The notes beneath the pieces are model-generated. The model saw only the letters and a program-made list of their open reading frames with translations. It had not been told where the DNA came from and ran no database searches. A stretch of DNA of 64,000 bases, from contig CP075495.1 of assembly GCA_021613535.1 (NCBI GenBank), forward strand, positions 14,508,001 to 14,572,000, in the 5' to 3' direction. Positions 1-64,000 of the stretch are shown one piece after another; positions within the stretch are counted from its first letter, which is position 1, and each line of letters begins with the position of its first letter. The stretch comes from Adineta vaga (lineage: Eukaryota > Animalia > Rotifera). The translations under genes were made by a program, and so were the position numbers.

Positions 1-1
1 A

Positions 2-316
2 TCAGCCAAAAAATTATTTCGTGCAAAACGTATTCAACATGTAATTCTCGAATATACGGCATGGTGGACTGATCGTGCAGCACAAAAAGATGTCATTCCA
101 TATTTACAAAAAACTCTTGGTGCAAAAGGATTATATGCATTAGAACGATTAGGTCGAATCATATATGGACCATTGAATACACAAGCAGTAAGACATTTCT
201 ATGATTATCATGTTAATATACGTCTGCAAACTGATATCTATGCAAAATTTATTGAAACAAATGGAAGTTCTACATTTAATGCAGAGCCCTACTATCTTGG
301 AGTATCACGTGCTTAA
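2..316 (+). CDS. 3' end of a probable FkbM-family SAM-dependent methyltransferase (truncated by the window edge)
   Basis: The frame from position 2 is open to TAA at 314-316: SAKKLFRAKRIQHVILEYTAWW...LQTDIYAKF...GVSRA*. 'SAKKLF...IQHVILEY' resembles the FkbM/Methyltransf_21 segment after the KIDVEG motif. AATAAA follows at ~419. Confidence 0.55.
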   Translation, partial: SAKKLFRAKRIQHVILEYTAWWTDRAAQKDVIPYLQKTLGAKGLYALERLGRIIYGPLNTQAVRHFYDYHVNIRLQTDIYAKFIETNGSSTFNAEPYYLGVSRA

Positions 317-618
317 AAATTTGTTTTTTTTTGACACAAATGGACATGTTAGAATCAATTTCATATAAAATGCATTCTCTTGTTTTCAACGTTCGATACT
401 TATTTTATCAAAATATTCAATAAAGAAGATAATATTTATTCTAAAACTTTTTTCTTTGCCTTTATTAAACCTTATTATTATGTCATAGTATAAAGAAGAA
501 AATAGGGTGATAAGCAAACAGCTACACAAAATGATTAAAAAGAACGATATAGACACCTAATATTCAGCTAGTTCGAATAGATTCACTTTTTTTTTATTGA
601 TAATTTTGTGCATTTGTT

Positions 619-8601
<7,983 letters not shown>

Positions 8602-8753
8602 GATTATTGTTTTAAATCAATGAAATGTTCAATACACAATACAATCTAATGATAGATAAAGATAAGTTATAAGTTCAGTTAATTATCATCAATACCTAAT
8701 AGTACGACGAGCGAAGAATGCGTGTGTACAAACAGTTCTTTGTTGTATTAGCG

Positions 8754-8765
8754 TCTATTTATATA
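8754..8765 (-). promoter_or_regulatory. Probable TATA box of the myosin gene, upstream of a non-coding first exon
   Basis: Minus strand TATATAAATAG lies ~60 nt upstream of a donor site (tag|gtattg, ~8695) that precedes the ATG exon. Confidence 0.5.
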
Positions 8766-11182
8766 CTCTCTGAAAGAAGAGAAAGAGAGAAATAAGAGAA
8801 GGAAATAGTTCTATTCTTGTATCAGTAACTTTCCACCCCCAACATTTTCTCTTAGGGAGCAACAATTCGGGAATTCTTCAGAATGATTTGGTAATCAGTA
8901 GTGTACATAAACTCAGTAGTTGGTTGGATAGAATATGAGAAGGAGAGAGATCGGCATTTCATGTATTCCATTAATAGATAATAATACTACTAGAAGTTAG
9001 TCTAACGTCAAAATGTCCAAAATAGTTTCTTTCGACCAATTGTATTTCTTTTTTGTTTTCTTGAAGTTATTTTGCACCGAGAACGATCAAATGAATTGTA
9101 TACATATATGGAATATAAGAAGAAGAAGAAAAAGGAAGATATTTTACTCTCTTATTCCCAAACGACTCTTAAGTAGAACATCGATTTAACATTCTATGAG
9201 ATAATAGATTCGATACTCATCAATATAAACAAACATAAAGTATATATCAAAAGATATAATTAAAAGAACTATTCGATTTCTATGATAATTTACATTTGAT
9301 AGAAGATTTGTTACAAAGATTTCTATTTATGAAAATATGTTAAGCGTGAAATAAATCTGTCATGATAATAGTCTTACAATAGATGAGATTATGAAGAAGA
9401 TAATTCTATTGACATTATCTCTTAATTCAATAGATAGAAAACTTTATATAAAAATTAATTAGAGATTTCTATAAAACGATAATCAATTGATATATTATCC
9501 AGAAAGGTTACAAACAAAATGATATAATTACAACCTTCTGGAGTTTTTTTATTTCAATTAGTCGAATGTATTACTAAGCAATGACTATCTTTTCCATCTG
9601 GTTATTGACTAACTAAATCTGATTAAAACATCGAGACGAATATGGTTCATATCAACAGAAGAAATGTTTATAGACACATTGTGCATAATTCTTCTTTTAA
9701 GTGCTAGTAAAGAAAATATCATTAACGACAGAAAAAACTTCTCTCTCTCTCTCTCTCTTTCTAGTAATTATCTATACTAAGTAGTCGACAATGTCACAAC
9801 ATTTTTCGGCGTATATTGATGTTTTTACATGGTTGTTTCTTGATTAACTCTTTTGTTTGTTAAAGATATGATCCTGTCGATCTTTTTCTCTCCTTCTTTT
9901 CATGCAGCTGTTCACTGAGGCTAAATATGGAACTATAAGATAATACACTGGTTATATAGAGATTTAATGCATGGAAGAAATCTTGTTAATGATACTGTTT
10001 ATTGATAATTATCATCGTTCGTTAATCTAGAAAATAGAATTCGACATTATGCTCCTATCAACATGTATGTATATATATAGAGAAAAACTGATCGATCTGT
10101 CGTTACATTCGTTATAAGAATGAAGAAATAGTTCTATACGTAACATTTAGATCTTTCGAACACGAAGCTGATTTATTACAAATAACTTCATCATCAATCT
10201 TCGACAAAGATAAATATCAGATACAGAATTTCATAATGATCTGTCATTATAAATTATTGTGAACGAAAGAATAACTGACATTCTTATTAAATATCACTAT
10301 CTATTTTTAGTTCGCGATCTTTTATTTGTTTTACAATACTTTATTAAATTATTCATTTCAATAACTAATTACAATCGATATGATACATAAATGTTTGTTA
10401 TGTCAAAGCCTTGAGACAACTGACACTTTAAACCACAAAATCAAGTAAATCATATCTTGAGAATGAATAGCAACTGTTCTCTCTAGGTCCGAAAAGCAAG
10501 TTTCTCAAAGGCCTTGTCAACTACGTGATAGTACAGTGTCAATGTCTAAAATCTATCTGTAAAACAACACAATTGTATTAGCTATCCATGTCCAACCACT
10601 ATGGAATTGTTTGATGAATAATGAGATGTCTAGAATATGATAGATGTTTCCCATCAGCCTCATCTGTATGAGAAAGAAGGAGTAGACAACAATTAATATT
10701 GTTGATAAATTTCTGTTATTTTTTTTTCTTCTTCTTCGGAAAGATCGTCGTATTGATGTCAGACAAATGAAAAGAACGTATCAGTCAACAATCCATTAAA
10801 ATATCATATACTAAAAGTAAATCGAATAGTTTGATTGATTAATCTTAGAATATATATATATATATACAAATCATATGAAATCGATCTTCAATGAATAAAT
10901 ACCAATCATTTGTATTTCACATGTAAAAGAATCATGTTCATCATAAGTCATCTTTCATCTGTTTTGTTGTTGTTGTTGTTGTTGTTTATCATTAAATAAC
11001 TTTTTCAGATGATAAATCTTCTCACATTTACAATATAATTTATCAATGTCAGATCTTTCCAGAATATTTTACAAATGTATATAAGAACAAATCTTCGTCG
11101 AAAACAGAAATATTTATTTAAAAAAATCTGATTTGTGTTTTATTACTATACAAAAAAGAATCAAATAGTCAAATCTGTTCGA

Positions 11183-14100
11183 TTATCTTCCATCTTCATC
11201 ACTTCCATCGACATTCATTTCGACAAGAAAACCTTCACTAAGACTTTTACATTTCGTGATAAAATAAGGTAATTGATTAAAAATTTGTTCTTCACGAACG
11301 ATAACTTCTGATGATGATGATGACGATCCTGTTTGATAACTTTCATGATAACCATGATCACAACTAATATCATCCGATTTCTCTTTTTCATAATAATGAC
11401 TATCAATTGGTATATGAAGAATTTTATATGTATCAGATTGAGGTGATGAACTATTCACTAAACAAAAAAACATTTGTAGAGAAATAAATTCAAATACAAT
11501 GTAGAAATTACTTACGAGATGAATGTGGATTGACTAACGATCGTTCCGACCAATAAGTTAACTAGAAAATAATCAATAGAATTTGTCGAAAAACAAAATA
11601 AATTGAATCTTACTTGATTAGTTGATGATGATGTATCTGTTGAATTTGATGTTGTTAATTGTTGTGATGATGAACATAGAAGTTTATTTCGTGAAATAAT
11701 TCGTGTTTTTTGACGTCGACGATGTTGTCGAATTAAGAGACAAATGATTAAGATTGAAATTAAAAATATAAATGTCATTGATAAAATAATAATAGTAAAT
11801 ATGAAGATAAAATCATTTCTTCGAGATGATTTTTCATGAAAATAATGTTGAATCTTGTCAAATGATGAATAACGTGATTCGAATGAATTACCAAATGCAA
11901 TCATAATTTGAATAAATGTTTGTTGAGATGGTGAACCGTAATCTTCGAGAAGAATTCGAAGTGTAAAGAATGAGATTTGAGTTATTTCAGATAAAATTTC
12001 TACTCGTCCATTTTGATCAATTTGAAACAAAGTTTCATTTATTGATAAAGGAATATTTGTATCAATAGATTGAAGATAATATTTAATCTTTCCATTCATT
12101 CCCGAATCTTGATCAGTAATATTTAATTGAATGAATTGATTTTTCGTTGATTTGTTTATATCGAAGAAAAGTTTTGTTTGATTCATATCGATTAATTCTG
12201 GTCGATTGTCATTGATATCTTCGAGAAGAATTTCTAATCGACAAGCATTTTTATTCGTATTTTTTATTCTTAAACCATTATCTTCTAAATTAATTGTTAA
12301 ATAGAAATGTTTGAATTCGGACTCATAATCAAAGATTTCTTTTGAATAAATTTCACCAGTTTTTTCATTGATTTCAAATGGCCATGAAGAATTACTTTGA
12401 ATTTTATAACTAATTGTACCATTTATACCTTGATCAGGATCAGTTCCATTAATTTTTATAATTGAATGATCAATAGGAAAGTTTTCCGGAATCGTTATTC
12501 GAGAAGATATTGATGAACAACGAGGAATATTATCATTAACATCCAAACTAAAAGAAAACAAATAATAAAAACATAATCAATTCATTGAACTTACATGATG
12601 AGATGAATTTCAACATCTGTACTCCATTTAGGTTCGGCAACATTGATCGCTTTGGCTTTTAATTCAATTTTATCAATTCGTTCTCGATCAATCGGTTGAA
12701 TAAGATATAATCGTCCTGTTTTCGAATCAAGTTTAACTAAAGAATGTGATTCTAATTCATATGTATTCAAAGCATTGATTCCTTGATCACGATCGATAGC
12801 ATTTAAAGATCCAATTGTATATTGATAATCTTCTATTGGATGATCAATCATTTGATAATTTGCTAATTCTTCAATATAAAAAACCAAAGGATTTGATGAA
12901 AATTCACTTGGATTATCATTTAAATCGATAAGATGAATTTTTAAATCATAAATCGAAGTTAAAACATTATCTGTTGCAATAAATCGAAGATTAATTTCAT
13001 CTTGAATTTCACGATCAAATATTCCTTCTCTAACAATTAAAATATAAGAATTTAATTGATTTGATGGAACGATTTCATAGCTTTGTTTAGAGATTTGTTC
13101 CGAAGCCATCAATGAAATGGAAAGTTTCGTTGGAATTGAATCTCGATCGACTAAACGAATATAACCTAATGTTAAATTATGTATGGGAATATTTTCTTCA
13201 ATGAATAATGTTTGATTTTCATATTGAAATTGTCGATTAGCAACGAAAAGTATTTCAACAGGGCAATCATTAACATCGGCAATGGAAATTGATAACCAAG
13301 TATCAGTAAATAAGACTTGTGATACACCGGAATCCGATGCACGAATTAAAAATCGATAGGAACGTGTTGTTTCATAGTCCAATGATGAATGAAGAGTAAT
13401 GACACCTGTTTTTGAATTGATTACAAATGGAAAAGATGAAATACTTGGAAGATTAATAATTGAATAATGTATTAAACCATTTAGACCTTTATCAGGATCA
13501 CTCGCCGATATTCTTAAAAGTTCACTACCAACTGGAGTATTTTCTGGTAAAGACTAAACAAAAAAAACTCAATGAAGATTTTAATCGTTCCATTGACTAT
13601 GAAACTTACTTGAATTGTATATTCCGTTTGATTAAATTTTGGTGCATTATCATTTTCATCAAGAATTTCAATCATAATCTTTGTACGATTCAATCTTGCT
13701 TGTGGATATCCTTGATCACGTCCTTCAATAATTAATTCATATTTTTCCGTTCGTTCTCGATCTAACGCACGTTTTACAATGCCATAAATCGCATATTCAT
13801 TCATGGATAAAGAAATCACATCTAATTGAAAATCATCTTCATTATTAAGTAATCGAAATGATAATTTGCTATTTAAACCCGAATCATAATCGATCGCACG
13901 TGCAATAGGAAATCGATGTTGAATTTGTATTGATTCCGACAATGATATATTCGTTTGTATATCAAAAAATTCACATGTATGATCATTAATATCATTGATT
14001 GTAATATTAATTGTTGCAAATCTTGGCATTTGATTTTGATTGGTAAATAATTCTAATATAAATGAACAAGATTCACATGAACAAAGATTTTCTGAACACC

Positions 14101-14308
14101 AATGATCACGATCGATTAATTTTGTTAGAATTAAATCTTGATTATTATTTGTTAAATTAAAATTCGATTGAAAATTATTGATTAATTCATATGATTCAGG
14201 AAAATGAAAAATTCCTTTATCAATCGAAGATTTTTCATCGATTATTAACGAATAATCCGATGTTTGAACAATTGATATAAGAGAAAAAATATAGATTAAA
14301 TAAATCAT
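11183..14308 (-). CDS. Protocadherin (delta-like, 7 EC repeats), 5 coding exons
   Basis: Signal peptide. EC1 has the Cys motif DRDHWC...CSCESC. Linker motifs DINDH, DENDN, DVNDC, DLNDN, DVNDN, DINDN, plus LDRE/LDYE and AxDxD motifs. TM helix FIFIFTIIILSMTFIFLISILIICLLI followed by a basic stop-transfer. Exons approx. 14308-13610, 13553-12595, 12547-11614, 11561-11516, 11458-11183. Confidence 0.92.
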
Positions 14309-17300
14309 CTAGAAACAAACAAACAAGTAAAGATAATATCATATATAAACAAACTGACTTCACCGTTCTTCTTTATTTCTTCTCTCACAAAACATACCTT
14401 CAGGCTTATTGATTTCCGTCAATATGAATTTTAACGAAAAAAAAAGACGACGACTAAATCAACCGCTCTCATCTCTTGATAATAGAAACATTACTTCAAA
14501 TGATCAATATAACCGTTTGAATGTATCTCTGTTTTGTGTTAAAACAATATTTGCACCTCGTCATCATATCGAATAGAAATCGTTAAAAGTTTTCAACAAA
14601 AAAAAAAGAAATTCTAATTGATCATATAAAGATATGATCGAACGGAAGTTATTTCCTCATGACATCCGCATCTATTCATTGATGATTAGATTATTAACAA
14701 TAGTATCATGACATGAACCTTAAGGTTGTAATTATCGAAAAGACGATATGTACATAGAGATGTGAAAGGAGGAGTAGAGAATAGAAATGAAACAAAAGTT
14801 AAACGATCATCAATGAATTGGAGAAAAAAAATTCGTTCAATTAAATAATCTAAGGTTTCAATGCATTATTCATTTTGAATTAGATTTCTATCATTGTTAG
14901 TTAAGATGAGTGACTATTATTGAAGAAATTGATGAAGACATAAAATTCTTCAAGTTTTTATCTACGCAAAAGATAAAGAAAAGAATTTTTGTATGTTTCT
15001 ATTTCGATGAATGTGAAAATGAGTTTGTCAATAAATGAACTATATTCTTCTACATAGCTGCTAATTGATATTATCTCTCGTTATACGAATTGATTTGCAT
15101 ATTTTCAATTGACATTGAATACGATGTGTCGGTGTGAGTTACTTGAAATTCCAAACGTGCTACTATTATCTAGTACGATTCATCTTAATCATGCCGATCA
15201 CAATCAAGTGTCAATTTATGGATCGATATTTCAATTTCCTCGAAATCATCGAAAAGGTCATTCACATCAGGAAAATGTAAATGTACATTGATGTTCATCA
15301 TTCAACAGATAGTTTCATCTGACAGATGATATAGACCAGACAATATTTTGTTCAATACTCGTTGCTGCACTCTAGCTACTTACTGACTTACTTTTCGTTG
15401 TTTTTTCAAAATGTGTGATAATGAGTCTATCGTGAACAATTGTAAAGAGGTTCATATACTTCTTCATTGAAAATGAAGGAGAGCCTTTCATATTCATCAC
15501 TCTACTTATTCTACCAGACGAATATAAGTCTTCTTTAAAGTAATACATTGAACAGTTCAAATATCTTTGTTTGTCTTTCTAACTACATAGAATAAAGTTT
15601 ATGTTTAGACAAGGTGAACTACACTGGCCTTCTAATGACTGATTATGAACATGTCTTACCTTATTCTTGATCAGCAACATATCGCTGATGTTCTTCATTA
15701 ATATATATATATATCGGTTGTGTACATAGCAAATATGTATATAAAGAAGGAAGAAGGTTATTTCTCTTTCTCTCTGTCTCTGTCTCTCTCTCTCTCTGTT
15801 TCTCTTTCCTTGGCTAAATGGATGAAATGACCAATGGGCAATCGAAAACAGATGGTAAATGATGAACAAATAATGAAGAGCAAAGATATGATGATTGCAT
15901 CATGGAGTGTACATGAAAATGTTGTTTTGGACTCAATTAGAAGATATCGATTGTACGAATTCTTCATTCAAGGATCCAGCTGATTAGATTCCTTTTAAAC
16001 TTCATCTGTAGCAGATTGTAAACTTTGTTATTCTTTCTTCTCACTCCACTTTATGTCAATCATCGTCGCTCTTTATCGTTCTAATACGCAAGTAATTAGA
16101 GCAGAGAAAATATACGTATATATATATATGTCCGAACACCTACTTGTCTCAATGAAATCGAAACAAAAGAAAGACACAGACACAAACCTTGAAGATCGTT
16201 CATATATGTACATTGGCCTTCAGGTGTTAATAAAGTGTTCAAAATGAGAAAGAAAGAGTTGAAAGGTGTGAAATGAAGCTGATGCACAATTCAGATTTTG
16301 TCATTTTTATAAGACGATACTTTTTCAATCATCATCATCATCGTCACAATTGGCTCATCCACTCAAACAATTTTGTCAATATGTTTGACAAATCTCAAGT
16401 TGTTGAACCAATTTTGATTTAAACGAATACAAATTGATAAAGTATCCGTGAATGTGATCTATATTGGATACGGTCTAATTTCTCTCAATTAGATAGAGAA
16501 GATAAACATTATTCTAAGTAAAATAGAAATCAAATATCATCGTTCGAAGAAAGAAAAACAGATCAAAGATGTTTTTGTTATCTTTTTTTTCGAAATACAA
16601 AGAAAAAAACAGATGCATTGCTTATCTCAATCAAACTCAAGATATCGATCGATTGAACAATATCGTTGTTGTTGTTGTTGTTTTGTTCTCAAGAGAGAAA
16701 ATCAGATGAATGCACGTGTCTAGACTCGATCTGGAAGGGACAGCTTCATCCTGTTTTTCTTCCAATCGTATGAATATACAGCAATAGATATCATGCTGAG
16801 TTCAACTAATTTCTTTTTTTCTTCTTCTCTCAAGGCTCTTCTGCCTATCATTTTAATAATAAAACACTTGTCGATTAATGAAAGATAGAAGGAAAGATAA
16901 ACCTGTCTTCTCACCGATATTGTTTTTCGAAAGAAAGAAAGAAAAAGAGTAACGAAGACTCACATTAATGATAAGAAACAAGGTCGAATGACAAAAAAGT
17001 ATGATAATGAAAATTTATTTTCATAATTCTCAATGAGTTTGTAATAGAAAATGAACGTGTAGCTACTTGTTTGATTCGATCTAACGAGACAGTTCGAACT
17101 AATTTGAACGATTATTTCAATTGTACTTTCTCTCTAATTAAACATAAAAAGATGTGTTTTGAGAGTCTCGCTATGCATCTGTTAAAAATGTATGTATGAT
17201 TCGATCTATACAATTGTTTCTCCTGCTATGTCGTGAACGTTGTCAGCACTGCTGGAAACGATGAGAAAGTTATACTGAATCGATCGAACAAATTAACATT

Positions 17301-17479
17301 TTATAAGTCTTAGAAACATGTTTGAATAGAAGTGTAACTATGTTCTATTAACGAATGGTGTTAGTTATGAAATTGCTTTGTTTTTCTTTTGATCTTTTAT
17401 TCTACAATCATTATCATTGTCGAAATATTGTTATATATACATTCCAGTTAGAAGATCAAGATCATTGTGTTTAAATATA

Positions 17480-17920
17480 TCACATTAGAATAGTTCTTAT
17501 ATCTCTCCAAGATTGTCTATCTGATTCTACAACATCATTAGATTCTAATTCGACGACTTGTTTCAATAAATATCCTATTTGATCAGATAAATCGGATGTA
17601 ACATATTGTCGTAAATAAAAGAGTTCATCTCGAGTATAATGTAATCTTGTTGAATTGATTTTCTTCATTGAAGGTATCTCATGTTGTTGACGAAATAATA
17701 ATGATTCAAGTAAAATAGCTGAACCTTCAATATTTTCAGCCATTGATAAAAGTGTTTCATAACATGTTTCGATATTTTCCGGTGAATAGGATAGATTTGA
17801 AAGATGAATAAGTCGAATATTGTCAACCATTTGAGCAATATGTGTACTTAACGATATAAGACGATCGAATTCTTGTTCAAAAACAATCAATGATGATGAT
17901 GAATCAATTCGATTTGTCAT
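17480..17920 (-). CDS. 146-aa orphan helical protein with a canonical eIF4E-binding motif (RLHYTRDELFYLR)
   Basis: Intact ATG-to-TGA ORF with coding-like composition. YxxxxL-phi motif at 17618-17638. Confidence 0.7.
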   Translation of the reverse strand: MTNRIDSSSSLIVFEQEFDRLISLSTHIAQMVDNIRLIHLSNLSYSPENIETCYETLLSMAENIEGSAILLESLLFRQQHEIPSMKKINSTRLHYTRDELFYLRQYVTSDLSDQIGYLLKQVVELESNDVVESDRQSWRDIRTILM

Positions 17921-18187
17921 GATAATTATTCGTAGTTTTATACGAAATTACTTCATAAATCCTTGTAATGACATTAACATATCTTACACGTGTTCGCGTA
18001 AAATGTATTTGTTCTATGTCAACATATATTCTTACCTGGCGACAAGAAAGGAAGAAAGAAAGTTACTATTTGAAAACGAAAAACAAACAACGATTACTTT
18101 TCTTTTTTAAAGATGCTGTAAGATCTGCATCGAATCTTTTTTTTTAATATTTAAATATATAGATAAAAGAAATAGATAGATAAGCAT

Positions 18188-20368
18188 TTAGAAACGAAAT
18201 TTTTTCGAAAGATTTATCGGTGGTAGCGACGGTGATGTTATCATTGTTGATGTCGTTGTATTACTTCGCGATGATTGTCGTCTTGTAGTTAATTTCATAG
18301 AAAGTTTCTCTTTGAAAATTTTCCATAAACGTTTCGAAAATAAAAATCCAAAACAAATAAATACACCCGGAAGAGAATTAATGATTTCAAAGATAATCCA
18401 TGACCATGTTTGACCAATAATCAAAGCAATAACTAATAAAATCCATTGAATACCCATTAATGATGCTAAACGAATATAGACAAATGTTAAATTTGTATCT
18501 TTAACATTCGATGATAGTGTTGTTCTATTCGCTATTTTAGCTATACGATGTGAACGATAGATTTCTAATAGAGTTTTTATAAACAGAATTGCGACAATTA
18601 ATAATATACAACCAATAGGTAGAAGAAAGAAGATAATCATTGCATTTGCTCGAGATATTGAACAAAGAATTGAAGCATAAGCAGGAGAAAATGTTGATTG
18701 AGGAATAGTAAATTGTATTAAACATGCGATTAGAATAATAATTCCAGTTGAACACCAAACAAGTATATTGTAGGAAATTAAATATTGAGTTGTTTTTATT
18801 GATTTTTGTGTTTGAATTGTTTGATGTGAATGAAATGTTGAATGAATATGAATTGATATGATTAATAACCAAACAAATGATGATAAATAAAAATAATGAA
18901 TTAATATTGCTGATGCAAAACAAATGGAATAATATTCCGTTAGATTAGAAGTTGAAATAAATGTTAATTGTCCGATAAATAAAGAAAACGAAAGAAATAA
19001 TAAACATTTACCAGGTAAATTATGTAAAGATGGAATTAACCAAAAGATGATACCGAATAGAAGAAGACATAGAAGAGATATTGTTGTACAAATAATTGAA
19101 AGAACATTTCGATAGGTTGGAAATGAATAGGAATTGATTGATGATGAATATAAACTTGGCCATTGATCAGCACAGAATACAATTCGATTATCACTTATAA
19201 AAACATATTCATCACGAGTTAAAAGTATTCGATGATTGATAAGATATAAACTTCCATTTTGATAATAAATTTTCTCATCATTTTGTGTTGATGTTTGTTT
19301 AGGATGTGTACATGTCATTGATATAATAAATTTATTATCCGAATCACTGATTTGTGTACATTTCTTTTCCGAAAGATCATAAAGTTCATTGATATTTGTA
19401 CAATTATAATTCATTGAATAAATTAGTCGAGGTATAGTATCATTATTTAAATGTTGTTTAAGAAAATTTGGATCAAATAAGATTGATAATGGACGAATAC
19501 GTACTAATGATAATGGTGTTATAGCTGAACGTAAATTCGGATCTAAACAAGTGATTTCATCACTTTCATTTTGATGATTACATTCAGCACAAAAGGAATT
19601 TTCATAGATGATATTTGAATTGGTTTTATAACGATAAGCAATACCAAATGTTGAACAATTTCGTGCGAGATCAATTGGAGTTTCCAATGGACACGTTGGT
19701 GGTAAAGAGCTTTTACAAGGACGAATAAAAACCGATGGTCGACTAGTGCCTCGTTCATGTGGATAATAGATTGTTTTCAAACAATTTCGTGTTAAATTAT
19801 GAATATAATATCGAACTTGTTGCTCATCATTTAAAATTAAATTATCGTTTTCTGTTCCATCTCCATGACATAATGGTCTATATTCCCAAAATTGAATTTC
19901 TTGATTAATATCATTATTACAATAAGCACAATAATAATTTCGATAGGTTATATTTGTTTGAAGACTTGTTACAGGTATGTAAAGAATTGGATTATCGATA
20001 AACAAATCATTGTTGAAATTTCGACATTGTTTTTCAACTGGAGAACCAACATATAGAGGTAAACATTCAGTTTTCATCCAAACAGATAAACGATTAAATG
20101 GAACAATTTTATTTGTTATCGTCGGAAGAAGAAAATCGACACATTCGAAATTTTGTGTTGGTAATTTTCGTTTGCCACAACAATCGCCATATTGTTGACA
20201 AACAGAATCGCAGAAACAATTTCGGTTTTGAATCCATTCTTCATCATTATAGATCAATGGAGATTCAGTCGATTGATTGAAACATGTATCTCGAATTGAA
20301 CATTGTTCATCGATTTGAATTGTCGAAGAAATTTGAAAGAAAAATAGAAAAATAAAATACGAGAACAT
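18188..20368 (-). CDS. Intronless class B (Methuselah-like/adhesion) GPCR with an N-terminal somatomedin-B domain
   Basis: Signal peptide MFSYFIFLFFF. SMB motif RNCFCDSVCQQYGDCC and Cys-rich repeats TYRNYYCAYCN / YENSFCAECN. 7TM_2 motifs LHNLPGKCLLFL, HYFYLSSFVWL, LASLMGIQW, INSLPGVFI. Confidence 0.9.
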   Translation of the reverse strand: MFSYFIFLFFFQISSTIQIDEQCSIRDTCFNQSTESPLIYNDEEWIQNRNCFCDSVCQQYGDCCGKRKLPTQNFECVDFLLPTITNKIVPFNRLSVWMKTECLPLYVGSPVEKQCRNFNNDLFIDNPILYIPVTSLQTNITYRNYYCAYCNNDINQEIQFWEYRPLCHGDGTENDNLILNDEQQVRYYIHNLTRNCLKTIYYPHERGTSRPSVFIRPCKSSLPPTCPLETPIDLARNCSTFGIAYRYKTNSNIIYENSFCAECNHQNESDEITCLDPNLRSAITPLSLVRIRPLSILFDPNFLKQHLNNDTIPRLIYSMNYNCTNINELYDLSEKKCTQISDSDNKFIISMTCTHPKQTSTQNDEKIYYQNGSLYLINHRILLTRDEYVFISDNRIVFCADQWPSLYSSSINSYSFPTYRNVLSIICTTISLLCLLLFGIIFWLIPSLHNLPGKCLLFLSFSLFIGQLTFISTSNLTEYYSICFASAILIHYFYLSSFVWLLIISIHIHSTFHSHQTIQTQKSIKTTQYLISYNILVWCSTGIIILIACLIQFTIPQSTFSPAYASILCSISRANAMIIFFLLPIGCILLIVAILFIKTLLEIYRSHRIAKIANRTTLSSNVKDTNLTFVYIRLASLMGIQWILLVIALIIGQTWSWIIFEIINSLPGVFICFGFLFSKRLWKIFKEKLSMKLTTRRQSSRSNTTTSTMITSPSLPPINLSKKFRF

Positions 20369-21100
20369 TTTACAAAAGATCAAATTTGATCTATGTATGG
20401 ATGTTCCTTTTCGTTTTGTTTTTGAATGTCAATTGACAATGTTCGATAGAAGAAAAAGATTATATTGATTTAACCGCCAACATACTTATTCCTTCAAGGA
20501 TAGAAATGTCATTATTGATCTTACCACTCATCAAATAAATCAGATCTTTGACAAAAAAAAGAAAAATGATTAGAATATATGACAGATGTTTACCAAATCG
20601 ACAATATTGATCATTTTTATTAAGTATATAACAATACATTTACTTATAGAAATGAAATATTGACCGTAAAATCAAGTTATATTCATTATAATGCCTTGTT
20701 CGACAAAAAACATTTACTTTCGATGATAACTTATTTACAGAAAAGGTCATGATATATGCAAGTAGATCATTATTAGAAGTACATTCCTCAAGATTATTCC
20801 GATAATTATCTCATATTCCTCAAAATCTTTCTTATCTCCGAGTAAATTAGAATCTTGCTATCATATCAATTCAATATAATCAAAGGTCTTTATCTCTTTT
20901 TTCCTTTCCTTTCTATGATTACATTCATGATATCGTTAAAAGTCATTCATGATCTTCTTGAATCCTTATATCAATAAAACTAACACGTTGTATTCTACTG
21001 ATAACTTTTCGATTACATTGTTTGTAATAATAGTTGTTTCTTGTTTTTTTTCATATAAAGAAAATGTTCAATACTCAAGTACAGCAAATACGCCTCAATA

Positions 21101-21383
21101 CAGTCTGAAAAGAAAAGGAAATGATTTGATGTATTTTTAATAATTTTTGAAAAAGTGACCTTGACGAACTAATAGATTTGAACAGTCAGTTGGACTTCAT
21201 CTAGAGGGTGTGATTATAAGTTACCACAAGTTTATCACACCCTCAAGCATTTTAGAGTATCATTGCATCATTTATCAACAGAGAAAAGCAAAAAAAGGTA
21301 CTGTTTGTAAATATTCATGGATCTGACCGCTTGATACTTCTTAAAAATGCACACCCGTATCTATTTTCCTTTCTATAAGGCTC
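21101..21383. mobile_element. Old Tc1/mariner-like MITE
   Basis: Begins TA|CAGTCTGAAAAGAAAAGGAAAT...GTATTTTTAATAA, with a degenerate inverted copy at ~21338-21383. Internal hairpin GAGGGTGTGAT...ATCACACCCTC at 21204-21244. Confidence 0.5.
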
Positions 21384-21619
21384 TCAAACAAACGTCCAAA
21401 GCACGTGAAAATCAATCAAATCCATATTCTGAAGTATCACTCTAAATCAACGTCTAGTCGTTCGTCGGCCTCCCTCTGGTCGACCACTTACGACTAGCCG
21501 TTAATACGAACGCCTTCAGTGTTTCATCTACTTTTGATTCATTTCCAAAACGAATAAGTGAATTTCCTTTGGTCTTCTCTTCAAAAGGCACTGACTTTGT
21601 ATTACTATAAAGGTTCGAG

Positions 21620-21890
21620 ATCCTCGACCTCGATTACCCTTCGGTCAACTCTTACATGATGATCATCGGTTAGTTTTCATGGATTTTTGTATTGCTGCAA
21701 TCTGATTGGATTAGAGAACTAAGAAATAGTAATTAATTAATAATAATTAAGAGAAAAATATTTTTGAGGAAGTAACAGCGGATTTGTATTCCTCGACCTC
21801 GATTACCTATGATGAATCATTGTCTGATGACTCGGGGTAGGTTTTCATCGATTTGTAAGCTACTTCCACTTGATCGGCTTGGACAAACAA
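21620..21890. repeat. Degenerate ~170-bp direct duplication
   Basis: TCCTCGACCTCGATTACC occurs at ~21621 and ~21790, each followed by similar ...GTTTTCATxGATTT...TGATxGGxTTxGA sequence. Confidence 0.6.
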
Positions 21891-22220
21891 ACTTAAAAGT
21901 TTTTTAACGCGCCTATAACCCTTTCTTTCAGAAAAGGGAATAAAAATGAAGAGTCATTTGAACGTATGAGATGACTTCATCGCTATAATTGCCATTTACA
22001 TTCGTATTCCATTAATTTAGCTCGTAATTATTCCTCAAATCATCAGCGATTTATTTCACGTTTTATTATTATTTAAAATGGAAACTGAAATGAAAGTGAT
22101 ATCTTTCAATTTTGAAGAAAAACCTTTCAAATATAAATTTCCTTCTATTGAAAATATCGATGTAATTGATGAAATGATTCGTGAACGTTTTGAATTTCCA
22201 AAGGAAATTCGATATAAGCT

Positions 22221-22524
22221 CCCAGGTCGAAAAATCCGAGCCGGATCCCACCGAAACCAGAACATTCCGGCAATTTCATGGAAGCAGGATTCCGAACTAG
22301 ATATTTTCGAATTTTTCCACTCGCTTCTGACTAACCCCTAGTAAGTTCTAGTCGTTTTCCGACGATTCCGACTGGAATTCACCGGAACAGTCCGATCGGA
22401 ATACTGCTTCCATTTTCCTGGGTTTTCCGGTTGGAACCTTTTGGAACTAGCTGGAATATCCTTGGAAAGGCGTGATTTCCGGCAGGTTCAATGCGGATCC
22501 GTAGCCGGGAAACATCGTCCTGGG
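22221..22524. mobile_element. 304-bp MITE with CCCAGG termini and a 2-bp TSD (CMC/EnSpm-like)
   Basis: Left end CCCAGGTCGA; right end TCGTCCTGGG (9/10 inverted match). Flanked by CT at 22219-20 and 22525-26. GC-rich interior with many TTCCG/CGGAA subrepeats. Precise excision restores the host ORF. Confidence 0.88.
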
Positions 22525-23211
22525 CTATTTGATGTAAAAGATGGTGCAGCAATTAGCATTTCATCCATTAAGTATTTGGCAAACGATTCAAGAATATCAA
22601 TCAAATTACGTAATTTAGATTCACGTCCAATGTCAGTAGTTTTTTCAATATAAATATCTATAGAATCTTATTATTTTAGACATCCATCATCAGATACTGA
22701 ACTATCAAATTCAACAAATGCTCCAGGTAAAAGCCCTTTTTTTTACAAGTATGTCTCTTATTTTTCTTTCAGATGTATTATCGTTTAGTGATAATAATGA
22801 TAAACTCTTAATAGATTTATCATCAAATAGTTCTACTAGTGATAGTGATTATAAAAGTAATATTCATTATGCTACAATAGCTGATGATACTAGGACAATG
22901 AAAAAAAGAAATGCTCAACAAAGAAAAAGAACAGAGAATTGCAAATCCTTTGTAACCGAAAAATCTATTACTTCTTAGAAAAATACGGTAAAGCAAACGC
23001 AGGTAAATTGTTATAGATATAGGAAAATATTTGATAATTATTTCTGCAAAATTTTTAGTGTCAACCATGTCAATTCTTCAACAATTGAAAATTCAATTAA
23101 ATATTGGATCTGGTCAAATCTACAATTTCCTAAAATTTGTTCGTCATCAAACAAATGTATCATCGTTAAACTTAAATCAAGTAAACATCGTCGAAATTCT
23201 TTCGAACATAT

Positions 23212-24060
23212 ATCCTAGGCAAAATTGAGTTTTAGGCAAAATTAAACTTAGGTAAAATTCGTTTATAATTAGGCGCATAGTCAAGAAATTAGTTTTTCTT
23301 TTACAATTAAATGCTAGTTTTTATTCAGGTAATTTAGATAAATGTTTTAACCATGATGAATAGAGGGAGACAGCGCAGGTGAATAGATAGTGGAAGTATC
23401 TTAGAAGTATACTGAATTCCCAGATGGTCATAATAGTAATTTCAAAAAAGACAAGATCATTCGACAATTTATAGTTAGTTGGATAAAGCTAGAAAAACAT
23501 GGACGAGACGAAATCATATGACCATCAAACCTTCGCAACTCGCTCGTAGGGATCTGTATGAAGAAGAAAATATTCTTACCGCCTACAGTTGCGACAAGAG
23601 TGAGCTGGAGAAATTGCCACTCGTTCTAGAAAAAGAACATTTTCATACCAGGACTGAACACATTTAAACATTTTTTATAACATCCTTCTTCTCCTCCTTT
23701 TTGGTCGGACTATTAACATATCATACTCATTAATACTTCTTATAACCTCCAAACTATATATTTTTCCCAACTAAATCTAATTTCTAATGAGTACAACTCG
23801 CGAGCTCTATATCTTTCTAAACTTTAGTTCAATTTGAATTGAATACAACTTGCGTACTCTACATCTTCCAAAACTTTCTTTCATTTTTTATTAAATACAA
23901 TTTATCATATAAATACCTATCTAAACTTTATTTCTATATTAATCATAATTTAAAACATACGAACATATTTTAAACTAAGATTCATATTTGAAACTAAAAC
24001 TTAGAATACCTGAAAAATTAAAGTTTAACTTTGCCTAAAACCCAGCTTTACCTTACACAT
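23212..24060. mobile_element. ~850-bp non-autonomous DNA transposon with degenerate TIRs in a TATA context
   Basis: Left TAGGCAAAATTGAGTTTTAGGCAAAATTAAACTT; the right end reverse-complements to TAAGGTAAAGCTGGGTTTTAGGCAAAGTTAAACTT. Both ends abut ATATAT. Confidence 0.65.
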
Positions 24061-24414
24061 ATATAAAACCAAATATATTCATCATACGTGATGCTCATTT
24101 ATACCGTGCTTCTTCTGCTTCTATCTGTTCGTGCTTGTGTTTAACTAAACTTGATTTCATAAGGAAATTTTTTCTTTAAAATACGTTGATAAATCTAAGT
24201 CATCAGTTTATAGTTGTCGTTGTAAATAAAAGATTTCAAATGAATATGAAAATTGAAATTAAATTTCGTTTAATTTATAATTAATTTAATTTAAATATAA
24301 ACTTTCAAAAGGTCATTGTATAGCTTTACTTTGAACGAATTGAACATACCAATTGGATAAAAAGAAATAAATCGATTGATTTTTGTTCAGTAAGATAGTA
24401 AAATAGAAGGTAAA

Positions 24415-25072
24415 ATGGCTCCAACGTGTGATCAACGTAAAAGTGAAACAGTCGCTCCATTATAATATTGATTAGAAAAACAATTATTATCAGATATTGA
24501 CTAAATCAATTCATTATGATTATGTTAATGAAGAAGATTTTGATCAACAAAAAGAAAAAGAAAAAGATGATGAATTAAATGAAAATCTAATTGATGCATT
24601 TTCAACAAAACAATTTCAATCAAAAAGACGAAGAGGATTTAGAAGAAAACCACGACCATTCAGTGAAGAAGATATTGAAGCGTTACAAGAATTATCATGT
24701 GGAAAAGCTTTTTCAAGATTTCCTAGATGAATGAAAAAAGAAGCACAAACAGATGAATCAGTTGGTGATTATCTTAAAGCTTGTGCTTTATTAGCAACGA
24801 AATTACGTCATTGTAAAAACGAATTTTTAGAAAATGATCAAGCTGATCAACAAATTGAAGATTATTATAAAGATCGTGTTGAAGAATATTCAACTTTATC
24901 AAAACAACAATTTCTTAATTTAGCTGAACGTTATAAATCAGATATTCCTCATACAATTGATACATGGTTAAAAAAACGATCAAAATCAAGATCACATGCT
25001 AAGAAAAATAATCCAGGACAATATAAAAGAAATATATTATCAGATGCTTTAGAAGCTTTAGCAAAGAAATAA
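24415..25072 (+). pseudogene. Decayed intronless gene of unknown family
   Basis: MAPTCDQRKSETVAPL*Y*LEKQLLSDI (stops, then a frameshift) leads into 24497-25072, which is one reading frame broken only by TGA at 24728-30 (FSRFPR*MKKEAQ). Composition is strongly coding-like. Confidence 0.6.
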
Positions 25073-25199
25073 TTTTTTTGTTCTTTTGTATTGTATCATT
25101 AGAAATACAACCAGTTCAATTTCTTTTTTCTATGATAATTTGATTTCTACTTTTATTGATTCACAATAGGAATAAATCAATGAAGAATATCATCTTTAT

Positions 25200-26790
25200 C
25201 TGATATGATATCTTTTTATAAAAGATATTGCTTTGATGATGAAGAATTCATTGGAAGATCTTATGTTCACATAGTTTCCGAGTTGATGTCTGTTTTTAGT
25301 CTCTTCATTGAGTTCTTATCTGATAACTTAATTAATAGTTTTTCACTAAGAGATCATAGCGACATCTGGATTTATTGATGATATTTTTATTAATACGGAA
25401 TATTATAGAAATTGGAGATATCGATGTGAAGCTAGCACGGTGGAGCTATCACTACAAAACAAAGAATTGTAAAAAAAGGTATGAAGAAACGAATTCCTGT
25501 CCATAAAAACCATTTCATTCATTGCAGAATTTGATTCTGCGTTGATTACTGCTAGTTTCAATGACGGGAAAACGTTTGGTGAAAATCCAGAGAGGTTTTT
25601 CCGATCTATTTTGGTGTCTCAAAGGATTTTAAGAGGAATTTTCACTCTTCAGAACCTTTTCTCGTCCTTCGAAACTAGATCATTCGATTCAGAAATTAAT
25701 TCTGCGTCGAATGGTGATATTTTTATTTACGGGAAAACGATGGGAAAATTCCATTTGGATTTTTTTCTTCTATACATATACATAGGAGAAATATAAAGAT
25801 CTAGGTAAAACCTTTCTCAATCGTTTTCCCGTAAGTAAAAATATCACCATTCGACGCAGAATTAATTTCTGAATCGAATGATCTAGTTTCGAAGGACGAG
25901 AAAAGGTTCTGAAGAGTGAAAATTCCTCTTAAAATCCTTTGAGACACCAAAATAGATCGGAAAAACCTCTCTGGATTTTCACCAAACGTTTTCCCGTCAT
26001 TGAAACTAGCAGTAATCAACGCAGAATCAAATTGATTTTTAAACAAGGAAGATTGACCAGTTGTATAAATTGGATTATTATCTACAACAAAAGTCGTATA
26101 ATAAAATAATTAAATTGTGAAATTGGAAACAATACCATCATCAACAATAGTTTTTTCAACATATTCTAAATCATGAAATCTATAAGATTAAAATATAATC
26201 AATTGAAGTTCAATCTTACGTAATGTTTTATTAAATTTCTTTGATTTTTCTGGTCGAGATTGAAGTGTGTGTGTTGTATGAAGTATATTATCATTATTTA
26301 ATTGCCAAACAGTTTTCATAACCAATTTTGTCCATATTAAGGGATAATGATGCCAATATACACGTATAATGTTTGTCGATCCACTCAATATATACATTAA
26401 CTGTTGTTGTTGAACAATTGTATTTCAAAATAACACCGGGTTCATCCAAATCACGTTTCTCATCATCAACAGATTCTTCATCATCTTGATCACTATCATC
26501 CGACTCATTTTGCTCTCATACAAACAATCAGACAATAATTCTTTGTTGATGTCAATGCATTTAGTTAAATTAATGATCTTTCAATTTCATAAAAAATACT
26601 TTACATATCTATACTTTCATCCGTATCGTCTATAAGATATGTAACTGGCTTTAAAATCAGTACATTTCCTTTTAATTGTTGATAAATATGTTTTGCAAAT
26701 GAATCGACGAAGAACCGTTCCATATTATTTTGACAGTTTAATAAATTCAATCCATCTTGTACCAAATAATTATCTTGAGTTGAGTAGTGT
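25200..26790 (-). pseudogene. Decayed coding sequence interrupted by the foldback element
   Basis: Minus-strand fragments with stops and frameshifts: ...MERFFVDSFAKHIYQQLKGNVLILKP..., acidic ESDDSDQDDEESVDDE, ...RVYWHHYPLIWTK...IF*SYRFHDLEYVEK...SSLFKNQ|FCNE. The last fragment stays in frame across the excised MITE. Confidence 0.45.
25532..26029. mobile_element. Young foldback MITE with ~210-bp near-perfect inverted arms, ~78-bp spacer and probable AATT TSD
   Basis: 25532-25741 is the reverse complement of 25820-26029 with one visible mismatch, which explains the mirror ORFs 25542+ and 25801-. AATT lies at 25528-31 and 26030-33. Confidence 0.9.
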
Positions 26791-26869
26791 AGAAATCTTT
26801 AACTCGATTGGAGTATTAAACTTCTTCTTCGACTATTAAGCTTATATATCTAGAAGTCGAAGCTTCGAG

Positions 26870-27420
26870 TTTTAAACCTCCACCCTTTCCTCCTTGCCTT
26901 CCAATACCCTCATCCGCTCCCACACTTTGTTCTTAGTGTTCCAACATCCTCATCCACCCACCCCACACCCTCCACAGACGATGCGGTGACCAGATAAACC
27001 AAAAGCTTGGATCTCTCACCTGATATTCAAGAATGAATCTGGTTACCACATTCTCTCTGAAGATGAATATCTCATGATATGTTTCCTAAAAATTCTGGTC
27101 ACTACATTCGCCATGAAGATGTACTTCTCAAGCGCTTCAATATCGGGTGACCAGACGAATGAATTCAAATACTTTACTTTATCTCTCAAACTAGTATAAC
27201 TGGTCACCAGATTCACGGTAGCAGTGAATGTGATTTCAGTCGTGGATGTCTGGTTCTGTATGGTGCAGTGGATAAGTGATATATATCTTAGCAAAGGGGT
27301 CCCTACATAAAAGTCCCTACGTAGGGACTTTTCAAGTAGTGAATCTGGTGATCAGAAAGTAGGGCAAAGAGTAACCTACCGTTATGATCTCACCGGCACT
27401 TCTCTCATCTAAGTTCGTTA
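26870..27420. repeat. GC-richer repeat element with dispersed CTGGTCAC/GTGACCAG motifs and a 24-bp perfect palindrome
   Basis: The motif and variants recur in both orientations at ~26986, 27039, 27096, 27148, 27200 and 27346. Palindrome AAAAGTCCCTACGTAGGGACTTTT at 27309-27332. Confidence 0.5.
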
Positions 27421-27925
27421 CACAAGTGTCATTAAATACATTGCAATTATATTTTTAAAGTCGATAGTTCTATGAAAATAACGATATTCCACTTAGTTGC
27501 TCAATTTGATAGAAATTACCAAGCTAGATTAAGCAGATAATTGATCATTTTGTCTCAACAGTTTATCTTATTCCGGAGTAAATCAGATTAAAACTCATAA
27601 ACAATATTATGAAAGATCTTCACATTTTCTGTCAATGATGATTTATTTATTTCAATCCTTATACTAACAAGATAAACGCCTTATACTTTAACTTTTTGAA
27701 TAAGTTCTCCATAGTACAAAAAAACATTGTTTGCATAAATGTTCTTTTTTCTTTATTCAATCGAAGAGATCTAAATAAAACGAAAAAACGTTCAGTACTG
27801 AAGTACAGCAAATAAGCCGCAATACAGGCTGAAAAAGAAAGGCACATAGAAATTGAAGATGAAAGAAGTGAAGAATAACGTGATTTAAGATTTAAAACAA
27901 CATAAAAAACACTAAAATCAACGAT

Positions 27926-30900
27926 CTATTTTTCATCATCATCGTCATCATTAGGAATTTGTAAATCCGCCCATCCATATTCTTCTCCTTGAATTCCAGC
28001 AACAATACATTGTAAAGCAAGTATTAAATATTCATGTAAATAACAAAAATCAAATTTGTTTTTGGTTATTAAATGATTTTGTGCACAAGATGATGCTAAA
28101 CGTATTAAATGATGATACATTGTCGAAAAATATTCATCATATCGATCCGAATTTGATTCGTCATTATATGGCCAAGATGAAAGAAATCTTTCGATAGATG
28201 TATAATAGGTTTCCGATGATGATTGATTTTGACGAAGAAGTAAATTTGAACAATCAAATGAACCTTGTTCATTGATTTCATAAAGAAATTTTGTTAAAAT
28301 ATGAAACCAACAATGTTGTTCATTGATTAATGGTTTTTTCTTCAAAGGATTTTGATTTGTTGTTTCAAATATATTCTGACGAGATAACCTAAAATGAAAA
28401 TGAATTCGATTTATTACCCATCTGAATTCGATTAAATTACCAATTATGAATAATTTCAATAAAACATATTTCAATTAAATGTAAATGAATATGATCACAT
28501 TCCAGATGAGTTATAGGATCATCTAATCGTAAAATAATTTCTTTATTTACAATAGATAAATCTTCGTTGTTATTATTATTAAGAAATTCCACATGAAATC
28601 GTAATTCTTTTCGTTCAATCAATCGATGAAGAGCTTGTTTCATTGCACGAGCGACAATTGCATGTTCACGTAATTGTACAATAGGTCGATCAATAGCTTA
28701 AAGAAGAGATACAGAAAACTATTTCAATGAAAGAAATAATTAATTTACCTGTTGCCATTACAGCTAAATTTTGTTGTCGAAGTTGAAGAAGAAGACGAGA
28801 AAATAACCATGGAAATGAAAGAATACGTTTTGGATGTTGTGCTTGTTCATATCGATAACAAACGACATAACATGCACTTGCTTTTGCTAATTTATCATCT
28901 AAATAAAAGATTTCCTTATCTTTTTTCTTCATTCCAAGATGATAAATTGAATTTCGTTCACGTTCCATTGCTTCTCGAATATTGAATTCGGCATAAAATA
29001 ATGTTTTTATTCGATCCATTAATGCTTTTAATTCGACTTGAGCTGAATCAGCCACGTCAATATGTTTCGACATACATTGTTGTTGCTGAGAATCAAAACG
29101 ACATATTAAATCAATATCAGAAACAAAATGATAGGCTAACATGATATTTAATATTGCATCACGATATGTTCGATATAAATCACATGCCGCTGATGTATAA
29201 CGATGATAAGATGGATGAATTAAATGAACATCAATTGGAACACGTTCAATAGTTGATGAAATATCATACGATGGATCTTTTTCTTCAGGATGATAAGCCG
29301 AGTGATTAATCATTGACCAAGTTGTTTGTGAACGCAGAATTGAACGAAATAATTTACCAAGAATATGTTCACTGGGATAGAGATCAAATTGATCTTTATC
29401 AATATAATCCGGTCTTTTATAATCTAATTTACTATTTAATTCTTTGATTTTTTGTTCATTAAATGGATGTTTACCCGTTTTACCTGCATCTAATTCTTCG
29501 GAAATAGCAGCAGCTATTGCAATACATTCGTCATGTTGAACACCAAATTTATCTACATAAGCTAAATGTGTGCAACATAATTTTCCTAAACAATCATGTT
29601 CGGATATGGTTAAAACAACATCAACAATATCATCACGTGTTACTGAACGTGCCAGAGGCACAGGTGGTTTTTGTGAATCATAATCATAGGGTTGAAAATT
29701 GTCTGTTGTTGGAACGAGTAAATCAAGCCAAAAGACTGCATATTCATCACCATCAAGATCGGAACCACTGATTTCATTTGAATGTGGTCTTGCACCTTTT
29801 TGTGGAAAGACAACACAATCACGTAAATGTCGTAATTCAGGTTTATCAACTGCATTAAATGTTCTCATATCACCTGGATGATGACATGGATGTTTTGTAA
29901 CAACAACACGAATATTATTCAATATTGTCGTTTCTGTCCATTCGAATTCATTTAAAATTTGATCATCAAAATCATTCGTTGGAGAATTCATTTGTGATTG
30001 ACTTTGACGATAAAGATTTTTCGAACGTAGATTACTAAATTGAACAAAAACTTCACCATATTCCTACAGAAAGAAAACAATTTGAAAGTCAAAGTTCGTT
30101 CTATTAAATTCTCTTACTAAAACACCGTATTCATCCACAATACCAACGAGATTTCTTGCTGATTGTTTAGGTATTCGTGTACGTGATTTTTCTTTCATTT
30201 TAATCAGATCATGATGAATAAATGTCACAATTAATTGACGAAAAAATGGTTCCTCAGCTAAATTTATTTGTCCATCAAGAAATAATTCACGTAAAGGAAA
30301 ATAATTTCGTGTTAATTTATCATAGAGAAAATCATAAGTTATCGATGGATATAATAACGATTCAATCAACCATAAATGATGTTCTTGTTGTAATAATAAA
30401 AAGATAATATCATGAACATGACGATGAGAAAGTAAAACAATCGTTTGACGATTTAAATAAAGTGGACCTAAGAAAAAACGAATAAATATAAGAATTCGAT
30501 TATTTTTTCTTTTCTTTTTTTGAATTTACGTGGTGCAGATATACGACAGGATTCGAGAATATCATGTTCACAATTGAATTTACGCATTGAATGACGTAGA
30601 ACAAGTTGTTGAGAAGAACTATTTAATTCCGGACAAAGCGAAAGAACACCTTTACAACCTCCATAACGAATTTGCATGACACTAAATGGATAATGAAGAC
30701 CGAGTTTTGCTTTAATCTAAAATAGAAATCCATTGAAAACTTCTTGAAAAACATTGAAAACTCTTTACTTCATCACGTAGGATCGTTGACATTGTTCCAC
30801 AACCATCTGTAAAATTATATTTTCCATCTGTTGTTTCTACATCACTTATATATTTGACACATTCTGCTGGAATCTAAAGAAGAAAACGAACTTCATTCAT

Positions 30901-33239
30901 TTCTAGTCATATTCATTATTTATTTTTCTCTACTAAACTTGAATTGTTTCCTCCGTACTTGTAAAACATTGTGCAATTCGTGCTGTATGTTTCGCAACAA
31001 CACGTTCACAATCAAAATCTCCCATCCATAGATATGCATCATCAAATGAAAGATTTGTTGAATCATCTGTTGAATTCTTATCATGATAATAAAACCAGAA
31101 TTGTTTTTCTTTTAATTGAGATTGAGAATGATGAAGATATTTATAAATACGATTAGATACAATTGGAAAACCATCGATTAATAATTGTTTTAGTTTCCAA
31201 CGTATTTGTCGAAAATCTAATGGATATAAAACACCGCCATCTTCTTCACGAATTTCCACTATAATAAAAGGGCCAAAAAATCTTCAAATATCAAACAAAT
31301 GAAATACTTTTACCTAATGCAAAATTAAATGGTCCACCGAAGTTATTCTCTCGTAAAACTCGATTTGTTTTACATAATTTTAATGGTTTGATAACAATAG
31401 TTGTGGGCGTTAACGTAACACTTGGAACGTATTGATAATTTTTCGGCGGTCGTTTTATTGTTGGTTTTGAAAGAAATGTTTGACGTTCTTCAGCACGTAT
31501 TCGTGCTTGACGTGATAAATAATCAATTAATTCTTCGTATAAATCAACAAATAGATGTTCTTTTGTACGTCTCCATAGATGTATACATGTATGATAGAAA
31601 TCTTCATCATCTTCAATTGTATACATTTTTGCGGTAAATAATGGTGTTACACGTTGTTGAAAACGATAACCAAGAGAAACAAGAATTGACCATGCATAAT
31701 TTTTGATAAATGAAGAAAATGGAGGTTTCAATGGACGAAGAATTAAACCAGGAGATGTTTGAATTGAACCATAAGTTATAGCTATATAATTTCTTTGAAA
31801 GAATGATAAAAATTGTGAAAAGACTGATTTAATTTCATTTAAATGCCTTGTTACACTTGCTTGAATTGCATTATTATCCAATTTAATTAACAAACGAAAT
31901 GTTGAACATAATGGTCTCGGTTGTTTAGGTACAACACGAATAAAATTATCTGAACTTGGTTTTGTTCGATCTGAATCTACAGAAAATGTCTTATTTTTCA
32001 ATTTGAAAAGTTAAATAAATCTTAAAACTTACTAAAATAATCAATACAATTCGCTTTCATATTTAGATAAATTAAAAATCCATCATGTAATGTATTAATT
32101 ACTGCACAATTTTCAATAAATTCCGATTTAATTCGTTTTCGATATTCTTCTAATGGATTATCATTGGAAGATTTTTGAAAATCAAGATCAAAATGATTTT
32201 GATAAAATGTTATTTTCCATGTTCGAATTGTTCCATTGAATTTCTTGATTGTTTCAAAACAATGAAATGAACCGAGTGAAACTAATGAACCAAAACTCAT
32301 TTCAACATAAATTCCTTCATTTAATGGACAAAATTTCTTATCGAATTCTTCTTCATTGTCGTTTATTTCTAATGGATTCAATAATGAATCAATAAATTCT
32401 ACTTTTGTTGTTGAATTCATTTCATGTTCAATGAGATTTTCATCGATTTTCGATGATAAACGTGGAAATGTAAACCAAAAGAGATCATTTTTTGTTAATT
32501 GATATTGTTTTAATTTATGAATACATGATGGAAGTGTTGATGCATTTGAATTCGCTAAAGTAAATGTATAAGCATCAAGACTACCTAAACACCAAAGATC
32601 ATGATCAACTTGAACGGTTTTATTTGTTTCATTATGAACTAAATCAATATTTAATTGTTCAAATATATGACAAAGATTATTTAAACTTGTTGATGTACTA
32701 TCAACGATTAGAATTATACGAGATAACGTTGGATTAGAGATTGTTTTGAATGAAAAATCAATGAATGGAGATGGTTTTATAGATTTATAAGATGAGGAAG
32801 TTGATGATGGAGTTGGTGGAAGACATGGTGATAAACTTTGATTGGATAGAGACTAAGAATAAAGAAAAGATTTTTTTTCGTATGGAAAGATTTGATGAAA
32901 TATACAGATGTGGAAGTTGATGGAGAAACACATTGTAAAAGTGTACGAAACCATATTTGATCTTGATTACATTTTGTCTGATGCTAAATTAATCTTTCGT
33001 TTTCTATTTGAAATTGATTTAGATTTCTTTTGACTTACTTTATTAGTTGAATATGAAACATTTGTTTGTTGTTGAGATTTTTTAGAAGAATTAGAACGTG
33101 ATGATAAACGTTTAAACGATACTTGATGAGGAATATTATTTAATGAATAATTCGAAAGATTTTTCGTATGAGAATAAGAATATTTTTGATAAGAAGAATG
33201 ATCATTATAAGAAAAATTAGAATTGAATTCTCGCATCAT
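27926..33239 (-). CDS. Eukaryotic RNA-dependent RNA polymerase (RNAi RdRP), multi-exon
   Basis: Catalytic SGSDLDGDEY (~29741-29769), plus KHTARIAQCFTST, YNFTDGCGT, QIRYGGCKGVL, LVGIVDEYG, VVVTKHPCHHPGD, CVVFPQKGARPH, SEHILGKLFR, ILSFPWL. Exons can be traced by GT-AG joins from ATG 33239 to ...DDDDDEK* 27926. Confidence 0.95.
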
Positions 33240-33885
33240 ATTATACAACTGATGTTAATATTCGAATTTGGAAAGTCAAATCAAAATGTTATACAACTGA
33301 TTCTTAGTTCGATAAATGTTTACTATATATAGTATCTCTTTCTCTCTTTTCATCGTGTAACTAACAAGGTTAAAATACATCTATAACAAACATGTCTCGA
33401 GAGAATAGAGAAAGAAGAAATTCTTCGAGGGTTTTATTCGACAACATTGTAAACTTAACAAAGACAATGTGATTCGTCATATCAAAAGAAAAATAGTTAA
33501 AAAATCGATGAATCATTGTGAATACATGATTAAGTGCATTTTTAGTCAAATGTTTCTTTTGGTAAACGTTATATTCTTCAAAACATTTAAAGAATATGAA
33601 TGACTAAGAAACGAATCCACCGCTTTCATTCAACATACATCTTTGCTCTTAAAAAAAAGAAACTTTCTTCACCATGAACAAAACAATCATCAGATCGAGT
33701 TTATAATTGATTTTCCAACTAGTTTTTCTCTTTCATAGAAGATTTATTTAAAATAAGAACGAATTCTATCACCAAAACAATTTTATATACGAAGTATTTG
33801 AATACAAACATGAGGAAAAGAATATCATATCCACGTACACGAAACAACATATAAGAGGAGAGAACATAAATATACAGATGAGTGA

Positions 33886-36800
33886 TTAGATTTCATAATT
33901 TCGAAATTTACGAAGATAATCGTTAGTCGGTTCTGTTGATTGCCATTTGGAAGTTTTCGGAATGTTTTGTTTTTCTTCTTCGTTCTGTTTGTTCATCTGT
34001 TCACTTTCAATCATTGGCTCTTTTTTTGTTACCATCCAATGAAATGTCTAGAATGAGAAACAAAAAAAAGAATTATTCAGATCATTTCACACAGATTCTA
34101 CTCAACAATTCGGTGTGATATTTTCTTTTCTCAGCATCAAATGAAAACAATTCTTACTAGAAGATCTGTACTCATTTTTTAGTCTACGATTCGAGAAGAC
34201 GATGTGTCCTTTTTTTCGATTTTTTACATCTAAAAGGGCGTCACATTGTCTACATCCTTCCGGTCGATCGTTCTCAGTAATGCTTCATGCTGAATCAATG
34301 CCGGAGGGATAACTTAGCTCAATCAACAGAATTTTTCTAATTTATTTTAAGTAAAAACATGGTCACTATGCTTTTTTATCGAAGTTTTCGTATAACTTTA
34401 GAGGACGATCAAAATGCGGTAATGATTAGTGTTAAATTGTATATAAACACGAAATGTTTAATGATGTAAAGGTCATTTTTCGTGTGTCTATATTGTTTAA
34501 CAATTGGCTCTTCATAAATGAAGAGAAAAATAGACACTTTTAGCCTGAGGATTTATTTTCATCAGTAAATCAAACCAATTTACTCATTAGAAAAAGAAAA
34601 GCATTTATCTTGTCTCTATTGTACTGAATTGATCGGTCTATTGAGACACATAAATTTCTTATATATTATCAAAATCTATCGATATTGAACAATCAACAAC
34701 TGGGATGCAACATCTGTTATATCTTCAGACGAATTGTCATTAGTTAAAGATTTCTCTTCAATGTTCAAAATCCATTGCCTTTCTTTTTCTTTTCTCTCTC
34801 GTCCTCTCCTCTCTCTCTCTCTCGCTCTTTTCAAGTTCACATATATACACAGAAAAGACTTTTTCTCTTCTTTCCTTCTCGATTTTTTTTTCATTCTTCC
34901 TTCTTCATTTGCGTTCTTCGCGTCCTATTACTCAGATGCATACAAGAGACATCGAGATAGAAACGGGCATATGTACATTAACCAAACGAGAGTAAACAGA
35001 CGATAGAAAGGGCATCGTCGACCGCAAAAAATCGACTTTTTTCGATTGGATAAAAAAAGGAAAACGAAGAAATAACCATTGGTTAGCAATTAATTCCTGT
35101 CAAAGAGAAAGAGAAAGGGCAGAAAGAAAGAAAAATAGAAGTGAACGAGCACGAACACAATCACACATTGCATTCATTCATTCATTTTTCTACTTCACCG
35201 ACACACGCACATTCTTGTTCTTCCCTATAAGATTTAAAACACGCTATGAAACAACAACGAGACAAAATCTCTCGAAGTAAGAAAAAAAAGAATGCCTTTT
35301 TACTGAACATATGATTTTAATTCTTCTAGAAATTAAAACTGATAACGACGAACTCGTTTATATTGAACTAGATTTAAAATGCTGGTAGATATTATCCTTC
35401 TGTTCTTTCGTATTCATACTTTTTTACCTTTTTCAGTTGTCCACAATCAACATTAAACAATAATGCATCCATTCAGGTATTCATCTCACTTCTCTTTCTT
35501 CACTGCATCCTATTCTCTTCTCTTCTCATTTCAGTTTTCTCGACGTTATCTTCAATGTCAGAGTTCAATGCCTGTTGCTATTCTTCGATCATATATACAA
35601 CACATTCTACCACATTCTTCCATGACACAAGTAAACATCACTATACACATATACATTCCATTCACGCTCACTCTTTTCCTTCTTCTTCTTCTTCTCCTAT
35701 TTCAGGTGACATTCTATGATTCTCAACATCGACTTTTACATGATCAACAACTTCTTTCTTCACTTCAACCATCCATCGCCTCTCCCTCCTCCTCCTCCCC
35801 TTCATCATCACCAACATCGTATCAGCATATTCCTGTTCGTTTCTCATTATTCAATACTATCACTTCGCTCACTCATTGTTCTTGTTCATCATCTCCGATG
35901 CAACCTCAACTCCACTCGACGACGACAATGACTACGACGTCTTCTCTTCCAACAATCATCAAACGTGAAACAATCGATCAAACACTCTCCACTTGTGCAT
36001 CACTTCAGCCAACATCGACATCACCTATCATCTATTCTCCTTGTTTATCCTCATCATCTTCACCTCCAACTCAATCACCTTCAGCATCAGCATCAACATC
36101 GATTTCAATTGTGAATCTTCTCACTCCACCATCATCGTGTCATTCGTCGATCGATTCAGCTAATACCATCACTGATCGAAGCATTATCGATGAAATCACA
36201 TCACAGTTTGGTGAGATCTGTCCACCGTTAGGAAAAAAGAATCGAAATCGTGTGTCGAAAAAGACAATGATATCATCGAATACTCCACTTGATTTGAGTT
36301 TGAAGAAACGTTCGTCATCATCGTTTGAGATGTTTTCATCACAACCAAAATGGATTAAAATTTAACGTTCTCTTCTACATGTTTTCTTTTTTTCTTCTAT
36401 TTAACAGTATGTGTGATATATTCTACACTTCCTCTTGTTTGTCTGTACAGAAAAAGAAGGAAAAAAAGATTATACTAACTCATTCCTTTTGCAAGGGCGG
36501 ACAGATGAAAATGAATGAAAAATGAGCTAGAAATGAAAATTATGATTATTGTTGTTTTTTTTTCATTAATGACCAAAGGCAATGACGTATACGCTGTAGG
36601 GATCTTTTGATGTTATGTTTTACTTGCATGTGAAAAAAAGACGTGCAGCTGTGTATATATTTTTTTTCTTACCGGTTGACTTCGTTCAGTAATTGACTGC
36701 CATTTTTTCCATGGAACATTTATATGACTATTTCGCCAATAATCATATGTTTTACGTTGAACATCATTACAAAGAACTTCTTTTGCTTCTTGAAGTTGTT

Positions 36801-37086
36801 TGAACCGTTCCACTACGAAAAGATAAGTTCAATGAATTCAAAACCGTCAATTAAATAGAACATACTAGCTTTGGGATCATCTAAATTCTTATCAGGATGA
36901 AATTGAAGTGCTCGAATGCGATATTCAGTTTGAATTTGATCTTTCTGAAAAAAGTACAATCAATCATAAACAAAAGAATATCTGATACAAATGTAATAAT
37001 CTAGTTACATTTGAAAGTTCATCACAGCCAAGAATGACATAGTAATCATCAGATTCATCGCGTTCGTTGTTTAATAATACATCCAT
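33886..37086 (-). CDS. DNAJC12: J-domain co-chaperone DNAJC12/JDP1, 4 exons, last intron 2.6 kb
   Basis: Exons 37086-37009 (MDVLLN...DYYVILGCDELSN), 36944-36866 (RALQFHPDK), 36812-36673 (YDYWRNS...WKKW) and 34047-33886 (TFHWMV...YLRKFRNYEI*). The HW motif and the RKFRNYEI terminus are characteristic of DNAJC12. Confidence 0.93.
35045..35082 (+). promoter_or_regulatory. Tandem inverted CCAAT boxes (33-bp spacing) upstream of RAWUL copy 1
   Basis: ATTGG at 35045 and 35078. The same arrangement is present in both paralogs. Confidence 0.65.
35246..36365 (+). CDS. RING-less RAWUL-domain protein with C-terminal PLDLS, copy 1 (nested in DNAJC12 intron 3)
   Basis: Five exons: MKQQRDKISRK|IKTDNDELVYIELDLKCC|CPQSTLNNNASIQ|FSRRYLQCQSSMPVAILRSYIQHILPHSSMTQ|VTFYDSQHRLLHDQQLLSSL...HIPVRFSLF...PLDLSLKKR...QPKWIKI*. 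All introns are GT-AG. Resembles the BMI1 RAWUL (DEIISLSIE...KRYLRCPAAMTVMHLRKFL...PLPLKYRV). Confidence 0.8.
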
Positions 37087-40000
37087 ATTTACAATTTGAT
37101 CTAGAATAGGATAAATTGAGTTTTCCTCTCTTTTCGGAAATTGCATAGAATAATTATTAAGACGAAAATTAATCTTTTCTTTCTGATTAAATCGAATTTC
37201 TAGAAACAAACGATAAATATATATTTCATCCTATCTTTTATTAATATTTTAAAATTGAAGCCATAGCACAGTAGGAACAAGAGTATAGAAATGATATTGA
37301 AATAAACGCGTAAATTATGAATTAGTTTTTTTTGCAATCCAGGAAATCGATGTAACTTGTAAATTGCTTTTCAATTCGGATTCTATGAATGAGGTAGATC
37401 CTACTAAGGTATAAAAAACACCAAAAGGGATGATAACTGATTATATGTCTTCTAATCGAACCTGTAGATATTATACTGAAATCTTGTATGAATCACAAAT
37501 TTTTTAGGAATTCTACTTATCATTAGATCTCTCTGTGAGCGTTACATTAGTTCAAAAGACAAACTACTCAATTTTTTTATACTTCATTATGGTTAATCCT
37601 ATGCATAGAGTCCGAACTGAAAAGTGATGTATCAGTTGCATCAGTTCCCTTGTAAGAAGACAAACAACAACATCAAGAAAGAGACAGAAAGAAAAAGAAA
37701 AAAGATCGTGTGAGAAGATTTAACGAAAAAAGAAAGAAAGAAAGAAAGAAACACGATTATTTTTTCTTCTTTCTTTATCACACAAATAAAAATGACTAGA
37801 AAATATCGGTGATTTGATTTTTATACATGAAATAATATTAGTAAAGAGAATAGAAGACTCAATGAGCTCACTGTTAGAAAGAAGAAAAAAAAGAGAATTT
37901 CCTTAACACAAAGGAGATAGAAGAGATTCGAAGACATTTATATATATATATTATAGTAATATACAATAGATTAATGAAAGAAAAAGATTTTGTCCTTTTT
38001 TTTTTCAATTTTGCAATTGATCCGAACGATGAAAAATTAAAAAACGATGTAAAACATTACGATTAGGTTCTTGTCGTCGATTACGATTAATTGATGTTTG
38101 AGGTGAATTTCTATCTGTGGAAATATTACCAGTCATCCCGTTTAATGATGTATTGGAATTTAATGGTGGCAAATCATTTGCATCAAGTACTGTTATTATA
38201 CAATTGCCACTGTTATTATTAGTATTGTTGATTGAATTTTTTATTTCTATTCAAATAAAAATGAATAAGATTAAAATTTTCGAAGCAAAACTTACCCGAC
38301 GATAATGAGACACCATTTTGACGTTGATCACTGATTGAATGAATAACTATACGTTGATTAAATTGTCGCCAACGAATACATAACTGAAAAGAATGGTAAA
38401 TGAAATCTATCATTTCTTCTTGATAAAAACTCGTTTTCATTACCTGAAGATACATTTTACATTGAACATAAAGAAATACCTAGAAAAATTGTAATCAAAA
38501 CAAGTGAAAAGTTCTTTGAAAGATTCTTACTAATCCTCCCGTAAACCCAATAGCTACAACAATTAATTTAGTCCAAAAAGGCCATTCTAAATTCAATATT
38601 TCAATTGAAATAATATATAACTTTGAATTAAACTTACGAAGTTTTCCTTGTTTAACTTCTTCTCTTGTTTTCTCAATTAAAACATAAAATGACCATAAAA
38701 CACATGTAACAGCAATCAAATTAAATGCAACTGAACACATGATTTTTCGTCTTTCAACAACATTCATATCTAACTTTTGCCACTAAAAATTCAATAAAAT
38801 CAAAAAAAAACTTTTTCTTTCTCTTTTTTTCCGCTTAATTCTTACTTGATTGAATGGTTTAATTTCTGAATGCATTATAAATTCAAATTTACATAATTCA
38901 CATGATTTTACTCCTGCACTTTTTATCCAACGTTGTAAACATGATTGATGTAAATATTGCATCGTACCCAAACATAAACATGGCGATATTAATGGTTCAT
39001 CTGGTGTACTTTCACAATGACATATTCGACATATATCAGGATTATCACTTGTTTTCGAACTTGTCGATGATAAAGACATTTGACGTGAGAGTGTTTCATT
39101 GTTTGATGATGACAATAATAATGGACTTGTTATTGGTACAGTTGCTTCTGTTTCTTCATGAATGTTCTTCATTGTTGTATCAATATTATTTTCATTTGTT
39201 TGACTATGTTTAAGAATGATTTCGGAAGCCATTACTGTTCGCTATTATATAAATAAGAAGAAAAAGAAATATTTTGTTTAATTTAGAATATTTTATTTAC
39301 TTGAATAATATATATCACAAAATAACTCTAATGAATCAGTTTAAGAATAAATAAATGACGAGTCAATATGACTCGAATTAAATGATTAGTTATTCGTACA
39401 ATTAATAAAGTACAACAGAAAATAATTGATACTTTTTTGTATAAGGATATTTATTCTCATGTAAATTATTAGTTATTGGTTTTTTATGACGCCATTCATA
39501 TAAACAATAGATCCTCTCGATAAGCATTTTGACAGGCAAATAGTTGTCGATAAGATATCAACGACATCTATCGATATTCGAGTTCTCTTTTCTATATATA
39601 ATCCAAAGTGGAAAAGAAAAAGTGTGTTTGCTTTTCATTCAGATCACGTGACTTTCAATTCTAATTAACATCAAGGTAGAATCGATCTAAAAGAAAGATG
39701 CACATATGTTGTGTTCCTGATCTTTGACGAACAGGTGAAAAAAATGCTTTTGGCGAAAAATATTCATTGATGAATACTAAACATTTGTGCAATCATTCTC
39801 ATTATGGATAGAAGAACTGAAAAGTAAATAAATAGAAATGAGAAATAAGATGCTACCACTAATGGAGATTTATTGCTTCGATTTCCTCCAAATGATCATT
39901 GAATACATATGGAATCTGTTCAGTAGAATATTTTCTACGGTTAACAGTACGCTTGTGAATTGAATGATATTTGATATAGAATTATATTCTTTTCTTTTCT

Positions 40001-41349
40001 TTACACCGTCTGGTCTTCTCACCACCTTCCCCCTTCACTTTGTCTATCTGGGCAATCGATCGCTTCGTGAAAGCAACAAACACAGCATGATTCTTCACTT
40101 TTTTTTCAACACACAATTCAAATTCTATCTGTATAAGCATATCTAATTTGTTCATATATGTCTTAAATAAACGTAATCAATCGTTCATTTTGCTTTGCAC
40201 TTTCATGCTGTGTAACTGAAAATGTATTCACGATGATATTACATAGATACAGAGAGACAACAAAGTTGGACTACAAATTTTATATATCTATCACATAAAC
40301 AAGAAAAAAAAAAGCTTAAGTTTTAATCCATTTTGGTTGTGATGAAAACATCTCAAACGATGATGACGAACGTTTCTTCAAACTCAAATCAAGTGGAGTA
40401 TTCGATGATATCATTGTCTTTTTCGACACACGATTTCGATTCTTTTTTCCTAACGGTGGACAGATCTCACCAAACTGTGATGTGATTTCATCGATAATGC
40501 TTCGATCAGTGATGGTATTAGCTGAATCGATCGACGAATGACACGATGATGGTGGAGTGAGAAGATTCACAATTGAAATCGATGTTGATGCTGATGCTGA
40601 TGCTGATGCTGAAGGTGATTGAGTTGGAGGTGAAGATGATGAGGATAAACAAGGAGAATAGATGATAGGTGATGTCGATGTTGGCTGAAGTGATGCACAA
40701 GTAGAGAGTGTTTGATCGATTGTTTCACGTTTGATGATTGTTGGAAGAGAAGACGTCGTAGTCATTGTCGTCGTCGAGTGGAGTTGAGGTTGCATCGGAG
40801 ATGATGAACAAGAACAATGAGTGAGCGAAGTGATAGTATTGAATAATGAGAAACGAACAGGAATATGCTGATACGATGTTGGTGATGATGAAGGGGAGGA
40901 GGAGGAGGAGGAGGAGGGAGAGGCGATGGATGGTTGAAGTGAAGAAAGAAGTTGTTGATCATGTAAAAGTCGATGTTGAGAATCATAGAATGTCACCTGA
41001 AATAGGAGGAGAAGAAGAAGAAGAAGAAGGAAAAGAGTGAGCGTGAATGGAATGTATATGTGTATAGTGATGTTTACTTGTGTCATGGAAGAATGTGGTA
41101 GAATGTGTTGTATATATGATCGAAGAATAGCAACAGGCATTGAACTCTGACATTGAAGATAACGTCGAGAAAACTGAAATGAGAAGAGAAGAGAATAGGA
41201 TGCAGTGAAGAAAGAGAAGTGAGATGAATACCTGAATGGATGCATTATTGTTTAATGTTGATTGTGGACAACTGAAAAAGGTAAAAAAGTATGAATACGA
41301 AAGAACAGAAGGATAATATCTACCAGCATTTTAAATCTAGTTCAATATA
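35359..41349. repeat. Inverted repeat with ~1-kb arms (35359-36360 and 40321-41349) and a ~4-kb spacer
   Basis: Arms are essentially identical, including three introns. Visible differences are 27 nt of microsatellite length variation and one synonymous TCC/TCT change. Confidence 0.92.
38005..39232 (-). CDS. MARCH1/8-like membrane RING-CH E3 ubiquitin ligase
   Basis: RINGv CRICHCE...[24 protein letters not shown]...CELCK. Two TM helices with [11 protein letters not shown] and [28 protein letters not shown]...[11 protein letters not shown]. Confidence 0.93.
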
Positions 41350-41521
41350 GATGCTTTCATCATTCGCTTTTTTCATTTCTTTCGTTGTCATGGAATCTTT
41401 CATTCTTGACTCTAAACGAAAAAAGTAAATACAAATGTTCATTTAATGAAAAGATGAATTCCTTACTTTGACTATTTTTCGAACATTTGGACTTTGATTT
41501 AACCATACAAGATGGTGACAT
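40316..41521 (-). CDS. RING-less RAWUL-domain protein with C-terminal PLDLS, copy 2
   Basis: Has its own N-terminus MSPSCMVKSKSKCSKNSQK|SRMKDSMTTKEMKKANDESIYIELDLKC (ATG 41521 or 41506), then matches copy 1 through ...PLDLSLKKR...QPKWIKT*. Same intron positions. Confidence 0.8.
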
Positions 41522-41672
41522 GTTCAAGCTTACAACGTTTTTTTTTGTGCTAATGTCGAAGTCTATCGGCGAAGAAAAAGAACTGAATGCAATGTGCGTT
41601 CGTGCTCGTTCACTTCTATTTTTCTTTCTTTCTGCCCTTTCTCTTTTCCTCTCTTGAGATAGTTTAAAACAA

Positions 41673-41709
41673 CCAATCGATACTGATTTTCTCTCAGTTT
41701 TTATCCAAT
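41673..41709 (-). promoter_or_regulatory. Tandem CCAAT boxes (32-bp spacing) upstream of RAWUL copy 2
   Basis: CCAAT on the + strand at 41673 and 41705, i.e. ATTGG in gene orientation. Confidence 0.65.
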
Positions 41710-43031
41710 AAAAAAACGCAATTATTTGGTCAATGTTCGTTCCTGTGCCCCTGTTTACTCTCGGTTGGACTAATATGTATGTACATGCCCGCTTTCGACC
41801 CGTCTCGCACATATATTTTCTCGTTGAGAGATAGGGCGTATACACATGCAGTGAAAGAAAAGAATGGGAGAAAGAAAAAGAAGAAGAAAAAAGCGCTCTG
41901 TGTTTGCATATTTGATTACAATAAAAGAAGAAGAGAACGGGAAAAAAGCGGGCGCAAGAAGAACGAATAATCTTTGTATTTTCTCTTTATTCAGCCTCTG
42001 GCTAGGAAGAAGAGAAAAAAGCAGATGAACAAATTAAGCACGTAGCAGCTGTTACTTCTCATTCGTTGTTTCTTGTACATCAACTTTCTCTCTCTAAGAA
42101 ACAAAGAAAATATTCATTCGTTAAAAAGTCTCTCTTGACAGACGAAGTAATATGAGATGTACAGAAGACAAATCGCTTTGTAGTATTAATTGATTTGATA
42201 ATGAAGATGAAGTTAATTAAACAATGGCGGGTTAAATTAGTCCAATCAATGAAATTTTCTCGTGAATATGAAATGACCTTTGATGATAGATTTTCTAACT
42301 TACAATATAGAATCTGTTCGTCATTATTCTACGATTAGAATGAAAAAAACTGAACGAACTATTTTTTTTCTATCAATACTCTCAAATGACCACTTTTATT
42401 TTCGTCTAATCTTCTTCTTCTCCTTCTTCTCTTATATGTGCTATTCGACTGTCAAGTGCCATCAAAAGCGAATAGGACGAGTGAATAGTAATCATTTTAG
42501 TTCGTTGGGTGTGAATTTATCTCAGCACCTCCTTCTGCACTCTTAATTCATCATGTCAATTCTGATTATAACCAATAGAGAATGAATTAAAACAAGATGA
42601 TATTCTCATTATCATTCTTTTTTTTTCGTGATCAAAAGATGCGGTCGATTAATTGAGCTTAAATAACAAAAAAAAGCTTTCCATACCTTTTCCTGACCGA
42701 TAATCTTTTGGTCAGCTGACGGCTATTTTCTTGTTATTTTCATGCTGAGAATAGACATTCTCATCAATTAGAGATTATTAAATTCGTGAGAGATTCCTTT
42801 TTAAGCACGTTTCGAGGATTAATACTGACAAAATTCTAATTGGATTCTTTTCTTTCTCATATTTATGCCTCAAGGGAAATGTTCAATCGATTGATATGAT
42901 TGTCTCTTTACATTTCTCGTCATTCGATTGGATGATTGCATCCAATGAACCAATCATTGATGATGATGATCACTTCTAGTGAAGTAAACAGAATGATAAG
43001 CTTTCTTCATCATTTCCTTCTGATATATTGA

Positions 43032-44555
43032 TTACAAAATGAAAAAAATAAGACATAAAATAAAAATCATTTGAAAAATGTTCATTCGATATTTGATTGA
43101 ATTCGATATCATTTGTTGATCATGTAACATTTCTAAATAGACTCCATTCGTCCATCCGAAACCATCTTGAGTTTCATATTCACCACCACCAGCTGGTTTA
43201 TTTATATTGACAACATCGTATTTTTCCATCATTTTACCTGTATCACGAAAAACACGTTCATTCAAATTCATCCAACGATTTCGAATTGTTCTTGCTACTG
43301 TTTCATAACCGGGAACTTTCAATAGAGCTCGATAAGTAACAAATTGTAACGGTGCCCAACCATTTGGACTATCCCATTGTTGAGTACTTTGATTTGATAC
43401 TGTTGTTACCACACCACCATCACGTAAAAACATACTTTCAACTTTCTGAGCAACATATTCTCCTTGTTCTTTCGTTGAAATATCAAGCCACAATGGAAAT
43501 AATGCAGCTAATGTTAATCGATTTGTTGATTTCTTTAGAACATGATTGTAATCAGTAAAGAATTGTAAATCCGATGACCACATATATTTTTGTATAGCTT
43601 GTCGACGACGATCAGCTTCTGCTTGTTTACCTAGTGTTAATTCTAAATGATATAATAAACAATTTAAATCAACAGGAAGAATATTTGCAGTTCGTATTGT
43701 TGAAAGATCTTTTTCATCATCCATCCAACGTGAACTAAAATCCCAACCAGATTCTGCAGCTGCTCGTATATGTGCATAAATATCTGTATCATTAGACTTA
43801 TGTGCTGTTTCACGATCTTCAACATATGCTTCAGGACGTGGACCATCATTTAGATCATCATAGTAACGATTTAAAATTGAACCATCATCAAGTGTGATAT
43901 TTCTTTTTTTCATCCAAAATTGATATTCAGCTTCTAATTCTTTCTTATATTTATTTGTTTGATTTGCTAATTCTGTCATTAAGGAGAAGAATGGTGGTTG
44001 TGATCGTCCTTCATAATAATTACGATTTCCATTTGGAATTAGGCCAATCTTATTGAGTAGAAAAGCAAAATTATCTAACATATTATTGATTAAATCCATT
44101 TGATTCGAACGAACTAAACCTAACATTGTGAAATATGTATCCCAATAATAGAATTCTCGAAAACGTCCACCAGGTACAATAAATGGATGTGGAACATCAA
44201 TAAATGATGAAAATTTTTCTTCTTTAGTTGTTCGTGTTAATAATGGCCATAAACGATGGCAATGTTCTTCTATTGTCCATTTTTCGTGAACAACTGTTGT
44301 AGTATTTGGTAATATGAAATGTTCATAGACAAAGGATGTTAAATTAAATGCTGGTTTTGAATATTCTTGACGATATAGATCGAGAATTGCATTGGGATTG
44401 AGTTGTCGAGGAATAACATCACAAAATGTTTTTGAATCGGAAAATATACGTTGAATTTGTACTGCTTGAAATAATTCGTCATATAATTGTTCGGGTGATT
44501 GACATTTGATTAAGGAAATGATGAAAAAAAGAACGATGTAATGAAGTGTCTGCAT
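43032..44555 (-). CDS. Intronless GH37 alpha,alpha-trehalase of bacterial TreA/TreF type, with signal peptide and hydrophobic C-terminal tail
   Basis: Motifs PGGRFREFYYWDTY, IPNGNRNYYEGRSQPPFF, PRPEAYVED, AAESGWDFSSRW, QQWDSPNGWAPLQ, GGGEYETQDGFGWTNGV. The N-terminal LFQAVQIQRIFSDSKTFCD resembles bacterial TreA. Ends IFQMIFILCLIFFIL*. Confidence 0.93.
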   Translation of the reverse strand: MQTLHYIVLFFIISLIKCQSPEQLYDELFQAVQIQRIFSDSKTFCDVIPRQLNPNAILDLYRQEYSKPAFNLTSFVYEHFILPNTTTVVHEKWTIEEHCHRLWPLLTRTTKEEKFSSFIDVPHPFIVPGGRFREFYYWDTYFTMLGLVRSNQMDLINNMLDNFAFLLNKIGLIPNGNRNYYEGRSQPPFFSLMTELANQTNKYKKELEAEYQFWMKKRNITLDDGSILNRYYDDLNDGPRPEAYVEDRETAHKSNDTDIYAHIRAAAESGWDFSSRWMDDEKDLSTIRTANILPVDLNCLLYHLELTLGKQAEADRRRQAIQKYMWSSDLQFFTDYNHVLKKSTNRLTLAALFPLWLDISTKEQGEYVAQKVESMFLRDGGVVTTVSNQSTQQWDSPNGWAPLQFVTYRALLKVPGYETVARTIRNRWMNLNERVFRDTGKMMEKYDVVNINKPAGGGEYETQDGFGWTNGVYLEMLHDQQMISNSIKYRMNIFQMIFILCLIFFIL

Positions 44556-45243
44556 GTTGTTTTGTTTTGTTTTGCAATTGAAGATTGTAGGTAGATGAGA
44601 TACAAAGATTTATATGATATTGTTTTATAAAGATCAAGCACGTTTTTCTTTGCACAAGAATCATGTTTTTTTTGTCTCTTATCAGAGGTAAATAGACAAT
44701 TCTTTTCAGTACAAAGCGTTATACCAAAAACACCTCTAGATTATTGATCGAAAGAAAAGAAGAGTCTTTTGTAATTCAACGACGTAATTTCAAAAAGATA
44801 GTCTAGAGACATAAAATACGAATGATAACGATCTTTACAATTTTGTTCAAATAAAGAATTTTCTACAGAGGTGTCATTTTAACTTCACCTTTACTTTAAA
44901 AAAGTAGTTAAAGTTTAATGTCATTTTAATTTGCTTGAAATCTTGACGTTAAAAAGTGTGAGTATGCATTATTAAATCAGATCTCATATCTACATCATCA
45001 GATATCAAAAATTATCTTATATTTAATCAGAATTCAGAATAATAATCAATTTAATTTTTAGAGACTTTTGTCTTAGACGAATCAGTCGTTTAGTTTAAAT
45101 CATTTGATATCGTACACCAAGCAAGTGACGACATCTTTGAATAATACCAAAACGAGGAGATATATGATCATCACCAGGAAGGATTAGAAAAAGCTATTCG
45201 TTCTTTTCTTATACTACTAAACTGAAAATCGAAATTTGAAATC

Positions 45244-45898
45244 ATGGGTGAAATCTTAATTCTAACATCAATTAATGGTTGTTTATTAACAAATAAATTA
45301 ATTGATTCATGGTTTGATGCAAATGAAATGTATATAATCCAAAAAATCTTTTCAAATGATCGACATTCAGTTGAAATAACATTTATTGATGAAGAGCGTA
45401 TGTTTAAATTGAATAAAGAAAAGATTGAACTAATAATTTTATAATATTTCTTGTTCAGGAGCTGATATGATGTCTGATTTATTAACAACATGTTATAGTG
45501 ATTCAATTGCCATTACTCGTCCTCAAACAATGTCAGCATCATTAAATAATTCCTCCGATGAAGAACGTATTCCATCACCTGTTCATCTCTCTTCTTCAGT
45601 TTCAATTTCATCGAAAGTTTCTTCATTTTCACAACGTCTTGTTGCATTGGATAAGCAACGAAATGATAATAAAATGCAATCTGTACTTGGTCGTGGACGT
45701 GGAATCGATGTTAATCCATCACAAAATGATGAATTAATACGTAAAAATATACCTGATGATTTCGATAATAATTCCAGTGAGTTAAACTTTCATAATACAT
45801 ACTAAAAAATGAATCTTTTCAATCTTATATCTTTTTCTTTTCTCATAGCAATTTCATCAACATTTGGACGTGGACGAGGTTCTCTAAATATCAAATAG
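45244..45898 (+). CDS. Three-exon orphan protein with a possible degenerate RRM-like N-terminus and two GRGRG motifs
   Basis: Joins gagc|gtatgt...ttcag|gagct and tcca|gtgagt...catag|caatt keep the frame: MGEILILTSING...VEITFIDEERADMMSDLL...VLGRGRGID...STFGRGRGSLNIK*. Confidence 0.7.
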
Positions 45899-46263
45899 AT
45901 TTCTTTCTTGTTTATATATATATATATAAAATATCTCATAATTATTTGATTGTCCTACATAGAATTGATTCTTTTTTTCTTCAAGATTATCCATCATTTT
46001 GTATTATTATTTAATGATAATCCTGAAATATACAAAATGAATATCTCAACTTAACTGATTCGAAATTGTACATAAAAAATTTATCATATCAGATCATTCT
46101 CTGATGAAACGGACGACGATTAAAATAGATTTTCATTTATTTCGTATAATTTATTTTAATATTATGCGAGAATCAAAAGAAAACATATTATTATTTGTCT
46201 CGTATAGAACAAGTAAAAAACAGAACGAAGAACGAGTAGTGTAGGAGGAAAAAAAAGAATGGA

Positions 46264-46353
46264 TGCCCCCGGTGAGGCTCGAACTCACGACATCCGCATT
46301 GCTCCGATACTGTGTATAAGTACGGCGCTCTGGTCCAACTGAGCTACGGGGGC
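46264..46353 (-). tRNA. tRNA-Ile(UAU) with a 15-nt intron
   Basis: GCCCCCG TAGCTCAGTTGG...CCGTA CT TAT A [cacagtatcggagca] A TGCGG...GTGAGTTCGAGCCTCAC CGGGGGC A. Acceptor, anticodon and T stems pair. Intron at 46300-46314. An oligo-T terminator follows. Confidence 0.96.
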
Positions 46354-47059
46354 TTATTGAAAAGAAGCAAGAAATTGATAGTCATTCAGTTCATAAATTT
46401 CGAGCAATGCATAAAATGTTTCTTCAGTACGGAATCTATTCGAACTGATTGATTGGTTTTCATATGAATTTATTATTTCGTGAGAATTTTTTTAAATTTA
46501 TTTCATCATGAAGACATGAGCATATTTACCAAAGATACTTTATTTAATCTAATGAATATCAATCATTTATTTTCAAATACAATGTTTAACATATTCTCAT
46601 TAATAAAGAAACGTCGTATTTAGTTCCCAAAAGTACAGTGTCATATGCTAATCAAAAACAAAACGAGCAATTGTATATAATCATGAATCATCCTTTTTTT
46701 TTGAATAGATACTCTGAATAATATCTAATTGAAGGTTAATAGAAACATTTCTACAATTCTTCAAAAAGAGATCATCTTTCATTTCTTACATTTCACAAAT
46801 TACAAAGAACAAAATTTCTCTCAAATATCTCGGTCAATTGTATTTTTTAAAGGCGTTCGATTTTTGTTGTTTTTTTGCTTTCATTTCAAAATTTTACTTG
46901 ATTAGATTTATACATCAATAATGTTTTATTATTTGCGAACCAATCGCATTGATTATTTTAAAAGAATAAGAAAAAACAAGAGATGTTGCATATGCACATA
47001 TAAATACAAACAAAAAGAAGCATAGGAGAATGCAAAGCAGAAAGAAAGTTTTTTTTTTC

Positions 47060-50000
47060 TTAAATAAGATTACAAACAGATGAACGACCTGGTGTTTCAG
47101 GTTGTTCGACATGATGATGATGATGATGATGATGAGAGAAAGAACTTTGATTTCCATTTTGTGCATTCGATTTGGAAATACGACGAGTATTATTCATAGC
47201 TGCTGATACTGGTAGTGGAGGAGGAGATGAAGAAGAGTTTATAGGAGGAAGATTCGTTGGTGATGATGGAATAATTATAGGAGGATTTGAACTGATTGTT
47301 GAACGTTTTCGATTATGAATTTGTGCACGTAATTGATCTACATCATGTCTTAATTCAGTTATTTGTCCACGTATTGTATCAATTGCACCTTTATTTGCAT
47401 GAATAGTTGCGATAAGAATTGGATCAATAGATGAATTTGTTGCTATTGTTGTTTGTTGTTCACGATTGATCGTTGTCGGTTCTTTTATCGAGACATTTTC
47501 ATTGTTATTTTTCGTTACTTTAATTAACGTTGCCATATCTGATTGAGATGAAGTTAGATTCTTTTGTGATACTACTATTTTAGATGTGTCAACGCTTTTT
47601 TGTAATGTTTCCTAGAATAAAATAATTCTTGTTGTTTATCGAGCAATTCGAATTAAGTGAATCGTCTCTTTTCTTTAACTTCTCTATATTCAAACAAAAA
47701 TAGCAACAACGAGAAAAAAAGTACAAAAAGCATTTGATTCATTTTATTGAATTTGTTGTCTTTCTAAATTGTCAATGAATGTATAATAAAACAAAAAGAA
47801 AAGCAAGACAATGTACATTGAACAACATCGCTGGATTTAACACATTTATTATTCTATACGCGGTACCTGAGATGTATTTTCTGACCATAATGATTCTAAA
47901 GAGAAGAATTTTACTTCGAAAAAAAACACAATAACGATGAAAAATAATTACTTACTTAATTTGTCATGTTCTTCTTGTAATTTTTCCCAATTATCACGAT
48001 TTCGTTTACAACCTTCATAAAGTGGATTTAACTCTGGATCAACTTCCGAAAGCATCTAGGTAAATGTAAATCATATTAAATCCGATGAAAAATGAATGAA
48101 TATATAATTACTTTATAAAGTGGAAGGCAGATTGAATCAATAAAACCAACTAAAAAAAGAAAAAGAAGATTAGATAATTCAATAAGAAAAAAAAGAAAAG
48201 TTCAATTCTGACCTTGCATTTTAGGTAATTCATCTTTCTTTGCTCGATCCATCATAGGCTAGAATAATCAATGAAAGATGATTGCAAATCTAAAGAAAAA
48301 ACAAGAAATCTGTCTACATACAATTGGTTCAACATGTAATTGATTTCGTTCGATATCTCCTTGCTGAAAGAATTCACTTGCAACTAATTTTGCAACAACT
48401 TGTTGAATTTCCCATGGTTTACAAATAGCTGCAACATCACATGCTGTCATCATCATTCCTCTAAATAAAATACGAATTCAAATAGATCGACTTTATCGAC
48501 TATATTCATACCGAAGTAATTCTTTTTTTCCTGGCTCATTCCATTGTTTTTCATTGACTTCGACTAATTTTTGAAATTCACCACGTTTTCTTAAAAGAAA
48601 ATGAAGTTTTGTTCGACAACAGTTTGCTTTTGTTTTCAATTTCATCTTACCGAAAATAAAGTGCTAAATCTGTTGATAAAATCGCTGATTCAATGTAATG
48701 AACTGTTAATTTATAATCATCAGGTGATAAAGTTTGAAGAATATTATTTCCTTCAGTTTGTAAAATCATAATACATTGATCAAAATGATGATGTTCAAGT
48801 GTTGATGTTGTATATAATTTTGCAAGTGGTGCATCAACTTTCGCTTGAAAAGCATTATTTGTTCCACGATGATCAAGATCATGACTTAGACATGCAACCA
48901 ATAAACCAATACATTCTAAATCACTCATACAGATATTCAAACCACCGACCTGACAAAAAAAAGAAGTAATTAATTGAGAAATGAAATTCCTATCCATCTA
49001 TCATTATTCAAACTTACTGTAAGCATAGAAAACATCGTTTGAGCAACATTGAATGCATGCCTCCAATTATGATAAATCACCGGTCGATAATTTTTCTTCA
49101 CACTTAATATCCATCGACACATAACATCTTGAGGAATTCGTAATTTTTTCAATAAATCTAATTCCATAAACATTCTTACACTAGCCATAACAGTTTCATC
49201 ATCAGTTAAAACCATATCATTAAATTCCCAAGCATATAATCGTAATTGATTCGCTTCAGGTACAGATATTTGAGATATTCGTTGAACATCTTCATCAGAT
49301 GCAATAACATGATAGGATAAAACTTCAAAAGCAACATTTTGTTTAGCAGTTAAACGTACAACATTTTCATATTGACGAGTATTATGAATACCCAAACCAC
49401 AAAAAACTGAAAATGCCTAAATCAATTCTCAGATTTCTTTATTGATATTCTTCAAAAGTATACAAAATCTTACTTCAATAATTGCGACATCATCTTCTGT
49501 AAAAATTCTTCCATTTAATTTATTCATTACTTGACAAACACCAATAACATGACCATCACCATCCATAATCGGTACACAAAGTATATTGCGTAATTCAAAT
49601 GCATCATCACCCTTCGATATTAACTATAAACAAATAAACAAACATTTTCTTGATTTTTCGAAAAGAAAAAGATATTACAAGATGTGCTAATGCTTGATTA
49701 TTAGTTATTTCATTGAGATTCACTGTTTCCATTGTTATTACGACATGATAAGCAATTTTAGCATAACGTGAATTTTCCAAAAAATCATTTCTAAACAAAT
49801 TATAAGAAATAAAGATCAAAAGTAGATTTATTACATACGTTGTCACTTTAAATTCTTCTCCATATATCATATCAAATCCTTTGGAAAAATGAATATCCTG
49901 AAATATAATTAAAGATGCTCTTTTTTCTCCTTTTCTGATTGCTTTTAATTATAGGTTACTTCGACTTTGTTCGATGTCGCCGGTCGATCTAAGATATAAA

Positions 50001-52490
50001 CACAACAACGAGCACATTGCATAAGACCTTGTGATTCAGTCGTTATTTTCTGTACTAATCGTTCGAGATCATCTTGTTCACGAAATAAATTTCGTGCTAA
50101 ATTGAGAAGAAGCTAAAGAAAAAAAAACGAACGAACAAAAAGATATTATTTATATGATTTCATTCATAGTAGAATATTCAATGAAAAGAAGATAATAAAT
50201 CTAACCTTTAATCTCTTTACAAGTGAAAGATTTTCGTGTGACATAGTTGTCGATTGTAAATGTTCGTTATCAGTAGTTTTATGATTGTTCGAAGAACTTT
50301 GAGCGATTACTCGTGAAATATCATCATGTTTACCGAATGACATAAATATGGAACTATTGTCTAGAAAGTTTTACTTAATCAAATTGTGTCATTGTTCCAT
50401 AAAAATTTAATAGATCAGAATCTAATATGATTAATTTTCATGCTGCGCGTGATAAATGTAAAGAAGAAGAAGAAGGAAAAAAATCAAGAATAAGACGCAA
50501 AAAGAAAACGAGAAACAGAAACGTCTGCACTCATTCTAAACATACACAAAAACGAGAGTATTCATTTTGCGTTTTTTTTGTTTCTCTCTCTCGATTTTTT
50601 TTGCTCGTTTCTGTTGTCAAAACGACGTTAAAAGTATTTGTATATGTTTAAATCTCGTCAGGCATGACAAGCGAATAATATGTCTCGAAAAACAAACATA
50701 TGTCCCACTGTCTGATTTCATCGAAGAACATTGAACAAGAATTTTTACCTGATTTTTTTTATATTCTTGAATAGATAATTCAAATAATTGAGCATTTGAT
50801 AGACCGAGACCACAAAATGTCAAATAATTACGGAAGACCTATGAATAGTTAAACGATAAAGAGAAAGACAGAGAGAGAGAGAGGAAAAAACGTTTTTCGT
50901 AATGTAAATAAAATGACTTACATTAATATCTTTAGTTGTAAATTCATGTGTACCAGTTTTTTTGTTAATTAATTGTGCTACACCAATAACGACATTGTCA
51001 CGATTTAAAATTGGCATACAACATATTGAATGTGTTCTATAACCGGTTTTATTATCTACTTCTTTATTAAATCGTGGATCCTGTTAAGAAGAAGAAGAAA
51101 AACGACTAAATTGCTGTGTCAATAAGCGATTACAGAACGAAAACAAATCTGATCACTTAAGAATGTCGCATGGTGTTGTCAATGACGTTTTTGTTATGGA
51201 CACGTACAAATAAATATAAAAATGTTGAAATGTAATAAGAACTGCTGACACTTTTCTCCTCCCTTCAAGACTTCAAATTAAAAATCTTACAAGACGAACA
51301 TGGCAGATGGATATTCTGATGATTTTACTGATCGTGATATGAGAGAGTATAAATTACGCACAGCTTATGGTGGTTTATTGAAAAAATCTCGACGGAAACC
51401 ATCAAAATATAATGATGTTCAAGTTGCTCATTCCGATGGATGTTGTTCATCACAAGATTCCATGAATCATACATCACATAAACATAAACATACACCACGA
51501 CATGAAGCTCATGAAAGATCTCACCACAAACTCGGCCCTAATGAACCTGTTTATGTACAACATGGACGTGTAACAAAAAATTACAATCGACCAAAGAAAT
51601 CCAATGAACAATTTCATTCAACTGGACAAACGACTTCAACTAAGTCAGTACCAGCAACAAAACAAAAAGGTTGTTGTTGTTGTTGTACAATATGTTAGAC
51701 ATAAATTTCGTTTTCTTTTTTTTTTCTTCTTCTACTTCTTCTATTTTATATAATAATCTAATGAAAAATAAAAAAATGAACTTTCAATTTCTTTTTGATT
51801 CATTGAACAATCTAATCATTTCCTTATTTTCCACTAGACATAATCTTATTTCTCATTTGTATCGATAGAAACATAAATCTAAACGAAATAACTTACTTCA
51901 TACGCATCAGGAATATTAATATATTCTTTGGTGGATGCGACATGTCCAGCAATACCCTTTCCAAATGGTATAATGATTTGTTGATCTTCTTTATGAAGTG
52001 ATTGTTCAAGTGTTGATCCAGCTGTAACATCGAATAATTTGGAAATTAAATATCTTGAATCTTTCGGACCACGTGCTAAGAATAAACTTCCTCGATCGGA
52101 ATTGGTTAAGATTGAAACATTGGTTAAGATTTTATGACAAGCAACATCAACATTCAATTCATTTGCAATATCACGTATAAGTTCAAAGAATAATTCATGT
52201 TCATCTAAACTCATATAATCCACTGCTTGTGATGATGTTGGTGGTAATTCTCGACTTAATCGATGGCCTTGAACAATATTATTGAACATTTCATGTGTTA
52301 AAGATGTTCGCGGTTTGGCTAGATAATCTTTTTGTTCTTTGATTCGAATACATTCTTGTAATAAATCATTCGGTGCATTATCTTTAAACCATCGTTTAAG
52401 AAAATTTGGTTTTCGTGCTAAATAACGTGCAACAATTTCTTCAGATAAAGGTTGCTGATGTTGAGATGAATTGTCCGTTGTCTTAAACAT
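47060..52490 (-). CDS. GAF-GAF cGMP phosphodiesterase (PDE5/6/11 family) with C-terminal CaaX
   Basis: GAF-A: [48 protein letters not shown]: CQVMNKLNG...FTEDD. Catalytic: [55 protein letters not shown]. The last exon 47611-47060 joins in phase 0 and ends SSVCNLI*. Confidence 0.93.
50206..50343 (-). CDS. Probable alternative first coding exon of the PDE (isoform lacking GAF-A)
   Basis: ATG at 50343, 46 open codons [11 protein letters not shown]...LVKRLK, then donor aag|gttag in phase 0 matching the next exon [10 protein letters not shown]. Confidence 0.65.
51300..51698 (+). CDS. Nested antisense gene in PDE intron 1: basic/His-rich 132-aa protein ending [12 protein letters not shown]
   Basis: Intact ORF with TATAAAAA at 51215, Kozak-like ACAATGG and AATAAA at ~51767. 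Lies entirely within the PDE intron 51081-51896. Ends in a cysteine string plus CaaX. Confidence 0.8.
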   Translation: MADGYSDDFTDRDMREYKLRTAYGGLLKKSRRKPSKYNDVQVAHSDGCCSSQDSMNHTSHKHKHTPRHEAHERSHHKLGPNEPVYVQHGRVTKNYNRPKKSNEQFHSTGQTTSTKSVPATKQKGCCCCCTIC

Positions 52491-54177
52491 TTTTCGATGT
52501 AACTAAAAGGCAATAAGAAGAAAAAAGTGTTAGTAAATAAATAGAAGAAGAAAAAGTATGCTTAATCAGCGTAAATAGGAAATAGAATATGGCGGATGAT
52601 AATTTTGCCATCTGAATAAACTTGATAAAGAGTTTTTCAAGTGACAACAAATCGTTAGAAGAAGAAGAAGAGAAGAAAAAAAGAGGCCAAAGCAAAGTAC
52701 AATTGGTGTTTCTTTCACAGTTGGAAAAAAGAAGAAGACTGGGGAAAGAAATTCAAAGATTGCTAAAGACAAGAAAGAGAAAAAAACACGAGAGATGCGA
52801 GGATAAAAAAAAACGAGTGGCATTAGAATTTCCTGCTAAAGATTTTTTGAATATTACATATCATTAGAATGAAGTTTTCTCTTCCTTGGATTTGTCTCTT
52901 CAGGGGACAGTCGACGTCATACCAATGAATCAAATAATTATATAAGAAAAAAAATCTTTCTAGAAAAACATTATTTAATCTTCGATGTTTTCAACTACTG
53001 ATATCTTCAAAGAATAAATATTTGAATCTTGAAAATTTCATTTTCGAAGTATAATTCATCTGTTTTTCTTTTGATAAATATGAACATAGATTTGAGTAAT
53101 CAAATTAGAAATGATGTTGTTTTTCTTTTATATACGATTTCATATTCATTGAACTAAGTCATACTAACCGTAAGAAGATTGTTGAAATATTACAATGACT
53201 TTTTTTGAAAAATCATGAAAAGATTGATATTTCTTACATGATCTGTGACAACAAAAACTAATTGAAAATCATCGTCTTAGTGACAGTGTCGAAGAAAGAG
53301 AAGGAAATCTGTCGTCTTTTATCTCACCCATCAGGATAATTAATATAACCATTCTTTTTTTTATATGATTAATTCAGAAAAAGATTTCTATTTCTCTATT
53401 CATATATATATATATATATATATATTCACCTTAGATGTTTTAATATCCATTATAAATTTGAAAAAACTCTTGATGCGTAATAATAGTAGATAATGATTGT
53501 AACGGTGAAAAAGAGCAAAATCCGACGTTTTTTAATTGCAATAATACATCTATTTAGATGAAATGATAATATTCGTGCATCTTGATTAAGCCAAAACATG
53601 GATCAATTAAGAATATATATTCGTCGGAAAACAACAAGATAGAAAGAGAGCAAAAATATTGTCTCTTTTCTCTAAGTTTGCGTGCCTTTGTGTAATCTAT
53701 TTTGCACTTCATTCTTCTTCTTCTTCTTCTTCTTCTTTTCTTCTTCTTTATGTTGCCACAACAACGGAAATCTGTTGTCGTTTACTTTCATAACATAGTC
53801 CTCTGACTAACGTCGGCACGGTACGACGAAGTCTTCATTCAAGCAATCGTTGATTGAACACCGGCATGCTATTTTCTTCTATTCGAGCTCATCACGCATT
53901 ACTAGAACCATCAATGAATTTTTCTATTGTTTCTTTTCTTTTATTTGTCTTTTACTACTCATGCAATGTAGACAAAAGTCAAGAAAAACAAAAACAACAA
54001 GATAGAACGGAACTGGTGGTACTTCATCAAATGAAATATTAACCTTGTCATACAACGAAATTTTGCTTCATAATGAAAAAAAGAAGAAGGAAAACAGAAC
54101 TTATTGGATATTACTACAAATTAATAAATGACAAAAGAAAATCTATAAAAACTGAAGAAGAAAATATATATATATAT

Positions 54178-55199
54178 TCATTCACGTTCGATTTGTATTT
54201 GAACACTTTTAATCACATGAATTCGATTAGATTGTAAAACTTGTTTTAAACTTTGTCGATCACGATATTGTATTCGATAAGCATTAGTTTGTCCATATCG
54301 ATAACAATTTAATATTTGACCAAATTGTGAAAAATATTCTAATAAATTATAATCAGTTAAACGTGATGCAACATTTCGAACAAGAAGATAATTATCACAT
54401 TCATTGAAATGATCATCGGATTCAATGAAGATATTTAAAACACGTCCATTTAAACAAAATGCACGTTTTAATAATAATTTTATACTATCATTTATATCAA
54501 ATACACCTAATATATACATTTGTCCATAACAATTTTGATGAATAGTAAAAGTTTGTAAAGTCGGAAAATATGTTGAAAGTTTATCTTGATCTTGTTGATG
54601 ATAATTTCCAATATGAACAAGTCGATCTAATGATAATGCAGGAAGAATTTTTCTCGAATGATTTCGTGGATAATATTCGATAGGATAACCATTGATTTGA
54701 TGATTGGACGATCTTATTGCACGATTTGCATCATTTAATTGAGCAAATTCAACAAATGCATAACCACGAGATCTATAAAGAATACAATTAAGTATAAGAC
54801 CGAAATGTTTCGATGTATATTCATAGAGATCATCTTCAGTTATTGATGTGAATTGACCAATTTGTACAAAAACAAAATTGGGTCCATCACGAGTATCATT
54901 GAGTAAAGATGCACTAGACGAAAATAAGAGATTGAAATAGATTGAGAAGATTCTTTTGTCAATTACTTTATTCGACAATTTTCAATGAAATGTGGACGAG
55001 TATTGAGAAAATTAGTTGCACTAATCATGGATGAGAATAAAACATGTACATATGGATGATAACTTTGAGTTTTTCGACGAAAACAACGAAGATTTTTATC
55101 ATAAATTCGACAATATCGTTCAACTATTTTAGTTGATAATGTTCTAACATTTGTAATAGCAATAATTGCTTGTTTTTCTTGATCTTGTCGATTATTCAT
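54178..55199 (-). CDS. Multi-RRM RNA-binding protein, 2 exons
   Basis: RNP1 RGYAFVEF, and RNP2-like FVFVQIGQF and YLLVRNVA...LLEYFSQFGQI. An intron at ~54966-54915 joins the two ORFs in frame. Confidence 0.8.
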
Positions 55200-55777
55200 T
55201 TGAATAAAACGGAAAAAAAATATAATTTAGAAAAGAAGAAGAAGAAATAGTTTTGAACGAAACGACGACGACGATAGATTATAAGAAAAAGTATAAAATA
55301 ATCATTGGTTAGAAGATAAATATTCTTTTACTAGTTCTGCTCATTCCTGCCATCTGACGATAGATCTTGGGAATTTTTAACTAGATAAATTATTGGGTTA
55401 AAGTTCAATGATGTTATTATGTCAATGTCATGACGAAGAATATTTCATTTGCTTCTTTTCGAAATAGATAATATCAATCATGAGCAAAAGATTAAATGTA
55501 GTTTTCAAATAATTAAAGTCAATATAAAACGTACTTCGTCTATCTGTTCTTTGAGATAATTCAATTCGATAGACTTATGTTGAGAGTAAAGTTATTGTCG
55601 TTTTGTGTATTTCAAACCAAATTCAATAGTAGATCATTGAGCTTATTGACATTCCTTAAGTTTTATCTCTACGTCACAAAAAAAAACATATACAAGTTCA
55701 GTCATTTTATAATAGGAATTTATTCGGATTCGTATATAGATATCGAATGATGATAGATATTTATTAGAATAAATCCT

Positions 55778-56919
55778 TTACGATTGATATGATGATAATG
55801 AATTTCGTTCTTGTGATACAGTAAATATATAAATATTTCGAAATTTATAAATCAATTTGATTAAATAATTTACTAAATCATTTTTCGAACCGATTTGTGA
55901 TGGTTTTGAAAATGTTGAATCTAAATTATAATAAATTCCTTGAAGATTCTTAATTGTAAACCAATGATTACTATTGATATTAATTAATAAACCAAAATAT
56001 GAATCCCATGGAAGATGTTGTAAGGATTCACCATTATAAAAATTGACTTGTCGTACATAATATCCACAACGTTTAATTGCTTCGATTAAAACACGTAAAT
56101 CATAATCACCGATATAGAAACGACCATAATCATTATTATAAGAATTTTTATCAAATTCATGAACAATTGCATCAAGATGTTTATGTGTAAATAAATGAGG
56201 AATTTGAAATAGATTATTCAATGAATGAATACCACAACGAAGAAATTCTTGTCGTTCATGATAGATTACCTGAAAAATATTTGTTTAATTAACGTATCTG
56301 ATTGTATAGCACAGAATATTTACCTGCTTCTTGTCCTTCTCTGTTGATTGCTGTTGTGGCGGCGCCGACGGCGGTGATGGTTGTTGTCGATATTCTCCCT
56401 GACGTTTTCGTGCTGATTCATCTCCATCACCATATTGTTGTAAAAGAAGAGCATAATAACGATCATCATCTTCACAACGTTTAGATGCTTTATTGTCTTT
56501 GGCATAATGACTACCGAAATCATTATCTACAGATGACACATTCATATATTGATTTAAACAAAAAGAAGCTTCTATATGTTACTATTTTCTGTATTTGATG
56601 CGGAACGAGAACTACTTTTTGCATTCGAAAATTTTCCTTTAAATTCTTTACCATTGCAATAATCTTCGACGATATCCTATTCAAAAAACAAAAGGTAAAT
56701 AGAATGACTAATCAAATCTTCATATTTTACTTGTAATTTCCAATTATATTGTGTAAGAAAATAAATACAATCTTCGATGTTCAATTCAGTAAGTTCCTAA
56801 AAGAAATATTCTGACGAAATTTCATAATTTTCTTGAAAAAAAAACAATTTCACATGAAAAGTGTGAAGAATTTTGTCTTGTGATTGTGTCTGTGACATAG
56901 TTGACAATGAAGTCGACAT
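55778..56919 (-). CDS. Josephin-family deubiquitinase with an N-terminal UBA-like domain, 5 exons
   Basis: Josephin domain IYHERQEFLRCGIHSLNNLFQ...GDYD...NHWFTIKNLQGIYYNLDS with the Cys-His-Asp triad intact. The N-terminal exons DKILHTFH|ELTELNIEDCIYFLTQYNWKLQ|DIVEDY are UBA-like. Confidence 0.85.
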
Positions 56920-57269
56920 TGTGTTTCTTTTCAATGTATGTTCCTCAGTAATGAAGGTAAGTAACTAAAAGAAAGGAAAAAAAGAAAGAAAAATCAAGGT
57001 AAATAACGTGCATTTTTTTCTGTTGATAAATATTCGTCATGAGAATGACTTGTTGAATATTTCTTACATTTTCAATAACAGAGAAAAAGATGAAAATAAT
57101 TACGATGCTTGAGATAAGTTGGACAATATTTTATTATTCTTAAAGAATTGAAAAACAAAAACGATGAGTGACAGATAAATAGATATTGAATGAAAATATG
57201 CAATCTAATTAATTCAAATTGTGCAAGAGTGATGTTTCCAACATGAAGAAAAAATTATCAATATATATT

Positions 57270-60131
57270 TCAATTTGCTGATCGTTGCGTAATGTTCAAT
57301 GCTTGTCGACTACCGAAAAGATATTCTGCTGGAAATGTCGATGCAGCCGAAGAAAGACTGAGTGACAGAGAAGGTGACGGTACCACTCGAGGAGATCGTT
57401 TAAGAGGCATGGCGTAATGTGGTCTTCGTTTTTCACTTCTTGCACTGGAAAGAATATCAAGTTTTATATCATCAGCTGTTCGACTACTGGCAATACTGGA
57501 CGGATGGATTGTATCAGAAATAGTGTCCGGTGAACGAGGACTTTTATTAAAAGATTTATCAATTATATAATAATCAACTAGACGTTTTGGTAAACCATTT
57601 GGTATTTCACGCGATGGTGAACGATTTTTTTGACGTCGCTTTAATGGACACCAAAGACAACTAGAAAAGAATATTCTTTTTTCTTGCCTGTCCACGAATG
57701 AAGAATCAAAACTTACGATTTTGGACAACAGAATAAACAACTACAGCATAGAGCAAGAGCAAGTAATAGTAAAGCAAGTATACCAAGAATGATACCAAGC
57801 AAAGTCCATGTAGAATCTAATTCGAAATCAAAATTGTTGTTTTCTATTTAAATTATAAATGGTTGCCACAAGATATACCTGACGAGTCTGGAGTTGGACT
57901 TGCGGTAGTGGTGGTAGTTGTTGATGTAGTGCTGGTACTTGTCGATGTGGTGCTAGTACTGGTTGAAGTGCTACTAGTACTAGTTGTTGAAGTACTACTA
58001 GTACTTGTTGATGTACTGCTGGTACTCGTTGATGTAGTACTAGTACTTGTTGATGTGGTGCTGGTACTCGTTGAAGTAGTGCTAGTACTGGATGTTGACG
58101 TACTGCTAGTACTTGTTGAAGTGCTGCTAGTACTGGATGTCGACGTACTACTAGTACTTGATGTCGACGTACTGGTAGTACTTGTTGAAGTACTGCTAGT
58201 GGATGTTGACGTACTGCTGGTACTTGTTGAAGTGCTACTGCTAGTAGACGTTGATGTACTGCTAGTACTTGTTGAAGTGCTGCTAGTACTGGATGTCGAC
58301 GTACTGCTAGTACTTGTTGAAGTGCTACTGCTGCTGGATGTTGATGTGGTGCTGGTACTTGTTGTTCTAGAAATATAATTCAAATGAACGTTCATAGTCT
58401 AAATGAAGATAGTTCGTAATAGATGCAATCTATATGAATACAGCTGGAAAACTTTCTATTTATTTTAAAAGACAAACTATTTTAATGTAAAGAACTTACG
58501 TTGTCGATGTCGTTTCACCAGGACATAATGGAGTAGTGTCTTCCGAAACTGTAAATGTCATACAATATTGATTTGATTGAACCTTGCCACTAAAATAGTA
58601 GATGATTTCTTCTCTGAACAACACATTCAATATTAAGTATACCTGTCTACTGCAACAGCACATAGAACTTGTGATCCTACTGCATCTGCTGTTGGTGTCC
58701 ATGTCAAACTCACTGACCATAAACTTGTTGAGTTTTTTACAATTGGAGTTTTAATAACAATAGGAAAAGATATAGTAGCAATATCTACAATTGTCGTTGT
58801 GGAAGGACAAAAGTTTTCCGCGATCAATTGAATAGCATATGGTTGCCCAACTCGAATAGCAACACATTTACCAGAGGCGGATGTGGGACTTGTAAGACTC
58901 GGACGAACGGCACAGGAAGAAGTTGCCTGTACATTTATTAAGAATTGAAGTGGAACTGTACTAAGACGAGTCGTAGAACTAGAGTCGATAAAATCTTCAA
59001 TCTAAACAATAATATTATTTATTGATCTATACATCAAAATTGTACTATCAACGGTAACAATAAACGAAACTAAGTATCATTCATGCAAAAGAATGATTAA
59101 TACGATTCTTTCGAATTTACTCACAGTATTTTAAACAATATATAAGCTTTGCCAGTCAAATTTGATTTCCTTCAATGCTTTTTAACACTTCAATTCTACT
59201 TCAAAACATTCCCCTTGTCGTCATACAAATTCTATCGATAAAAAAACAAATGACGTTCATTTCTTCACATGAACTACTCAAGTATATTGAGATGAATTAA
59301 TTGTATTTTACTGACTTTTCTAAGAAAATCTGCTTAATAGTAATCACTCGTTTAATGTCACACAATTACCTGTACTGCTACTGCATACCAATCACCGGCA
59401 GTTAAGCCAGTAATAAGTAATGTACAATTTGAGAATAATACTGTTCCACTTGGTAATGTTGCTGGTGGACATGCATTTCCACATTCAGTTGTTCCATTAG
59501 CAAATCGACATCGTACATCATCATTATCACTATCGATCGTTGGTATCGATATGACTTGTTGAACTCCAACAGGTATATAGATTGGTGAAATGATTGCAGC
59601 AGTAGGTGGATCATTAAAAGTTCCATCGGCTCTCATTTGTAGATTTATCAAACATAAAATACTCCATTTCGTATTAGTACTCGTTGAACCAGATGGTCGT
59701 GATAATTGTCGCCAAGATAAACTTTCATAAGCAACAAGAAAATAGGATCCATTGATGAGATCTATTCGATCCGAACGTTGACCAACAGTTATACCAAGAC
59801 TTGCTGAATAATCTGTACAATAGGAAACTACTGATTGTGGTATATATCCTCCTGATTGATTACAATATTGAACACAAATAACTGTAGAACTGTTTTCAGG
59901 ATAACTTCCACCAAAAGTCAGTTTCGGTGATTGATTAGCGATCATTGCATCATTACAACTAATTTTTGTATAATCATAAATATAAGTTTGAGTAAGAAGA
60001 ATTGTAATCGTTGATCCTGATGTATTTACAACTTTATACGTAATCGTTCCACCTTGAAAATGTGTTGCATGAATATAAACATGGATAGGAAAGAAGATGA
60101 AAAAACACCAGAATATAGAATAATTCTGCAT
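57270..60131 (-). CDS. Type I membrane protein: HFxGG-type N-terminal domain, Thr/Ser mucin stalk, TM helix, Cys-rich juxtamembrane segment
   Basis: Signal peptide, then ATHFQGGTITYK, NDPPTA, DSDNDDVRCRFA...ECG, WYAVAVQ|IEDF, STVPLQFLI, LTWTPT...QVLCAVAVD. A ~150-residue T/S tract, then TM WTLLGIILGILALLLLALALCCSCLFC. Six exons. Confidence 0.85.
57905..58367 (-). repeat. Coding Thr/Ser low-complexity repeat (ACTAGCAGTACGTCAACATCC-like units)
   Basis: Directly visible. It produces the spurious V/L/D antisense ORF 57863-58378. Confidence 0.9.
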
Positions 60132-62268
60132 GTTTTCAATCAATGATTTGACAGATTGATTGAATCGATATTGTTTTGTACTTATATGTTAAAATTTAAA
60201 ACGCTCAAGTACTTTCCTGTTGTTAATATTCACATCATTCAGAATTTTTATTTTAATTGAACGGAAAAAAACATTTTTCTTTCTCAATCATTAATTTTCA
60301 AGCTACTTGCACAATGAAGATCATTTATTTGAAATTAGAGCAAAATAAGAAAGTTTTTTCTCGTAATACTCAGTCCGGATCCATAACTAATTATACATAC
60401 TCTTCTCGGTAGAGAATCTAGGATCCTATTTCACACCTATGGTGATCAACATCTGCTTTTTTCTTTTGTTCACACTGATACAATCTTCTCTAGTGATTTT
60501 ATATTAATAGTATACATTAAAATAAAGAATATATTGATATCACTTTCGAAAGACTCGAATTGATTTATTCGATCATCACACTTCAATAAAAAAAAGACTA
60601 AGCTGATAAAACATCAATTTTTTTCGTTTACACAATTGGACAATTAGAGTGTTTGTCGACAATAATAACTACAGATGGAATAAATTAGCACTCAAACAAG
60701 AATAAACACCTTCATTGCAGAAACATCTAAAACGAATGTCAGCTGCTGTTATTAAATCGCACATATAAGTAGCACCGGAAGTGTACCATTGCGCTTATCG
60801 CTTTCTGTTTATTCATGTCACCCATTGATGATTGGTTCATTTAACAGCATCATCCAATGAGAAGAGGAGAAAAGAAAGAACGAGACGATTGATGCTTGTC
60901 GTCAGCAGGAGAAATTCCCTTGGGGCATAAAAAAAGTTCGAAAAATAAAGGAAGAAGATTTCAATTAGACTCTTCAGACTAATCTTCGAAAAGAAAAATG
61001 CACATGTCACGAATATCGAATTCTTTTTTAAAAGAGGATAATTAAAATTGTTTAAGTCAGTTTTTCTCTTCAAGCTCAATTAGATACGTATGATCGGCAA
61101 TATAAGTAATCTATTTGATCTTTTTCTTTTTTTTTCTTTCTCCGTAACAAAAGCAAACTCATTTGTTCATTCTATCACATTTTATTCATGTCGACAAGAG
61201 CGATAACTGAAGAACACCTTCTAGTGTGAAGTTATTCTCTAAGGAATATCCTGTCAACATTAGTTTTCATTGGTTCATGTAAATGAGATGTCTAGGCCAC
61301 ATGGTGATTGGCACGCATACATGCCGAGCGGCGCAGATACAATCTTCATGCGATGTTGATTGCACTATATTCGCTTGAATAGATTCTCTTAACAATCAAA
61401 TGATGTGAAAAGCATTGCCACAATTTTAGTAATTCTAGAAATCGATCTACCTTTTGATTGATATCTTACTCTTGACTTATTAAATGTAAAAGGAAAGTCA
61501 GACCTAATCGTCTTAAACTATCCTTTCATTGACTACTAATAGTTTGTCGGATATTCTCATTGTTAATTCCTCTCAAGAAGTTGAAATATGAACAATAATG
61601 AAATTAATTTTATCTTCATTTTATATGTATCGGACCACTAACAGAGAATGTTAAGTTCTCTTTCCCGACTCCCTATTGATTCGTTTGAATATACGGATGA
61701 ACAGCATGAAAGAGGTTTCCTCTTTCTCTCACTATGTAATTAACATTTACATGAGATGTACATTAATTTTTTTCTTTTATTCAAATCGTTTTTTCCTACG
61801 TTTATGTATGTGTGTGGTTTTTTTTCACACTCTTTCAATAAATTGATCGATGAGAAAAGATAAAAGAGAGAGAATAATCATCATTGAATGAATAGAAGGA
61901 AATCTAACGACGAATCAGAATTGATCATCTGTTGCCCACTGCACATCATTAGTCATTTCCTTGACCAAAGGCTAGAAGAAACAATATGAAATTTATTTGT
62001 TGTCATCACTCAATCTTTCTCTGTTCTGTCTCAATGCAGACCTAATCAAATATACGAACGTAGAATTTTTTTTCTCTTTCTTTCTTTCTTCTTCTTTTCT
62101 TTTCCTTCTCGTCCCATTACTCAGTTGAATGTGTATGAGACGGGTCGAGATCGAGCGGGCACAAACACATACACACACACGCATGCATGCGTGCATTAGT
62201 CGAAAGAAGAGTAAACAGGACAGGACAGACAGACAGACCATCATCGTTGAAATAATTGCAGTTGTTCT

Positions 62269-62305
62269 ATTGGATAAAACAAGTCGACAATTGAGTTTCC
62301 ATTGG
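62269..62305 (+). promoter_or_regulatory. Tandem inverted CCAAT boxes (32-bp spacing) upstream of RAWUL copy 3
   Basis: ATTGG at 62269 and 62301. ATTGGATAAAA is shared with both paralogs. Confidence 0.65.
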
Positions 62306-62523
62306 TCATCGATGTAATCTTTCATATTCGTATCTATCGCTCACTTGAGAAGAAAAAGAAAGGGCAAAAGGAAAGAAAGAAAGAAAGAAAGAAAGAAAGA
62401 GAAGCAAACGCGCGCGCACATACACACACAAACACATTGCATTCATTCATTCATTTCTTCTTCTTCTTCTTCACTGACAAACATACACACACACACACAC
62501 GTTTTTCTCTGACAGGACGCGTC

Positions 62524-63578
62524 ATGAAGAATCGACGAGTAAAACTTCATAAGAGTATAAAAAAATGAAAAACCTTTTATCTTTTTTCCAATTATCCATC
62601 TGTTTTCTATTTAATAGAGTCAACCAAACCTGAAGAATATGTATATATTGAATTAGATACAAAATGCAGGTATATAAACTTTTTTTTTATTCTTTATCTC
62701 TTGAAAGAAAAGAACTGTTTTTTTAGTTGTTCACAATCATCGCTCGATGATCATGCATCTATTCAAGTATGTTCTTTCACTCTTTTTTTTGTTGAATTTA
62801 TTGAATATTCGTTTCGTAGTTTTCACGTCGCTATCTTCAATGTCAAGCTTCAATGCCTATTCACATTCTTCGTTCATATATTCAACAAGTTTTACCTCAT
62901 TCACCAATGACAAAAGTAAAATTCAATGTAATCTATTACACTTTAATGCTTCTTTTCTTCTTCTAGGTATCAATTTATGATTTGAATGATCAATTATTGA
63001 ATGACTCCATCTGTCTAAAAGATCTTTCTTCTTCTTCTTCTTCATTAACACATATTCCTCTTCGTTTTACAATGATGAATACAGTCACATCATTCGGTCA
63101 TTGTTTATGTTCATCTCCTTGTTCTCCGATAAAAAATTCTTCGTCGTCACCATCGTTTTCACCAACTATCATTCAACGTGAAACAATAAACCGAACATTA
63201 TCAACATGTCCATTAGTTCCAACTCCTCCACATTCTCCATCATCTTCAACGTCACTTTCACCTATTCTATCGAAAAATTCATTACCAATTGTTAATCTTC
63301 TAACTCCACCATCACCGCCCCATTATTCATCATTTTTAATTGATAGTATCGTCGAATCGAACTGTAATGATCCATCGATTATTGATAAAATAACATCGGA
63401 ATTCGGTGAAATTTGTCCATCAGAACCTTCGATAAAACGAAAACGACAACGAATTTATAAAAAACTTCTACCAAAAACATCATCACCGTCAGATATTCCT
63501 CTTGATTTAACTGTCAAAAAACGTCCAATATCATTCGATTTGTTTCCAATGCAATCGAAATGGTTAAAAATGATTTAG
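62524..63578 (+). CDS. RING-less RAWUL-domain protein with C-terminal PLDLT, divergent copy 3
   Basis: Same five-exon structure: MKNRRVKLHKK|STKPEEYVYIELDTKCS|CSQSSLDDHASIQ|FSRRYLQCQASMPIHILRSYIQQVLPHSPMTK|VSIYDLNDQLLND...HIPLRFTMM...PLDLTVKKR...QSKWLKMI*. Confidence 0.8.
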
Positions 63579-64000
63579 AAAGAAAAGAAAAACAATGTTT
63601 TATTTGACAGTATGTGTGATATTTTGCTGTTTTTATTATTGTCTATAAGAATATACATAAGACAAACAAACTACACTTCCAGTTCAATTGGTTTGTTTCA
63701 TTTATTTTTCAAGAGGATGTGTCAAAAGAGAAACACACAATTGCATCTTTTGTGTTCTATCCTACAGAGATGGAATTATATTTCTTTTTGAAGACAAGAG
63801 AACGTATTGTATTATGTACGAAAGATGCTTACAGATAGCGACTGATTCTTTGATGTTTGTTTTTTTTTCTGACTAAGAATATGTGTGAGAAACAATTGTT
63901 GTTTTAATCTACTAGCTCATGCTGATCGAAAATCAATTAGATTTGAAACAATCTTTTGATATCGTTGATTAACATAATTGATTTAAGCAAAAAAAATGAG

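Follow-up and report, generated by a model that had tools for sequence, protein, structure and literature searches.

What might a protein do that carries the RAWUL domain of a PCGF protein, ends in a candidate motif for binding the co-repressor CtBP and has no RING finger? This question is raised by three paralogous genes of the bdelloid rotifer Adineta vaga, which lie on chromosome piece C2 in the window analysed here (the whole 64-kb stretch of DNA, to which all positions refer unless another contig is named). Accessory subunits dock on RAWUL domains, and P-x-D-L-S, often followed by Lys or Arg, is the classical CtBP-binding motif. We ask whether both readings hold, whether the genes are real and what the combination could mean.

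Three paralogs in the window, a fourth elsewhere in the genome

Copy 1 extends from ATG to stop over 35246-36365 on the plus strand (exons 35246-35276, 35330-35384, 35437-35476, 35535-35630 and 35706-36365) and encodes 293 aa. Copy 2 occupies 40316-41521 on the minus strand (exons 41521-41467, 41411-41324, 41271-41232, 41173-41078 and 40996-40316); its product of 319 aa starts with a longer basic leader (MSPSCM...), a type kept in the Rotaria proteins P0027 and P0030. Copy 3, at 62524-63578 on the plus strand (exons 62524-62554, 62618-62669, 62727-62766, 62820-62915 and 62967-63578), encodes 276 aa. All three splice models have five exons, with GT..AG introns of 52-81 nt. The original prediction of three five-exon paralogs at these positions was correct, and the spliced models of copies 1 and 3 are identical to the NCBI proteins I4U23_010280 (P0001) and I4U23_010290 (P0041). 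Copy 1 is itself nested in a 2.6-kb intron (34048-36672, minus strand) of a DnaJ-domain gene, as judged from an RNA joint and a DnaJ match.

The description as a three-gene family holds for the window, but the A. vaga genome has four such genes, the fourth, on piece C5, being more diverged (P0059, I4U23_023699), and bdelloids have three subfamilies, with members in Adineta, Rotaria and Didymodactylos. The label 'lineage-specific' stands, as all matches that carry an organism name are bdelloid. Every conserved block listed in the prediction recurs throughout the family: YIELD, RRYLQCQxSMPxxILRSYIQ, HIPxRF, IVNLLTPP, IIDxITSxFGEICP, PLDL(S/T)xKKR and KW(I/L)K. Copy 3 belongs to the diverged subfamily B and has an ortholog in A. 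steineri (P0042). The proposed comparison of copy 3 with copy 1 gave a dN/dS of 0.32 at a dS of about 1.2, and the open reading frames are intact in all copies. This is an old family, maintained by purifying selection.

Copy 2 is transcribed and all copies share promoter blocks

RNA contigs from four runs of two studies derive from copy 2, to which they were assigned by its specific 3-nt and 12-nt insertions, its exon-2 letters and its 3'UTR. In these contigs introns 2, 3 and 4 are removed exactly as modelled. The contigs extend about 160 nt beyond the shared part on its upstream side, a length that exons 1 and 2 of copy 2 plus a short 5'UTR explain; arithmetic on the loose-end lengths places their end at about 41565, immediately downstream of the CACATTGCATTCA block. 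In the four runs no contig covers the exon 1 specific to copy 1.

A three-way alignment identifies blocks common to the promoter regions of copy 1 (34985-35245, plus strand), copy 2 (41522-41790, minus strand) and copy 3 (62200-62523, plus strand): GAGAGTAAACAG, ATTGGATAAAA, CCATTGG, AGAAAGGGCAGAAAGAAAGAAA and CACATTGCATTCA. They lie at most about 250 nt from each ATG and are kept even in copy 3, despite its dS.

Could the genes nevertheless be decaying or neutral duplicates without function? The missing RNA support for the first exon of copy 1 would fit, and copy 1 could stay intact solely by gene conversion from copy 2. However, the intact reading frames and the dN/dS value argue against neutrality, each subfamily has orthologs in other genera, and the mRNA of copy 2 recurs in four runs of two studies. 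For the family as a whole this explanation is largely refuted, and we regard it as very improbable.

The N-terminal domain is a PCGF-type RAWUL

The RAWUL-like domain of copy 1 covers aa 17-134, spread over exons 2-5 (35347-35885, plus strand). The domain of copy 2 (aa 36-156; 40808-41361, minus strand) is the same apart from one short Ser insertion, and that of copy 3, which was used for folding, covers aa 16-121 (62632-63110, plus strand). As reference we used the RAWUL of the BMI1-like PCGF of A. vaga, L002 (G000:C6:8931882-8932667), which has both RING and RAWUL and whose RAWUL scores 34.7 bits in a genome scan and 32.4 bits as a protein. In BLASTP the products of copies 1 and 3 match it with E 8e-8 and 3e-8, at about 30% identity, and the alignment begins at the first strand. 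A profile of the family's N-terminal region matches L002 in hhalign with 93% and 95.5% (the latter with E 1.5e-8), and finds no match to RING1 or to the second A. vaga PCGF. Searching the whole genome with the family profile returned only the four family genes and the RAWUL of L002 (E 4e-4), and a profile search of PDB sequences matched only two chains, both BMI1 RAWULs.

Pfam alone stays below threshold. The gathering score of RAWUL PF16207 (33.5 bits) is not reached by any member searched: the best, copy 3, scores 13 bits (E 0.14), and seven others gave no match to this model. Weak as it is, the match of copy 3 is correctly placed and in register, aligning residues 45-94 with model positions 1-49.

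The AF2 model of the copy 3 domain (mb2833b183a7a; pLDDT 70.5, pTM 0.63) is ubiquitin-like, with the order strand-strand-helix-strand-strand. In VIA the top five comprise the BMI1 ULD 5fr6, with Z 10.7 and an rmsd of 1.9 over 80 residues, and RAWULs of PCGF1, with Z 10.1-10.3; generic ubiquitin-like proteins follow from Z 9.6 downward, a margin of about one Z unit or less. Since this structural margin is small, membership among RAWULs is based mainly on the sequence link. Foldseek ranks the RAWULs of RING1B and BMI1 best, with RAWULs at ranks 1, 2 and 4-7. The neighbours in the ESM Atlas are RAWUL/PCGF clusters, by shape PCGF5, PCGF2 and PCGF1; DUF3337 clusters also occur among them.

Conservation within the family is highest in the strands and the helix of the RAWUL. 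An insertion with invariant Cys pairs is found in the family and is absent from the PCGF L002; in copy 1 these family-specific pairs are KCxC (35377-35440) and HCxC (35874-35885), both on the plus strand. Together, the sequence matches to L002 and the fold matches to BMI1 and PCGF1 uphold the predicted RAWUL: the N-terminal ~110 aa are a PCGF-type RAWUL that most resembles the one in A. vaga's BMI1-like PCGF. As judged from the hhalign results, positive with the BMI1-like PCGF and negative with RING1, the type is that of PCGF and not that of RING1.

No RING finger accompanies the RAWUL

PCGF-type RING patterns (C3HC4) are absent from all frames of the window, and the RING families of Pfam matched none of 13 members at permissive E-values. 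Among 1.84 billion representatives we found 35 true relatives, none of which exceeds the family's own architecture in the match, and those that were read contain no RING; nor do the annotated orthologs from five other species. The prediction that no copy encodes a RING is therefore sustained by all these searches. The sole RING in the window is a MARCH-type RINGv. Its gene, on the minus strand between copies 1 and 2 and downstream of both, is separate from them, has its own spliced contigs and is unrelated to the family.

One could object that the contigs cannot reveal the true transcript start, and that transcripts with an upstream RING-encoding exon would turn these genes into ordinary PCGF genes. 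Such an artefact of the gene models is largely refuted and hardly credible: it is at odds with the empty pattern search, with the position of the RINGv gene, with the RING-less orthologs and with the conserved promoter blocks adjoining each ATG, and two leader types are kept from Adineta to Rotaria. Because the N-terminal C3HC4 RING is missing, the family is not classed as PCGF; that it is a RING-less RAWUL family is, in our view, highly probable.

The C terminus carries a candidate CtBP-binding motif

The prediction had also placed PLDL(S/T) followed by basic residues at the C terminus, and of the 14 full-length members that were checked, 13 have P(L/V)DL(S/T)xK there, Didymodactylos among them. 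The motif reads PLDLS-LKKR in copy 1 (aa 268-276; 36285-36311, plus strand) and in copy 2 (aa 294-302; 40370-40396, minus strand), and PLDLT-VKKR in copy 3 (aa 251-259; 63498-63524, plus strand). Didymodactylos has PVDLS and the paralog on piece C5 PLDLS; the exception is PLDLR in the Rotaria protein P0056. Across nine aligned members, the P-L-D-L and K-K-R columns of PLDL(S/T)xKKR are invariant. In copy 1 the motif is preceded by the basic stretch KKNRNRVSKK (36234-36263, plus strand), a candidate nuclear localisation signal. The surrounding tail is Ser/Pro-rich and poorly conserved apart from a few strictly conserved short islands, and the motif region is probably disordered, because pLDDT is very low there in the full-length model.

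Is there a CtBP to bind? A. vaga has two CtBP genes, L023 and L024. Their exon 1 matches CtBP1/CtBP3 (E 3e-92), and over residues 25-80 it hardly differs from the chain in 1hku/1hl3, the rat CtBP crystallised with a PIDLSKK peptide. This N-terminal region of CtBP is known to form the peptide cleft. A complex prediction with CtBP exon 1 and the C-terminal 40 aa scored 0.01, where peptides and disordered chains are outside the tested range of the method. Going by the conserved motif, recruitment of CtBP by the C terminus appears rather probable.

A possible adaptor between a RAWUL partner and CtBP

How could a RAWUL and a CtBP motif work together? The reading that we favour, with a probability of roughly 50%, is that the family descends from a BMI1/Psc-type PCGF and serves as a nuclear, non-catalytic adaptor coupling a RAWUL-binding partner to repression by CtBP. 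From such an ancestor the RAWUL would have been retained and the RING finger lost, and a long, disordered Ser/Pro-rich tail would have been added, resulting in a protein with a short basic leader, a complete ubiquitin-like RAWUL fold, tail islands, a basic stretch and P(L/V)DL(S/T)xK. Lacking a RING, it would not pair with RING1 and would therefore not form an H2A ubiquitin ligase. The RAWUL may still dock a ligand: a PRC1 accessory subunit or, through BMI1-type oligomerisation, the RAWUL of a canonical PCGF. If the C-terminal motif in turn recruits CtBP, docking and recruitment together would make the protein a nuclear adaptor, and competition with canonical PCGF for the same partner would be a side effect. 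There is precedent for the coupling itself, as PRC1.3 can be linked to CoREST/CtBP through a ligand of a RAWUL (bioRxiv 10.64898/2026.10.20.760506).

But what would the partner be? A. vaga has RING1 and two PCGFs but, among the markers searched for RAWUL ligands, only a CBX cbox and AUTS2-like genes. Four further proxies (PUFD, YAF2_RYBP, PHC2_SAM_assoc and zf-FCS) are unmatched in the genome, and PHC2_SAM_assoc and zf-FCS, both weak proxies, reveal no trace there of Polyhomeotic, the partner named in the original prediction. That the partner belongs to PRC1 is conceivable, and we say so with some doubt. The RAWUL could instead have been re-used outside PRC1, for example for a sequence-specific transcription factor, with the tail bringing in CtBP and PRC1 unaffected. 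The insertion with its Cys pairs, the modest identity to the PCGF RAWUL, at which the surface may have changed, and the absence of most known ligand markers from the genome are in line with such a Polycomb-independent role. However, the RAWUL strands and helix are what the family conserves most, and to our knowledge all characterised PCGF-type RAWULs dock PRC1 accessory proteins. We consider this role unlikely, if worth keeping in mind.

A further alternative dispenses with CtBP: the proteins would be pure decoys that titrate the RAWUL ligand off canonical PCGF and lower the targeting or activity of PRC1, while the C-terminal motif has another role. A RING-less protein with an intact RAWUL is what one would expect of a decoy, and ligands of PCGF3 are documented to compete for a single RAWUL surface (bioRxiv 10.64898/2026.10.20.760506). 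Against this, P(L/V)DL(S/T)xK and several other tail islands are strictly conserved over Bdelloidea, so the tail probably has a role, and CtBP is present with its N-terminal region conserved; a pure decoy is improbable.

Adaptor and competitor could also be combined in a RING-less protein that antagonises or re-routes canonical PRC1: its zinc-stiffened RAWUL would take the partner of the BMI1-like PCGF to CtBP, and bdelloids would tune Polycomb output through the balance between catalytic and non-catalytic PCGF paralogs. The zinc site, particular to this family, would bring together two elements: the invariant K-C-x-C loop that follows strand 1 and, behind the final strand, the (H/N)-C-x-C pair. 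Two differently promoted copies, kept identical by gene conversion, would provide two expression programmes for one protein body. We rate this elaborate scheme as quite unlikely.

RAWUL domains set which accessory proteins a PRC1 complex carries. If CtBP and an accessory subunit of PRC1 both turned out to bind the adaptor that we favour, nature would offer a case of Polycomb regulation by a non-catalytic paralog, with a logic like that of Id proteins among HLH factors, and a ready-made tool to ask what RAWUL docking alone does. Its use is limited by the restriction to bdelloids, which are hard to manipulate, and what goes beyond domain identity, conservation and expression is what we infer.

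Comparison with known systems

In the literature searched, we found no description of a stand-alone PCGF-type RAWUL protein that lacks a RING and has a co-repressor motif, so the RING-less form does not appear there as an established family. Its closest relatives are the PCGF proteins (BMI1/PCGF4, MEL18/PCGF2, Drosophila Psc and, here, L002), whose RAWUL, which docks accessory subunits, is homologous, has the same order of strands and helix and shares the core YL.C..(S/A)MP...L..(Y/F). In contrast to PCGF, the rotifer family has no N-terminal C3HC4 RING, and would thus have no RING1 pairing and no E3 core; its RAWUL is N-terminal instead of C-terminal and has the loop insertion with Cys pairs, and its 160-aa tail contains conserved motifs absent from PCGFs. 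The family genes have four introns, whereas L002 has none.

A RAWUL-like fold without a RING also occurs in the C-terminal ubiquitin-like domain of WDR48/UAF1 (the 'WD40-associated' RAWUL-like branch), and UAF1 chains reach Z about 9 against our model, in line with the DUF3337 clusters among the Atlas neighbours. There, however, the domain is joined to a WD40 propeller and serves deubiquitinase activation, and at the sequence level the rotifer family resembles PCGF only, not this domain.

The C terminus resembles repressors that recruit CtBP through PxDLS, such as adenovirus E1A, Drosophila Knirps, Snail and Krueppel, vertebrate ZEB and, among Polycomb proteins, CBX4/Pc2: P-x-D-L-S/T followed by Lys or Arg, probably disordered, near the C terminus and beside a basic stretch resembling a nuclear localisation signal. 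The group comprises DNA-binding factors, one viral oncoprotein and one chromodomain protein, and we know of none among them that joins the motif to a RAWUL domain.

Finally, the proposed logic is similar to that of the FBRSL1/AUTS2 adaptors of ncPRC1.3, in which a non-catalytic adaptor links PRC1 RAWUL docking to CoREST/CtBP and paralogs compete for one RAWUL surface (bioRxiv 10.64898/2026.10.20.760506). The two have no sequence relationship and would meet at such an interface from opposite sides: FBRSL1 is the RAWUL ligand, whereas the rotifer family represents the RAWUL side.

Results

The three paralogs (copies 1, 2 and 3) that the original prediction had placed in the window (Adineta vaga, piece C2, 14508001-14572000) follow one common five-exon plan with short GT..AG introns. 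A splicing script run on the sequence gave products of 293 amino acids for copy 1 (35246-36365, + strand), 319 for copy 2 (41521-40316, - strand) and 276 for copy 3 (62524-63578, + strand). For copies 1 and 3, the product is identical at every residue to an NCBI protein, I4U23_010280 (P0001) and I4U23_010290 (P0041) respectively, so public annotation agrees with the predicted models. We used the spliced models of copies 1-3 for translation, dN/dS and coordinate mapping, and that of copy 2 also in the tree; searches used single exons or public proteins, with P0001 and P0041 standing in for copies 1 and 3. Copies 1 and 2 are inverted and share an almost identical sequence from mid-exon 2 through the stop codon, but have different first exons, leaders and flanks. 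Copy 3 has diverged further; set against copy 1, it gives a dS of ~1.2 and a dN/dS of 0.32, a sign of purifying selection. A fourth, more diverged A. vaga member (P0059) lies on piece C5.

The N-terminal block of these proteins had been read as a RAWUL domain, the partner-docking ubiquitin-like domain of PCGF proteins, and this reading holds, even though the Pfam score by itself falls short: the best RAWUL match reaches 13 bits (E 0.14), in the correct register. In a Pfam scan of the A. vaga genome, RING plus RAWUL was found in a RING1 (L001) and in a PCGF encoded by a single exon (L002); L002 is BMI1-like, judged by its PDB matches, and a second, multi-exon PCGF is present at L003. In BLASTP, P0001 and P0041 match the RAWUL of L002 with E 8e-8 and 3e-8, and hhalign of the family profile against L002 gave 93% and 95.5%. 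Could the domain instead derive from RING1 or from the second PCGF? Both origins were ruled out by negative hhalign comparisons. When the family profile was searched against the whole genome, only family members and the L002 RAWUL matched, and in a sequence search of the entire PDB the BMI1 RAWUL was the only match. Structure prediction gave a confident fold for the N-terminal domain only; the full-length AF2 model (9-sequence alignment) was unusable at pLDDT 39. In the domain model (13 sequences, pLDDT 70.5), the secondary-structure elements come in the order strand-strand-helix-strand-strand, as in a ubiquitin-like fold. The closest solved structure to this model is the BMI1 ULD (Z 10.7, rmsd 1.9 over 80 residues), followed by four PCGF1 RAWUL chains (Z 10.1-10.3), with generic ubiquitin-like proteins within ~1 Z unit; its ESM Atlas neighbours are RAWUL/PCGF clusters, both by features and by shape. 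On fold evidence alone, the modelled domain is 'ubiquitin-like'; the assignment to the PCGF-type RAWUL comes from sequence evidence.

Two pairs of cysteines set the family domain apart from the A. vaga PCGF, which is without them. A K-C-x-C motif sits in an inserted loop straight after strand 1, and an (H/N)-C-x-C motif follows a few residues past the last strand (35377-35440 and 35874-35885 in copy 1; 62662-62730 and 63099-63110 in copy 3). Both pairs flank the RAWUL-like fold in 13 of 13 aligned members. In ubiquitin-like folds the first and last strands are parallel neighbours; consequently, the two pairs could come close enough to bind zinc, and they may form a zinc site in the family RAWUL. 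The second pair falls in a low-confidence part of the AF2 model.

The architecture was proposed to be RING-less, that is, without the half that pairs with RING1 in PCGF proteins, and every search we made for such a RING bears this out. A RING search in 13 members at permissive thresholds gave no match, and the 64 kb window, read in every frame, has no C3HC4 pattern. Among 1.84 billion representatives searched by profile, 36 proteins matched, one of them a repeat artefact; the remaining relatives match only inside the family architecture, with no RING in any of those read. The sole RING near the family genes belongs to a multi-exon RINGv (MARCH-type, C4HC3) gene at 37878-39453 (- strand), between the inverted copies 1 and 2 and 3' of each. 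It is expressed, with its own spliced RNA contigs in which five or six introns are seen. Its open frame (38786-39232, - strand) was considered as a missing RING exon and rejected for its position 3' of both genes, its strand opposite to that of copy 1, its separate spliced contigs and its different RING type.

Downstream of the domain, the tail of ~160 residues is Ser/Pro-rich and predicted to be disordered. A few islands in it are invariant, most of them noted in the original prediction along with the C-terminal PLDL(S/T) motif: IVNLLTPP, IIDxITSxFGEICP (a short predicted helix), a basic stretch, P(L/V)DL(S/T)xK(K/R) and a terminal KW(I/L)K. CtBP classically binds motifs of the PxDLS-K pattern. 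Two CtBP genes are present in A. vaga (L023 and L024); the first exon matches CtBP1/CtBP3 with E 3e-92 and, over the N-terminal region, is almost identical to the chain whose crystal structure includes a PIDLSKK peptide. The invariant island (S/P)IVNLLTPP (36108-36131 in copy 1, 63288-63311 in copy 3) bears a loose likeness to an engrailed-homology-1 type hydrophobic motif, without the Phe.

To follow transcription, we aligned RNA contigs from two studies (four runs) to 33500-39499. They are RNA-like because introns with GT..AG or CT..AC ends are skipped, and introns 2, 3 and 4 of the family gene are removed exactly as modelled. The transcript detected is that of copy 2, because the contigs bear the 3-nt and 12-nt insertions diagnostic of this copy and extend 5' into its exon 2 and 3' into its 3'UTR. 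The private first exon of copy 1 has zero depth in all four runs, which does not imply silence, as contigs drop rare variants. On the 5' side, the contigs run 107-161 nt past the start of the stretch that copies 1 and 2 have in common, a length accounted for by copy 2 exon 2, exon 1 and a leader of ~40 nt. By this length arithmetic, the copy-2 contigs end a short way 3' of a conserved CACATTGCATTCA block, near which we place a candidate transcription start. Despite saturated silent sites, copies 1-3 have five short blocks in common within ~250 nt of the ATG (34985-35245, + strand, copy 1; 41522-41790, - strand, copy 2; 62200-62523, + strand, copy 3), two of which contain ATTGG, the reverse CCAAT box. 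These five blocks are candidate shared cis-regulatory elements.

The surroundings of the family genes were also annotated. A 2.6 kb intron (34048-36672, - strand) of a DnaJ-domain gene contains copy 1 with its promoter in antisense orientation; the DnaJ exon of this gene was placed at 36616-36813 (- strand), and contigs in four runs confirm the intron by a joint from 34047 to 36673 with CT..AC ends. Further along the window are an intron-free trehalase frame of 507 amino acids with a full-length domain (43035-44555, - strand; Pfam E 2.5e-123) and an RRM-domain open frame (54181-54978, - strand; Pfam E 4.7e-15).

Discussion

The family was expected to be lineage-specific, and all organism-named matches are indeed bdelloid: Adineta vaga, A. 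ricciae, A. steineri, several Rotaria and Didymodactylos carnosus. In the tree, the proteins form three subfamilies. The copy 1/2 type (A) and the type found on C5 (C) each occur in Adineta and Rotaria, and the copy 3 type (B) occurs in Adineta. The Didymodactylos member sits on a long branch. This spread over bdelloid genera indicates that the family existed before the major bdelloid lineages separated. Within subfamily A, the bodies cluster by species in A. vaga, where they are the near-identical 35359-36365 (+ strand) of copy 1 and 41349-40316 (- strand) of copy 2, and in A. steineri (P0009/P0021). The leader types MKQQR... and MSPxCM..., however, are common to Adineta and Rotaria. Clustering of bodies by species combined with leaders shared across genera means that gene conversion has repeatedly homogenised the body, with retention of two distinct 5' ends and promoter contexts.

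What could a PCGF-type RAWUL without a RING do? Exon-wise scans of the A. vaga genome gave a Polycomb inventory of one RING1 (L001, C1:8740167-8740964), two PCGFs (the intron-free BMI1-like L002, C6:8931882-8932667, and the multi-exon L003, C6:7403919-7406978), one CBX cbox locus (L025) and two AUTS2-like loci (L026 and L027). PUFD, YAF2_RYBP, PHC2_SAM_assoc and zf-FCS had no genome match, which does not imply absence, as these models are short or weak and were scanned exon by exon. Polyhomeotic, previously named as a partner, was accordingly undetected in the genome with two weak proxies, PHC2_SAM_assoc and zf-FCS. The family protein is probably nuclear. Without a RING, it would be unable to build a RING1-PCGF ligase; its RAWUL could bind either a RAWUL ligand or the RAWUL of the PCGF, and CtBP could be recruited by the tail. 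The protein would then act both as an adaptor and as a competitor of PCGF.

Finally, we would like to place this family beside known Polycomb adaptors. Our literature searches turned up neither this rotifer family nor any RING-less protein with a PCGF-type RAWUL; the family is a known domain and a known motif, newly combined and confined to one lineage. The adaptor logic itself has precedent, as FBRSL1 couples PRC1.3 to CoREST/CtBP through RAWUL docking, and paralogs compete for one RAWUL (bioRxiv 10.64898/2026.10.20.760506). However, FBRSL1 stands on the ligand side of the RAWUL interface, whereas the rotifer family would supply the RAWUL side.
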